Shown: positions 1 through 53,969 of the stretch, one piece after another
How the letters are laid out: each line of letters opens with the position of its first letter
Position numbering within the stretch: the stretch's first letter is position 1
Source of the DNA: Anaerolineae bacterium
Lineage (GTDB): Bacteria > Chloroflexota > Anaerolineae > B4-G1 > DUEL01
NCBI GenBank assembly: GCA_041082215.1
Contig: JBDOIF010000129.1
Coordinates: forward strand, 1-53,969
Reading direction: 5' to 3'
DNA length: 53,969 bases
Translations under genes and position numbers: made by a program
Notes under the pieces: model-generated
Seen by the model: the letters and a program-made list of their open reading frames with translations, nothing else
Database searches by the model: none
What the model was told of the DNA's origin: nothing

Positions 1-1
1 G

Positions 2-1039
2 GGGGTGGGGACGATCCTGGACGACGACCCGATGCCTACCCTGAGCATCAACGATGTGTCGGTGACGGAGGGGAACGCCGGTTCGACCGGCGCCGTCTTT
101 ACCGTCGCCCTCTCCGCCGCCAGCGGCCGGCCGGTGAGCGTGAGCTACGCCACCGCCGACGGCACGGCCACGGCAGGGGCGGATTACACCTTCACCAGCG
201 GGGTCCTGACCTTCTCGCCCGGCCAGACCAGCCGCACCCTCACCGTCACCGTCCTCGGCGACACCGTTGACGAACCCGACGAAACCTTCACTGTCAATCT
301 CTCCAGCCCCGTCAACGCCTCCATTGCCGACGGGCAGGGGGTGGGAACGATTATGGATGACGACGTCAACTTACCGCCGGTAGCCGATGCCGGGCCGGAT
401 CAGGACGTCCTGGTCGGTGCGGTGGTCGTTCTGGATGGCAGCCAGAGCACCGATCCTGACGGCCATATGCCACTCGTATATGAGTGGCAGCAGACAGGCG
501 GCACGCCAGTAGTGTTGAGCAGTCACAGCATAAGCTGTCCAACATTTGTAGCGCCTGCAACCCCGACTGTGCTCACCTTCACGCTTCTGGTTACCGATGC
601 ACTGGGCCTGCCCGGCGCGTCGGACTCAGTGGTCGTCAGGGTAAGCGACGAAGCCATCACGGGATTAAGCGCAGTCAGCAGCAGTCCGGCAGTGGTGAGC
701 GAGACCGTGACATTCACCGCTACGGTGCTCAGTGGCACGAATGTAGTTTATCAATGGGATTTTGGCGATGGGAGCATCCTACAAAATGGCCCCATAGTCA
801 CCCATATCTATTGGGAGCTTGGGGGTTACACCGCCGTTATAACCGCCAGCAACAGTGTCAATATGCTCACCACGACGGTAAGTGTGGACATAGTGAGCGC
901 CTCGCAGGAGCATAGAATCTACCTCCCGCTGATTATGGCGATTGGAAATCCGTCCGAGGGGACAGGGGCCCGTTCGCCAGAGAAGTTTCCCTGGCCTATC
1001 GGCGCTCCCCTGCGCCCTCCGTGGCTACGTGGTATGTAA
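2..1039 (+). CDS. C-terminal part of a secreted/surface protein: Calx-beta repeat(s), PKD-like/Ig-like domains and a YLPLIM motif; 5'-truncated by the window edge
   Basis: Calx-beta signature (LSINDVSVTEGNAG...VSYATADGTATAGADY...LTFSPGQTS...GDTVDEPDETF), a PPVADAGPDQ Ig-like domain and the PKD motif YQWDFGDG. The frame is open from base 2, and the Calx-beta end GVGTI(L/M)DDD recurs 336 nt later. Confidence 0.85.
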   Translation, partial: GVGTILDDDPMPTLSINDVSVTEGNAGSTGAVFTVALSAASGRPVSVSYATADGTATAGADYTFTSGVLTFSPGQTSRTLTVTVLGDTVDEPDETFTVNLSSPVNASIADGQGVGTIMDDDVNLPPVADAGPDQDVLVGAVVVLDGSQSTDPDGHMPLVYEWQQTGGTPVVLSSHSISCPTFVAPATPTVLTFTLLVTDALGLPGASDSVVVRVSDEAITGLSAVSSSPAVVSETVTFTATVLSGTNVVYQWDFGDGSILQNGPIVTHIYWELGGYTAVITASNSVNMLTTTVSVDIVSASQEHRIYLPLIMAIGNPSEGTGARSPEKFPWPIGAPLRPPWLRGM

Positions 1040-1076
1040 ATAAAACCCAACTGTGCAACTCTTGTAGACGAGGGCG

Positions 1077-2600
1077 ATGAGAAGGGATAGCACCTTCCTC
1101 AACTGGCAGACAATATGGGCAGCCGGTCTGGCTGCCATTACTCTGTTTCTCTCCCTCTACAATCTTGAGCGCTTCCCCTCCCCCTGGTTCGACGAGGGGA
1201 TCCACCTCCTCGTCGCCAAGAGGTTGGCCCTTGTGGGAGAATACCGCTTCGGCCCAGCCGTCGGCCCCACTGTCTTCTTCCCCGTCGCTGCGGCGTTCCG
1301 TCTGCTGGGCATACGGCTCCTGTCAGCACGCCTGGCGATGGCCGGATACCTTCTCCTGTGTGTGGCCGTCTTCTATGCCCTGGTCCGTCGCATCAGTGGC
1401 TGGAAGGTAGCCACGGTAGGTACGCTGCTGCTGTTGTCCTCACCGGGGGTCAATCTCCTGTACTGGGGCCGCCAGGTCCTCGGCGAGGTTCCTGCGGCTA
1501 TGTTCTTCCTGTTGGGGACCCTGACGTGGTGGGGAGCGTTGCAGGAGGAGCTGAGGAGCCAAAAGAGGTATAAATTGATCCTGTCTGGCCTGCTCTTCGG
1601 CCTGGCGGTCCTGACCAAGAACCAGTTCCTCCTGTTGTTGCCTGCCTGGCTCGTCCTCTGGATCGCCGACAGGCTGTACTATCGCCAGGCCGGTGCCTCT
1701 GGCTTTGCCCTTCCACTCCTCACGGTCATCTTCTGCGCGACGGCCTGGTATGCTGGACAGACGTTGCTGTTCCCAAACGGGCAGGGCCTGGCAACACAGG
1801 ATGTCCAGGAGTGGTCGAGCGCCTTGCGCCGAGGGGTATTTGTTCTTTCCACCGCGCGGATGGGGGATGCGCTGAAGTTCCTCACTGGCAAAGATGTATT
1901 CTACGCCTGGTCCCTGCCAGGCTGCCTGTACGCGGCCTTACGGAGCGCACGTCGGTCGAGGGAAGGGCTCCAGTGGGCCATGCTCACGGCTGTCGCTGGG
2001 GTCTGGCTTCTGTGGTTCGTGTTCCTTTCGGTTGGCTGGCCGCGGTACGCTTTCCCCCCCTTGATGCTATCGGCCTTCTTCATCGCTCAGGCTTTCCACG
2101 ACCTGACGGACGGCTACCGTATCTCCGCAGGGAGAATTCTGGAAGGGATCCGCACAGGACAGTCGGATGCGCCGTTGCTCGGAAGAGCGGCGCTCATAAC
2201 ACTGCTGGTACTCATTCTTCTGCGGCCCCTGCAGGCGCGGTTCACAGAGATCGTATCCAGCAACGACGATGCGCCCTGGCAGATCGCGGCCTATATTCAA
2301 GAGCATCTGCCTGAGGACATGGAGATCGAGACCTATGAACCGGAGGTCTGCTTTCTCTCCGGCCATAGTTGTCATCTTCCACCCGGCTGGGTCATGAACG
2401 CATCCATCGCCTACGCCTGGTACGGGGCACCTCCGCCATCCGACTACTACGATTTTCGGGAGCGCGGCGCACCCTATCTGCTCATCGGCGACTTCGGGCG
2501 TTGGGTGCACCTGTACGACCCGGAGACTGTGGCACGGGATTACGAACTGGAGGCATCCTTCGGCGGTTACGAGCTGTATCGGCTGAGAGAAGGAAGATGA
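1077..2600 (+). CDS. GT-C fold membrane glycosyltransferase (PMT/ArnT-like, GT39/GT83-like)
   Basis: Multi-TM protein with a first-loop WFDE acidic motif, LAVLTK and WPRY motifs, and a soluble C-terminal domain. Confidence 0.8.
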   Translation: MRRDSTFLNWQTIWAAGLAAITLFLSLYNLERFPSPWFDEGIHLLVAKRLALVGEYRFGPAVGPTVFFPVAAAFRLLGIRLLSARLAMAGYLLLCVAVFYALVRRISGWKVATVGTLLLLSSPGVNLLYWGRQVLGEVPAAMFFLLGTLTWWGALQEELRSQKRYKLILSGLLFGLAVLTKNQFLLLLPAWLVLWIADRLYYRQAGASGFALPLLTVIFCATAWYAGQTLLFPNGQGLATQDVQEWSSALRRGVFVLSTARMGDALKFLTGKDVFYAWSLPGCLYAALRSARRSREGLQWAMLTAVAGVWLLWFVFLSVGWPRYAFPPLMLSAFFIAQAFHDLTDGYRISAGRILEGIRTGQSDAPLLGRAALITLLVLILLRPLQARFTEIVSSNDDAPWQIAAYIQEHLPEDMEIETYEPEVCFLSGHSCHLPPGWVMNASIAYAWYGAPPPSDYYDFRERGAPYLLIGDFGRWVHLYDPETVARDYELEASFGGYELYRLREGR

Positions 2601-5050
2601 AGCGGAAAATCGGGGGGTTCTGGATCCGCTTACACCCATCGGGTCGGTTGGCTGGGAAACTCTGCCTGTGGGCACTGGTAGTTGGGGGGATGCTGGCAAC
2701 CGGTGCCTATACTCGCGCCCAGGGAACAGGCTGGGCCGATCCGGTGATGCTCTCCACCAACACCGTCAGTTCCTGGTTCCCCGACGTGGCCGTTGACCCC
2801 TGGGGGCAGCCTCACGTGGTCTGGAGCAGCGGTCGTTATTCACAGCAGGGGCAGATGGACCTCCTGATGTACACCACTCTAACCGATCAGGGTTGGCTGG
2901 AGCCGAACGACATCCAGGTGACGGCATACGGCGGGTACACGGTCCGTCCGGCCATTGCTGCGGATAACGCTGGCATGCTCCACGCGACCTTCCGGGGCGA
3001 GACGACGATCTACTATACCAGCAGTCCCGCGCCAGATGCCTGGAGGGCCTCCGCGTGGACGCCCCGTCGGCGGATCAGCGGCGCGGGCAACGGCACAGCC
3101 TACTATTCCGACATCGCGGTGGATGAGAACGGGGTCATCCACGTGGTCTGGAACGAAGGGGTCTCAACAGGCGCCGACCAGCGATGGCTGTGGCTGGGCA
3201 CCCCGGAGGGGGTGCTCCTCTACGACGGGAGCGGCTGGCGGGAAGAGGAGTTTCTGGCCAACCTGGCTGGACACCAGATTTATGCAATATTTGAAGACAG
3301 TGCCGGTGTCCAGTGGTTTGGAACGGACGACGGCGTCTTCCGCTTCGATGGAGCCGTCTGGCAGAAGCTCACGGTTCGGGATGGCCTGATCGGCCCAAAG
3401 GTCAACTGTATCGCTCAGGATACGGATGGCAGGCTGTGGTTCGGCACCGACCAGGGGGTAAGCGTCTACGACGAAACGATCCGGCAGGAGGATCAGAGAT
3501 GGACCGCCTACACCGCCGGCACAGGGTTGCCGGACAACAGGGTATATGCCTTGACTACCGACCCCTTTGGAGAGCTCTGGGTAGGGACGGCAAGGGGGCT
3601 GGCTGCCTACAATGGGAGGAACTGGGTCCGACACACCCCTCAGGATGGGGTGGCCGACGTCGAGATCCTCGCCCTGGCTACAGACATCGAGGGGGCTGTG
3701 TGGGTGGGAACGCCCTATGGGCTCAGCCGGCATGGGGAAGGGGGCTGGGAGACCTATACGATAGAAGACGGGCTGATCAGCAACAGGGTGACGGCTATTG
3801 CGGTTGATCCTGAGGATCGGATCTGGGTCGGCACCGATGGGGGTGTAAGCTTTCTGGATGGCTGGGGATGGAACTCTTTCGTCCCCGGTGAAGGGCTGGC
3901 AGGTGGCGCGGTCGTCGGGCTGGTAGTGGACAGCAAGGGGATCGTGTGGGTCGCTACGGAGAGAGGGATAAGCCGCTATCGCAACCAGGAATGGGAACCT
4001 CTGGAGCTCCCCGCAGGGGCCACTGGACGGCGAGTCACTGCGCTGGGTATGGACCGTCAGCTAAACGCCATCTGCCCCCTGTGTGCAGATATCTTCTACC
4101 GCCGCTCAACCGATGGAGGCCAAACCTGGTCTGCCCCTGTCAACCTCTCCCGTTCATTCGCCGGATCCGTGAAGCCGCAGATATGGGTAGCGAACGGTGG
4201 AGATGTATACGTCACATGGGAGGAGGGAGAGGACTGGTATCTACACAAAGGTTATCCTGTAGGGTCAGGGTTTATCCACTCCCCAGACAGCGGAAGCACC
4301 TGGATGGACCCGGTGATGTTCTCCTCTCCCCGGGGAGCGCCCCAGCAGATTACGCTGGGGGATGCAGGGCAGGGCCGCCTTGTTGCCGTGTGGCGGCTGC
4401 CGGCGGAAAGGGCCTACTATTACCAGGTCTCCACTGATAACGGTGCCACCTGGTCGGAGCCGAGGGCGATCCCAGGGGTGATCGCCAAGCCCTGGGCAGC
4501 CTACAGCCTGGATGCATACCACGCCGCCACCGATAGCGCTGGGCATGTCCATCTGCTGGTGCTGGGGATGTTCTATTCGCCAACCGAGGAATTGGGGGTC
4601 ATCCATCTGGTCTGGGATGGAGCCTCCTGGTCGTCGCCGACCCGGGTCTTTGCCTCCAAAGATCCGCCCGAATGGCCCAGGGTTGCGGTGGGCGCAGGGA
4701 ACCAGGTGTATGCCGTCTGGTTTACGCGGGACGAGCGCCACGTAGATGATTCCGAGCACGGTCGGTATAAGGTTTGGGTTTCTTCCTTTACAGCGGACGC
4801 TGCGCCGCAGGCTCCGCCTCCTCTCCCCTCTTCAACGTCCATTGCCACTCCGGCAGCCAACATCGGGGGCTCGGAGGCATCCCACACGCCAACACCGACA
4901 CAGGCCGCCGGGCAGGTGACCTCTGAACCGCCCCAGGGAATCTATACGGAGAACGATGAGTTAGGACAACTGGTGCTGGCCCTTTCTCCGATCCTTCTCA
5001 TCCTGATCGTCGTGGCGCTGCGGCTGAGGCTCTTCAGCCGGCATGGATGA
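2597..5050 (+). CDS. Secreted, C-terminally membrane-anchored beta-propeller protein (BNR/Asp-box propeller with inserted two-component-regulator-type propeller repeats)
   Basis: ATGA overlap with the upstream stop (start MKRKIGG) and a signal peptide. Asp-boxes STDGGQTW, SPDSGSTW and STDNGATW; about 6-7 repeats of the type D.DG.LWFGT..G; P/T-rich linker; C-terminal TM helix with a basic tail. Confidence 0.75.
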   Translation: MKRKIGGFWIRLHPSGRLAGKLCLWALVVGGMLATGAYTRAQGTGWADPVMLSTNTVSSWFPDVAVDPWGQPHVVWSSGRYSQQGQMDLLMYTTLTDQGWLEPNDIQVTAYGGYTVRPAIAADNAGMLHATFRGETTIYYTSSPAPDAWRASAWTPRRRISGAGNGTAYYSDIAVDENGVIHVVWNEGVSTGADQRWLWLGTPEGVLLYDGSGWREEEFLANLAGHQIYAIFEDSAGVQWFGTDDGVFRFDGAVWQKLTVRDGLIGPKVNCIAQDTDGRLWFGTDQGVSVYDETIRQEDQRWTAYTAGTGLPDNRVYALTTDPFGELWVGTARGLAAYNGRNWVRHTPQDGVADVEILALATDIEGAVWVGTPYGLSRHGEGGWETYTIEDGLISNRVTAIAVDPEDRIWVGTDGGVSFLDGWGWNSFVPGEGLAGGAVVGLVVDSKGIVWVATERGISRYRNQEWEPLELPAGATGRRVTALGMDRQLNAICPLCADIFYRRSTDGGQTWSAPVNLSRSFAGSVKPQIWVANGGDVYVTWEEGEDWYLHKGYPVGSGFIHSPDSGSTWMDPVMFSSPRGAPQQITLGDAGQGRLVAVWRLPAERAYYYQVSTDNGATWSEPRAIPGVIAKPWAAYSLDAYHAATDSAGHVHLLVLGMFYSPTEELGVIHLVWDGASWSSPTRVFASKDPPEWPRVAVGAGNQVYAVWFTRDERHVDDSEHGRYKVWVSSFTADAAPQAPPPLPSSTSIATPAANIGGSEASHTPTPTQAAGQVTSEPPQGIYTENDELGQLVLALSPILLILIVVALRLRLFSRHG

Positions 5051-5080
5051 GTCGCTGGAGGAGGTAGGAACAGAGAGCTA

Positions 5081-5109
5081 TTGACGCCCACTCCCCCGCA
5101 TGGTACGAT
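5081..5109 (+). promoter_or_regulatory. Sigma70-type promoter TTGACG-N17-TACGAT with extended -10 TG
   Basis: TTGACG 5081-5086, TG 5101-5102, TACGAT 5104-5109; 17-nt spacer; intergenic. Confidence 0.65.
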
Positions 5110-5157
5110 GCTTTTGCAGGGCGGGCGTCTCCAGATCACAATTCCCACATCTCACCG

Positions 5158-5191
5158 AGCCCGGCGCGATGCCCGGGCTTTTGTTTTATTT
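5158..5191 (+). terminator. Intrinsic-terminator-like hairpin in the leader of the 5244 gene
   Basis: Stem AGCCCGG (5158-5164) / CCGGGCT (5173-5179) followed by TTTGTTTTATTT. Confidence 0.6.
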
Positions 5192-5243
5192 GAGCTGGGA
5201 TGCCCATTGCTTCATCAACCAGATTTCCAGCGGAGGTCGGAGA

Positions 5244-7007
5244 ATGTCTAAAGTGCCGAAGCTCATTCTGACCCTTGGGATCGTCCTTGTGATCGGAGTG
5301 GGCAGCGTGGAGCTCACGGCTGCCCAGGGAGAGCCGCTCCGGCGCGTGCATATCCCCTATTTTTCCGGCGACGTCCGCTGGGCAGAAGCGGCGGTCTTCT
5401 GGTTCGGGGAGGTGACACCCACCCACAACTCCGCCGATGTCCGCGCAGCCTACACCGACGACCAGCTCCACCTGCGGGTGGCGGTCTTCGACCGGCGGAT
5501 CTGGTACGACACAACCCCCTCCACAAGCGATCTGACCAACTGGGACGCGGTCTCCATCTACCTCAATCTGGACGGCGCAGAGGGGACCGCTCCGGGCCTG
5601 AAGGCCTACCGCTTCGTGGCCCAGTTCAGCTACTGGGAGTCCCGGCAGAACTACCAGGCCGCTTACCGGGGGACCGGCTCCGGCTGGGTGCAGTCAGGGC
5701 TGACCTTCACCACGGAGAGCGTTTACCGGGGGACCGGTGGTCCCAATAAGGATGCCGACAACCGGGGGTGGGTGGCATCGTTCCACATCCCCTTCAGCAG
5801 CCTGGGTCTCTCGGCCCCGCCGCCCGAGGGAACCATCTGGGGTATGGCTGTGATCGTCCACGACCGGGACGACAGTGCTGGCACATCCATTCCCAACCAA
5901 TCCTGGCCCGAATGGATGGAGCCAAATCGCCCGGCCTCCTGGGGGGAGCTGTCGTTCGGCCAGCCGGACTATACTCCCCCCCCGGCGGTCCAGACCGGGA
6001 GTGTGGTCATCCGCCACAAGCTGGGCGGGGCGGTGGTGACGGATGGGGCGGTGGGAGGCGGAACTACCTGCGGAGATGGGCTGGATTTCTGGACCCAGTG
6101 GGGGGAGGCAAACTATGCCGGCCAGGCTGACTTCAACGTGCAGAATCAGGCCGATGTGGCCGACTGGCCCTGCTTCTCCAGGTACTACGTCACTTTCCCC
6201 CTGAACGCCATCCCGGCCGGAAAGGTGATCCTATCGGCCACGCTGACGCTGCACCAGTTCGGCAACTCAGGAGGAGGGGAGTGGGGGACGCCGGACCCGT
6301 CGCTGATCCAGGTCTTTACGGTGGATGAGAGCTGGAATGAGGCGACGCTGACCTGGAACAACAGTCCCCTTGCAGCGGAGAACGTCTCCGCTGCCTGGGT
6401 GGATGCGTTTACGAAATTCCCTGGATGGCCAGGGGTGCCCAGGACATGGGATGTGAGCAGGGCCGTTGCTGAAGCCTACAATGCCGGAAGGCCTCTCCGC
6501 CTGGCCCTCTACTCGGCGGATACAGCATATCATAGTGGTAAGTACTTCGTCTCCTCCGATACGGGCGACTGGAACGCCCAGGGCCGCCCCACGCTGACGG
6601 TGGTTTGGGGGGAGCAGGCAGCGACCGTGCATAAGAGAGTATGGCCCGTGGCTCCTGCAGGAGGGGGAAGAGTGACCTACACTTTGAGCCTTCTTGGGAG
6701 CGGCCGTCCCCTCACCCTCACCGACAATCTCCCGGCGCAGGTCAGTGCGCCGGGGCCGATCCAGGTATCGGGCGGGCCGGCGGCCAGCTACGCCCCGGGT
6801 CTGCACCGCCTGACCTGGAGCGGCTCCCCCGCCGCAGGCCAGCCGGTGACCATCACCTTCCCGGTGACCGTCCAGGCCAGCGGCCCCCTGGCGGTGTTCA
6901 ATACCGTCGTGCTAACCGATGGACAGGGTTTCGTCTTCACCGATACGGCGGTATTCGTCGTAGACGCGTATCAGATGTGGCTGCCGGTGCTGCTCCGCAA
7001 CTCATGA
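5244..7007 (+). CDS. Secreted protein with CBM9-like and DNRLRE-like domains, a DUF11-like Ig module and a C-terminal WLPVLLR motif
   Basis: GGAGG at 5232-5236 before ATG (MSKVPK); signal peptide; CBM9-like DAVSIYL...FHIPFSSLG; DNRLRE-like IPAGKVILSATLTL...WNEATLTWNNSP. Confidence 0.65.
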   Translation: MSKVPKLILTLGIVLVIGVGSVELTAAQGEPLRRVHIPYFSGDVRWAEAAVFWFGEVTPTHNSADVRAAYTDDQLHLRVAVFDRRIWYDTTPSTSDLTNWDAVSIYLNLDGAEGTAPGLKAYRFVAQFSYWESRQNYQAAYRGTGSGWVQSGLTFTTESVYRGTGGPNKDADNRGWVASFHIPFSSLGLSAPPPEGTIWGMAVIVHDRDDSAGTSIPNQSWPEWMEPNRPASWGELSFGQPDYTPPPAVQTGSVVIRHKLGGAVVTDGAVGGGTTCGDGLDFWTQWGEANYAGQADFNVQNQADVADWPCFSRYYVTFPLNAIPAGKVILSATLTLHQFGNSGGGEWGTPDPSLIQVFTVDESWNEATLTWNNSPLAAENVSAAWVDAFTKFPGWPGVPRTWDVSRAVAEAYNAGRPLRLALYSADTAYHSGKYFVSSDTGDWNAQGRPTLTVVWGEQAATVHKRVWPVAPAGGGRVTYTLSLLGSGRPLTLTDNLPAQVSAPGPIQVSGGPAASYAPGLHRLTWSGSPAAGQPVTITFPVTVQASGPLAVFNTVVLTDGQGFVFTDTAVFVVDAYQMWLPVLLRNS

Positions 7008-7010
7008 GAA

Positions 7011-7038
7011 AGGGGCGGCGCCGTATCGGCCCGCCCCT
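7011..7038. terminator. GC-rich hairpin between convergent genes
   Basis: AGGGGCGG...CCGCCCCT outer stem with inner GCCG/CGGC; lies between the stops at 7007 (+) and 7056 (-). Confidence 0.55.
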
Positions 7039-7055
7039 CCACCTGGTGAAGAGTG

Positions 7056-8267
7056 TCACAGGTTGACCCGCTGATAGTCAATCTGGCTGTACCCGCTCCC
7101 CCAGGGGTCGCCGCGCTCATAAATCCCCAGTCCCGCAGCGGCTGCCAGTTGCAGATAGTCGTCGGCCCCGGGACGTTTGGGGTGGTAAGTTGGCTCGGCG
7201 TCGAGGATGTCCAGCATCACGCAGTCGAGCGCCACCGGGTCTCTGGAGAAGAAGAGGCTCCTGGGCGCATTGTTGCCGAAAGTGGCCCACCGGGACGGCG
7301 TGACATTGGTGTTGCCCAGCGCACCGTACAGGCCATCTCCCACTACCAGGATGGTCTTACCCTGGATGTGGGGGTTCTTGTAGATGTCGAGGAGAGGGCT
7401 GTAGGTAGGGCTGTAGGAAGAATGGCCGGGGTCAATGGAGTCGTGCAGGTTATCCGATCCTCCCCGGATGATATTGTTGATCGTGCCGTAGTGATTCTTG
7501 AACCCCAGTGTGACGCCGGAAATGCCGTGGTCCTTCATGATCGGCATATTGATGAGATAGGTGGCGCCGATCACCACGTCGGCGATGCGCCGGTCGGTGA
7601 GGTAGGGACGGCCGAAATGAACGACCGCGTTGGGGTCGGTACTGCTGAACGTGGCCTGCTCAGCGCACCCGCCTCCATCAACAAAGTGCACGCCTGGATA
7701 AAGACAATGGCTCCGAAAACGGGCGGGTAGCCCTCTCAACGCGTCATATATGTAAATATCCTCTTCCCGCACGCCGATCTGCTTCATCCCCCGGATCAGG
7801 CCGTTGACGGGGTGGATCAGGCCATCAATGATGTTGTCGCTATCCGTACAACTGTTGCAGTTGTTGAAGTTGACCTTGATGGCGATCCTCTGGCCTGGCT
7901 GATAGGCTGGCAGGAGCGCACGCCACGCATCAGGCACGGACTCGGTTCCGGTGAGGCGCATCAGCCCCTGATCCACCATCTCGTTCACCACGTTCTGGTC
8001 CACATAGTTGCCGTACCAGCCGGTGGAGAAGTTCCACGATGTGGCTGCCGCAGCGTAGACATGGACAACCCGACCATCCTGGGGCGGTGGGGAACCGCTG
8101 CCCTTCATCACGAGCGGCAGAAAGGCGCGGGGGGTAAGCTCCGGCGCCTGGGCGGTCGCGCCCGGTGCCCTCAGACCCAGCAGGCGGCAGGCGGCAGAGA
8201 GGGCCGCATAGCCGGCCGCCACGACCGCTCCCTTGAGCAGGTCTCGACGAGAAAATAACTGCTTCAC
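7056..8267 (-). CDS. Tat-exported DUF362-family protein (probable Fe-S)
   Basis: GTG start overlapping the upstream stop (GTGA) with an AAGGAG RBS; twin-arginine SRRDLLK; DUF362 motifs IAIKVN, INMPIMKDHG..GVTLGFKNHYG and SRDPVALD. Confidence 0.75.
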   Translation of the reverse strand: MKQLFSRRDLLKGAVVAAGYAALSAACRLLGLRAPGATAQAPELTPRAFLPLVMKGSGSPPPQDGRVVHVYAAAATSWNFSTGWYGNYVDQNVVNEMVDQGLMRLTGTESVPDAWRALLPAYQPGQRIAIKVNFNNCNSCTDSDNIIDGLIHPVNGLIRGMKQIGVREEDIYIYDALRGLPARFRSHCLYPGVHFVDGGGCAEQATFSSTDPNAVVHFGRPYLTDRRIADVVIGATYLINMPIMKDHGISGVTLGFKNHYGTINNIIRGGSDNLHDSIDPGHSSYSPTYSPLLDIYKNPHIQGKTILVVGDGLYGALGNTNVTPSRWATFGNNAPRSLFFSRDPVALDCVMLDILDAEPTYHPKRPGADDYLQLAAAAGLGIYERGDPWGSGYSQIDYQRVNL

Positions 8268-9478
8268 AGGGTTTCTCCTTTCATCGCAGCTTCGTACACC
8301 TCTACCAGCCCCCGCGCCCCCTCCTCCCAACTGTGGTGCTCCTCCACATACCGCCGCCCCGCGGTCGAAAGCCGCATCGCCAGAGCCGGGTCCGCAAAGA
8401 CCCGCAGCACCTGAGCGGCGAACGCCTCCGGCCCGTCGGCGACCAGGACCTCCTCCTCCGGCCGCGCCTCCAGCCCCGCCAGCGCAGCAGAGGTGCAGAC
8501 GACCGGCGTCCCCATCGCCATCGCCTCCAGCACTTTGTTCTGCACCCCGACCGCATAGAAAGCAGGACACACCGCCACCGCTGCCCCCGCCAGATACGGC
8601 CTCAGGTCCTCTACATACCCTGTCACCTCGATCCGCCTGTCCTCTGCCAGCCGCCGCACCGCCTCCGGCGGGTCCTTCCCCACGATCTGAAACCGCACTT
8701 CCGGGTCCCGCGCCCAGATATGGGGCAGGACCTCCCGCGCGAAGTGCAATGCGGCAGAGATGTTGGCATGGTAACTCATCTTGCCGGTGAAGACGACGGT
8801 CCGGCCGTCGCGGGGCCTGTCCTGCGGGCGGAAGTACTCCAGGTCCACCCCGTTGGTCACCACCGTGACCGGCGCCGAACGGACCGAGGGAGGGAGGTAC
8901 TGCCGGGCCAGCCCCTCCAGCGCCTCCCTATCCCGCCGGGAGGTGACCACGACCTGATCATACCGGGTCAGAAGCAGCGCCTCGTACCGACGAGTGCGGG
9001 CCAGATCGAGCGCCGTCATCAGCCGGGAGCGGAGCTGCGCCCCTACCCGCGCCGCCTGTTCGAAGAGCAGGGAGATGCAATCCACGGAGTCGTACACCGC
9101 CGGCACGCCCCGAACCGCCCGCACCAGCCGGGCGGCCCGCAGATGCTCGATGTGGACCACGTCGAAAGGCTCCCCCCGCAGCCGCTCCATCAGCCGGCGC
9201 TCCATCGCCGGGTGATAGGCATAGACCGCCTGCAGGGGCTCCCGGGTGGGGAGCGCGCGGAGACAGTTGACAAGGGAGCGGGAAAGAGGGACCGGGAAGG
9301 CTTCCACTTCTACCCCCTCGCTCCGAAGCCTCTCCACATGCTCCCGGTCCTCCTCCGAGGCGCTCGCCGCCGTAAGAAGCGCGATCCGATGGCCCAGGCC
9401 CGCCAGCGCCCGGATCAGGTTGTAGGGCCGGGTGCGGATGGGGGAGGGGACGTAGGGGGTAACAAACAGGATTCTCAT
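8264..9478 (-). CDS. Glycosyltransferase family 4
   Basis: MRILFVTP start, NGVDLEYF, FTGKMSYHAN and GVQNKVLEAMAMG (GT-B fold). Confidence 0.9.
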   Translation of the reverse strand: MRILFVTPYVPSPIRTRPYNLIRALAGLGHRIALLTAASASEEDREHVERLRSEGVEVEAFPVPLSRSLVNCLRALPTREPLQAVYAYHPAMERRLMERLRGEPFDVVHIEHLRAARLVRAVRGVPAVYDSVDCISLLFEQAARVGAQLRSRLMTALDLARTRRYEALLLTRYDQVVVTSRRDREALEGLARQYLPPSVRSAPVTVVTNGVDLEYFRPQDRPRDGRTVVFTGKMSYHANISAALHFAREVLPHIWARDPEVRFQIVGKDPPEAVRRLAEDRRIEVTGYVEDLRPYLAGAAVAVCPAFYAVGVQNKVLEAMAMGTPVVCTSAALAGLEARPEEEVLVADGPEAFAAQVLRVFADPALAMRLSTAGRRYVEEHHSWEEGARGLVEVYEAAMKGETL

Positions 9479-9513
9479 CAGGCAAGTTCCGTGTTGCGTG
9501 TTCCGTGTGCCAT

Positions 9514-10518
9514 TCAGGGTCGGGGCGGAAGGCCCAGCTTGGCCCGCACAGCAGCCACCACCATCGGCGAGGCGGCGAGCTTCAGCCGGATCAATGCTTC
9601 CTCCCGGCTCAGGTAGCCCTCCCGCACCAGCGCCGATAGCTCCATCACATAGGGGTGATACCCCATCTGCTCCAGATGGAGCTGGTTGGCCAGGCTGTTG
9701 AGAAGACAGTTGGTCGAGTTGGGGTCGGTATCCTCGGGCCGCTGCCAGCCCAGCATCCCGATGCGGTGAAGGGCCGCCTCCTCGTCATAGTCAAGAAAGG
9801 CGAGAGGAGAGACGTTGTAGGGGAATACCTTTGCCCCCTCCAGTTGCCCCTCCTCCGGGAAGTAGGCGCGAACCTGGCCGTTGGTCACCCGCTCCAGGGG
9901 GACGCGGGCCGTCTTCAGGAAGGCCCGGAGCATCGAGGGGTTGGTGCGGAAAAGGGCAGAGGCCAGCGGCGCCTGGCCGGGCGACCAGCCGTAGACCAGC
10001 AGAGGAACGCCCCGCTCCAGGGCCAGCCGGAGGCCGATCCCCTTGGCCAGCGACATGCAGGCGTTGCAGATCCCACTGGCCCGCTCCAGGGCACGGGGAG
10101 GATAAGCGCCCGGACGGGCCGAGGCGACGAAGACCTCCCGCAGGAGGTCGAAGCGAGGCTTGACAACGATGTGGTCCACCCCCAGGTTCTCCCCCACCAC
10201 CTGCATATTCTTCCGCGCCATGGGGGAGATGAAACCGTTGTCAAACGTGAAGGCCAGGGGGCGCAGGCCGAACTGCTCTTTGAGCAACCAGAGAGTGTAG
10301 GTGCTGTCTTTGCCACCGCTCCACGCCACCAGACAGTGATAGCCACCCTGGGCGCGCACCCGGGCGACGATCTCCTCAAACCGGGCGCGAAGGGCGGCTT
10401 TCTGAGCTGCGCGCTTTTCCGGGCCGGGCAGTTGACGACAGTACTGACACACACCCTCGTCATCGAACTGAATGCCGGGGAAGGTCTCCGGCAGGATACA
10501 GCGAGTACATCGCTTCAC
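9514..10518 (-). CDS. PP-loop ATPase, N-acetyl-sugar amidotransferase-like (WbuX/WbpG-type)
   Basis: N-terminal CTRCILP...GVCQYC, PP-loop SGGKDS, CNAC and STNC motifs. Confidence 0.75.
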   Translation of the reverse strand: MKRCTRCILPETFPGIQFDDEGVCQYCRQLPGPEKRAAQKAALRARFEEIVARVRAQGGYHCLVAWSGGKDSTYTLWLLKEQFGLRPLAFTFDNGFISPMARKNMQVVGENLGVDHIVVKPRFDLLREVFVASARPGAYPPRALERASGICNACMSLAKGIGLRLALERGVPLLVYGWSPGQAPLASALFRTNPSMLRAFLKTARVPLERVTNGQVRAYFPEEGQLEGAKVFPYNVSPLAFLDYDEEAALHRIGMLGWQRPEDTDPNSTNCLLNSLANQLHLEQMGYHPYVMELSALVREGYLSREEALIRLKLAASPMVVAAVRAKLGLPPRP

Positions 10519-10799
10519 TGCTCTTTCCTTTCTTCAAAATCGTTCTCCGGTGGCCGCCCCGCCACGCAACCCCCCTTTCGATGAGGGGATGAATTCCCTG
10601 AACAAAATCATACCGGCAGTTCGTGGGTTTGGGGTGAGGAGATTCCTAGAAAAGGACTAGAGACAGGCCAGAAACGGGGCGGAGAGGAGGAATCTCTAGC
10701 GAATTTTGAGTAAGTTCGTTACCACACTCTGACGAAGCTCCCTTACTATAGGGGGGCCTGCACAGGCAGGGGCTTTGTCTGCGCAGCAAGGAGGGGAGC

Positions 10800-12299
10800 A
10801 TGGCACTGGAAATCGGACAGGAAGGGGGAAGGGCCATCGAAGTAGCACGCCCCCCACTGGCTCGCCGGGGAGTCCGGGTGGAGCGCCGGGCTTCGATCCG
10901 GTGGGCGGTGATCCCGCTGATCGTGCTTGACGGGATCGGCATCGCGCTGAGCATGGGAGCTGCCTACTACCTCCGGTTCCAGGTGATGGCCTACCACGGC
11001 CTGTTCTCGGAGGCTTTCTACTCCCAGGTGATCGCGCTGGCCATTCCGATGTGGCTGCTGATCTTCGCCCTCTACCGACTCTACAACCCCGACGATCTGT
11101 TCGGCGGCCTGCAGGAATACGTCAGTGTGGTCAACGCCTGCACGGCCGGCCTGGTGGGGCTGATCTTCTACAGCTTTCTGGACCGGCGACTGGGCCAGGA
11201 TATCTCCCGCGGGTGGCTGGCGATGGTGTGGGGGTTCTCGGTCCTGAGCGTGGGGATGACGCGGTTCGGATACCGACGATTGATCTACAGGCTCCGGGCA
11301 CGCGGCTGGTTCATCCGACGGGCACTGGTGGTGGGCGCTAACGAAGAAGGGCAGATGATCGCCGCCCAGCTCCGCGTCTCCCCCAACTCCGGCGTCGAGG
11401 TCGTGGGGTTTGTGGACCAGCAGCTTCCGCCCGGGGCCGAGGTGGCCGGGCTGCCAGTCGTGGGCAGCCTGGACCGGCTGGAGGCTTCGATCCGCCGCCT
11501 GGAGGTCGAGGAGCTGATCGTGATCCCGACCGCCATGGGGCGGGAGAAACTGCTGGAAGTCTATCGGGACTGGGGCACCAACGGTAAAGTGCGGGTCCGC
11601 CTCTCCTCCGGCCTGTACGAACTGTTCACAACCGGGGTGCGGGTCCAGGAAGTGGGGTTCATCCCCCTGGTCAGCCTGAACCGGACGCGGATCACCGGGA
11701 TGGACGCGGTGATGAAGCGGGTGCTGGACTACGTGGGAGCAGCGACCGGGCTGGTCCTTCTGGCCCCCCTCTTCGCCGTGATCGCCCTGCTGGTGTGGCT
11801 GGACTCCGGCCGCCCGGTCATCTATCGGCGGCGGGTGGTGGGCCTGCAGGGGCGGGAGTTCGATGCCTTCAAGTTCCGCACCATGATCCCCAACGCCGAC
11901 GCCTACCTGGAAGCCCACCCGGAGCTGAAGGAGGAATGGGAAAGGACCGGCAAGATCCGCAACGACCCCCGTATCACCCGCGTGGGCCGGTTCCTCCGCC
12001 GCTACAGCCTGGACGAGCTGCCCCAACTGGTCAACATATTGAAGGGAGAGATGAGTCTGGTGGGACCCAGAATGCTCACCCCGCCGGAGCTGGAACACTT
12101 CGGCCGCTGGCGGCACAACCTGCTGACGGTCAAGCCGGGGCTGACCGGCCTCTGGCAGGTGAGCGGCCGCTCCGACCTCTCCTACGAAGAGCGGGTACGG
12201 CTGGACATGCACTACATCCGTAACTACACCATCTGGCTGGATTTGAAGCTGCTCTTCAATACCTTCCTGACGGTGTTGAAGGGTCAGGGGGCCTACTGA
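10800..12299 (+). CDS. Polyprenyl-phosphate glycosylphosphotransferase (WcaJ/WbaP family priming transferase)
   Basis: Four N-terminal TMs, a CoA-binding-like domain, then KFRTM, DPRITRVGRFLRRYSLDELPQL and VKPGLTGLWQVSGRS; AAGGAGG RBS. Confidence 0.93.
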   Translation: MALEIGQEGGRAIEVARPPLARRGVRVERRASIRWAVIPLIVLDGIGIALSMGAAYYLRFQVMAYHGLFSEAFYSQVIALAIPMWLLIFALYRLYNPDDLFGGLQEYVSVVNACTAGLVGLIFYSFLDRRLGQDISRGWLAMVWGFSVLSVGMTRFGYRRLIYRLRARGWFIRRALVVGANEEGQMIAAQLRVSPNSGVEVVGFVDQQLPPGAEVAGLPVVGSLDRLEASIRRLEVEELIVIPTAMGREKLLEVYRDWGTNGKVRVRLSSGLYELFTTGVRVQEVGFIPLVSLNRTRITGMDAVMKRVLDYVGAATGLVLLAPLFAVIALLVWLDSGRPVIYRRRVVGLQGREFDAFKFRTMIPNADAYLEAHPELKEEWERTGKIRNDPRITRVGRFLRRYSLDELPQLVNILKGEMSLVGPRMLTPPELEHFGRWRHNLLTVKPGLTGLWQVSGRSDLSYEERVRLDMHYIRNYTIWLDLKLLFNTFLTVLKGQGAY

Positions 12300-12321
12300 G
12301 GCCGATAGCGAGGAGGAGGGT

Positions 12322-12996
12322 ATGAGCGAGATCCACCGCTATCTGGTAGAGGTGCAGGAGACACTGGACCTTCTGCCAGAGGAGCAGATCGAAGAGGTGG
12401 TGGACGTGCTGTTGAGCGCCAACTACGTGGGCAGTACGGTGTTCACAGCGGGCAACGGCGGGAGCGCGGCGACCGCCTCCCATTTCGCCTGCGATCTGGC
12501 CAAAGGGACTATCGTGCCGGACCGCCCCCGGTTCCGGGTAGTGGCGCTCACCGATAACGTCCCTCTGATGACCGCCTGGAGCAACGATGTGGCCTACGAG
12601 GACATGTTCGCAGAGCAGCTCCGGGGGTTGATGGGCCGGGGGGATGTGCTGGTGGCTTTCAGCGGCAGCGGAAACTCGGAAAACGTGCTGCGTGCAGTGG
12701 CACTGGCCCGGCAGATGGGCGGGATCACGATCGGCTTCTCCGGCTTTGAGGGAGGGAAGCTGAGCGGGATGGTGGACGTGCCGGTGGTGGTGCCCAACCA
12801 TTGCATGGAGCAGATCGAGGACGTCCATATGGTGCTGAGCCATCTGGTCTGCACTGTGCTCCGGGAACGGCTGCGGCGGATTGAGCCGCCCGTCTCCCTG
12901 ATGCTGGAGTCGTTGGCCCGGACGGAAAGGTGGATGCCAGCAGAAGCGATCCCCACTTCGGTGATGGGCGGGAACGGTAAGGGGAGGCGGCTATGA
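12322..12996 (+). CDS. gmhA: SIS-domain phosphoheptose isomerase-like protein
   Basis: [24 protein letters not shown] and EQIEDVH motifs. Confidence 0.8.
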
Positions 12997-13856
12997 TTCT
13001 GGAAGAAGGCCCCGTCGTCTCCTGCGCCCCGGACGCGGCCGAGATGGCCGCCCGGCGGGGACGGCTCCGCTATTATCTGGATGGGCAATCCACCAGCCCG
13101 GGCCGGTACATCCTGGAACAGACCCTGTTCTTCTTTCTGCGGGGGATCCCCGGCCTGGCCGGCATCGGCCTCCGGGCCCTGGCCTACCGGCTGATCCTCC
13201 ACAGCAAGAGCTGGCCCGTGATCGAAGACCACGTCCGCCTCGCCCAACCAGCCAACATCCACCTGGGCCGGAACGTCTACCTGGATCACGGGGTTTATCT
13301 GCACGCCTGTCCACAGGGCATCTTCATCGGCGACGACACCTTCGTGATGCACGGGAGCGAGCTCCACGTCTACAACTTCCGCAATCTGCCCCACGCTGGC
13401 ATCTGGATAGGGAGGAACTGCTTCATCGGCGAGTTCTGCCTGATCCGGGGGCAGGGCGGCGTCCACATCGGCGACGAGGTCCTCCTCGCCCCCCGGGTCC
13501 AGATTCTGGCCGTCAACCACCTCTTCGGCGATCCCACCCGTCCGGTCATACGGCAGGGGATCTCCGCCCAGGGGATCGTCGTGGAGGAGGGGGCGTGGAT
13601 CGGGGCAGGGGCAATCCTTCTGGACGGCGTGCAGGTAGGACAGGGGGCGGTGGTGGGGGCCGGCGCGGTCGTCACCCGCGACGTGCCCCCCCACACCCTG
13701 GCCGTGGGAACCCCCGCCCGGGTGGTGCGGGCTTGGGGGGCTGGAGAACGGCCCAGGGAAACGATCGAGGCAGCAGTGCTCAGAATGAAGAACCCTTTTA
13801 ACGGCATGCAGAACCCTCTCAATGGGGTGCTCGTCGGTTGGAGGAGAGCGAGATGA
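12993..13856 (+). CDS. Hexapeptide-repeat (LbH) sugar O-acyltransferase
   Basis: LbH repeats, NH motif and [33 protein letters not shown]...GTPARV. Confidence 0.88.
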
Positions 13857-15064
13857 ATGTCCTTTCCGTCGTGATTCCAGCTTACAACGAGGAAAACGGC
13901 ATCGCACAGATTATCGAGCGGGTCCTCGCCATCCGGCCCCGGCTGGCTGAGGCGGGGGTGGACGACCTGGAGCTGATCGTGGTGGACGATGGCTCCCGCG
14001 ACAGGACGGCAGCCATCGCCGCCCGCTACCCCCAGGTCCACCTCATCCGCCACTCGATCAATCAGGGGTACGGAGCGGCGCTGAAGACCGGCTTCAGCCG
14101 GTCGCGGGGGAACCTGCTGGGTTTCCTCGACGCCGACGGCACCTACCCACCGGAACACTTCCCCGACCTCTGCCGGGTGGCCCTGGAGGAGGGGGCGGAC
14201 CTGGTGATCGGCTCCCGGATGAACGGCACCGAAAGCGAAATGCCGCTGGTCCGCCGCATCGGCAATTTCATCTTCGCCAACCTGGTGAGCCTGCTGGGCA
14301 ACCACCGGGTCAGCGACAGCGCCAGCGGGATGCGGGTGATCCGACGGGAGGCCCTCCCCCGTCTCTATCCCCTGCCCAACGGCCTGAACTTCACCCCTGT
14401 CATGAGCACCCGCGCCCTCCACGAGGAAATCCGCTGGCGGGAGGTCCCTATCCCCTACCGGGAACGGGTGGGACGTTCCAAGCTGAGCGTGGTGCGGGAC
14501 GGGCTGCGGTTCCTGAGCACCATCATCTGGACCGCGCTGAACTACAACCCGGTGCGCATCCTGGGGGGCATCGGCCTGGGGCTGGTGGCCGTCGCCGGGA
14601 TCATCGCGGCAGCGATCGTGGGGATGCGGCTCTCCGGCATCACCCGGCTGGGGCCGTGGGGGGTGGTCAGCCTCTTCGTCGGCGGCCTGTGCGGTGTCTC
14701 CGGCGTGACCCTCTTCTCCCTGGGCGCCACCTTCAACTACCTGGTCTCTCTCTTCCACAAACAGCCCATCCGCCAGGGACTCTTTGGCCGTCCCCTGTTT
14801 CGCCAGCCCCTGGAGCGTCACTTCGGCTGGGTGGGGGCGCTGGCGATGGCGGCAGGGCTGGCCGTAGGCGGCGTCAGCCTGAGCCTGGCGCTGGGAGGCT
14901 GGGCCATCGAGCGGCTCTGGCTCTACCTGCTGGGCGCGGCTATGCTCTCCCTGATAGGTTTGCAGTTGGCCGTCTTCTGGATTATCATGCGGGTGCTGGA
15001 GGAGCTGAGCAAACGGGAGATTCAGGTGGCCCATGACCTGGAGGGTGGAGCGTGCGAGGAATAA
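13853..15064 (+). CDS. Glycosyltransferase family 2 (polyprenol-phosphate glycosyltransferase/DPM1-like) with C-terminal TM helices
   Basis: [26 protein letters not shown] and [14 protein letters not shown] overlap with the upstream gene. Confidence 0.88.
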
Positions 15065-15078
15065 ACCGTGGAGCGGGG

Positions 15079-16722
15079 ATGCGGGAGCGGGTCCTTCCTC
15101 CCAGCTTCCCCGACGCCGATGAAGTGGTGCGGGCCGGGCGCTTAGCCCGGCCCAAAGGTGAGGTGGACATTCTCTTCGTCAATCCACCGGCGCCGGACCG
15201 CGGCATCTGGATCCGCAGCCAGCATCGCGTCGGGCGGCGCTCCCGGGAAGGGATGATCTGGCCCCAGGTCAGCCTGGCCCAACTGGCCGCCCTCTTCCCC
15301 GACTACCGGGTGGAGGTGATGGACGCCATCCCTCTGCGGATGGACTGGGCGGAGTTCGAGCGGCTGCTGGAAGAGAAACAGCCCCGCTACTACGTCACCC
15401 ACGTCACCGCCCCCACCCTCCGCAACGATATGTACGGCGTCTTCCTGGCCCGGAGCATGGGGGCGACGACCATCACCTTCGGCACCCACGTCACTCCCAT
15501 CCCCCGCGAGACGATGCAGGCCTTCCCCAGCCTGGATTTTGCCCTCCGTGGGGAGCCGGAGCTGACGCTGCGAGAGCTGATTGACACGCTGGAAGGGAGC
15601 AGGAGACAAAAAACAGGAAGCGAGGAGCAGGAGGAGTGGTGGCCAGGGATGGAGCCGGCCTTCGCCGCTCGACTGCGCAAGCTCTTCACCGACGCCGACC
15701 CCCACTGGCGCCCCGCCTGGCTTCACCCAGCATCAGAAGCTCCAGACCTGAAGCGCATCAAAGGCCTCGTCTGGCGGGATGGCGACGAGATCGTCGTCAA
15801 CCCGGACCGGCCCTTCATCCGCCACCTGGACGATCTGCCCCTTCCTCGCCACGACCTCCTCCCCCTGGGAAAGTACTGCGCCCCTCTGGTACGCGGCCCC
15901 TACGCTTTCGTCGTCACCAGCCGGGGTTGCCCCGGCGGATGTCGTTTCTGTATCAAGCACGTTTCCTACGGCAGCTCCATCCGCTTCCGCTCCCCGGAGA
16001 ACATCATCGAGGAGCTGGAGCTCCTGGTCGGCCTGGGGGTCCGCTCCGTGCACATGTACGCCGACCTGTTCACCGTGAGCCGGGAGCAGGTGGTGGGGCT
16101 GTGCGAGCTGATCCTGGAACGAGGACTGCAGATCCGATGGACCTGTAACAGCCGGGTGGACTTCGTGGACCCGGCGATGCTCCGCCTGATGGGCCGGGCC
16201 GGCTGCTGGATGATCTCCTGGGGGATCGAGTCGGGCAGCGAGGAGGTGCTCCGACGGGCCCGGAAGGGGATCGAGCTGGAACAGGTGGAGCGGGCGCTGC
16301 ACTGGTCGCGCGAGGCGGGCATCCGCAACTGGGGCTACTTCATCATCGGCCTGCCGGGGGAGACGGAGGAGACTATTAAAGAAACCATCCGCTTCGCCAG
16401 GCGGCTCCCGCTGGACCTGGTCCTCTTCCACATCGCTGCGCCATACCCTGGCTCCCCCCTCTTCTTTGAGGTCGTGGAGCGGGGCTGGTTCCGCCCCGGC
16501 ACCCGCTGGGAGCAGGTGGATATGGACCGCTCGACGGTGCTGGATTACCCTCACCTGCGGGCGGAGGAGCTGGAGCGGTGGGCGCGGCGCGCCTTCCGCG
16601 CCTGGGCACTGCGGCCAGGCCCTGCCCTGACTTATCTGCGGATGCTCCTGGGTTCCCCCTCCCTCTGGCGGTCCGCCCTCCAGATCGGCCTGGAGAGCCT
16701 GGGCTGGGCAACGGGGGGATAG
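15079..16722 (+). CDS. Cobalamin-binding radical SAM protein (alternative GTG start at 15052)
   Basis: N-terminal B12-binding-like domain (ILFVNPP...GTHVT...GEPE), SRGCPGGCRFC, GIESGS and FIIGLPGET. Confidence 0.88.
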   Translation: MRERVLPPSFPDADEVVRAGRLARPKGEVDILFVNPPAPDRGIWIRSQHRVGRRSREGMIWPQVSLAQLAALFPDYRVEVMDAIPLRMDWAEFERLLEEKQPRYYVTHVTAPTLRNDMYGVFLARSMGATTITFGTHVTPIPRETMQAFPSLDFALRGEPELTLRELIDTLEGSRRQKTGSEEQEEWWPGMEPAFAARLRKLFTDADPHWRPAWLHPASEAPDLKRIKGLVWRDGDEIVVNPDRPFIRHLDDLPLPRHDLLPLGKYCAPLVRGPYAFVVTSRGCPGGCRFCIKHVSYGSSIRFRSPENIIEELELLVGLGVRSVHMYADLFTVSREQVVGLCELILERGLQIRWTCNSRVDFVDPAMLRLMGRAGCWMISWGIESGSEEVLRRARKGIELEQVERALHWSREAGIRNWGYFIIGLPGETEETIKETIRFARRLPLDLVLFHIAAPYPGSPLFFEVVERGWFRPGTRWEQVDMDRSTVLDYPHLRAEELERWARRAFRAWALRPGPALTYLRMLLGSPSLWRSALQIGLESLGWATGG

Positions 16723-16790
16723 AGATCACCCGAAGGGCCGGAGAGATTCCGCCCCCGACCCGAACTCCGCCCTGACCGTCGGGGTGGAGC

Positions 16791-16818
16791 TTGCGGGCTG
16801 GGGGCGGAAATGTATAAT
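16791..16818 (+). promoter_or_regulatory. Putative sigma70 promoter TTGCGG-N16-TATAAT
   Basis: Perfect TATAAT at 16813-16818 in the intergenic region, directly after a GC hairpin (about 16765-16789). Confidence 0.5.
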
Positions 16819-16848
16819 GAGCATCTGCGATCAGAAAAGGGGGATGCT

Positions 16849-17349
16849 ATGGAACTGCACGTCGTCGTCACATACGGCGGGGTGATCGGGAGGCTGGCCC
16901 GCCGGTTCGGCCTGAGGTGGAACCACGCCGCTCTCCGCTACGCCCGCAGCCCCCAGGCTGGCCTGCGGATCATCGAATCGTCGGCCTGTGGGGCGGTGGA
17001 GCGTTCCTGGGAAGATTTCCTGAAAGATGTCGAGGAATACCAGGCCTTGGCGGTCAGAGAGGGACTATCTGAGATGACGATGCGGGAGATCATCGCCTAC
17101 GGCTGGGGCAACGTGGGGAAACCGTATAACTACTGGTGGTTCCTCAAGATCGCCTGGCAACTGCTGAAGCGTCGCCTGATCGCTGCCCCCTTCACCTACC
17201 CGGCCCACGTCTGCTCCAGCCTGGTCTACGACTGCTTCCGCTACGCAGGCGTGAACCTCCTGCCCGGCCACGAAGGGGTGCTGGTGACGCCGGACGACCT
17301 GGCCGGCAGCCCTCTGCTGGAAGTCGTCGAAACCGGTAAAGGAGCCTGA
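16849..17349 (+). CDS. Permuted papain-like (YiiX/YebB-type NlpC/P60) enzyme
   Basis: His-first order WNHAAL, IIES, GKPYNY, catalytic HVCSSLV and VTPDDL. Confidence 0.7.
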   Translation: MELHVVVTYGGVIGRLARRFGLRWNHAALRYARSPQAGLRIIESSACGAVERSWEDFLKDVEEYQALAVREGLSEMTMREIIAYGWGNVGKPYNYWWFLKIAWQLLKRRLIAAPFTYPAHVCSSLVYDCFRYAGVNLLPGHEGVLVTPDDLAGSPLLEVVETGKGA

Positions 17350-17350
17350 T

Positions 17351-18052
17351 ATGCGAAGCCGTTTGGGTATCATCGCCCTCATCCTGTTTGTCCTCGTGCT
17401 CTGCATCGGCCTGGTCCTGTGGCTGGCGCTGCTACGCTCCGGCCCCAGCGGACCGGCCGAAACGCTGCAAGAGGAGCTGGAGCAGCGACTGAACCCCACC
17501 CCCACCATCCGCCCCAGTCCCATCACGATCATCCGGCAGGTCCGCAGCCTGAGCCGGCTGGAGACCGTCTCCTATACCGTCGAGAAGGTCATCACCGCTG
17601 AATCCGGGCAGGACGCGCTGGCCTTCCTCTTCGGCGACCGGCTCCTTTTCGTCGCCCACGGGCAGGTGATCGCCGGGGTGGACCTGGGGAAGGTGCAGGA
17701 AGGGGATGTAACCGTCACCGAGGACGACCGGGTGGTGATGGTGCTGCCCCCGCCGGAGGTCTTTGTCGTCACTCTGGACAACGAAAAGTCCTACGTCTAC
17801 GACCGGGAGACGGGCCTGCTGGGGCTGAACCCGGACCTGGAGAGGGCAGCCCGGCAGGCAGCAGAGGAGGAAATCCTGAACGCCGCCCTGGAGGACGGCA
17901 TCCTGGATACCGCTCGCACCAACGCCGAAGCTTACCTGGAACGGCTGATCACCGGCTTCGGCTTCCGGGAGGTCGTCTTCATCCAGGCCACGCCTGCTCC
18001 ACCTCCACCCACCCTTCCCGTCACCGTCGTCCCCGCCACAGCCATCCCCTAG
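17351..18052 (+). CDS. DUF4230-domain membrane-anchored protein
   Basis: N-terminal TM, then IRQVRSLSRLET, GQVIAGVDL, LPPPEV and GILDTARTNAE. Confidence 0.8.
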   Translation: MRSRLGIIALILFVLVLCIGLVLWLALLRSGPSGPAETLQEELEQRLNPTPTIRPSPITIIRQVRSLSRLETVSYTVEKVITAESGQDALAFLFGDRLLFVAHGQVIAGVDLGKVQEGDVTVTEDDRVVMVLPPPEVFVVTLDNEKSYVYDRETGLLGLNPDLERAARQAAEEEILNAALEDGILDTARTNAEAYLERLITGFGFREVVFIQATPAPPPPTLPVTVVPATAIP

Positions 18053-18092
18053 TTCCAGCCCCCGGAGACACGAAGTTATAGAACTCATTGGG

Positions 18093-18122
18093 CCTCTGCG
18101 CTCTCTGTGCCTCTGTGGTTTC
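18093..18122 (-). repeat. Degenerate 9-mer repeat (ACCACAGAG-GCACAGAGA-GCGCAGAGG on the - strand)
   Basis: GCCTCTGCGCTCTCTGTGCCTCTGTGGT on +; same family as 29556-29613 and 35266-35290. Confidence 0.55.
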
Positions 18123-18131
18123 ACCAGAAGC

Positions 18132-19295
18132 ATGCGAATCAAGACCATCCCGGAGGATTTCATCGTCGAGGAGCGGATCTGGCTGCCAGCGGCGGCCCAT
18201 GGTCCCTACACCCTCTACCAGGTCCGCAAACGGGGGGCGACGACGCTGGCGGTGCAGGCCCAGATCGCCCAGCGATTGGGGGTCCCCCATTCCGCTGTCT
18301 CTTTTCCGGCGCTGAAGGACAAACAGGCAGTGGCGGTCCAGTATGCAGCCATCCGCGGCGGAGGGCCGGTGCGGCTGGAGGGGCCGGGGTTTGTGGCCGA
18401 GCGGGTGGGGTGGGCGAACCGCCCTCTTGCCCCTTCGGACCTGGAAGGGAATTTCTTTACGGTGGTGGTGCGGGACCTGGCTCCAGGGGAGGCGGCGGAG
18501 ATCGGCGACCGGCTGAAGGAGCTGGCGGTAGAGGGACTGCCCAATTATTTCGACCAGCAGCGGTTTGGCTCCCAGACCCCGTCCGGAGAGTTCCCCGGCC
18601 GTCGTATCCTCCGGCGGGATGCGGAGGGGGCGCTGCACGCCTATCTGGCCGAGCCGCTGGTGGGGGATTCCCCCCAGGTACGGGCCTTCAAACGGCTGGC
18701 GGCGGAGCGATGGGGGGAATGGGGTACGCTGCTTGCGGCCGCCCCCCGCCCCTCCAACTACCGCTCCGTCCTCACCTTCCTCAAGGACCACCCTGCCGAC
18801 TTCCGCCGCGCCCTCAATCTGGTCACCCCCCGGGTGCTGAGCCTCTACCTGGCGGCCTACCAGTCCCTCCTCTGGAACCGGATCGTCGCCCGTTATCTGA
18901 CGGGCCTGATGGGGAAGCCGGACGGCTTTGTAGGGATCGCCGGGGAGCGGCTCCCACTTTTCCGGGAGCTTGCCGTCCGGCTGCCGGAGGGGGCCGCCGT
19001 ATCGCTGCCGCACCATCGGGCCAGGTACGGCGACCCCGGGCTGGCAGCGGCGGTGACGGAGGTGCTGGGGGAAGAGGGAATGGGGCTTCCTGACCTCAAA
19101 CCCCGTATCCTGCGGCGGGCCTACCTGCCCCGGGGGAAGCGGCGGCTGGTCCTGAGGCCCGAAGAGGTGGATGTCTCGGCGCCCGTTCCTGATGAGCGGT
19201 TCCCCGGCCGCCAGAAGGTCCAGATGCGCTTCGCGTTGCCGGCTGGCTCTTACGGAACGCTGGTGCTCAGAGCCGCGCTGCAAATGCCCCCATAA
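18132..19295 (+). CDS. truD: tRNA pseudouridine(13) synthase TruD family
   Basis: K..PEDFIVEE, LKDKQAV (catalytic Asp), GNFF.VVVR, PNYFDQQRFGS, AYQSLLWN and FALPAGSYGT. Confidence 0.88.
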   Translation: MRIKTIPEDFIVEERIWLPAAAHGPYTLYQVRKRGATTLAVQAQIAQRLGVPHSAVSFPALKDKQAVAVQYAAIRGGGPVRLEGPGFVAERVGWANRPLAPSDLEGNFFTVVVRDLAPGEAAEIGDRLKELAVEGLPNYFDQQRFGSQTPSGEFPGRRILRRDAEGALHAYLAEPLVGDSPQVRAFKRLAAERWGEWGTLLAAAPRPSNYRSVLTFLKDHPADFRRALNLVTPRVLSLYLAAYQSLLWNRIVARYLTGLMGKPDGFVGIAGERLPLFRELAVRLPEGAAVSLPHHRARYGDPGLAAAVTEVLGEEGMGLPDLKPRILRRAYLPRGKRRLVLRPEEVDVSAPVPDERFPGRQKVQMRFALPAGSYGTLVLRAALQMPP

Positions 19296-19308
19296 TACCC
19301 GGACATAG

Positions 19309-19340
19309 AAAAACCCCCCGCGTCCTGAAGACGCGGGGGG
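19309..19340 (-). terminator. Intrinsic terminator of the - strand sulfur operon (possibly bidirectional)
   Basis: 11-bp perfect stem CCCCCCGCGTC/GACGCGGGGGG with an A-tract on + (U-tract on -). Confidence 0.75.
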
Positions 19341-19348
19341 CCATCCCC

Positions 19349-19666
19349 TCATACCGGTCCCACCACCCGTGCCCCCGGTGGCGGCGTATGCTCCCGAATC
19401 CACTCCTCAAACCATTCCCGGTCCAGGACCTGGATGAGGAGCGCGGCCCGGTCGCTGCGCTGGTTGAGGATGTGGCGCAGTTCGCAGATTTTCTGGTAGC
19501 ACTCCTCAAACGCCTGCTCTATCTCGGCCGAGGTCAGTTCCCCGGCTTTCCACTTTTCCATCCGCCGACACATCGGCTCCATCAACTGGCGCCAGCGGTA
19601 CTCCCGGTAGTCCGCTACCAGCCGCTCCTTCCACCACTGGGAGGATGAGGATTCGCGCGGGTCCAT
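19349..19666 (-). CDS. Hypothetical 105-aa helical protein
   Basis: GGAGG RBS before ATG; fills the gap between the DsrK-like gene and the terminator; no recognised family. Confidence 0.65.
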   Translation of the reverse strand: MDPRESSSSQWWKERLVADYREYRWRQLMEPMCRRMEKWKAGELTSAEIEQAFEECYQKICELRHILNQRSDRAALLIQVLDREWFEEWIREHTPPPGARVVGPV

Positions 19667-19685
19667 TTTGCACCTCCCTTCCCTC

Positions 19686-19718
19686 AGGTGACAGTCACCT
19701 TCAAGGTGACTGTCACCT
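19686..19718. repeat. Nested palindrome AGGTGACAGTCACCT-TCA-AGGTGACTGTCACCT
   Basis: Each 15-mer is itself a hairpin, and the two are perfect inverted repeats of each other. Confidence 0.85.
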
Positions 19719-19720
19719 GT

Positions 19721-20974
19721 TCACAACACCAGCGCGTCGGCGATCAGGTCCACCGCGCCCTTGATCTCCACGCCCAGGCCGTAGCGCTCGTTCAGGTCCG
19801 AAAGTTGCGTCTTGCAGTTCTCGCAGGCCGTCACCACCCAGCGGGCGCCGGTGCGCTGAATCTGCTCCACTTTGGGCCGCCCGGCCTTCATCCGCACCTC
19901 AAACATGTCCGGTTCGGCGATCATTCCCCCGCCCCCGCCGCAGCACCAGTTCAGTTCCCGATTGGGGCTGAGTTCGCGGAAGTCGGTGGCGACGGCGCGG
20001 ATGAGCATGCGCGGCTCCTCAAAGATGCCCGCGTTCCGGCCCAGGTTGCAGGGGTCGTGGTAGGTCATCGGCACATCAAAGGCACCCTCCCGGACCCGGA
20101 TGCGCCCCTCCTGCAGGTACGAAGCGACCAGTTGGACCACGCTGACCCGCTGGATGCCCGCGATCTCTTCCCCGAACCAGTGATCCCAGAAACTCAGAAG
20201 GGTCCGGGTGGCGTGGCCGCACTCCGCGTAGGCGATGACCTGCACACCCAGCCGCCGGGCCTCCTGGACGATCCAGTGGGCCGCCTGCTTCGCCTTCTCC
20301 GTGTCGCCGACGAAGAAGGAGTGGTTGGTGGCGGTGAACATGCTGAGCGTCCAGGACTCTCTGGCGGCGTGGAAGATTTTGGCCAGCGGGATTATTGCGT
20401 GCTCGCCCACCACCGGGACGTAGAGGACGCGCGCCGGTTCATCCACCGGAATGCGCAGGTCGGGGACGCCCCACTCTTCCCGGATACGCCCCTCCAGTTC
20501 CCGGACCTGGTCCACATAGAACTCCTTGAGGGCGTCTATGATCTCCCCTTTGCTGACCTCGGCGTTGCCGATTTCGGCGACCATCTCCATGCCCATCCCT
20601 TCCTGACCCAGGGCGTAGCGGCCCATATTCACCATCAGCGCGGTATCCAGGTCAAAGGGGCAGAAGACGGAGCACCGTCGGCAGCCGGTACACTCCCAGA
20701 GCGCCTGCCGGAGTTCGGCCACCATCCGTTCGCTGGCTATGCCGGTCTCCCGGTACCAGCCCAGGAGGCTCTTCCCTATCTGACCATTGCCGCCCTCCTG
20801 GAGCAGTTTCTTGACCAGCATCATCCGATAGGCCGGGATGTGGGCCGGATTGCCCGAGGTGACATAGAAGTGGCAGGCATCCACACAGGCCCCGCAGCGG
20901 ACGCAGATGTCCTGGTAGTACTGGAGCGGGCGGGTGATACGCTGACGAACAGTTTCCAGGAATTTGGTCAACAT
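19721..20974 (-). CDS. DsrK/HdrD-like Fe-S oxidoreductase with CCG domain
   Basis: Two ferredoxin motifs CVRCGACVDAC and CTGCRRCSVFCP; ECGH; YHDPCNLGR; WCCGGGGG; TACENC. Confidence 0.85.
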   Translation of the reverse strand: MLTKFLETVRQRITRPLQYYQDICVRCGACVDACHFYVTSGNPAHIPAYRMMLVKKLLQEGGNGQIGKSLLGWYRETGIASERMVAELRQALWECTGCRRCSVFCPFDLDTALMVNMGRYALGQEGMGMEMVAEIGNAEVSKGEIIDALKEFYVDQVRELEGRIREEWGVPDLRIPVDEPARVLYVPVVGEHAIIPLAKIFHAARESWTLSMFTATNHSFFVGDTEKAKQAAHWIVQEARRLGVQVIAYAECGHATRTLLSFWDHWFGEEIAGIQRVSVVQLVASYLQEGRIRVREGAFDVPMTYHDPCNLGRNAGIFEEPRMLIRAVATDFRELSPNRELNWCCGGGGGMIAEPDMFEVRMKAGRPKVEQIQRTGARWVVTACENCKTQLSDLNERYGLGVEIKGAVDLIADALVL

Positions 20975-20983
20975 CGCGTCCTC

Positions 20984-21697
20984 CTAACTCCGGGCGACCA
21001 TTTTGGAGAGCACCGAGCCGATGATGTGGCTCAGTTTGCCGAAGGGGAAATAGACCATCAGCATCTGGACCAGGGCAAAGTGCCAGAAAAACGCGGGCCC
21101 CGCGCTCTCCGGGGCCGGCTGCCAGCGGAAGGAAGCCAGTCCGGCGAAGAAACGGTGCAGTTCCTCCACCTCTACCGTCCGCAGGAGGCGCATATGGAAG
21201 CCAGTCAGAGCGATGCCGATGAGCAGGAAGAGGACAAAGAAATCCTCCGGGACGGAGAGCCATTTCACCGCACCGCTCCACCGGCGGGCCAGCAGGTAGA
21301 AGAGGGGAATGGTGAAGAGGGTTCCGGCAATCGCCCCGGCGACGGCGGAGAAGGCGTGCTGCTGCTCCTTGCCCCAGTTCAGGAGTTTCCAGAGGAAGTA
21401 GAAGTCGGTGAAGGCCCGGACGTGCCCGACCAGGACGAAGAGGAGCCCCAGGTGCATGATGAAGCCACCAGCCCAGAGGAGGGGGTTCACCCGCAGGAGC
21501 CCCTTCAGGGTGAACATGTCCACCAGCGCATCCAGCAGGCGGCCCAGGCGGCCCCGGGGACGGGGGAAGAGGGAGAAATGGGCCGGGGCCGGCCGCTTCT
21601 GCCACCACCGATGGATCCGATACGCCATCCCGCCGAAGAAGACGGCGACGGCGATATAGGGAAAGATATAGTAAAACAGAAAGGCCAGGGTGGCCAT
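20984..21697 (-). CDS. DsrM/NarI-like membrane cytochrome b subunit
   Basis: About 5 TM helices; paired His in FIMHLG..VGH and FWH...FPFGKLSH; FPYIA N-terminal motif; GGAGG RBS. Confidence 0.82.
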   Translation of the reverse strand: MATLAFLFYYIFPYIAVAVFFGGMAYRIHRWWQKRPAPAHFSLFPRPRGRLGRLLDALVDMFTLKGLLRVNPLLWAGGFIMHLGLLFVLVGHVRAFTDFYFLWKLLNWGKEQQHAFSAVAGAIAGTLFTIPLFYLLARRWSGAVKWLSVPEDFFVLFLLIGIALTGFHMRLLRTVEVEELHRFFAGLASFRWQPAPESAGPAFFWHFALVQMLMVYFPFGKLSHIIGSVLSKMVARS

Positions 21698-21708
21698 CGG
21701 CACCTCCT

Positions 21709-21757
21709 GTGGCGCAAGATTTATCTTGCGCTATACGCAAAATGAATTTTGCGCTAC
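21709..21757. repeat. REP-like doublet, family A
   Basis: GTGG-CGCAAGATTTATCTTGCGC-TATA-CGCAAAATGAATTTTGCG-CTAC; also present at 31098 and 46967. Confidence 0.85.
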
Positions 21758-21993
21758 TTCACGCGGCGAATCCAGAACTTGAAGACGCCCTCGCCCTTCT
21801 CCATCCCGAGTAGTTCGTTGCCGGTGCTCTTGCACCAGGCCTGGATGTCGGCTACCGAGCCGGGGTCGGTCGCCAGGACCTCCAACACGCCGCCTACGGC
21901 GATGTTCTTGATTTCCTGGCTGGTCTTGACCACCGGCATAGGGCACTTGAGCCCACGGGCGTCCAGGGTTTTTTCAGGTGTATACTCTGCCAT
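21754..21993 (-). CDS. tusA: TusA-family sulfur carrier
   Basis: LDARGLKCPMP, ATDPGSVADI.AWC; 79 aa. Confidence 0.92.
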   Translation of the reverse strand: MAEYTPEKTLDARGLKCPMPVVKTSQEIKNIAVGGVLEVLATDPGSVADIQAWCKSTGNELLGMEKGEGVFKFWIRRVK

Positions 21994-22009
21994 TTTTCCC
22001 TCCTTAAAA

Positions 22010-22040
22010 AGTAGGACAACTCCGCAGGAGTTGTCCTACT
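22010..22040. repeat. REP-like perfect palindrome, family B
   Basis: AGTAGGACAACTCC-GCA-GGAGTTGTCCTACT (14-bp perfect stem); related copy at 36217-36241. Confidence 0.8.
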
Positions 22041-22518
22041 AGATAAACAGCGTGATATGCGACTGGTTCGCTTCGGCGATGTAGGTGGCTGCGCCCACGA
22101 CGTCGGTGACCTCGTCAATCAGGTCCTCCCGACGGATGCCCATAACGTCCATGCTCATCTGGCAGGCCAGGAGTTTGACCCCCAGGTCAATCGCCATCTG
22201 GCGCAGTTCAGGCAGGGTCGCCACCTGGTGCTGCTTCATCATTTTCTTGAACATCCAGCGGCCCATCCCGCCCATGTTCAGTTTGCTGGGGCCGATGCCG
22301 TTGATGTCTCTGAGAAACATGCTCAGCATGCGCTCAAAGAGGGTGCGGCCCGTGGGGACCTTTTTCTTCAGCGCCTGGAGGCCCCAGAAGGTGAAGAACA
22401 TGGTGGTCTCAATACCGCTGGCGGCGGCGGTGGTGGCGATGATAAACGCCGCCATCACCTTGTCCATGTCGCCGCTGAAGACAACGATAGAGGCCTTCTT
22501 TGCTTCGGTTTCGCTCAT
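22039..22518 (-). CDS. DsrE2/DrsH-like sulfurtransferase
   Basis: SIVVFSGDMDK, MFFTFWGL, ACQMSMDVMG and a TLFI C-terminus; start MSETEAKK with AGGAGG RBS. Confidence 0.88.
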   Translation of the reverse strand: MSETEAKKASIVVFSGDMDKVMAAFIIATTAAASGIETTMFFTFWGLQALKKKVPTGRTLFERMLSMFLRDINGIGPSKLNMGGMGRWMFKKMMKQHQVATLPELRQMAIDLGVKLLACQMSMDVMGIRREDLIDEVTDVVGAATYIAEANQSHITLFI

Positions 22519-22574
22519 CTCTTTCCTCCTGAAAAAAATGGAATCAGGGCTGATAAGCCCGCCGCACTCTCTGG

Positions 22575-22913
22575 TCAGCCTCCCCCCATCCGCTCCGCCA
22601 GGTCTGCCTGCTGGCCCAAAAGGTCGGCCAGCACCGCCCGCAGCAGGTCCAGCGCTTCGATCACCCGTCGGTCGGCCAGGGAGTAAAAAATGGCCGTCCC
22701 CTCTCGCTCCGCCGCAACCAGGCCGCGCTCGCGCAGGATTTTCAGGTGATGGGAAACGGTGGGCTGAGGGAGATCGAGCATCTCGGCCAGCTCGGTGACA
22801 CAGCGGGGGCCTTCGGCAAGCATGTAGAGGATAAGAATACGTTTGGGGTCTGCCAATCCCTGGCAGATCTGGGCATGGAGAAGGCCCACTTCCTGAGGAA
22901 GGGAGGGAATCAT
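22575..22913 (-). CDS. ArsR/SmtB-family transcriptional repressor
   Basis: LADPKRILIL, CVTELAE.LDLPQPTVSHHLKILRERGLV...G..IFYSL. Confidence 0.9.
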   Translation of the reverse strand: MIPSLPQEVGLLHAQICQGLADPKRILILYMLAEGPRCVTELAEMLDLPQPTVSHHLKILRERGLVAAEREGTAIFYSLADRRVIEALDLLRAVLADLLGQQADLAERMGGG

Positions 22914-22935
22914 ACAAACGTATTCCTATATTAGA

Positions 22936-22976
22936 GTATCTAGATACATTATAGCACATCTTCTTCCAAAAGGCAA
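22936..22976 (-). promoter_or_regulatory. Promoter TTGCCT-N17-TATAAT (extended -10) with adjacent palindromic operator GTATCTAGATAC
   Basis: On the - strand: -35 at 22976-22971, -10 at 22953-22948; 12-bp perfect palindrome 22936-22947 over the expected start site. Confidence 0.7.
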
Positions 22977-23061
22977 ATCACGCCAGAGATAAGGGTTAAA
23001 GCCAGCCCGCATGACCGCCAACGGAATGGCCCACCGCTGGAACGGGCGCTACAGTTCTACC

Positions 23062-23997
23062 CTATCCCTCCCGGCCGGACCGGACCATCAGCACGGCGGC
23101 CAGGATCAGGGCACCCCCCACTAATTGGATGCCGGTCAGCCGCTCGCCAAGCCACAGGGCGGCAAAGATGACCGTCAGCGGCGGTTCGATCGTCGTGATC
23201 AGGTTGGCCACGCTGGCCGGAAGGTATCGCAAACTGGCCGTGTACAGCCCATACCCCCCCACCGTTGGCCCGATGGCCAGAAAGGCCAGCACCGCCCAGC
23301 CAGAAAGGGAACTGCCCAGCCAGAACAGATGCCCCACCCGTCCGGCAACAACCTGGAACAGCAGGAGGAAAACGGAGCCAAAGGCGAATCCCCAGAAAGT
23401 AACCCCCCACGCCTCCAGGCCCCGCTTTGAGGAGGTTTTGCCCATCAGAGTATATGCGGAAAAACCCACGCCGCTGAGCAGTCCCACCCCCAGCGCCAAC
23501 GGGGCAACCCGCCAGACCGCAGGGTTGTACGCTCCCGATACAGCTATACAGCCCAGGACGCTCAGGACAACGGCCGCGATCTTGCGCAGGCCCAGCGCCT
23601 CACCCAGCAGCCCCCACCCCAGCAACGCAGTAAAGGCCGGGGCGCTGTAGGCCAGCACCGTCGCTACGGCCGCCCCATTGAGCGCAACCGAGGTGGTCCA
23701 CAGGGCATTGAACGCAGCCAGGACGAAGCCGTAGGCTAGGAGGAAGAGGATGTGAGGCCCCACCGCCGCCCAGGGGGCCCGGCGCTGACGGAGCACATAA
23801 ACCCCCACGGCCAGCGTCGCTGCGGCGAGCAGATCGCGCCAGAAGGCCAGGACAAGGGGAGGAAGCGCATAGCGAGTGCTCAGGTACCGGATCAGGACCC
23901 CGGTGCTGGCCCAGAAGGCCGTGCCCCCCAGGGCAAGCAGGTATCCCCGTGCCCCTGGCCCCGCTGCCGACCCCGGTACTCCGCGCTCTGCCTTCAC
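23062..23997 (-). CDS. EamA/DMT-family transporter
   Basis: About 10 TMs with two EamA halves (WASTG, YSAPAF, LLGE, IEP); GTGA overlap with the upstream gene. Confidence 0.9.
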   Translation of the reverse strand: MKAERGVPGSAAGPGARGYLLALGGTAFWASTGVLIRYLSTRYALPPLVLAFWRDLLAAATLAVGVYVLRQRRAPWAAVGPHILFLLAYGFVLAAFNALWTTSVALNGAAVATVLAYSAPAFTALLGWGLLGEALGLRKIAAVVLSVLGCIAVSGAYNPAVWRVAPLALGVGLLSGVGFSAYTLMGKTSSKRGLEAWGVTFWGFAFGSVFLLLFQVVAGRVGHLFWLGSSLSGWAVLAFLAIGPTVGGYGLYTASLRYLPASVANLITTIEPPLTVIFAALWLGERLTGIQLVGGALILAAVLMVRSGREG

Positions 23998-25163
23998 TTT
24001 GTCGCCACGCCGCCCAGCAGCACGCGACGGGCCGCCTCCGCCAGGACCGCCGCACCGATGGGCAGACAGCGCTCATCAACATCAAAATGGGGGCCGTGGG
24101 CCAGCCGCTCCTCCTCCCCGATCCGGCAACCCAGACCGAACATCGCCCCCGGAGCCTTCTTGCAGAAAAAGCCGAAGTCCTCCGCCCCCATGCCCTTCTC
24201 CTCCGGCGGGACGTGCTTCTCCCCCAGCAGGTCCACCGCCACCTGCCGCAGTAGTGCTGCCACACGCGCATCGTTGATCATCGGGGGGTAGCCGACCTGA
24301 ATCCGGAGCTGGTAGTCGCCGCCCAGCGCCCGCGCTACCTCAAGCGCCCGTTCGATCTCGGCGTGGATCCGCTGCTGTACCGGGGGATCCATATACCGGA
24401 TCGTCCCGCGCATCTCCACCTGCTCGGGGATCACGTTGTCGGCCTGACCGCCGTGGATGGCGCCGATGCTCACCACCGCCGGCAGCACCGGATCAATCCG
24501 CCGGGAGACGATGCCGTTGAGGGCGAGGATCACGTGCCCGGCGATGTAGATGGGGTCAACCGTCTTATGCGGCTCCGAACCGTGCCCGCCTTTCCCCAGA
24601 ATGGTGACGTAGAACGTATCCACCCCAGCGGAGGAGGGCCCTGGCTCGATCGTCACATCGCCCGTGGCAACGGATGGGTCAACGTGCAGCGCCAGCACCA
24701 TATCCACTCCCTCCATCGCACCGTCCTCGATCATCCGCGGCGCGCCGCTGACCCCCTCCTCGTCCTCCATCTCCTCCGACGGCTGGAACAGAAAACGGAC
24801 CGTCCCCGGCAGGTCCTCCCCGGCCAGAAGGGTGGCAACCCCCAGGGCGATGGCCATATGCGCGTCGTGGCCACAGGCATGCATCACCCCCGGCACCTGC
24901 GAGGCATAAGGCACGTCGTTTTCCTCCTGGACCGGCAGCGCATCCATATCGGCCCGGATCGCCACCACCGGATGACCTTCCCCCCGGTCGGCCACGACGC
25001 CGGTGCGCCCGACCCCCGTCCGAACCCGGTAGCCGAGAGAGCGGAGGATTTCCGCCACACGGGCGGCGGTCCGCACCTCCCGGAAACCCAACTCCGGATA
25101 TTGATGGAACTCCCGCCGCCAGGCGGTCATCCGGTCCTGAATGGCCCTCGCGCGGTCAAGCAT
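23994..25163 (-). CDS. M20D amidohydrolase (N-acyl-amino acid hydrolase family)
   Basis: RR.FHQYPELGF.E, RADMDALP, HACGHDAH, FQPSEE, GGHG and GAEDF. Confidence 0.92.
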   Translation of the reverse strand: MLDRARAIQDRMTAWRREFHQYPELGFREVRTAARVAEILRSLGYRVRTGVGRTGVVADRGEGHPVVAIRADMDALPVQEENDVPYASQVPGVMHACGHDAHMAIALGVATLLAGEDLPGTVRFLFQPSEEMEDEEGVSGAPRMIEDGAMEGVDMVLALHVDPSVATGDVTIEPGPSSAGVDTFYVTILGKGGHGSEPHKTVDPIYIAGHVILALNGIVSRRIDPVLPAVVSIGAIHGGQADNVIPEQVEMRGTIRYMDPPVQQRIHAEIERALEVARALGGDYQLRIQVGYPPMINDARVAALLRQVAVDLLGEKHVPPEEKGMGAEDFGFFCKKAPGAMFGLGCRIGEEERLAHGPHFDVDERCLPIGAAVLAEAARRVLLGGVATK

Positions 25164-26817
25164 CCTTCACCCCCCTGTGACGGAGCACCCGCCCTGGCAA
25201 CGCGCCGGTGTGCTCCCCTCCGTCCACGACCACCACCCCGTTGACCAGCACATAGTCTATCCCCTCCGGATGCTGATGGGGGTAGTTCTCAAAGGGATAA
25301 GCGTGGGGATAGAGGTTCGTCGCCCGGTCGCGGACGCGGTCCAGGTCGAAGATGACGAGGTCGGCCCAGGCCCCCGGCTCCAGCACCCCCCGCCCCCACA
25401 GCCGGAACCGACGGGCCGGGAAGGAGGTCATCTTGCGGACCGCCTCCTCCAGGGTCAGTACCCGCTGCTGGCGGACGTACCGTTCCAGCACGCCGGGGAA
25501 CTCGCCGTAACTGCACGGCGAGTAGGGGGGCGGGTCGTTCAGCACGCCGTAGGGCGCCAGCACCTGACCGTCGGAGCAGATCATCACCGCCGGATGGCGC
25601 AGGAGCAGCCGGATGTTCTCCTCGTCAATGTAGTCAAAGAGGCCGAAGGCGGCATCGCCGTTTTCAACGATCAGGTCGAAATAGGCGTCGAAGGGGTCCA
25701 CGCCCCGCTCCCGGGCCAGGGCCTCCACCGTCTTGCCCACCGCGGCAGGGGTGCGGGGGGCCTGGAAGACGGTGATGCGGTCCCACCGGCCGTGCTTCAA
25801 AAGCCCCACCGGCCCGAACGCCGGATGCCGGTCGGCGACGATCTCCTCCCGGATGCGGCGCCGCTGGTCGGGGTCCCGCAGCAGGGCGACGATCTCCTCG
25901 ACCGGCAGGGCATGGAGCGGCTGGGGGAGCGCGTCTATCAGGGCTGGGCCCAGGTCGGTGTGCACGTCGTTGTCCACGGTCACATCCTGCCCCCTTGCCC
26001 GCGCCTCCTCGACCAGCCCCAGCGTGGCGGTCGCATCGCAGGGAGCGCCGTATTTGGGCGCGTTGTGGGAGATGTGGACAGGCACGCCGGCCTCCCGGCC
26101 GATGTGGATCGCCTCGGCCACCGCCTCCAGCACCGTCTCCCGCTCACCCCGGATGTGGGATACGTACAGCCCGTTATACCGGGAGGCGACGCGGCAGAGG
26201 GCGACGATCTCCCCGGTGGTGGCAAAACACCCCGGCGGGTAGACCAGGCCGGTGGAAAGGCCAAAGGCGCCGGCCGACATCGCCTCCGCCAGGAGCCGCT
26301 CCATCCGGTCCTGCTCCGCATCGGTGGGCTTCCTTTCCGCAAATCCCATGACCGCGATCCGCAGGCCGCTGTGCCCGGCAAGCGACCCCACATTGATCGC
26401 CAGTCCGTCCCGCTCCAGCACGCCCAGATACTGCCCGAAAGACCGCCACTCCCACGTCACTTCGGGCTGGTCTGCCAGCGGCTCCCAGAAGCGGCGGATG
26501 TCCTCCAGATGGCCCTCGTCCACCGGCGCGGGCGACATGCCGCAGTTGCCGATGATCTCAGTGGTCACCCCCTGCCGCACGACGCTCTCCGCCCGCCGGT
26601 TGATGAGGAGGGAGAGGTCGGAATGGGTGTGGACGTCCACAAAGCCAGGGGCGACGAATCGTCCCTCCAGACGGAGCACCCGCCGGCCCCGCAGGCTCTC
26701 TGGCGGCCCGACCTCCGCCACCCGTCCGTCGGCCACCGCCACGTCCCCCCAGAACCACGGGTTGCCGCAGCCGTCGAGGATGCGGCCACCGCTCAGGACA
26801 AGCTCGTACACGCTCAT
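25156..26817 (-). CDS. N-acyl-D-amino-acid deacylase (D-aminoacylase) family amidohydrolase
   Basis: PGFVDVHTHSD, GVTTEIIGNCG, STGL.YPPG, SHIRGE, HISH, SDG and ADLVIFD. Confidence 0.9.
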   Translation of the reverse strand: MSVYELVLSGGRILDGCGNPWFWGDVAVADGRVAEVGPPESLRGRRVLRLEGRFVAPGFVDVHTHSDLSLLINRRAESVVRQGVTTEIIGNCGMSPAPVDEGHLEDIRRFWEPLADQPEVTWEWRSFGQYLGVLERDGLAINVGSLAGHSGLRIAVMGFAERKPTDAEQDRMERLLAEAMSAGAFGLSTGLVYPPGCFATTGEIVALCRVASRYNGLYVSHIRGERETVLEAVAEAIHIGREAGVPVHISHNAPKYGAPCDATATLGLVEEARARGQDVTVDNDVHTDLGPALIDALPQPLHALPVEEIVALLRDPDQRRRIREEIVADRHPAFGPVGLLKHGRWDRITVFQAPRTPAAVGKTVEALARERGVDPFDAYFDLIVENGDAAFGLFDYIDEENIRLLLRHPAVMICSDGQVLAPYGVLNDPPPYSPCSYGEFPGVLERYVRQQRVLTLEEAVRKMTSFPARRFRLWGRGVLEPGAWADLVIFDLDRVRDRATNLYPHAYPFENYPHQHPEGIDYVLVNGVVVVDGGEHTGALPGRVLRHRGVKDA

Positions 26818-28250
26818 AGGGTGACCTCCCGTTGGATAAACGCTTCGCCCCGTCGGATCAACCGGTCGTGGTCATCCGGCGGCTGAACCTCCTCCAGTAG
26901 ATGCAGGGTGTATTCCCGCAATAACTCAATGGTCTGTGGGCGCCCCTTTGCCTCCCACGTCTCCAGCCCCCAGCGGGGGAAGATGGGGCTGGAATAGTAG
27001 GCGTGGCGGTAGTGCCGGAGGGTCAGAGGGGCGGTGAGGAAGTTGCCCCCTGGCCCCACCGAGCGTACATCCTCCAGGCCGACTGACGGCCCGTCCAGAG
27101 GGAAGCCCTCGGCAAAGCGCAGGGCCTGGGCGATGATCTCGTGGGCATAGACAACGTTGGTCGGCGAAAAGGCCTTCGATCCCAGGTTGTCCCCGACAAA
27201 GGGGGCCAGACCCACCTTGCCGATGCAGGCGGTGACGTGGTTAATCCAGTAGGCCCCGGCCGCCACCAGATCGGTCCCCCATCCCGGTCCGCTCCCGGAG
27301 GTCCCTGCATGAGGGATGCCGTAGTGGGCCATCATCTCCGCGCAGGCCAGGTTCACCACGTAACTCTGCGGGTCGTAGAAACTCTCCATCCCCCGCATAT
27401 CGAAAAAGGCGGGGAGGCTGCCGAGGATCACCGGCGTCCCCTCGCGGATCAACTGGGCCAGCGTCAGCCCGGCGAGGAGCTCGGCGTTCATCAGGACGAA
27501 CATCCCGGCGGCGGTGATGGGGACCGTGGCCCCAGCCATCCCATAATTGGAGTAGATGATGGGCAGACCCCGTTCGATGGCGGCGAACATCTTTTCGGCG
27601 GTGCCCCGGTTGACCACCAGCGGGCTGACCGGATTGAAGTAGGGGACGACAAACGGCCGCGATGAGAGGTCGCCGCAGAGGGCCTCCAGGAGATCGAGTG
27701 CGCGGGGGAAGAGGCGGTCCTCCGAGATCAGGATGACCAGCGGCTTGGTAGTGTTGGCCACCATCTCCAGCACGGCGTACAGATCGGCCACCTGGGGCGG
27801 CAGATCGCGCAGGATGCCGATGGTGGAGATCGCGTCATAATAGGGGAGGTTATGGCCCAAACGGACCATCGCTGCCATATGCTGGCGGGTAAAGGGGACC
27901 ACCCGGTCGTCGACGGGTTCCTGATAGTAGAGCGCTGTCACGCCGATGCCGAAGCGGGTCCGGTCAGCTCCCAGCCGGAAGGCCGGCTCGCCCCGCCGGT
28001 TATACACCTCGACGACGGAGGGCGCGGCCCGGATGGCCCACTCCACCAGCTCCGGTGGGAAGCGGACGCGGTCCCCCTCAACCCGCTCCTGCCCCACAGC
28101 GTGGCGCAGGACCTCAAGGGCCCGTGGCGATTCGACCCGCACGCCAACCTCATCCAGGAGCCGCAGGGTGTGGGCGTGGACGTCGGTGACCTGCGCCCTG
28201 GTGAGGACCTGCAGGCGGGGCCGGACGGTCTGCTCTCCCTCGCCGCTCAT
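26814..28250 (-). CDS. MttB-superfamily methyltransferase, non-pyrrolysine (paralog 1, most divergent)
   Basis: VHAHTLRLLDEVGV, NPVSPL, GATVPIT.AG...NAELLAG and VGPGGNFL; uninterrupted 478-aa frame. Confidence 0.85.
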   Translation of the reverse strand: MSGEGEQTVRPRLQVLTRAQVTDVHAHTLRLLDEVGVRVESPRALEVLRHAVGQERVEGDRVRFPPELVEWAIRAAPSVVEVYNRRGEPAFRLGADRTRFGIGVTALYYQEPVDDRVVPFTRQHMAAMVRLGHNLPYYDAISTIGILRDLPPQVADLYAVLEMVANTTKPLVILISEDRLFPRALDLLEALCGDLSSRPFVVPYFNPVSPLVVNRGTAEKMFAAIERGLPIIYSNYGMAGATVPITAAGMFVLMNAELLAGLTLAQLIREGTPVILGSLPAFFDMRGMESFYDPQSYVVNLACAEMMAHYGIPHAGTSGSGPGWGTDLVAAGAYWINHVTACIGKVGLAPFVGDNLGSKAFSPTNVVYAHEIIAQALRFAEGFPLDGPSVGLEDVRSVGPGGNFLTAPLTLRHYRHAYYSSPIFPRWGLETWEAKGRPQTIELLREYTLHLLEEVQPPDDHDRLIRRGEAFIQREVTL

Positions 28251-29536
28251 CTTCCCTCCGCCCGACGACGCTGCCGACGCGGCAGGTCCGCTGGCTCGAT
28301 GCTCACCACCTCCTGCGCAAACACCCGCGTCGGCCCGATCAGCGGCTGGTCCAGCCCGCGCGCCTTCCGCTCCTCACAGATCCGGCAGTTGGGCGGGCAC
28401 TCGAACCGGTAGTCGGCCGGCTCAACGTAGCGGGAGATGACCCCCTCGTAGTTGCGGAAGACGACGACGCGGTCGCCCTGGGAGATCATATAACGGGGGT
28501 GGACCGGCGTCTTTCCCCCGCCGCCGGGCAGGTCAACCATATACTCCGGCACGGCGAAGCCGGTGGTATGGCCGGAGAGGTGTTCTATAATCTCGATACC
28601 GCGGGCGACCGAGGTGCGGAAGTGGGAGATGCCCTGGGAGAGGTCGCACTGGTAGAGCCGGTAGGGGCGGACCCGGTTCTCGATCAGCCGCTGGAAAAGC
28701 TCTTTCAGGATGAAGGGGCAATCGTTGACGCCGCGCAGGAGGACGGTCTGGTTGCCCAGGACGAATCCGGCATCCGCCAGCATCGCCAGCGCCTGACGGG
28801 CCCGGGGCGTCAGTTCCCTGGGGTGGTTGAAGTGGGTGTTGATCCAGACCGGCTGGTATTTCTTGAGCATCGAGATCAGCTCGTCGGTGACCCGCTGGGG
28901 AAGGACCACGGGGATCGCCGTGCCGTAGCGGACGATCTCGACGTGGGGGATTTCGTGGAGCCTGGCGACGATGTACTCCAGCCGCTCGGTGGAGAGGGTG
29001 AAGGGGTCGCCGCCGCTGATCAGCACGTCGCGCACCCCGCGGGTTTCGCGGATGTAGGCGATGGCTTCGTCAATCTCCTTCTGGGGGCGGGGACGGTCCG
29101 TCTCGCCGGCCCAGCGCCGCCGCGTGCAGTGGCGGCAATACATCGAGCACTGATCGGTCACCAGCAGCAGGACCCGGTCGGGGTAGCGGTGGGTGAGGCC
29201 GGGGACCGGGGAGTCGGTGTCCTCGTGGAGGGGGTCCCTCATATCCTCAGGCGCGATGACCTTCTCGCGGAGGGTGGGCACAGCCCGCTGGCGGATCGGG
29301 CAGTAGGGGTCGTCGGGGTCCATCAGGCTGGCGTAGTAGGGGGTGATCGCCATCCGCAGCGTCCCCAGCGACTCCTCGATCAGGGCCTTCTCTTCTTCGG
29401 TCAGCGGGATGACCCGGCTCAGCTCCTCCACCGTCGTGATCCGGTTGGCCAACTGCCAGTGCCAGTCCTCCCACTGCTCCCAGGGCACATCCTGCCACGG
29501 GGGCGGTGGTGTACGTCGGTTCTCTGAAACGCTCAT
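28247..29536 (-). CDS. kamA: Lysine 2,3-aminomutase (radical SAM, PLP)
   Basis: DPLHEDTDSPVPGLTHRYPDRVL, CSMYCRHCTRRR, SGGDP, NTHFNHP, NQTVLLRGVND, QCDLS, PGGGGK (PLP Lys) and C-terminal CPPNCRIC; GGAGG RBS. Confidence 0.92.
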   Translation of the reverse strand: MSVSENRRTPPPPWQDVPWEQWEDWHWQLANRITTVEELSRVIPLTEEEKALIEESLGTLRMAITPYYASLMDPDDPYCPIRQRAVPTLREKVIAPEDMRDPLHEDTDSPVPGLTHRYPDRVLLLVTDQCSMYCRHCTRRRWAGETDRPRPQKEIDEAIAYIRETRGVRDVLISGGDPFTLSTERLEYIVARLHEIPHVEIVRYGTAIPVVLPQRVTDELISMLKKYQPVWINTHFNHPRELTPRARQALAMLADAGFVLGNQTVLLRGVNDCPFILKELFQRLIENRVRPYRLYQCDLSQGISHFRTSVARGIEIIEHLSGHTTGFAVPEYMVDLPGGGGKTPVHPRYMISQGDRVVVFRNYEGVISRYVEPADYRFECPPNCRICEERKARGLDQPLIGPTRVFAQEVVSIEPADLPRRQRRRAEGR

Positions 29537-29555
29537 CCCGGCCTCCGTAGGGGTT

Positions 29556-29613
29556 ACCACAAAGGCGCAAAGACACGAAGGAGATGTTTTTCGTGTCTTC
29601 GTGCCTTTATGGT
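29556..29613. repeat. Imperfect 24-bp inverted repeat built from 9-mer units
   Basis: ACCACAAAGGCGCAAAGACACGAA (29556-29579) versus TTCGTGTCTTCGTGCCTTTATGGT (29590-29613). Confidence 0.75.
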
Positions 29614-29615
29614 TT

Positions 29616-31073
29616 CTAAACCAAAGACGGCAGAGCGTCCATCCCGGCCTGGCGGGCGACGCGCTCGACCACCTCGCGCAGGGCTTTTTCCTTCTCCGGG
29701 GCCATCGGTGGCCGTTCGTAGGCGGCCAGCAGTTCGTTCACCCGTGCCTTTGCCCGCTGGAAGGTGTCCAGACTGCCCTGCTGATGCCAGGTTCGGATGG
29801 AGCCGCGATCGAGCACCGGCGAGGGAAGGTACTGCTCCTGGGAGAACAGGCGGCGGGTGAGCTTCTGTTTGAGGAAATCGCCGCGGAAAGCGAAGTCCTG
29901 GAAAAACTCGATCGCCAGCGTCCCGGTGGGGGTTCCGACCCCGGCCAGCAGCCGTTTGGCCATCCCGATTGCCTCGGCGTCAACGACCAGCTTCTCCGCG
30001 CTCTGGCAGGCCAGGAAGTCGAGCATACCGGCGCCGGAGATCATATTGATCCCGGCCAGGGCGCCGATGAGGGCGGTGACGCCGCTCTCCAGTCCAGCCT
30101 GATAGTCCACCACCTTGGCGTCGGTCGCGCCCAGGTAGGTGTGGGTGGGCAGGCCCAGGCGCTTCCCCACCTGGGCGTAGGCGGCGTCAATCATCGCCGT
30201 CTCGACTGCCCCCATAGGCGTCGTCCCCTGGCGCATGTCGAAAATGGCCGGGGCGCCACCCCAGACGATCGGCGCACCGGGCCCGGCCAACTGATGGATC
30301 GTGATGCCGCTGAGGCATTCGGCCGCATGCTGGACCACCGAGCCGATCAGCGTCACCGGGGCAGCCGCCCCCGCCAGCGGCATGGAGACGATCTGGGCGG
30401 GGACCTTCGCCCGCGCCAGGTCAATCAGGTTCTGCGCCCCGAACTCGCTCCAGATGAGCGGCGGGGAGGGGCAGACGTCGAAGATCGCCAGAGGCCTCTC
30501 CGCCAGCCCCTCCCGCCCGCCGGTGAAGACCGCCAGCATGTCGAACATGACCTGCGTGGTGCGCGTGGAGAAAGCCCCGGTGACGATCGGCTTTCGGGAA
30601 TAGAGGAGGACCAGGTAGAGCCGGTAGAGGTCGCCGATCTCTTTGGGGACCTCGCTGCAGATGACCGCCGTGGACTGGGCATCGTACTGCGGCAACATCT
30701 CGGCGACCTTCACCAGCCGGATCAGGTCCGCCCCCGTCGAGGGCCGATGCTCCAGCGCCTCGGGGTCCAGGATGTGCACGCCGGAGGAGCCGGGGTCGAA
30801 GTGGACGTCGTCACCGCCGTAGTGGACGGCGGGGCTTCCATCCCGGTCGTACAGCCAGAACTCACGGGGAACCGTCTCCAGCGCCCGCCGGACCACCGGT
30901 TCCGGGATATGGGCGACCCTGGCTTCTTCGTCCACCCGGGCGCCGGCATCCGCCAGCAGCCGCAGGGCCTCAGCCGACTGGACCTTCACCCCCGGCTCCA
31001 TCAGCAGGCGAAATGCCTCTGCCAGAACGCGCTCGACCAGTTCATCTGGAAGGAGAGAGATCTTGGGTTGCAT
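29616..31073 (-). CDS. MttB-superfamily methyltransferase, non-pyrrolysine (paralog 2)
   Basis: PSPPL, AGAAAPVTLIG, FDMRQG...GAVE, TDAKVVDYQAGLES and GINMISGAGML. Confidence 0.92.
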   Translation of the reverse strand: MQPKISLLPDELVERVLAEAFRLLMEPGVKVQSAEALRLLADAGARVDEEARVAHIPEPVVRRALETVPREFWLYDRDGSPAVHYGGDDVHFDPGSSGVHILDPEALEHRPSTGADLIRLVKVAEMLPQYDAQSTAVICSEVPKEIGDLYRLYLVLLYSRKPIVTGAFSTRTTQVMFDMLAVFTGGREGLAERPLAIFDVCPSPPLIWSEFGAQNLIDLARAKVPAQIVSMPLAGAAAPVTLIGSVVQHAAECLSGITIHQLAGPGAPIVWGGAPAIFDMRQGTTPMGAVETAMIDAAYAQVGKRLGLPTHTYLGATDAKVVDYQAGLESGVTALIGALAGINMISGAGMLDFLACQSAEKLVVDAEAIGMAKRLLAGVGTPTGTLAIEFFQDFAFRGDFLKQKLTRRLFSQEQYLPSPVLDRGSIRTWHQQGSLDTFQRAKARVNELLAAYERPPMAPEKEKALREVVERVARQAGMDALPSLV

Positions 31074-31097
31074 CCGTTCTCCCCGTTTCTTAATGCC

Positions 31098-31129
31098 GTA
31101 GCGCAAGATTTATCTTGCGCTTGCGCCAC
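31098..31129. repeat. REP-like doublet, family A, internally deleted copy
   Basis: GTAG-CGCAAGATTTATCTTGCGC-TTGCG-CCAC. Confidence 0.8.
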
Positions 31130-31147
31130 AGAGTTCTCTGTGCTTTC

Positions 31148-32599
31148 TCACTTCTCCAGGCTGGCGATGATCCGCTTCAGCTCCGCAGACACTTCAGGGT
31201 CGAGCGGTTCGGGCTGGTGGGTGGCCAGAATCTGCCGGGCCTTCTCCCGCGCCCAGTCGGTCGGCCCGTCCCGCTTTTCCTGCCATTCGGAGTACGGGCG
31301 GCGGTCCATAAACTGCGGCACCCACAGTTCCCGCATATGCTTCTTGGTGTGCTTCTGGGCCAGGAAGTTGCCGCCCGGCCCGACGGCGCGGATCACATCG
31401 AGGGCCAGCGTCTCGTCGTCAACGACGATGCCTTTCATCATATGGTAGACGATGTCGAAGATCTCACAGTCCAGCAGCATCTGCTCGTAGGACCAGATGC
31501 GGCTGCCGTGGAGGAGGCCAACGCCCAGCAGCATATCGGACATCACCAGGCAGGCCATCAGAGTGGAGAGGCTGTTGTCCACGCCAGCCTGCCAGTTCGG
31601 CTCCTTGGCGCCGGTGGCGAAGGAGCCCATGGAAAGGGGGACATTGTAGAAGTCAGAGAGGACGTTGGTGGCAGCGCCGAAGAGGAAATCTTCCGGCCCC
31701 CCGCCGGTGTAGCCGCCGGTGCGCAGGTCCATCGCCGTCTGGGCGGCGGCGTAGAAGACGGGGACGCCGGGGTAGGCCAGCTCGATGAGCGCCAGCGCGC
31801 TGATCACCTCGGCGTTGCCCACCACCAGGTTGCCGGCCAGCGTCGCCGGGGCGGTGGAGGCGCAGGAGGTCATCGTCATAAAGCCCACCGGCAGCCCCGC
31901 CTCCGCCGCGACCAGCGCCGCCTCCAGGCTTCCCCCGTCCTGTCCCAGGGGAGGCGTGGTGCACTGCATAATGGAAAGCACCGGTCGTTTCCGCAACTCT
32001 TCCCGCCCGCCAGCGATGAGAGCGGCCATCTCCACCGCCGCCCGCGCCTCTTCCTCGGAGTAGATGCTCTCCGTCTGGACGTGCTTGGTGGAGTTCTCCC
32101 AGATCACCCGGATTTCATGCAGGCCGCGGGTGTGGGGCGGGCAGTCCTGGGCCGAGACCGGGGTCCAGTGAAAAGCGACCTCCTCGACATAATCGGCCAC
32201 GCGGGCGATCTCCGCCACATCCTGCAGGCGGGAGCGGCGGAGCTCGCCGGTCTGCAGGTCAAGGATCTGCACCCCGCAGCCGTCGGTGCCGACGTAGACG
32301 TGGTTGCCGTCCAGCGGCAGGTCCTGCTGGGGGTCGCGGGCCGCCAGGGTGTAAACCGGCGGGGCCTTTTTCAGGGCCTCCTCGATCAGGTGGCCGGGGG
32401 CCCGAACGATCATCCTCTCCCGGTCCACCGTTGCGCCGTGGGCCTCCCAGATGTCCAGCGCCCTGTGGGAGGGGAACCGCACCCCCACCGACTCGATGAC
32501 ATCGAGGGTGGCGGTATGGATGCGCCGCACGTCTTCAGGGCTGAGGATATCCAGGCTGAGCCGCGGATCGCTGATTGCCTTGATCTTCCCGGCCATCAC
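31148..32599 (-). CDS. MttB-superfamily methyltransferase, non-pyrrolysine (paralog 3; ATG alternative at 32596)
   Basis: IHTATLDVIESVGV, STAPATLAGNLV..NAE, MDLRTG, GAKEPNWQAG and LALDVIRAVGPGGNFL. Confidence 0.92.
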   Translation of the reverse strand: MMAGKIKAISDPRLSLDILSPEDVRRIHTATLDVIESVGVRFPSHRALDIWEAHGATVDRERMIVRAPGHLIEEALKKAPPVYTLAARDPQQDLPLDGNHVYVGTDGCGVQILDLQTGELRRSRLQDVAEIARVADYVEEVAFHWTPVSAQDCPPHTRGLHEIRVIWENSTKHVQTESIYSEEEARAAVEMAALIAGGREELRKRPVLSIMQCTTPPLGQDGGSLEAALVAAEAGLPVGFMTMTSCASTAPATLAGNLVVGNAEVISALALIELAYPGVPVFYAAAQTAMDLRTGGYTGGGPEDFLFGAATNVLSDFYNVPLSMGSFATGAKEPNWQAGVDNSLSTLMACLVMSDMLLGVGLLHGSRIWSYEQMLLDCEIFDIVYHMMKGIVVDDETLALDVIRAVGPGGNFLAQKHTKKHMRELWVPQFMDRRPYSEWQEKRDGPTDWAREKARQILATHQPEPLDPEVSAELKRIIASLEK

Positions 32600-32600
32600 G

Positions 32601-33251
32601 CTACCCCGTCCCTACCAGCCGCCTGGCGATGGCCACTGCGCCGATGGCGTCCTCGCTGTAGCCGTCGGCGCCGATCTCGTCGGCCCAACCCTGGGTGACC
32701 GGCGCGCCGCCGACCATCACCTTCACCCGGGGCCGGAGGCCAGCGTCCTCCAGCGCCTCGACCACGTCCCGCTGCCTGACCATCGTCGTCGTCAGCAGTG
32801 CGCTGATCCCTACGATGTCCGCACCGACCTCGCGGGCCTTTTCGACAAAAGTGGTCACAGGGACATCCACCCCCAGGTCGTGGACCTTGAAGCCGGCCGT
32901 CGAGAGCATCGTCGCCACCAGCGTCTTGCCAATGTCGTGGATGTCCCCCTCGATGGTGCCGATCACCACCGTGCCGAGCATCTGCCGCTCGGTGCCGCGG
33001 CGGGCCAGCTCCGGCTCCAGCACCTCCACGGCGGCCTTCATCGCCTCGCCCGCCAGCACCAGGTCCGGCAGGAACATCTCCCCGGCGGCGAACTGCTCGC
33101 CGACGTAGTTGACGCCGACGACGAAGCCCCTGTTGATCGCCTCCAGCGGGTCAATCCCCCGCTCGACGGCCTCCTGGGCCAGCCGCCGGGCACCCTCCAC
33201 CTCACCGTCTATCACGCTCTGGGCCATCGCCTGAAATAGTTCGTCGCTCAT
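32601..33251 (-). CDS. Methyltransferase cognate corrinoid protein (MttC/MtbC-like)
   Basis: Cap domain GE.FLPDL; B12-binding GDIHDIGKTLV, SALLTTT and GGAP; GGAGG RBS before MSDELF. Confidence 0.93.
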   Translation of the reverse strand: MSDELFQAMAQSVIDGEVEGARRLAQEAVERGIDPLEAINRGFVVGVNYVGEQFAAGEMFLPDLVLAGEAMKAAVEVLEPELARRGTERQMLGTVVIGTIEGDIHDIGKTLVATMLSTAGFKVHDLGVDVPVTTFVEKAREVGADIVGISALLTTTMVRQRDVVEALEDAGLRPRVKVMVGGAPVTQGWADEIGADGYSEDAIGAVAIARRLVGTG

Positions 33252-33296
33252 CTTGTCCTCCTGCAAGGCTCTCCTGGTCATAGCACAGCCGTCTGG

Positions 33297-33325
33297 ATGA
33301 TAGCACACTTCAATGGCAAAGTCAA
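33297..33325 (-). promoter_or_regulatory. Promoter of the leftward operon: TTGACT-N17-TATCAT, extended -10
   Basis: On the - strand: -35 at 33325-33320, TGc, -10 at 33302-33297. Confidence 0.7.
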
Positions 33326-33354
33326 GCAATGCAACGGAAAGCGATTCATATTAC

Positions 33355-33383
33355 TTGCTACAGGTCGAATCCTGTGCTAGAAT
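33355..33383 (+). promoter_or_regulatory. Promoter of the rightward operon: TTGCTA-N17-TAGAAT, extended -10
   Basis: -35 at 33355-33360, TG 33375-33376, -10 at 33378-33383. Confidence 0.7.
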
Positions 33384-33445
33384 AGCCCTAAACTCTTGAT
33401 TTTCGATGCGAAGTTCGTTTGACGGCGAGGGATGAAGGAGGGGCG

Positions 33446-33919
33446 GTGGACGAGCTGGACAGGCTGATCCTGGAGATGCTTCAGGAGGATGGGCGGACCC
33501 CCTTCACCGAAATTGCCCGCCGGGCCGGCGTTTCCGAAACGACGATCCGCACCCGCTACCGCCACCTCACCGAAGAGGGGATCATCCGCACCGTCGGCAT
33601 TGCCGACCCCTACGCGCTCGGCTTCAACGCTCCGGCGCTGATCCACATCACTGTCGAGCCGGGGGAGATTGACCCGATCGCCCGCCGGCTGGCAGAGCTG
33701 CCGGAGGTCAGCTACCTGGTGATGACGCTCGGCGCCAGCGACCTGGTGGCAGAGGTCTTCTGCCGCGACCTGCCCCACCTCACCGACCTGATCACCCGCC
33801 AGATCCACACCATCCCCGGCGTCCGCTCGACCGAGACCCTGATGATCGCCCGCAGCTACAAGCTCAGCTACCGCTGGTCCCCGGTCTGGAACGCCGAAGA
33901 GGCCGCTCAAAAGGAGTAA
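33446..33919 (+). CDS. Lrp/AsnC-family transcriptional regulator
   Basis: DELDRLIL..LQEDGR..FTEIARRAGVSE.TIR.R HTH and a C-terminal RAM domain; AAGGAGG before GTG. Confidence 0.93.
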   Translation: MDELDRLILEMLQEDGRTPFTEIARRAGVSETTIRTRYRHLTEEGIIRTVGIADPYALGFNAPALIHITVEPGEIDPIARRLAELPEVSYLVMTLGASDLVAEVFCRDLPHLTDLITRQIHTIPGVRSTETLMIARSYKLSYRWSPVWNAEEAAQKE

Positions 33920-33925
33920 AGAACC

Positions 33926-35266
33926 GTGATTACCTCAGAAGGTCCCCATCTGATCATCTCCCCCCCTGGGCCGAAGGCCCGGGCGGTCATCGCGCAGAGC
34001 GAGGCGTCGGTCAGCCCCTCCCTCCCCCGCGCCTACCCCCTGGTCCCGGCCCGGGCTGAGGGGGTGTTCGTCGAGGATGTGGACGGCAACCGCTTCCTTG
34101 ACTGCGCCGCAGGCATCGCCGTCTGTTCCACTGGCCACTGCCACCCCCGCGTTGTAGCGGCCATACAGGAGCAGGCGCGGCGGCTGCTGCACATCTGCGG
34201 GGCCGATTTCTACGACCCGATGTACATTAGCCTGGCCGAGCGGCTGGCCCGCCTGGCCCCTGGCGAGGGACCCAAACGGGTCTTCCTGGGCAACTCCGGG
34301 GCCGAGGCGGTGGAAGGAGCGCTGAAACTGGCCCGCCACCACACCGGCCGGCCCTGCATCGTGGCCTTCTTCGGCGCCTTCCACGGGCGGACAATGGGGG
34401 CGGTCTCCCTCACCGCCAGCAAACCGGTCTACCACCGGGGGTTCGGGCCGCTCCTCCCCGGCGTGGTCCACGTCCCCTACGCCTACTGCTACCGGTGCGC
34501 CTATCACCTGACCTATCCAGAGTGCGACCTGGCCTGTGTGGACGCTATTGAGGAACTGTGGCTCCACAAGAGCGTGCCGCCGGATGAGGTGGCGGCAGTC
34601 TTCGTCGAGCCGGTGCAGGGGGAAGGGGGCTACATCGTCCCCCCCCCGGGGTGGCTGGCCAAACTGCGGGCGCTGTGCGACAAATACGGCATTCTGCTGG
34701 TGGCAGACGAGGTGCAGAGCGGGGTCGGCCGCACGGGGAAGATGTTCGCCATTGAACACTGGGAGGTGGAGCCGGACATCCTCTGTGTGGCCAAGGCGGT
34801 GGCCTCGGGGATGCCCCTTTCGGCGATGATCGCCCGCCAGGAGGTGATGACCTGGCCGCCTGGAGCGCACGGGAGCACGTACGGCGGCAACCCCGTCGCC
34901 TGCGCCGCCGCCCACGCCACGCTCGACGTGGTTCTGGAAGAAGGGCTGATGCAAAACGCCACCCGCGTCGGCGGGCTGCTGCTGGAACGGCTGCGGGAGC
35001 TGGCCGCCGAAAGCCGCCTCATCGGCGACGTGCGCGGCCTGGGGCTGATGATCGGCGTCGAACTGGTGAAGGACCGGCAGAGCCGGGAACCGGCCAGGGA
35101 GGAAGCGGAAGCGGTGGTGCAGGGTTGCTTCCGGCGGGGGCTGCTCCTGCTCACCTGCGGCTCCAGCAGCGTCCGTTTCTCCCCGCCGCTCATCCTGACC
35201 CCAGCCCAGGCTGAGACTGCTTTCCAGATCTTCGCCGATGCGCTGGCAGAGGTAGAAGGAAAGTAA
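33926..35266 (+). CDS. Class III PLP aminotransferase (4-aminobutyrate/ornithine/lysine omega-aminotransferase type)
   Basis: PPGPKA, NSGAEAVEGA, FHGRT, EPVQGEGG, DEVQSGVGRTG, AK (PLP Lys) and HGSTYGGNP. Confidence 0.92.
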   Translation: MITSEGPHLIISPPGPKARAVIAQSEASVSPSLPRAYPLVPARAEGVFVEDVDGNRFLDCAAGIAVCSTGHCHPRVVAAIQEQARRLLHICGADFYDPMYISLAERLARLAPGEGPKRVFLGNSGAEAVEGALKLARHHTGRPCIVAFFGAFHGRTMGAVSLTASKPVYHRGFGPLLPGVVHVPYAYCYRCAYHLTYPECDLACVDAIEELWLHKSVPPDEVAAVFVEPVQGEGGYIVPPPGWLAKLRALCDKYGILLVADEVQSGVGRTGKMFAIEHWEVEPDILCVAKAVASGMPLSAMIARQEVMTWPPGAHGSTYGGNPVACAAAHATLDVVLEEGLMQNATRVGGLLLERLRELAAESRLIGDVRGLGLMIGVELVKDRQSREPAREEAEAVVQGCFRRGLLLLTCGSSSVRFSPPLILTPAQAETAFQIFADALAEVEGK

Positions 35267-35290
35267 CCACAGAGACGCAGAGGACTGAGG
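35266..35290 (+). repeat. Degenerate 9-mer repeat AACCACAGAG-ACGCAGAGG-ACTGAG
   Basis: Same family as 18093-18122 and 29556-29613. Confidence 0.5.
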
Positions 35291-35311
35291 ACCGTTCGGG
35301 AGGCACGGACT

Positions 35312-36214
35312 ATGAAGTTGATGTCCATGCGCGACGCCATCGCCACCTACGTGCATGATGGGGACACGGTGGCCATCGAGGGCTTCACAGCCTGTATCTG
35401 CTTCGCCGCTGCCCACGAGATCATCCGCCAGGGGCGGCGCGACCTGACCCTCTGCCGGATGACCCCCGACCTGGTGTACGACCAGATGGTCGCCGCCGGA
35501 TGCGCGCGCAGGCTGGTCTTCTCCTACCTGGGCAACCCCGGCGTTGGCCCCCTCCATGCCATCCGACGGGCAGTGGAAAAAGGCATACCGGCCCCCCTGG
35601 ATCTGGAGGAATATTCCCACTTCGGGATGGTTGCCCGCTACATCGCCGGGGCCTACAGGCTCCCTTTCTTCCCCCTGCGCTCCTATGTGGGCAGCGACCT
35701 GCCGAAAGTGAACCCCCGCATCCAGTTCGTGGAAAGCCCTTACGGCGACGGCCCCATCGCCGTGGTGCCCCCCCTCAACCCCGACGTCGCCATCATCCAT
35801 GCCCAGCGGGCCGATGCCGAGGGCAACACCCAGTTGTGGGGGCTGCTGGGGGCTCAGAAGGAGGCCGCCTTTGCCGCCAGAGCCGTGATCGTCGTGGTGG
35901 AAGAGGTGGTGGACGAAGAGGTTATCCGCTCCGACCCCAACCGCACCCTTATCCCCGGCCTGATCGTGGACGCAGTGGTCCACGAACCCTACGGCGCCCA
36001 CCCCTCCTACGCCCAGGGCTACTACGACCGGGACAACGACTTCTACCTGCGCTGGGATGAGATCAGCCGGGAGGAGGCCACCACCCGCGCCTGGCTGGAG
36101 GAGTGGGTCTATGGCCTGCAGGACCGGGCGGAGTACGTGCAGAAGATGGGCCCGCAGACCTGGGAGCGGCTCCGGCCCACCCAGGCCTGGTCCCGACCGG
36201 TCAACTATGGATAG
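35312..36214 (+). CDS. Family I CoA-transferase subunit A (CatI 3-oxoadipate / GctA glutaconate type)
   Basis: DGDTVAIEGFT, HEIIRQG, RMTPDLVYD, GNPGVG, GSDLPKVNP, IHAQRAD.EGN and HPSYAQGYYDRDN. Confidence 0.9.
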   Translation: MKLMSMRDAIATYVHDGDTVAIEGFTACICFAAAHEIIRQGRRDLTLCRMTPDLVYDQMVAAGCARRLVFSYLGNPGVGPLHAIRRAVEKGIPAPLDLEEYSHFGMVARYIAGAYRLPFFPLRSYVGSDLPKVNPRIQFVESPYGDGPIAVVPPLNPDVAIIHAQRADAEGNTQLWGLLGAQKEAAFAARAVIVVVEEVVDEEVIRSDPNRTLIPGLIVDAVVHEPYGAHPSYAQGYYDRDNDFYLRWDEISREEATTRAWLEEWVYGLQDRAEYVQKMGPQTWERLRPTQAWSRPVNYG

Positions 36215-36216
36215 CA

Positions 36217-36241
36217 GGACAACTGCAAGCAGTTGTCCCAC
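36217..36241. repeat. REP-like palindrome, family B
   Basis: GGACAACTGC-AA-GCAGTTGTCC-CAC (reads GTGG-GACAACT on the - strand). Confidence 0.7.
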
Positions 36242-36256
36242 ATCGCAGAGGTGCAT

Positions 36257-37018
36257 ATGAGCGAGTACTCTCCCTCCGAGATGATGATTGTCGCCGCGGC
36301 GAGGGCGCTGGCCGGAGTGCGGACCGTCTTTGTCGGCGTGGGACTGCCCAACGTCGCCTGCAACCTGGCCCAACGGACCGTGGCTCCCGAGCTGGAGCTG
36401 ATCTATGAGAGCGGGGTCTATGGCGCACGGCCGGCCCGCCTCCCCCTCTCCATCGGCGACCCGACCCTGGTGACCGGCGCCCTTTCCGTCTGCTCTATGG
36501 CCGACCTCTTCGGCCTCTACCTCCAGGGAGGACGGGTGGAGGTGGCCTTCCTGGGCGGCGCCCAGATTGACCGCTACGGCAACCTCAACACCACCGTCAT
36601 TGGCGACTACACCCATCCCAAAGTCCGCCTGCCCGGAAGCGGCGGTGCCTGTGAGATCGCCATCCACGCCCGGCAGGTGTTTATCATCATGAGGCTGAGC
36701 CGCCGGTCCTTTGTGGAACGGCTGGACTTCCTGACCAGCCCCGGCCATCTGGGCAGCGCAGAGGAGCGGGGGCGGCTGGGGATGCCCGGCCGGGGGCCGC
36801 AGGTAGTCGTCACCGATCGGTGCGTCTTCCGGTTTGACCCCACCAGCGGCGAGATGGTGGTGGTGAGCCTGCATCCGGGGGTTCGGCTGGAAGAGGTGCA
36901 GGGGGAGATGGGCTGGGCCCCCTGTGTCTCCCCCGATCTGAGGGAAACCGAGCCGCCCACCCCGGAGGAACTGCGCCTCCTGCGGGAGGAGCTGGACCCC
37001 CAGGGGATCTATCGGTGA
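36257..37018 (+). CDS. Family I CoA-transferase subunit B (CatJ/GctB type)
   Basis: [22 protein letters not shown] (catalytic Glu), [19 protein letters not shown] and RLPGSGGA. Confidence 0.9.
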
Positions 37019-37043
37019 TGGGGGCAGGTTCCAGAGCAGGGTC

Positions 37044-37071
37044 TCACACGTCATACGTTATGCGTCATACG
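37044..37071. repeat. Degenerate heptamer tandem, four copies (TCATACG)
   Basis: TCACACG TCATACG TTATGCG TCATACG. Confidence 0.6.
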
Positions 37072-37091
37072 CCGTCCAAGGAGAGTGCAAA

Positions 37092-38279
37092 ATGGACGTT
37101 CGAGAAGTGGTCATCCTCTCCGCCGTCCGGACGCCCATCGGGGCCTTCGGCGGCGTGCTGAAGGACATCCCGGCGGCCCGGCTGGGGGCGATGGCGGCCC
37201 GGGCCGCGCTGGAGCGGGCCAGCGTGCCCGCCGATGCCATAGACGAGGTCATTTTCGGCTGCGCCCGTCAGGCGGGGAATGGCCCCAACGTCGCCCGGCA
37301 GGTGGCATGGCATGCTGGCGTCCCTGTGGACCGCCCCGCCTGCACCATCAACAAGGCCTGCGCCAGCGGCCTCAAGGCGGTCACTCTGGGGGTCCAGTCC
37401 ATCCTCACCGGCGAAAACCAGACCGTCCTGGTCGGCGGCGTGGAGCAGATGTCCCAGATCCCCTACCTCCTGCCGAAAGCCCGCTGGGGCTATCGGCTGG
37501 GGGAGGACGTGCTGGTAGACGCGATGTACCGCGACGGCTACATGTGCCCGCTGGCGGAGATGCTGATGGGGGAAACGGCGGAGCTGCTGGCGGAGCGGTA
37601 CGGGATCAGCCGTGAAGAGCAGGACGCCTTCGCCCTGGAAAGCCACCGGAAGGCGGTCGCTGCCTGGGAGAGCGGCGCCTTCGCCGGGGAGGTGGTTCCA
37701 GTAGAGGCGCCAGGCCCCAAGGGGCAGGCCGTTATTGTGGACCGGGATGAGCGGCCCCGGCCCGACACATCGCTGGAGAAACTGGCGAAACTCCCCCCGG
37801 CTTTCAGGAAGGACGGGACCATCACCGCTGGAAACGCCTCTGGCATCGCCGACGGTGCGGCTGCGCTGGTGCTGACCACCGCCGGGCACGCCCGCACCCT
37901 GGGGGTTGCCCCGATAGCTCGCTTCCTCGGCTTTGCCTCCGGCGCGGTCCACCCACGGGAGATGGGGCTGGGTCCGGTGCCCGCCACCCATCGCCTGCTG
38001 GAGCGATACGGCATGGCCCTGAGCGACTTCGACCTCATCGAACTCAACGAGGCCTTCGCCGCTCAGGTGCTGGCTGTGGAGCGGGAACTGGAATGGGACC
38101 CCGAGCGGCGCAACGTCCATGGCGGGGCAGTGGCGCTGGGCCATCCCACCGGTTGCAGCGGTGCGCGTATCCTCACTACCCTCCTTCACGCCCTCCGCAC
38201 CCACGACAAAACGGTGGGCCTGGCGACCCTCTGCGTCAGCGGCGGGCTGGGGATGAGCGTGGCGGTGGAGCGAGTGTGA
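37092..38279 (+). CDS. Thiolase (acetyl-CoA C-acyltransferase)
   Basis: RTPIG, NKACASG (catalytic Cys), [20 protein letters not shown] and LCVSGG. Confidence 0.95.
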
Positions 38280-38305
38280 AAGCCCTGGAGGCACAGAGAA
38301 CACCA

Positions 38306-39631
38306 ATGAGCCACATTTTCTACAGACGGCCTGCCTTCCCCCACCCGCGCGCCGTCCGGGGTGAGGGGGTTTACCTCTGGGATGCCGACGGTCGCCGCTA
38401 CATTGACGCTTCCGGCGGGGCGGTCGTCGCCAACGTGGGCCACGGGGTGTCCGAGATCGCCCAGGCGATGGCTGAACAGGCTGCGCGGGCGGCCTACCTT
38501 CATGCCACCCTCTTCACCACCGACGCGCTGGAGACCTATGGCGATGAGCTGGCCCGTCGGGTCCCGCTGCCCGATCCCCGCTTCTACTTCCTCACCAGTG
38601 GCTCGGAGGGGATCGAGGCAGCGATCAAGTTCGCCCGGCAGGTCCAGGTGGCCCGCGGTGAACCTTCCCGCCATCTGGTCATCTCCCGCTGGGGCTCCTA
38701 CCACGGCGCGACGCTGGGCGCGCTGGCGGTGACGGGCAAGCCGAAGATGCGGGCCCTCTACCTGCCGATGCTGCACGACCAGCCCCATATCCCCCCGCCC
38801 TATTGCTACCGCTGTCCGTTCGGAGCGACCTGTCCGGCCTGTGGCCTCGCCTGCGCCCACGCACTGGAGACGGAGATCCTCCGTCAGGGCCCCGACCAGG
38901 TCGCCGCCTTCCTCGCCGAACCGGTGGGCGGGGCAACGCTGGGAGCGGTGGTCCCGCCGGAGGGGTACTGGCCGCTGGTACGGGAGATCTGCGACCGATA
39001 CGGCCTGATCCTGATCGCCGATGAGGTGATGACCGGTTTCGGGCGGACCGGTCGGTGGTTCGGGATGGAGCATTTCGGGGCAGTGCCGGATGTGATGGTA
39101 ATGGGGAAAGGGGCCACCGGCGGATACTTCCCCCTCTCCATCCTTGCCGTCCGCGGGACCGACCTGAAGGCCGTCCAGGAAGCGCACGGGGATTTCGTTC
39201 ACGGCGGGACCTTTTCTCATCACGCCGTTGGGGCGGCGGCGGCGCTGGCGACGCTCCGGTATCTGGAGGCTCACGACCTGGTGCGGGTCGGGGCGGAGAG
39301 GGGAGCCTGCCTGGGTCGGCGGCTCCGCGAGGCGCTATCCGACCTGCCCTGGGTGGGCGACATCCGCGGGCTGGGGATGATGTGGGCCGTGGAGTTCGTG
39401 GCCGACCGGCGGACACGGGAGCCTTTTCCACCGGAGAAGCACCTGGCCCGAGCTGTGGGCGACCTGGCCTTCGAGCACGGGGTGATCTTCTACCCCGGCT
39501 CCGGCGGGGCCGATGGGGTGCGAGGCGACCATGTGATGGTCGCTCCGCCGCTGGTCATCACCGAAGGACAGATCGAGGAGGTCGTGGCTGTGCTGCGGGC
39601 AGCCGTCATAGAGGCAGCAGGAAGGAGTTAA
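38306..39631 (+). CDS. Class III PLP aminotransferase (YodT-like / beta-amino-acid transaminase type; GTG alternative at 38276)
   Basis: YIDASGGAVVANVGHG, SGSEG.EAAIK, SRWGSYHGATLGAL, AEPVGGAT, DEVMTGFGRTG, GKG (PLP Lys) and APPL. Confidence 0.9.
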   Translation: MSHIFYRRPAFPHPRAVRGEGVYLWDADGRRYIDASGGAVVANVGHGVSEIAQAMAEQAARAAYLHATLFTTDALETYGDELARRVPLPDPRFYFLTSGSEGIEAAIKFARQVQVARGEPSRHLVISRWGSYHGATLGALAVTGKPKMRALYLPMLHDQPHIPPPYCYRCPFGATCPACGLACAHALETEILRQGPDQVAAFLAEPVGGATLGAVVPPEGYWPLVREICDRYGLILIADEVMTGFGRTGRWFGMEHFGAVPDVMVMGKGATGGYFPLSILAVRGTDLKAVQEAHGDFVHGGTFSHHAVGAAAALATLRYLEAHDLVRVGAERGACLGRRLREALSDLPWVGDIRGLGMMWAVEFVADRRTREPFPPEKHLARAVGDLAFEHGVIFYPGSGGADGVRGDHVMVAPPLVITEGQIEEVVAVLRAAVIEAAGRS

Positions 39632-39646
39632 ACTGGAGGGGGAAAA

Positions 39647-41059
39647 ATGGTCGGCCTGAAAATCCTGAGCGATGCCGAAGTTGAGGCGATCCACGAGGCA
39701 ACCCTGCGCATCCTGGAGGAGGTCGGCGTAGTGCTCACCCACCCCGAAGCGCGGGAGGTCCTTACCGGCGCTGGCGCGACCGTCCGCGGCGAACGGGTGT
39801 TGATCCCCGCCAGCCTGGCGGAGAGCGCCCTCCGGCAGTGCCCCTCCCGGGTCGGGGTGCGGGGGCGGGACGGCCGGGAGGTGGTCCTGGGGGACGGGTC
39901 GCTGCACTGGCACAACCTGGGCGGGGCCAGAGACGTATACGACCTGCGGACCGGCCGGTGCCGGCCGGCAACGACACAGGACGTGCGGGACAGCACACGG
40001 CTCCTCGATGCCATTGAAGCGGCGACGACGATAACGCCGCTCTTCACCCCTCAGGACGTGCCAGGTCCGCTGATGTCCCTGGCGATGTACCGGCATGCCC
40101 TGCCCCACACCACCAAGCCGGTCCAGGGGCCGGGCGTGCAGACCCCCACGGAGGTCCGGCTGGCGGTGCAGATGGCCTCCGTGCTGGGTCCCCCCCAGGA
40201 GGTCCTCACCCTCAGCGTGTCGCCTGTCAGCCCCCTCATCTTTCCGGATGATGTGGCCGGGGCGATTGTCGAGATCGCGCGACGGGGGATCGGTTTTGCC
40301 CCTCTGCCGTGCCCGACGGCTGGAGCTACCGCCCCTCTCTCCCTGGCCGGCGCGCTGGCCCAGCAAAACGCCGAGCTGCTGGCCTCGGTGGTCCTGGCCC
40401 AGTCCGTGCACCCGGGGCTCCCCATCGTCTACTGCGGCCGGCTGGCGATGATGGAGCCACGGACTGGACTTTCCGTCTGGGGTGGTGTAGAATTGGGCCT
40501 GGCCTCCGCTGCCACGGTTCAGATCGGCCACCTCTACCGGCTACCGGTCAACGTGTATGGCTTCTCCACCAACTCCCACACGCTGGACATTCAGAACGGG
40601 TTTGAACGGGCGGTCAACGCAGTGCTGCCGGCGATGGCCGGAGCGGACGAGCTTTCAGGGATCGGCGAGATGAACGCGGGGGTGACCAGCTCCTACGCCC
40701 AGATCGTCGCCGATGGGGAGATCGCGGCCAGCGTGTACCGCCTGCGGAGGGGGTTTGCGGTGGACGAGGACGCGCTGGCGGTCGAGGTCATCGGGCGAGT
40801 GATGGACACCGTCCGCAACTTCCTCGGAGAACGCCACACCGTCCGCTACCTCCGCAGCGGCGAGATCCTCACCACCCGCCTGGCCGTGCGGCAGGGCTGG
40901 GAGCAGTGGGTGCGGGAAGGCCAGGAGGGAATGGCAGAGCGGGCCCAGGCGGAGGCGGAGCGGATCCTGGCCGGGCACGAAGTTCCGCCCCTGAGTCCGG
41001 AACAGGAGCGCGCGCTGGACGAGGTGATGCGCGAGGCGGAAGCTCTGCTGGTCGGTTAG
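39647..41059 (+). CDS. MttB-superfamily methyltransferase, non-pyrrolysine (paralog 4)
   Basis: IHEATLRILEEVGV, SPVSPL, AGATAPLSLAG...NAELLA, DIQNGFE and LAVEVI. Confidence 0.92.
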   Translation: MVGLKILSDAEVEAIHEATLRILEEVGVVLTHPEAREVLTGAGATVRGERVLIPASLAESALRQCPSRVGVRGRDGREVVLGDGSLHWHNLGGARDVYDLRTGRCRPATTQDVRDSTRLLDAIEAATTITPLFTPQDVPGPLMSLAMYRHALPHTTKPVQGPGVQTPTEVRLAVQMASVLGPPQEVLTLSVSPVSPLIFPDDVAGAIVEIARRGIGFAPLPCPTAGATAPLSLAGALAQQNAELLASVVLAQSVHPGLPIVYCGRLAMMEPRTGLSVWGGVELGLASAATVQIGHLYRLPVNVYGFSTNSHTLDIQNGFERAVNAVLPAMAGADELSGIGEMNAGVTSSYAQIVADGEIAASVYRLRRGFAVDEDALAVEVIGRVMDTVRNFLGERHTVRYLRSGEILTTRLAVRQGWEQWVREGQEGMAERAQAEAERILAGHEVPPLSPEQERALDEVMREAEALLVG

Positions 41060-41177
41060 GCAGGGGCAGGCGCTGCGGCAGAAAGGAGGTGGTGAGAAGG
41101 GGGAGCCAGATGTGGATCAGGCTGAGCAGTTGCCTGGAGCAAAACCGCTGAGTCCTTTTCAGTAGAGGAGGTGCGAG

Positions 41178-42911
41178 ATGGGAGAGAGCATACGCCCCCG
41201 ACTCTATGGGGTGCTGAGCATCCTGGCGGTCATTGTCCTGCTGCTGGCGGCCTGCGCGCCCAAGGCGACACCCACTGCAACCGAGGCCCCCCCCGAGGCC
41301 GCCACGGAAGCCCCCACCGAGGCCGCCACGGAAGCCCCGACCGAGGCAGCGGCTCCGAAGAGCGTCACCATCACCTTTTTTGAAGAGCCGGACAACCTGA
41401 ACCCGTGGTACACCCAGATGTGGTTTGCCTGGGTGGCGCGGGACCTCTTCCTGGTGGGTCTCTGGTCACATAACGAAAACCTGGAGATGGTCCCGGAGAT
41501 GGCGGCGGAGATCCCCACTGCAGAGAACGGCGGGCTTTCGGAGGATGGCCTGACCATCACGATCAAACTGCGGCAGGATGCAAAATGGTCGGACGGGGAG
41601 CCGGTCACGGCCCACGACTTCGTCTTTACCTACGAGATGATTATGGCGGACGGCAACAGCATCCAGACCCGTTACCCCTACGACACCTACGTCGAGAGCG
41701 TCACCGCACTGGACGATTACACGCTGCAGATCAAACTGACCGAGCCGTATGCCGCCTGGTATATGATGTTCAAGGACGTCCTGCCCAAGCACATCCTGGA
41801 GCCGGTCTTCGAGGCGGAGGGCACCATTGACAACGCCGAATGGAACCGGGCCCCCACTGTGGGGAACGGCCCCTTCGTCTTCAAGGAGTGGCAGGCCGCC
41901 AGCCACATCGTCTTCGAGGCCAATCCCAACTACTGGCGTGGCCGCCCGAAGCTGGACCAGATCTTCATCCGCATCGTGCCCGATACGGAGGCGCAGATGG
42001 CTGCCATCCAGGCGAGCGACACCGACATCGGCGTCTTCCTCAGCGCTGCCGATAAGCCGACCATTGATGCGCTGGAAAACTTCGAGATGGTGACGGTCCC
42101 CTCCGGCTACATCGAATCCTGGTTCTTCAACCTGGATCCGAACACCGGCCACCCCGCCCTGCAGGACGTGCGCGTCCGCCAGGCGATCGTGATGGCGGTG
42201 GACCGGCAGAAGATCATTGACGAGCTGTTCTACGGCCTGTACAAGATCCCCAGGACCTTCTGGTATGACACACCGTGGGAGGACCCCAGCATCGAGCCCT
42301 ATCCCTATGATCCGCAGGCCGCTGCGGCGCTGCTGGACGAGGCCGGGTGGACCGACACCAACGGGGACGGCACGCGGGATAAGGACGGCGTGGAGCTCGT
42401 CCTGCGCTACTCCACTACCTCCGGCCACGAGCTGCGCGAGGCGATGCAGGTCGTCATCCAGCAGATGCTGGCCGAGGTGGGGATCGGCACGGAGATCGTC
42501 AACTACTCCTACGACACCATCTGGAACTCCTACGCCGACGAAGGGCCCATCGCTACCGGTCAGTACGACATCGCCCAGTGGTCGGACGGGGCCTACGAAT
42601 TTCCCGATCCCAACACCCCCTACTGGCTGTGCTCGGAGAGGGTCTCCGAGGAGAACCCCTACGGGACCAACTGGTACGGCGTCTGCGACCCGGAACTGGA
42701 CCCCCTGCTCCAGGAGCAGGCGGTGACAGCCGATGTGGAGCAGCGGATCCAGTTGTACTACCAGATCGAGCGCATCATACACGAGAAGGTGTACTGGGTG
42801 GGCCTGCGGACCGACCCCGACATCTGGGCAGTGAACACGCGCATCCAGAACATCCGCATCGGGCCGGTGGACTGCTTCTGGAACGCCTTCGAGTGGGACG
42901 TCCCCGAGTAA
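41178..42911 (+). CDS. Peptide/nickel ABC transporter substrate-binding lipoprotein (family 5)
   Basis: Lipobox LAAC, A/T/E/P linker, LRQDAKWSDGEPVTAHDFVFT, GNGPF, DVRVRQA and YDPQAA. Confidence 0.92.
   Translation: MGESIRPRLYGVLSILAVIVLLLAACAPKATPTATEAPPEAATEAPTEAATEAPTEAAAPKSVTITFFEEPDNLNPWYTQMWFAWVARDLFLVGLWSHNENLEMVPEMAAEIPTAENGGLSEDGLTITIKLRQDAKWSDGEPVTAHDFVFTYEMIMADGNSIQTRYPYDTYVESVTALDDYTLQIKLTEPYAAWYMMFKDVLPKHILEPVFEAEGTIDNAEWNRAPTVGNGPFVFKEWQAASHIVFEANPNYWRGRPKLDQIFIRIVPDTEAQMAAIQASDTDIGVFLSAADKPTIDALENFEMVTVPSGYIESWFFNLDPNTGHPALQDVRVRQAIVMAVDRQKIIDELFYGLYKIPRTFWYDTPWEDPSIEPYPYDPQAAAALLDEAGWTDTNGDGTRDKDGVELVLRYSTTSGHELREAMQVVIQQMLAEVGIGTEIVNYSYDTIWNSYADEGPIATGQYDIAQWSDGAYEFPDPNTPYWLCSERVSEENPYGTNWYGVCDPELDPLLQEQAVTADVEQRIQLYYQIERIIHEKVYWVGLRTDPDIWAVNTRIQNIRIGPVDCFWNAFEWDVPE
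41280..41348 (+). repeat. Coding tandem repeat (12/24-nt units, TEAP/TEAA) in the lipoprotein linker
   Basis: CCGAGGCCGCCACGGAAGCCCC occurs twice, with flanking partial units. Confidence 0.8.
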
Positions 42912-42928
42912 GCTGAACGATCTTACCA

Positions 42929-42963
42929 GAGGGGGGAGGGGGGACGGTCCTCCTTCCCCCCTC
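42929..42963 (+). other. G/C hairpin after the binding-protein gene (mRNA-stabilising or partial terminator)
   Basis: GAGGGGGGAGGGGG.../...CCTCCTTCCCCCTC; no U-tract. Confidence 0.45.
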
Positions 42964-42988
42964 GCTCAAATCTGCGGGAGAGCGTGGA

Positions 42989-44020
42989 ATGGGCCGATAC
43001 ATTGTGCGCCGTCTGTTACAGGCGATCCCGTTGCTGTTGATCATCAGCGTCATCCTCTTTATTCTGGCCAACGAAATGGGGGACCCCCTGGCCTCTTTCG
43101 GGGGGCGTCGGCGCATCCGCGCCGAGGACCGGGCCCGCCTGGCCCGGCAGTTGGGGCTGGATAGGCCCATCCTGGTCCAGTACGTCGTCTGGCTGGTGGG
43201 CAACGACTGGATGGGGGTTGACACCGATGGGGACGGGGTGGCCGACGCCCGCGGCGCCCGGCGGGGGATCCTCCGCGGCGACTTCGGCACCTCTTTTACC
43301 GAACGACGGCCGGTGCTGGAGATTATCAGGGAGCGGGTGGGCAACACCCTCCTGTTGATGCTGACCAGCGAGATAGTGATCCTCATTTTCTCGCTCGCCA
43401 TTGGCATCTATTCCGCCCTGCGGCAGTACTCAACCCTTGATTACGCAGCCACTGCCTTCTCATTTATTGGCTATTCGATGCCGGTCTTCTGGCTGGCGCT
43501 GATCCTGATGTACATCTTCGCCGTCAACTTCAAGCGCTGGGGCCTGCCTTATTTCCCCACCGTCGGAATGTATGACCTGGCGGTCGGCCCCACAGTGTCG
43601 CAGATCCTCTGGCATCTGGCACTGCCGGTGGCGACGATTTCCATCATCAGCATCGCCGGCTACTCCCGCTACGTCCGTGCCCAGATGCTGGAGGTGATCA
43701 ATCAGGACTACATCCGCACCGCCTGGGCCAAAGGGCTGCCACGCCGCACCGTGATCCTCAAGCACGCCCTGAAGAACGCCGCGCTGCCGCTGGTGACGAT
43801 CCTGGGGATGGACCTGCCGCTATTGCTCAGCGGGGCGGTGGTCACCGAGTCCATCTTTGCCTGGCCGGGGATGGGGCGGCTCTTCTGGGACGCGGCACAG
43901 GATACCGACATCCCTGTGCTGATGGGCATCCTGGTCATCATCTCCACGCTGGTCGTCCTCTTCCAGATCATCACCGACATCACCTACACCTTCCTCGACC
44001 CGCGGATCCGTTATGATTGA
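42989..44020 (+). CDS. Peptide ABC transporter permease (OppB/DppB-like)
   Basis: YIVRRLL, GDFGTS, DYIRTAWAKGL, HALKNA, ESIFAWPGMG and DPRIR. Confidence 0.93.
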   Translation: MGRYIVRRLLQAIPLLLIISVILFILANEMGDPLASFGGRRRIRAEDRARLARQLGLDRPILVQYVVWLVGNDWMGVDTDGDGVADARGARRGILRGDFGTSFTERRPVLEIIRERVGNTLLLMLTSEIVILIFSLAIGIYSALRQYSTLDYAATAFSFIGYSMPVFWLALILMYIFAVNFKRWGLPYFPTVGMYDLAVGPTVSQILWHLALPVATISIISIAGYSRYVRAQMLEVINQDYIRTAWAKGLPRRTVILKHALKNAALPLVTILGMDLPLLLSGAVVTESIFAWPGMGRLFWDAAQDTDIPVLMGILVIISTLVVLFQIITDITYTFLDPRIRYD

Positions 44021-44031
44021 GGGAAGCGACG

Positions 44032-44982
44032 ATGGCAACGACCGAAGTGACCTGGGAGGTTTTCGAAGAACAGGCGGAGCGGCCGCCGCTGACGCCGGCG
44101 CAGGTGGCCTGGCGCCGCTTCCGCCGCCACAAGATGGCTCTGGCGGGAGCCGGTATCCTCATCGCCATATTCCTCTATATCTTCATCGGCTCCCTGGTCT
44201 TCTCCGAGGCGGACGCCAATTATAACGACCTCTCCGTGCGCCTCTCCCCGCCGTCCTGGGAGCACCCTTTCGGCACCGACACAACCGGCCGGGACATCCT
44301 GGCCCGCACCATTTATGGCGGTCAGATCTCGATCATTGTGGGCGTCCTGGCCGTGGTCGTCTCCCTCATCGTCGGCACGCTGATCGGCGCCATCGCTGGC
44401 TACTACGGCGGCGTCGTGGACAGCATCCTGATGCGCTTTACCGAGGCGGTCTTCAACATCCCCCAGCTCTTCCTGCTGATCATCCTGGCCAAGATGTTCG
44501 GCGGCAAGATCCCCACCTTCCAGTTTCTCGGCCGCTCTTTCAGCGGGAGCGTCATCGTCATCATCGGCGTCATCGGCCTCACCAGCTGGATGTACCTGGC
44601 GCGGATCGTGCGGGCCAACTTCCTGGCCCTCCGGGAACAGGAATTTGTCACCGCAGCGCGGTGTGCCGGGGCGCGGAACACCACCATCATCTTCGAACAT
44701 ATCCTGCCCAATTCCATCGCCCCCATCGTCGTCGCCGCTACTCTGGATGTGGCAAGCGCCATCCTCTCCGAGGCTTACGTCAGCTTCCTCGGCCTGGGCG
44801 TCCAGCCCCCCACCGCCACCTGGGGCAATATGCTCGATCAGGCCTACCATCACCTGGAGACGGAGCCCTGGATGTGGTTCTTCCCCGGTATGCTGATCCT
44901 GCTGACCGTGCTGGGGATCAACTTCCTCGGCGACGGGCTGCGGGACGCGCTCGACCCCCGCGCGCTGGCGGAGACCGGATAG
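44032..44982 (+). CDS. Peptide ABC transporter permease (OppC/DppC-like)
   Basis: WRRFRRHK, HPFGTD..GRD, EFVTAARC.GA, HILPN, SFLGLG and GDGLRDALDP. Confidence 0.93.
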   Translation: MATTEVTWEVFEEQAERPPLTPAQVAWRRFRRHKMALAGAGILIAIFLYIFIGSLVFSEADANYNDLSVRLSPPSWEHPFGTDTTGRDILARTIYGGQISIIVGVLAVVVSLIVGTLIGAIAGYYGGVVDSILMRFTEAVFNIPQLFLLIILAKMFGGKIPTFQFLGRSFSGSVIVIIGVIGLTSWMYLARIVRANFLALREQEFVTAARCAGARNTTIIFEHILPNSIAPIVVAATLDVASAILSEAYVSFLGLGVQPPTATWGNMLDQAYHHLETEPWMWFFPGMLILLTVLGINFLGDGLRDALDPRALAETG

Positions 44983-44992
44983 GAGGCCCGAC

Positions 44993-45979
44993 GTGAGTCC
45001 ACTGCTCGAAGTGCGCGATCTCACCACCCGCTTCTACACGCTGGACGGCGTCGTCTGCGCCGTCAACGGAATCTCCTACACCCTGGAGGAAGGGGAAACG
45101 CTGGGGATCGTCGGCGAGAGCGGCTGCGGCAAGAGCGTCAGCGTTCTCTCCCTGATGCGGCTGATCCCCGAACCGCCGGGCCGCATCGTCGCCGGAGAGG
45201 CGCTGTACCGGGGGCGGGACCTCCTCCGGCTCTCTGAGGAGGAGATGCAACAGATCCGCGGCCGGGAAATCGCGATGGTCTTCCAGGACCCGATGACCTC
45301 CCTCAACCCTGTGTTCACCGTGGGCGACCAACTGACGGAGCCGATGCGGCTTCACCTGGGGATGAGCCGGAAGGAGGCGCGCGAGCGCGCAGCCGAACTG
45401 CTGGAGATGGTCGGCATCCCCCGCGCCGCCGAGCGGCTCGACGACTATCCCCATCAGTTCTCCGGCGGGATGCGCCAGCGGGCGATGATCGCTATGGCCC
45501 TCTCGTGCAGTCCCAGCATCCTCATCGCCGATGAACCGACCACCGCCCTCGATGTAACCATCCAGGCCCAGATCGTTGACCTGGTGAAGGCGCTCCGCGA
45601 CCGGCTCGGCATGGCGGTCATCTGGATCACCCACGACCTGGGGGTGATCGCCGGGATCGCCGAACGGGTGATCGTGATGTACGCTGGCTTCATCGTCGAG
45701 GAGGGGCCGGTGGGCGAGATCTACGGCAACCCCCGCCACCCCTACACCCTCGCCCTGCTGGCCTCCCTCCCTCGGGTGGATCGGACCAGCAACCAGCGGC
45801 TGGCAGTGATCCCCGGCCTCCCACCCGACCTGCTGGGGCTGCCACCGGGCTGTCCGTTCACCCCACGCTGTTCCTATGCCCGGCCCGAATGCCGCGAGAA
45901 GAACCCGGACCTGCAACCTGTCCACTCCGGCCACCGGGTCGCCTGCTGGGTTGACGTGACGACGGGGAGGCTGCGATGA
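44993..45979 (+). CDS. Peptide ABC transporter ATPase (OppD/DppD-like)
   Basis: [38 protein letters not shown] and a C-terminal Cys cluster. Confidence 0.95.
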
Positions 45980-46956
45980 ACGACCCGGAACCCCTGTTGC
46001 AGGTCCGAAACCTCAAGAAATACTTTCCCATCACCCGGGGCATCCTCATCCGGCGCCAGGTCGGCGCGGTCTACGCTGTGGACGGCATCTCCTTCGACAT
46101 CTACCCCGGCGAGACGCTGGGGCTGGTGGGCGAGAGCGGGTGCGGCAAGACCACGGCGGGGCGGACGATCCTCCAGCTCTATCGGCCCACCGCCGGGCAG
46201 GTGATCTTCGATGGGGTGGACCTCACCGCCCTCCGCGGAGAGGCACTGCGGCGGATGCGCCGCCGGATGCAGTTGATCTTCCAGGACCCCTTCGCTTCCC
46301 TCAACCCGCGGATGACCATCGCCCGCATCATCAGCGAGCCGCTGAGGGCCCATCACATCGGCACCCCGGCCGAACAGGTGGAGCGGGTCCAGGAACTCCT
46401 CCGCCTGGTCCGCCTCAACCCCCGCTTCATCAACCGCTACCCCCACGAGTTCTCCGGCGGTCAGCGGCAGCGGATCGGCATCGCGCGTGCCCTGGCCTCC
46501 AACCCTGATTTCATCGTCTGCGACGAGCCGATCTCCGCCCTCGACGTCTCCATCCAGGCCCAGATCGTCAACCTGCTGGAGGACCTGCAGGACCAACTGG
46601 GGCTGACCTACCTGTTCATCGCCCACGACCTGAGTATGGTCCGCCACATCTGCGACCGCGTCGCCGTGATGTATCTGGGGAAGCTGGTCGAACTGGCACA
46701 GAAAGACGAGCTGTACGACCACCCCATTCATCCCTATACCCGCGCGCTCCTCTCCGCCGTGCCGGTCCCCGACCCCTCAGTGGAACGGCAGCGAAAGCGC
46801 ATCGTCCTCGAAGGGGATGTCCCCAGCCCTGTGGATCCGCCGCCGGGCTGCCGCTTCCATACCCGTTGCCCCGAGGCCAGGTCTGTCTGTACGGAAGAGG
46901 AGCCAGCCTGGCGCGACATCGGTGGCGGCCACTTCGTCGCCTGCCATGCCGTGTAA
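45976..46956 (+). CDS. Peptide ABC transporter ATPase (OppF/DppF-like)
   Basis: [34 protein letters not shown] and GCRFHTRC. Confidence 0.95.
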
Positions 46957-46966
46957 TCCCGCTTTT

Positions 46967-47073
46967 GTAGCGCAAGATTTATCTTGCGCAAGCGCAAAAT
47001 AAATTTAGCGCATTTGTTGAATTTGTAGCGCAAGATTTATCTTGCACAAGCGCAAAATAAATTTTTGCGCCAC
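46967..47073. repeat. Two tandem REP-like doublets, family A (58-bp period)
   Basis: GTAGCGCAAGATTTATCTTGC(G/A)CAAGCGCAAAATAAATTT...GCGC starting at 46967 and at 47025; ends in CCAC. Confidence 0.88.
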
Positions 47074-47098
47074 ATCTTTTTTGTTTAAGGAGGAGGTC

Positions 47099-48274
47099 AT
47101 GTCCTACACCTACGCCGTCCTCGGAGCCGGCCGCCAGGGGACCGCTGCCGCCTACGATATGGCCCGCTGGGGAGAGGCCCGGCGGGTCGTCCTGGCCGAC
47201 CTGGACCCCGAGGCCGCCCACCGCGCCGCCGGGCGGGTCAACCGGATGCTTGGCACAACAGTGGCCGAACCGGCCCGGGTGGATGTGACCGACCTGAAAG
47301 CGGTGGAGCGGCTGCTCACCGGGGTGGACGCCTGCCTGAGCGCCGTGCCCTATACCTTCAACCTGGGCATCACCCAGGCCGCTATCCGCGCCCACTGCAG
47401 CCTGTGCGACCTGGGCGGCAACACCGGCATCGTCCGCCAGCAGCACGCCTGCGACGAACAGGCCCGCGCCGCCGGGGTGAGCGTCATCCCCGACTGCGGT
47501 CAGGTCCCCGGCCTTGGCTCCAGCCTCATCGTCTACGCGATGGAACTGCTGGACGAAGCCACCGACGTCTTTATGTGGGACGGCGGGGTCCCCCAGAACC
47601 CCCGCCCTCCCTTCAACTATCTGCTCACCTTCAACATCGCCGGGCTGACCAACGAGTATGCTGAACCGGCCATCTTCCTCCGCGATGGGAAGATCGTCGA
47701 GGTGGAGCCGATGACCGAACTGGAGACCGTCGAGTTCCCCGAGCCGATTGGCACGCTGGAGGCTTTCATCGCTGGTGGGGGAACGAGCACGATGCCGTGG
47801 ACTTTTGAGGGACGGCTGCGGACATTGCAGAACAAGACGCTCCGCCATCCCGGCCACTTCGCCCAACTGCGCGCCTTCTACGACCTGGGCCTGTGGGACC
47901 TGAAGCCGATCCGGGTCGGCGACACGGAGATCGTGCCGCGGGAGGTCTTCCACGCCCTCTTCGAGCCGAAGGTCACCTTCCCCGGAGACAAAGATACCGT
48001 CATCGTCCGCGTGAAGGCGGTGGGGAAGAAGGACGGTCGGGACGCGGAGGTGGTGGTCGAGCTGATAGACCACTTCGACGACGAGACCGGCTTCACGGCG
48101 ATGGAACGCTGCACCGGCTGGAGTGCGGCGGTCGTCGCCGAGATGATGGCCCGCGGGCAGACGCCGCGCGGCGCGGGAGGGGTGGAGCGCTTCGTCCCGG
48201 CCCGCCCCTTTGTCGAGGAGCTCCGCCGCCGTGGGCTGAGTGTGACCGAGCGGGTGGAGACCAAACTGATCTGA
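47099..48274 (+). CDS. Saccharopine dehydrogenase-like / lysine 6-dehydrogenase family oxidoreductase
   Basis: Rossmann GAGRQG, SAVPY, CDLGG, PDCGQVPG, GLTNEY, KTLRHPGH and TAMERCTG; GGAGGAGG RBS. Confidence 0.85.
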   Translation: MSYTYAVLGAGRQGTAAAYDMARWGEARRVVLADLDPEAAHRAAGRVNRMLGTTVAEPARVDVTDLKAVERLLTGVDACLSAVPYTFNLGITQAAIRAHCSLCDLGGNTGIVRQQHACDEQARAAGVSVIPDCGQVPGLGSSLIVYAMELLDEATDVFMWDGGVPQNPRPPFNYLLTFNIAGLTNEYAEPAIFLRDGKIVEVEPMTELETVEFPEPIGTLEAFIAGGGTSTMPWTFEGRLRTLQNKTLRHPGHFAQLRAFYDLGLWDLKPIRVGDTEIVPREVFHALFEPKVTFPGDKDTVIVRVKAVGKKDGRDAEVVVELIDHFDDETGFTAMERCTGWSAAVVAEMMARGQTPRGAGGVERFVPARPFVEELRRRGLSVTERVETKLI

Positions 48275-48281
48275 GGTGAAC

Positions 48282-48313
48282 AAAAACAGAGGCACGCCGA
48301 TGGCGTGCCCCTG
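48282..48313 (-). terminator. Intrinsic terminator between convergent operons
   Basis: GGCACGCC-GAT-GGCGTGCC core stem extended by CAG/CTG; A-tract on + gives a U-tract for the - strand. Confidence 0.7.
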
Positions 48314-48331
48314 CACCCACAAAACGGGAAC

Positions 48332-50164
48332 CTAGGCCAGCCCCAGTTCCGCCAGCTTCTCCCGGGTGGGGACTCCGTTCTCGTCCCACCCCCGCAGCCG
48401 GTAGTATTCCGGCAGCATCGTATCCAGCTCCACCACGTGCCCCTTCGCCGCACCCTCGGGCATCGGCTCCCCCAGCATCCGCGGCGGCAGGGTGTCGTCG
48501 GCGCGGGTGAAGCCGGCCCGGATCAGGAACATCCGCTCCAGGTTGTACACCCGCTCCCCCGCCTTAAGCAGCGTCTCCTCATCATACCCGGCGCCCGTTG
48601 CATATTCCATCATCCGGGAGATCCGCACCGGCTCAAGCCGATAGGTCGGCTCGAAGAGGTGGCGGATGCTCAGGAAGACGCATAAACCGGCCGCGTCCAC
48701 AATGGTAAAGATGTCCTCAAAGTACTTCACGTAGGCCGGCTTGTCCTCAATCGCCAGCGGGTCGAGTCGCTTGGGGACGCCGAAAACCTCCATGTAGGCG
48801 ATGTCGCCCGCCATGTGGGAAGCGCCGATGTTGGAGGTGGCGTAGAGGAGTCCCATCCCCTTGGCCCCGCGGGGGTCGTAGCCGGGGAACTCCTGCTTTT
48901 TGGCAACTATCGCATACTCAGGATGGCCGTACCGTTCGGCCAGGCGGTAGCTCCCTTCGGCAATCAGGTCGCCGAACCCTTCCCGCAGGCCCGCGCGGCG
49001 GACCATCTCGATCATCGCGTCGGCATCACCGAACCGAAGCGGCATACCGATGTCGCTCTCAGGGAGGATGCCCCGCTCATAAAGCTCCATCGCGCAGGCG
49101 ATGGTAACGCCAGTGGAGATGGTGTCCAGCCCCAGTTGGTTGCAGAGGTAGTTGGCATAGGTGATCGCCGCCAGATTGCCCACCCCACATGCGCTACCGA
49201 CGGAGGCGATGGTCTCATACTCCGGCCCCTCCCCCTCCCCCACGTAGGGTGGCTCGTTGACCCGCGTGAGCCGGCCGCAGGCGATGGGACAGCCATAGCA
49301 GGCTTTAGGGCGGATAAGGTATTTACTTCGCAGAGCTCGCCCGGAGATGTCCTCGGCGTGTGCAAAGACCCCCGTCTGGAAGTTGCGGGTGGGGAGGATG
49401 CCGACCTCGTTGGTCACTGGCGGCACGTAGGCGGTGCCGTAGACCCGGAGGGACGACCCTGCCTCCACCGCCTTTTTCACCTCCTCGACCACCTCCAGGC
49501 AGAGGGCTTTCATCTCTTCGGGATGGGCCAGGGCGGGGGCCCGGGTGCCGCGCACGGCCACCGCCTTGAGGTTCTTCGACCCCATTACCGCCCCCACGCC
49601 GGAACGGGCCGCCGCGCGGTGCTTGTCGTTCATAATTGCGGCGATCCGCGCCAATCGCTCCCCTGCCGGCCCGATGCAGGCCACCCGCGCGTGCGTCTCC
49701 GTCTCCGCCCGCACCGCGTCCTCCGTCTCAAAGACGTCCTTCCCCCAGAGGTGATCCGCCGGCCGCAGTTCCGCCTTGCCGTCGCGCACCCACAGATAGA
49801 CCGGCCGCTCCGCCCTTCCCTCGAAGATGAACAGGTCCAAGCCCGTGCGTTTCATCTCCGTGGGGAAGAAGCCGCCGGAGTTGGAGCAGGAGAGCGCCCC
49901 CGTCAACGGCGACCTGGTCACCACCATATACCGGTTACCGGTCGGGGCAGGGGTTGCTGTGAGTGGTCCCGTGCCAAAGATCAGTTTGTTCTCCGGCGAA
50001 AGAGGCTCAACCCTGGGGTCTATCTCGTCATAGAGATAGCGGATGGCCCATCCGCGCCCGCCGATGAAATCGCGCGCCATCTGTGGATCCACCGACTCAG
50101 TCCGGATCTCCCCTGTGGTCAGGTTCACCCGCAGGACCTTGCCGTGCCAGCCATACATTCTCAC
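48332..50164 (-). CDS. aor: Aldehyde:ferredoxin oxidoreductase (tungstopterin AOR family)
   Basis: GWHGKVLRVNL, SPLTG, IGPAGE, R.G.GAVMGSKNLKA, CYGCPIACGR, GPEYET, GLDTISTG, GLC and YY.LRGWD. Confidence 0.93.
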   Translation of the reverse strand: MRMYGWHGKVLRVNLTTGEIRTESVDPQMARDFIGGRGWAIRYLYDEIDPRVEPLSPENKLIFGTGPLTATPAPTGNRYMVVTRSPLTGALSCSNSGGFFPTEMKRTGLDLFIFEGRAERPVYLWVRDGKAELRPADHLWGKDVFETEDAVRAETETHARVACIGPAGERLARIAAIMNDKHRAAARSGVGAVMGSKNLKAVAVRGTRAPALAHPEEMKALCLEVVEEVKKAVEAGSSLRVYGTAYVPPVTNEVGILPTRNFQTGVFAHAEDISGRALRSKYLIRPKACYGCPIACGRLTRVNEPPYVGEGEGPEYETIASVGSACGVGNLAAITYANYLCNQLGLDTISTGVTIACAMELYERGILPESDIGMPLRFGDADAMIEMVRRAGLREGFGDLIAEGSYRLAERYGHPEYAIVAKKQEFPGYDPRGAKGMGLLYATSNIGASHMAGDIAYMEVFGVPKRLDPLAIEDKPAYVKYFEDIFTIVDAAGLCVFLSIRHLFEPTYRLEPVRISRMMEYATGAGYDEETLLKAGERVYNLERMFLIRAGFTRADDTLPPRMLGEPMPEGAAKGHVVELDTMLPEYYRLRGWDENGVPTREKLAELGLA

Positions 50165-50174
50165 CCACCTCCTT

Positions 50175-50209
50175 GTTGCTGGTTGCTCGTTACTGGTTGC
50201 TGGTTGCTG
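50175..50209. repeat. Heptamer tandem, five copies (GTTGCTG)
   Basis: GTTGCTG GTTGCTC GTTACTG GTTGCTG GTTGCTG in the moaD-aor spacer. Confidence 0.8.
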
Positions 50210-50214
50210 GTTTG

Positions 50215-50454
50215 TCAGCCGCCGGCGATGGCGGGGAAGAGGCAGACGACGTCCCCTTCCCTGAGAACCTGGCCGGGCTGGGGGCCGCGGCCGTTGACCA
50301 GGACGACGCTGGCATCACCGCCGGGCACCGGCAGCGTCGCCACCAGTTCGTCCACCGTGGTCCCGGGGGTCACCTCCACCTCGTAGGCGGAACCCTCTGC
50401 CCCCTCCGGCAGGTACTTGCTGTAGGTCGCCAGCAACTTGACCGCTACCCTCAC
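50215..50454 (-). CDS. MoaD/ThiS ubiquitin-like sulfur carrier
   Basis: 79 aa; VLVNG...LREGD...FPAIAGG with C-terminal GG; GTGA overlap; adjacent to aor. Confidence 0.88.
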   Translation of the reverse strand: MRVAVKLLATYSKYLPEGAEGSAYEVEVTPGTTVDELVATLPVPGGDASVVLVNGRGPQPGQVLREGDVVCLFPAIAGG

Positions 50455-52247
50455 TGCCCGCCCTCCAGCGCCTCGGCCAGGAAGGAAATCCGCCGCCGCT
50501 CCGCGTCCAGGATGTTGTCCGTTTTGAGAAATTCATGCCCTTCATCCGGGTACAGGGCCAGGTCGCATCGCTTCCCCGCCGCCCTGAGAGCCTCACAGGC
50601 CTGGACCGACTCGCTGGCCGGGCAGCGGGGGTCATGCGCCCCGGCGATCAACTGCACCGCCGCCTGCACCCGGTCGAGGAAGAAGTAAGGCGACCGCTCG
50701 TAATACAGCTCCCGGTCCCGCTCCGGATGGCCGAAGTTCTCCAGGTCCCAGTGCTGCAGGTCTTCCCTTGAGTTGGCGTGGCCGGTGAACCAGTTGAGGA
50801 AGGGGACGACCGCCGACCCGGCCACCCACTGCTGTGGGAAGCGGGTCAGGCAGACCATGGTCAGGTAGCCGCCGTAGCTGCGGCCAGTGACGGCGATGCG
50901 CGAGGGATCGGCCAGCCCTCTGCGGATCAGGTAGTCCGCGCCGGCGGCCACGTCGTCGGCATCCGCCCCGCCCAGGTCGAACCGGTTGGCCAGTTGCCAT
51001 TCCCGGCCATAGCCGATGGACCCCCTGTAGTTGGGGGCCAGGACGACCCAGCCGCGGCTGACCATATGCTGCACCACCGGGTCCCAAGTGACCCGGCTGA
51101 TCCAGTTGGGGCCGCCGTGGATGAGGAGCACCGCCGGGGCGGGTCCGGCGACCCCCGGCGGGCGGTAGAGAAGAGCAGGTACCATCCGTCCGTCCGGGGC
51201 AGGGTAATGGACAAGCTCGGGAGCCACCAGTGGAGCGTCCCGTAGCTCCGGGGGGAGGGAGTGGGTCAGCCGCGCCAGCGCCCCATCCCGCAGGTCCAGC
51301 GACCACAGGTCGGCTGGGTCGTGAGGGCTGTCGAAGACAAACAGGAGCCGCGCGCCGTCCGGCGTGAAGGAGGGCCGGCTGTGGATGCCCGGGCCGACCC
51401 GGTAGACTGCCTCTGTCCCATTCTCCAGGTCCAGCACCGAAAGGGCCGCCGTCGGCCCCTCGTTGAGGACGCAGGCCAGCCGTCGGCCATCCGGCGCCCA
51501 GGCCGGACCTTCCCGGTCTGCCCGTCCTCCGGCAACCCATCGCGCCTGGCCGGAGGCCACGTCGTAGATGCCGAGGGCGAGGTGGTCGCCCTGGGGCGCG
51601 GAGAAGGCCAGGGCGGAGCCGTCGGGCGACCAGGCCACGTCGCGGGCGCGGAGGGGCGAACCTCCGGCGTCCGTCAGCAGGCGGTGTTCCCCTGTTGCTG
51701 GGGAGACCAGGAAAGCATCGGTGTCCTGCCCCTCCGTCTCGGCGATCACGGCCAGCCACGCCCCATCGGGCGACCAGGTCACGATGTAGTCGTGATAGGG
51801 GAGGGAGAGGAGGGGACAGGCCGCCCCGGTCTGGACGTCCATCATATAGGTATGGAACCGGCCCGAGGGGTTGGCGGCAAAGCCGATGAACCGGCCGTCG
51901 GGCGACCAGGCATATGCTGGCTGAATGGCGTAAGGCGTGTCGGGGGTCCGGTTGATGTGGAGGCCCCGTTCCGCGTCGCCGAGCCAGATGTCGTACTCCT
52001 CGCCCCCGTCCAGGTCCACCAGGTAGGCCAGACGGCGGCCGTCGGGGGCCCAGCGGGGGGCCCGCTTCGCCCCGGGGCCATCGGTGAAACGGGCGGGTGC
52101 GGCTGGAGCGGCCAGCGGCAGGACATACACCTCCCAGCCGCCCGTGGCGTTGTGGGAAAAGGCCACCGCCCGTCCATCCGGGGCAAGGTCAAACCCGTAG
52201 TCGGGGTCCACCGCCGGAACACGAAGGAGCGTCTCCAGGTCCAACAC
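50451..52247 (-). CDS. S9-family peptidase (acylaminoacyl/dipeptidyl peptidase-like) with PD40 propeller
   Basis: W(S/A)PDG repeats, IHGGP, PNYRGS.GYG, GRSYGG (catalytic Ser), DPRC (Asp) and DEGH (His); likely GTG start after GGAGG. Confidence 0.9.
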   Translation of the reverse strand: MLDLETLLRVPAVDPDYGFDLAPDGRAVAFSHNATGGWEVYVLPLAAPAAPARFTDGPGAKRAPRWAPDGRRLAYLVDLDGGEEYDIWLGDAERGLHINRTPDTPYAIQPAYAWSPDGRFIGFAANPSGRFHTYMMDVQTGAACPLLSLPYHDYIVTWSPDGAWLAVIAETEGQDTDAFLVSPATGEHRLLTDAGGSPLRARDVAWSPDGSALAFSAPQGDHLALGIYDVASGQARWVAGGRADREGPAWAPDGRRLACVLNEGPTAALSVLDLENGTEAVYRVGPGIHSRPSFTPDGARLLFVFDSPHDPADLWSLDLRDGALARLTHSLPPELRDAPLVAPELVHYPAPDGRMVPALLYRPPGVAGPAPAVLLIHGGPNWISRVTWDPVVQHMVSRGWVVLAPNYRGSIGYGREWQLANRFDLGGADADDVAAGADYLIRRGLADPSRIAVTGRSYGGYLTMVCLTRFPQQWVAGSAVVPFLNWFTGHANSREDLQHWDLENFGHPERDRELYYERSPYFFLDRVQAAVQLIAGAHDPRCPASESVQACEALRAAGKRCDLALYPDEGHEFLKTDNILDAERRRISFLAEALEGGQ

Positions 52248-52281
52248 AGGCCCTCCCCACTGCCTGGCGGCTGTCGGCCGC

Positions 52282-53061
52282 TCAGACCAGCCGGCCGCTC
52301 TCGATGATCCGACCCAGGAACTGGAGGGTACGGGGGTCACGCGGCTCGGTGAAAATCTGGTCGGGGGGGCCTTCCTCGACGACGATCCCCTCTTCCATGT
52401 AGATGACCCGATCTGCTACCTCATGGGCGAACCCCATCTCATGGGTGACGATAATCATCGTCGTCCCTTCCCGGGCCAGCTCCTTCATCACGGAAAGCAC
52501 CTCGCCGATCAGTTCGGGGTCGAGGGCCGACGTGGGCTCGTCGAAGAGCATCACCTGGGGCTCCATCGCCAGCGCCCGGGCGATGGCGGCCCGCTGTTTC
52601 TGCCCGCCAGAAAGGCGGATGGGATGGACGTCCCGCTTATCCTCCAGCCCGACCCAGCGCAGGAGTTCCTCGGCTTTGGCGATAGCCTCCTCACGGGGGA
52701 TCCCTTTGACCAGTATAGGCGCTTCAATGATGTTCTCCAGGACGGTCATGTGGGGGAAGAGATTGAACTCCTGGAAGACCATGCCGGTCTTCAGCCGCAG
52801 GTCGCGCACGCGGCCGCGACACTCGGGCGTGATGCACCCCTCGCCGGCCTCCACAGCGACGCCGTCTATTTCCACATGGCCGCTGGTTGGCTCTTCGAGC
52901 AGGTTGATGCAGCGCAGCAGAGTGGATTTCCCCGACCCGCTGCGGCCGATGACGACGACGACTTCGGAGGGATAGACCTCCAGTGAGATCCCCCGCAGCA
53001 CGTGCAGGAGGCCGAACCATTTATGGAGGTTCTGTACGCGGACGATGGGCTTACCGTTCAT
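52282..53061 (-). CDS. Polar amino acid ABC transporter ATPase
   Basis: [39 protein letters not shown] and THEMGFA. Confidence 0.95.
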
Positions 53062-53923
53062 AGGCGTGTGCCATCCGCCGTTCCAACCGGCTTTGCAGCC
53101 AGGAGGAGATGATGGTCAGAATCCAGTACAGAGTTGCAGCGACCAGGAACATTTCGATGAACTTGCTGTCCTTACGGGCGAAGCGGTTGGCCCGGAAGGT
53201 GATCTCCCACACCCCCATCACCGAGACGAGGGCGGAGTCCTTTTGCATGGCGATGAACTGATTGCCGATATCGGGGATAATGACACGGATGGCCTGGGGC
53301 AGGATGATGCGGCGGAGCATCTGGGTGCGGGTCATCCCCAGAGCGGCTGCTGCTTCGTGCTGTCCGTGGCCCACGGATTGCAGGCCGGCGCGGAAGATTT
53401 CGGTCATATAGGCGCCGTAGTTCAGGCTGAGGGCCAGGATACCCGATTGGATCTCGCTCAATGTGAAGAGCCGCCCAAGCTCGGGGTGGCCCAGGCGGAT
53501 CAGTTGTTGCCCGATCTGGGGCAATCCGAGGTAAATGAAATAAATCTGGATGAGAAGAGGTGTTCCACGGATCACGGAAATGTAGAAGCCGGAGATCCCC
53601 TGGGCGATGGGGTTGCGCGACATACGGCCCAGCGCGCCGAAGAGGGCGAGCACCGAGGCGATGGCGATCGAGGCCATGGAGACGCCAATAGTAGTGAGCA
53701 CGCCCTGAAGGACAAAGCCGAAGTGCTGAAGGATATATCCGGGCTCGAAGCGAAGCTGCAGGAGGCCGCCGGTCAACAGAGCAATGAGGACGAACCAGAC
53801 AATACCGACTTTCACCGTCTCAATCAGCCGCTGCCGACGGGCCCGTCGGACCAGTTGCAGGCCTACAGAAAGGTCGGGATCGGGCGGGGGAGGCGATCCC
53901 GTCAGAGTCTTTTCGGCAGCCAT
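53051..53923 (-). CDS. Polar amino acid ABC transporter permease
   Basis: [33 protein letters not shown] and KDSAL; GGAGG RBS. Confidence 0.95.
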
Positions 53924-53969
53924 CGCACCTCCCAGAACAACAAGAGGTAGTTATAGAAGGGCGGGGCCG

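Follow-up and report, generated by a model that had tools for sequence, protein, structure and literature searches.

In an uncultured Chloroflexota bacterium, genes for the conversion of lysine to beta-lysine and for its breakdown adjoin several genes for vitamin B12-dependent demethylases. The window, that is, the whole stretch of 53,969 nucleotides that was analysed, ends together with its contig after the permease gene of a polar-amino-acid ABC transporter. Pfam and NCBIfam searches recovered all 26 genes of the initial annotation with unchanged coordinates, and its layout was confirmed, with two operons that diverge, a third that converges and many overlapping genes. The divergent operons are separated by an A+T-rich control region of 89 nt, read directly from the sequence (33330..33418), between the corrinoid gene and the gene of an Lrp/AsnC-family regulator (33419..33919, plus strand; Pfam HTH_AsnC-type and AsnC_trans_reg). 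The regulator is present as annotated, but it does not form a separate unit between the operons: it heads the right-hand one. Its orthologues occupy the same position in genera g2 and g3 (73-93% identity).

The left-hand operon, on the minus strand, opens with the corrinoid (B12-binding) protein (32601..33329; Pfam B12-binding and B12-binding_2; TIGR02370 245 bits, cut-off 215), one base away from MttB_b (31148..32599; Pfam MTTB 290 bits). MttB_c (29616..31106; 303 bits), kamA and MttB_d (26814..28250; 202 bits) follow. All three MttB proteins are non-Pyl paralogues; MttB_d is the most divergent, and direct reading of the sequence bears out the ATGA overlap of its start with the kamA stop. Next come an N-acyl-D-amino-acid deacylase-like amidase, Amidohydro_3 (25156..26817; Pfam), with N-acyl-D-glutamate deacylase and D-aminoacylase as best PDB matches (3gip/1m7j, E 1e-68), an M20 amidohydrolase of the aminoacylase/deacylase type (23994..25163; Pfam Peptidase_M20 and M20_dimer; TIGR01891 379 bits, cut-off 154) and, as the last gene, an EamA-family (DMT) transporter (23062..23997; Pfam EamA 129 bits), which in genus g2 (L007, L089, L091) lies directly after kamA. 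The coordinates give 4-nt overlaps for MttB_d/Amidohydro_3, M20/EamA and, in the right-hand operon, OppB/OppC and OppD/OppF; for Amidohydro_3/M20 the overlap is 8 nt.

KamA (28247..29560, minus strand) is a lysine 2,3-aminomutase of the radical SAM/PLP type (TIGR03820 581 bits, cut-off 525; E 2.6e-164 against PDB 2A5H). Comparison with 2A5H shows that the CxxxCxxC motif and the equivalents of R134, D293, D330 and K337 are kept, including both Asp residues that pair with the free epsilon-ammonium group, and only five clade-specific columns distinguish it from ordinary KamA. These features suggest that the enzyme acts on free lysine.

On the plus strand, the regulator is followed by the putative core catabolic enzymes. 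AT1 (33926..35266; PRK05769 625 bits, cut-off 552) is a class-III omega-aminotransferase of the GABA/ornithine-aminotransferase type, with 7vno as best PDB match (E 6e-124) and GABA aminotransferases after it. CoA-transferase subunit A (35312..36214; Pfam CoA_trans) is of the glutaconate-CoA-transferase type (best PDB 1POI GctA, E 1.2e-50), matching acetate and 3-oxoacid types only at about 5e-6; subunit B (36233..37018; Pfam CoA_trans 124 bits) scores 44 bits against pcaJ/scoB, below the cut-off of 244. The thiolase (acetyl-CoA C-acyltransferase; 37092..38279; Pfam Thiolase_N/C; TIGR01930 467 bits, cut-off 241) likewise stays below the cut-off of the PcaF equivalog (401 bits against 597). AT2 (38306..39631, its ATG at 38306 confirmed by reading the sequence) is a class-III aminotransferase of the omega/beta-amine:pyruvate type, matching 3i4j best (E 2e-97) and then omega-transaminases. 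It is YodT-like in that its nearest structure is also the closest one listed for Bacillus subtilis YodT, 3I4J (PMC6522883). The operon continues with a fourth non-Pyl paralogue, MttB_e (39647..41059; Pfam MTTB 260 bits), an Opp/Dpp-type ABC importer comprising SBP_bac_5 and OppBCDF, with two permeases and two ATPases (41178..46956; Pfam), and a lysine-6-dehydrogenase-like protein of the saccharopine-dehydrogenase fold (47042..48274; Pfam Sacchrp_dh_NADP/_C; best PDB 3abi, PH1688, E 1.5e-27).

The convergent minus-strand operon encodes a tungsten/molybdopterin aldehyde:ferredoxin oxidoreductase, AOR (48332..50164; Pfam AFOR_N 277 bits, AFOR_C 492 bits), a small ThiS/MoaD-family protein whose translation ends in GG (50215..50454; Pfam ThiS 32.5 bits, cut-off 22.5), an S9 prolyl-oligopeptidase-family peptidase with a beta-propeller (50451..52340; Pfam Peptidase_S9 and PD40), and the ATPase (52282..53061) and permease (53051..53923) of the polar-amino-acid transporter (Pfam, NCBIfam). 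AOR and MoaD adjoin pathway genes in four relatives (G001, G011, G003 and G037). In G001 and G011, orthologues of the transporter (84-86% identity) lie upstream of MoaD-AOR; the peptidase gene is absent from the corresponding place in g2.

The four MttB paralogues of the window differ, judging by their residues, from the known betaine enzymes. In the available text of PMC13080624, the Arg at MtgB position R312, which binds the substrate carboxylate, is conserved across all characterised acidic-betaine members. MtgB, MtyB and their kin thus contrast with the window proteins, none of which has Arg there: at this site MttB_b has S, MttB_c H, MttB_d A and MttB_e N. Within the b group, as within the c group, the substitution does not vary (14 rows, 11 genomes in each case). 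In MttB_b, the glycine-betaine residues Y97, R312, H348 and F356 of MtgB are replaced by C, S, L and S; in MttB_c, the pyrrolysine position is Ala. No gene for an MT2, the methyl-corrinoid:folate methyltransferase, and none for a reductive activase was found within the window. The genome has MT2 at another locus, and in relatives the gene is part of the operon. The genome also carries genes for a methyl sink: CODH/ACS, a corrinoid Fe-S protein, two RACo, three Pterin_bind proteins and FolD.

Whether mttB and kamA occur together in relatives had been named beforehand as the decisive check, and they do so both in family f1 and in a second phylum. Eighteen f1 genomes have a KamA orthologue, four of them too fragmented to judge; an MttB gene lies at most 5 kb from kamA in 13 of the other 14 and none within 9 kb in the last, a count taken among kin, so that the genomes are not independent. 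Across 41 relatives, KamA and MttB_b orthologues occur together in 18, KamA only in two, MttB_b only in one and neither in 20. MttB_b, with orthologues in 19 of the 41, is the paralogue with the most constant kamA linkage, and MttB_c orthologues adjoin it in g1, g2, g3 and g5. Five genera of the family share the island in rearranged form, with a gene order that varies from one to the next. In G003 it reads corrinoid-MttB_b-KamA-Pterin_bind MT2, with an orthologous Opp set nearby; in G002 kamA is on the opposite strand and comes after Lrp and two saccharopine-pathway-type genes. In g5 the other pathway genes are dispersed, although AT1 stays divergent from the corrinoid-MttB-kamA operon; as the sole catabolic gene kept there, it fits the step directly after KamA.

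The remaining MttB genes behave differently. MttB_d has a single orthologue among the 41 relatives, in G002 (64% identity), flanked by Amidohydro_3, a C45/AAT hydrolase and an M20 orthologue (70%; L099); Amidohydro_3 orthologues in that genome adjoin MttB_c as well as MttB_d. MttB_e orthologues (66-74% identity) occur at other loci in g3, g4, g5 and g10, and in G002 beside a creatininase-family gene and Opp genes. In relatives, MttB_d and its amidases thus make up one separate module and MttB_e and the Opp transporter another, both at other places, and the island is modular rather than a single fixed pathway.

The second phylum was sampled through 401 Bacillota genomes. Three of the four closest MttB_b relatives there (49-54% identity) lie within 2.5 kb of kamA, so that Bacillota support for the pairing amounts to three loci. 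Neighbours of these MttB_b-type loci include corrinoid proteins, c-type MttB (MttB_c relatives of 44% identity pair with b-type genes), MT2, sigma-54 activators and GNATs, and in G603 kamA is lodged between genes for the substrate methyltransferase, MT1, and for MT2. The recurrence of the kamA-MttB_b pairing in Bacillota, together with the conservation in five genera, indicates an arrangement beyond chance. Our literature search found no paper linking a kamA/lysine island with MttB, and the pairing in a second phylum points to an undescribed anaerobic use of methylated lysine.

We put at about even the chance that the MttB proteins strip methyl groups from N-epsilon-methyl-lysine and that the lysine formed passes via beta-lysine to CoA esters. 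MttB_b and MttB_c, and probably MttB_e, would demethylate the substrate with the corrinoid protein, leaving plain lysine for KamA; a pterin-binding MT2 would transfer the methyl groups, as methyl-tetrahydrofolate, to the Wood-Ljungdahl pathway. From gene content, KamA would convert L-lysine to beta-lysine, AT1 would remove the epsilon-amino group to give 3-aminoadipate semialdehyde, and AOR would oxidize the aldehyde to 3-aminoadipate while reducing ferredoxin. AT2 would then take off the beta-amino group, acting on either the free acid or the CoA ester, and the glutaconate-type CoA-transferase and thiolase would yield succinyl-CoA and acetyl-CoA. Our literature search found no paper giving 3-aminoadipate as a metabolite of a described pathway. 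A GABA route, with beta-transamination first, uses the same enzymes as this core and may operate instead. In the sister family f2 the core is found by itself: the genes of G037 form a single plus-strand operon, MoaD-AOR-M20-like-AT1-CoAT_A-CoAT_B-KamA-thiolase-AT2, and neither MttB nor a corrinoid gene occurs within 20 kb. The core thus appears to be a lysine/beta-lysine pathway in its own right, to which the MttB proteins were added as a front end. Acylated and peptide-bound inputs could be admitted too, through MttB_d and the two amidases together with the Opp importer, the S9 peptidase and the lysine-dehydrogenase-like enzyme. The wider reading, in which the island serves a Chloroflexota bacterium with the acetyl-CoA pathway as modular equipment for using lysine and its modified forms anaerobically, seems to us equally balanced between right and wrong. 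Classical lysine-fermentation genes had been assumed missing, and KamD and Kce were indeed not found in the genome: BKACE/Kce gave no match (96% completeness), and KamD none in G000, G014 and G037, against 895 bits for the positive control in G845.

The genes might instead share a location but no substrate, with a lysine/beta-lysine core and MttB proteins acting on unrelated methylamines or betaines, brought together because amino-compound fermentation is tied to the Wood-Ljungdahl pathway under a common regulator. The core operon of G037, which has no MttB gene nearby, lends this weight. Separate contigs for kamA and MttB_b in G015, the other loci of MttB_d and MttB_e, and an island lacking MT2 and activase point the same way. 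Moreover, characterised non-Pyl MttB substrates, in the available text of PMC13080624, are all small quaternary amines (small betaines or phosphocholine) that lose one methyl, and pyrrolysine-free demethylation of secondary or tertiary N-methyl-lysine is there without precedent. However, b-type MttB adjoins kamA in two phyla with differing gene orders, kamA stands between MT1 and MT2 genes in both G003 and G603, and such pairing is seen at none of eight loci from the next MttB group, nor at any of 70 ordinary kamA loci outside Chloroflexota. The missing carboxylate-binding Arg also speaks against betaines, for which this genome has other MttB genes in glycine-betaine-like and phosphocholine-like contexts. 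Further lysine-type genes adjoin related MttB genes: a 58%-identity homologue of the lysine-dehydrogenase-like gene directly follows an MttB gene in two Bacillota genomes (L137, L140), and a LysO-family gene lies near one in L135. Mere co-location is possible, though we think it doubtful.

The initial annotation, whose co-occurrence claim stands, offered two orders of events, and the retained epsilon-ammonium residues of KamA and the glutaconate-type CoA-transferase favour demethylation first. In the other order, the methyl groups would stay on the epsilon-nitrogen as protection while KamA isomerises methyl-lysine, AT2 removes the beta-amino group and CoA-transferase and thiolase release acetyl-CoA; the MttB proteins would then demethylate gamma-butyrobetaine or methylamino-butyrate to GABA, and AT1 and AOR would form succinate. 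Chemically this is attractive, since free 6-amino-3-oxohexanoate would close into a ring, which a quaternary nitrogen prevents; a gamma-butyrobetaine MttB, MtyB, is described in the available text of PMC8604678, AT1 scores well against GABA aminotransferases and AT2 is YodT-like. Yet KamA barely departs from ordinary KamA, G037 keeps the same enzymes without a linked MttB, the CoA-transferase is of a dicarboxylate type, the MttB proteins lack the Arg of MtyB and its kin, and the GNATs next to kamA in Bacillota imply that the epsilon-amine is free once KamA has acted, making this order unlikely.

Very unlikely, in our view, is a non-catabolic KamA in an osmolyte-handling cluster with betaine demethylases, making the beta-lysine that goes into a modification or into the compatible solute N-epsilon-acetyl-beta-lysine, or salvaging imported beta-lysine to lysine. 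According to the available text of PMC9049628, kamA and a GNAT make this solute in Bacillus and methanogens; the island holds two deacylases, and GNATs adjoin kamA in two Bacillota loci, which suggests an N-acetyl-beta-lysine route there. The window island, however, has no acetyltransferase, and AblB gave no matches in the genome. Catabolic company also argues against this role: kamA lies inside a transaminase/CoA-transferase/thiolase operon in G037, and in the Bacillota locus L135 GNAT-kamA is coupled to BKACE and thiolase.

The link between kamA, the gene for lysine 2,3-aminomutase, and genes of the MttB methyltransferase superfamily is real, conserved and recurrent. The window represents the whole of contig C96, from a genome of 3.53 Mb in 174 contigs that is 96 per cent complete, and Pfam and NCBIfam profile searches recovered every gene listed for the island in the initial annotation. 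The left operon, on the - strand, comprises the genes for a corrinoid protein, MttB_b (31148-32599), MttB_c (29616-31106), KamA (28247-29560), MttB_d (26814-28250), an Amidohydro_3 protein, an M20 protein and an EamA protein. A gap of 1 nt separates the end of the corrinoid gene from MttB_b, and from kamA on the coordinates of consecutive genes overlap by 4 or 8 nt; the kamA/MttB_d junction, read directly in the sequence, is ATGA. The right operon, on the + strand, starts with an Lrp/AsnC gene and continues with the aminotransferase AT1 (33926-35266), CoA-transferase subunits A and B (35312-37018), a thiolase (37092-38279), the aminotransferase AT2 (38306-39631), MttB_e (39647-41059), a five-gene Opp-type importer and a saccharopine-dehydrogenase-fold gene. 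A convergent operon encodes a polar-amino-acid ABC ATPase and permease, an S9 peptidase, a ThiS/MoaD protein and AOR (48332-50164, - strand). Cell-surface polysaccharide genes, TruD and a DsrE/DsrMK-like set, all without relation to the island, lie upstream of position 22959. The last of these includes a DsrMK/HdrDE-like trio on the - strand: a DsrE/DrsE_2-family gene (22039-22959), a nitrate-reductase-gamma-like membrane protein (20984-21703) and a CCG/4Fe-4S protein (19721-20974).

The co-occurrence of mttB and kamA in relatives, on which the initial annotation had staked its proposal, is present in the family of the host (f1) and recurs in Bacillota. Among 41 genomes of the order, our own included, KamA at 73% identity or more was found in 20, and 10 others carry only a paralogue type of 51-55% identity; MttB_b orthologues (77-93%) are encoded in 19. 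Both genes are present in 18 genomes, KamA alone in two (G024, G037), MttB_b alone in one (G004) and neither in 20. An MttB-family gene lies within 5 kb of the KamA orthologue, on the same contig, in 13 of the 18 f1 genomes that have the orthologue (G000, which is the genome of the window, G001, G002, G003, G011, G012, G014, G016, G018, G019, G020, G021 and G023). Four others (G013, G017, G022, G024) are too fragmented for a call on linkage, and in G015 (locus L006, a 20.4-kb contig) there is no MttB within 9 kb on either side of kamA. As the genomes of one order are kin, these counts overstate independence, and a shifting gene order with a persisting neighbourhood is more telling. KamA genes of 83-88% identity also occur in public records labelled Anaerolineae, Thermoflexales, Thermoflexia or Chloroflexota bacterium. 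A search of 400 further Chloroflexota genomes (threshold E 1e-170) gave no match to the KamA clade, which thus appears restricted to its order, so that no independent lineages were gained.

Gene order does shift between the genera. In g2, the genes AT2, thiolase, CoA-transferase B and A, AT1 and Lrp are divergent from corrinoid protein, MttB_b, MttB_c, KamA and EamA, with ABC, MoaD and AOR adjoining; MttB_d and the amidases are missing from this arrangement. The order in G003 (genus g4) is corrinoid protein, MttB_b, KamA, a Pterin_bind methyl-corrinoid:folate methyltransferase (MT2), MoaD and AOR. In G002 (g3), kamA is on the opposite strand, behind Lrp, an AlaDh_PNT-domain gene and a saccharopine dehydrogenase gene. 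The single MttB_d orthologue among the relatives is found in this genome, flanked by Amidohydro_3, C45/AAT-type hydrolase and M20 genes, and its MttB_e adjoins a creatininase-family gene and Opp genes. In g5, AT1 and the series corrinoid protein, MttB_b, MttB_c and KamA alone remain together, and the CoA-transferase and thiolase genes (90% identical), AT2 (73-75%), AOR (83-84%) and MttB_e (72-74%) are at other loci. In L004 and L008, but not in L001, MttB_c and kamA are separated by a gene for a GHL10 glycosyl-hydrolase-like protein of about 460-480 aa. Pfam identified GHL10 in L004, L008 and L006, and for L093 and L094 it was deduced from a gap of about 1.6-2.3 kb (all g5 loci). In L006:5000-10758 (an Anaerolineae MAG, G015:C225, g5), kamA is preceded by the GHL10 glycosidase-like gene, a 560-aa B12-binding-domain protein and an octopine/nopaline-dehydrogenase-family gene, with no MttB.

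A further arrangement is that of G037, from a second family (f2), in which one + strand operon encodes MoaD, AOR, an M20-like protein, AT1 (58%), CoA-transferase A (77%) and B (78%), KamA (73%), thiolase (68%) and AT2 (62%). No MttB or corrinoid gene was found in the 20 kb around it. An operon of this composition indicates that KamA, the two aminotransferases, the CoA-transferase, the thiolase and AOR form a functional unit of their own, and together with G015 it shows that the link of kamA to MttB is not obligatory. Two tandem proline-racemase-family genes head the G037 operon (L086:638-2826, contig G037:C13); their products might take a pathway intermediate, in cyclic imine or pyrrolidine form, as substrate.

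MttB_b was also searched against 401 Bacillota genomes, 24 of which gave a match at E <=1e-90. Most matches are pyrrolysine-type genes with one TAG, 35-38% identical to MttB_b. Flanks were inspected for 12 of the 13 stop-free matches, the one left out being a 38% match in G636. Three of the four best Bacillota relatives of MttB_b (49-54% identical) have kamA within 2.5 kb. Locus L133 carries an NhaC-family transporter, a sigma-54 activator, a corrinoid protein, a c-type MttB (44%), a Pterin_bind MT2, KamA (56%), a b-type MttB (53%) and a corrinoid protein; L134 a b-type MttB, KamA, a GNAT, a sigma-54 activator, a second KamA and an NhaC-family transporter; and L135 BKACE, thiolase, a sigma-54 activator, a LysO-family protein, a GNAT, KamA and a b-type MttB. 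In the fourth, L136, an MFS transporter, a corrinoid protein and b- and c-type MttBs are found, with no kamA within about 9 kb. The cross-phylum support for the pairing thus rests on three loci. None of the eight loci of the next MttB group (43-45% identity) contains kamA, and none of 70 non-Chloroflexota kamA loci with compared flanks has an MttB nearby, so the pairing is not a general property of kamA. Two of the eight Bacillota loci without kamA (L137:7683-11994 and L140:7618-11891, in G531 and G572) have an NhaC-family transporter and an MttB (44% to MttB_b) followed directly by a saccharopine-dehydrogenase-fold gene, 58% identical to the window gene 47042-48274, with a sigma-54 activator and two amidohydrolases nearby. 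By homology, they form a second, kamA-free pairing of MttB with a predicted lysine-type enzyme.

The window KamA scored 581 bits against TIGR03820, the lysine 2,3-aminomutase equivalog (cut-off 525), and fell under the cut-offs of the NCBIfam glutamate and arginine aminomutase models. It matches structure 2A5H at E 2.6e-164, retains the radical-SAM CxxxCxxC motif as CSMYCRHC and, in this alignment, keeps the equivalents of R134, D293, D330 and the PLP lysine K337. From structural work on 2A5H, we take these residues to contact the lysine carboxylate, the epsilon-ammonium group and PLP. When 21 sequences of the window KamA clade (18 distinct genomes) were compared with 69 ordinary KamA sequences, just five columns were fixed differently, and none of them coincides with a presumed substrate-contact residue, so no altered specificity is apparent. 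KamA therefore looks like the ordinary lysine enzyme; its identity is established and beta-lysine is its predicted product. A role in pyrrolysine biosynthesis was rejected, given that KamA does not resemble PylB and that amber codons are absent from the MttBs, and so was a dependence of KamA on the corrinoid protein, KamA being a SAM/PLP enzyme.

The genome has seven MttB genes, four of them in the window, and none of the seven contains an internal stop. The four window MttBs scored 202-303 bits against the MTTB profile (PF06253, cut-off 25), the alignments covering about 470 of its 500 positions, and are only 24-31% identical to each other. The pyrrolysine position is occupied by Ala in MttB_b and MttB_c and by Ser in MttB_d and MttB_e, with no in-frame amber codon, which places all four in the non-pyrrolysine branch of the superfamily. 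The best solved relative of MttB_b is MtgB (9yce/2qne, E 8e-78); MttB_c aligns best with a pyrrolysine enzyme, but has Ala at the pyrrolysine position. In PMC13080624, the glycine-betaine contacts of MtgB are given as Y97, F356, H348 and R312, and R312, kept in MtcB, MtpB, MthB and MtyB, is described as common to all characterized members. The equivalents of Y97/R312/H348/F356 are C/S/L/S in MttB_b, S/H/S/L in MttB_c, T/A/P/S in MttB_d and G/N/S/G in MttB_e, the first position of MttB_e being a gap in a second alignment. Not one of the four residues is kept in any window MttB, and Arg is absent from all four at the R312 column, which was fixed by a conserved Pro two residues upstream. The b- and c-group substitutions are invariant (14 sequences from 11 distinct genomes per group), and b-type MttBs of both phyla have common local motifs around five mapped positions, including a Lys/Arg just after the F356 equivalent.

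The corrinoid protein (245 bits against TIGR02370, cut-off 215) is the cognate partner adjoining the substrate methyltransferases (MT1). Neither a pterin-binding MT2 nor a RACo/RamA activase is encoded in the window; three Pterin_bind genes and two RACo genes are located elsewhere in the genome. A CODH/ACS cluster contains both corrinoid iron-sulfur protein subunits, RACo, an AcsE-like pterin-binding gene and FolD, and the second RACo and two further pterin-binding genes are at other sites. An MT2 gene is placed inside the kamA-MttB operon in G003 and in G603.

The three MttB genes outside the window have other surroundings. Locus L082 (G000:C161:38500-52257, genes 4879-13690) carries a DeoR regulator, MttB, a metallophosphoesterase-like protein and an amino-acid permease; its MttB adjoins an 812-aa fused FAD oxidase/aminomethyltransferase of the dimethylglycine-oxidase type, and gene content makes L082 the likeliest glycine-betaine locus of the genome. 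L083 (G000:C155:64000-77026, genes 7302-13001), with an APH-family kinase, MttB, a corrinoid protein, a PHP-domain protein and a HAD hydrolase, is reminiscent of the kinase-dependent phosphocholine (MthB) route of Eubacterium limosum. The third gene is near a GNAT and an MFS transporter. MttB genes scoring above 500 bits were seen in relatives of the same family and order (for example G009:C48:7692-9101), one of them with a single in-frame TAG, which suggests that a true pyrrolysine-type trimethylamine methyltransferase may exist in this Chloroflexota order.

Concerning the catabolic genes, AT1 scored over the PRK05769 cut-off and is closest to the archaeal structure 7vno, which may be an ornithine delta-aminotransferase, and then to GABA aminotransferases. 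The closest structure to AT2 is 3I4J, followed by omega-transaminases; 3I4J is also the nearest structure listed for Bacillus subtilis YodT, an aminotransferase expressed with kamA, in PMC6522883. Subunit A of the CoA-transferase matches 1POI (GctA) at E 1.2e-50 and acetate/3-oxoacid CoA-transferases at about 5e-6, and the enzyme, with two subunits of about 300 and 260 residues, is assigned to the glutaconate (GctAB) type from this structure comparison for A and from Pfam and NCBIfam for B. It is under the pcaJ/scoB cut-off (TIGR02428, 44 versus 244 bits), and the thiolase, aligned end to end, is under the PcaF equivalog cut-off (TIGR02430, 401 versus 597 bits). The saccharopine-dehydrogenase-fold protein (47042-48274) is closest to PH1688 (3abi), presumably a lysine 6-dehydrogenase. 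The initial annotation had noted that the classical lysine-fermentation genes are missing from the window, and at the level of the genome this holds for KamD and Kce, the two markers searched: Kce (BKACE, PF05853) had no match in G000, and KamD (PF09043) none in G000, G014 and G037, with 895 bits in the control Paraclostridium genome G845. At 96 per cent completeness, their absence from the genome is likely, not proven. The beta-lysine acetyltransferase AblB (TIGR03827) likewise had no match in the genome, and the island contains no GNAT; both the classical and the osmolyte fates of beta-lysine are thus without their marker genes.

A pathway can be proposed from these genes. MttBs would strip N-methylated lysine before KamA converts lysine to beta-lysine. 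The amino groups of beta-lysine are spaced as in ornithine, so AT1, being of the ornithine/GABA type, could yield 3-aminoadipate semialdehyde, which AOR would oxidize to 3-aminoadipate with ferredoxin. AT2, of the beta/omega-amine type, might then form 3-oxoadipate, or act on the CoA ester, and the dicarboxylate-type CoA-transferase and the thiolase would release succinyl-CoA and acetyl-CoA. Methyl groups would pass via the corrinoid protein and MT2 to the Wood-Ljungdahl pathway, which could draw on the ferredoxin that AOR reduces. A wider intake of acylated, peptide-bound or N-alkylated lysines may be the role of the amidases, Opp importer, S9 peptidase and lysine-dehydrogenase-like gene.

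Two other orders of events have to be weighed. Methylated lysine might be isomerized and demethylated later; the ordinary-looking KamA, the MttB-free core of G037 and the GNATs that follow kamA in Bacillota, which imply a free epsilon-amine at that stage, make it most likely that the MttBs act before KamA, on N-methylated lysine. Transamination could also begin at the beta position and lead to GABA. We have a modest preference for the 3-aminoadipate route, because AT1 is the catabolic gene retained beside kamA in g5, a glutaconate-type CoA-transferase is encoded and the epsilon-amine would need no protection; the preference is modest since the same enzymes suit the other order of steps. The MttB genes of most g5 genomes number three, b, c and e, which invites the idea of three successive demethylations and proves nothing. 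In its full form, the proposal is that MttB b, c and e take all three methyls off N-epsilon-trimethyl-lysine in turn, that lysine is fermented without KamDE via beta-lysine, 3-aminoadipate and 3-oxoadipyl-CoA to succinyl-CoA and acetyl-CoA, and that the methyls feed acetyl-CoA synthesis. We consider it unlikely that all of this is correct. If it were, pyrrolysine-free MttBs would demethylate tertiary and secondary amines, a chemistry so far confined to pyrrolysine enzymes. Several points count against the proposed pathway as a whole: known non-pyrrolysine MttBs remove one methyl from small quaternary amines, secondary and tertiary amines having required pyrrolysine enzymes (PMC13080624); MT2 and the activase are located outside the island; the link is missing in G037 and G015; the evidence from the second phylum amounts to three loci; no metabolism of 3-aminoadipate was met in the literature searched; and the thiolase and CoA-transferase score below the PcaF and PcaJ cut-offs. 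The initial interpretation is supported in part: the conserved kamA-MttB association stands, and the substrate and route are reasoned guesses.

The front end resembles the MtgB/MtgC/MtgA system (with RamA) of Desulfitobacterium hafniense and MtpB, MtcB, MtyB and MthB of Eubacterium limosum (the last four compared by published description) in having a non-pyrrolysine MT1 beside its cognate corrinoid protein, several MT1 paralogues to one such protein, and MT2, a reductive activase and the folate/acetyl-CoA pathway in the genome. In contrast to Mtg, the window MttBs do not have the glycine-betaine residues and the Arg, and MT2 and the activase are outside the island. Its genes are also mixed with kamA, with amidase genes and with an operon for amino-acid catabolism, an arrangement that we did not find described in the literature searched. 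With the classical clostridial and fusobacterial lysine fermentation (KamA, KamDE, Kdd, Kce, Kal) the island has in common an orthologue-grade KamA, and a thiolase and a CoA-transferase are also present; however, no KamD or Kce was found, the CoA-transferase is of the glutaconate and not the acetoacetate type, and two aminotransferases and AOR replace the B12 aminomutase, dehydrogenase and ammonia lyase. The 3-oxoadipate branch (PcaIJ/CatIJ and PcaF) has the same proposed last steps, 3-oxoadipate to 3-oxoadipyl-CoA to succinyl-CoA and acetyl-CoA; this resemblance is one of function only, neither window enzyme reaching the equivalog cut-off.

The nearest relative in logic is the N6-acetyl-beta-lysine route, reportedly of Pseudomonas B4 (Barker laboratory), together with the yodT-kamA operon of B. 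subtilis, which we take to be yodT-yodS-yodR-yodQ-yodP-kamA. As there, a 3I4J-type class-III aminotransferase, a CoA-transferase of two subunits and an M20 deacylase accompany kamA; a second transaminase acting on the omega-amine, and end products of the GABA/succinate type, are plausible further likenesses. Unlike both, the window has no beta-lysine acetyltransferase and another CoA-transferase subtype, thiolase and AOR are added, and the system is anaerobic and tied to corrinoid methyltransferases. L134 and L135 (GNAT-kamA-MttB, with BKACE in L135) look nearer to the N6-acetyl-beta-lysine route than the window does. The products of yodP and kamA are stated to make N-epsilon-acetyl-beta-lysine (PMC9049628), and YodT and KamA to be SigE-dependent proteins with no assigned role (PMC6522883).

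For most of the large MttB superfamily no substrate is known, and the main obstacle to assignment, according to those who work on it, is that predictive features are lacking (PMC13080624). The presence of a b-type MttB clade beside lysine 2,3-aminomutase in two phyla provides a concrete substrate hypothesis, namely methyl-lysines. Methyl-lysine is set free where methylated proteins decay, and carnitine and trimethylamine-type metabolites are formed from trimethyl-lysine, for which, to our knowledge, no oxygen-independent demethylation has been described. The core operon predicts a lysine fermentation via beta-lysine that would proceed without the B12-dependent KamDE, through 3-aminoadipate, an intermediate that we know of in no described pathway. 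The literature searched, with subscription papers outside its scope, contained no report connecting MttB with trimethyllysine or, in the relevant sense, with an aminomutase, and MttB was not met among the 15 best-ranked of 457 methyl-lysine papers. The same literature linked 3-aminoadipate metabolism to neither beta-lysine nor 3-oxoadipate, and on beta-lysine pathways returned only work on the Kat acyl-CoA transaminase and unrelated material.

Of the words sampled from the left operon, 70-99% are present in six DNA runs of two studies, all labelled hot springs metagenome; the assembly may derive from one of these runs. Contigs of 208-358 nt from metatranscriptome run X8, labelled hot springs, match M20, Amidohydro_3/MttB_d, MttB_c, AT1, CoA-transferase B, thiolase and AT2 with 0-3 mismatches. 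Some depth is seen in 27 of 30 bins, DNA carry-over being possible, and no X8 contig spans two genes by 31 letters, so we take these matches as a hint at most, and not as evidence of expression or co-transcription. One contig of the DNA run X2 is a base shorter at position 39638, in the 15-nt spacer between AT2 and MttB_e, which represents ordinary strain variation.
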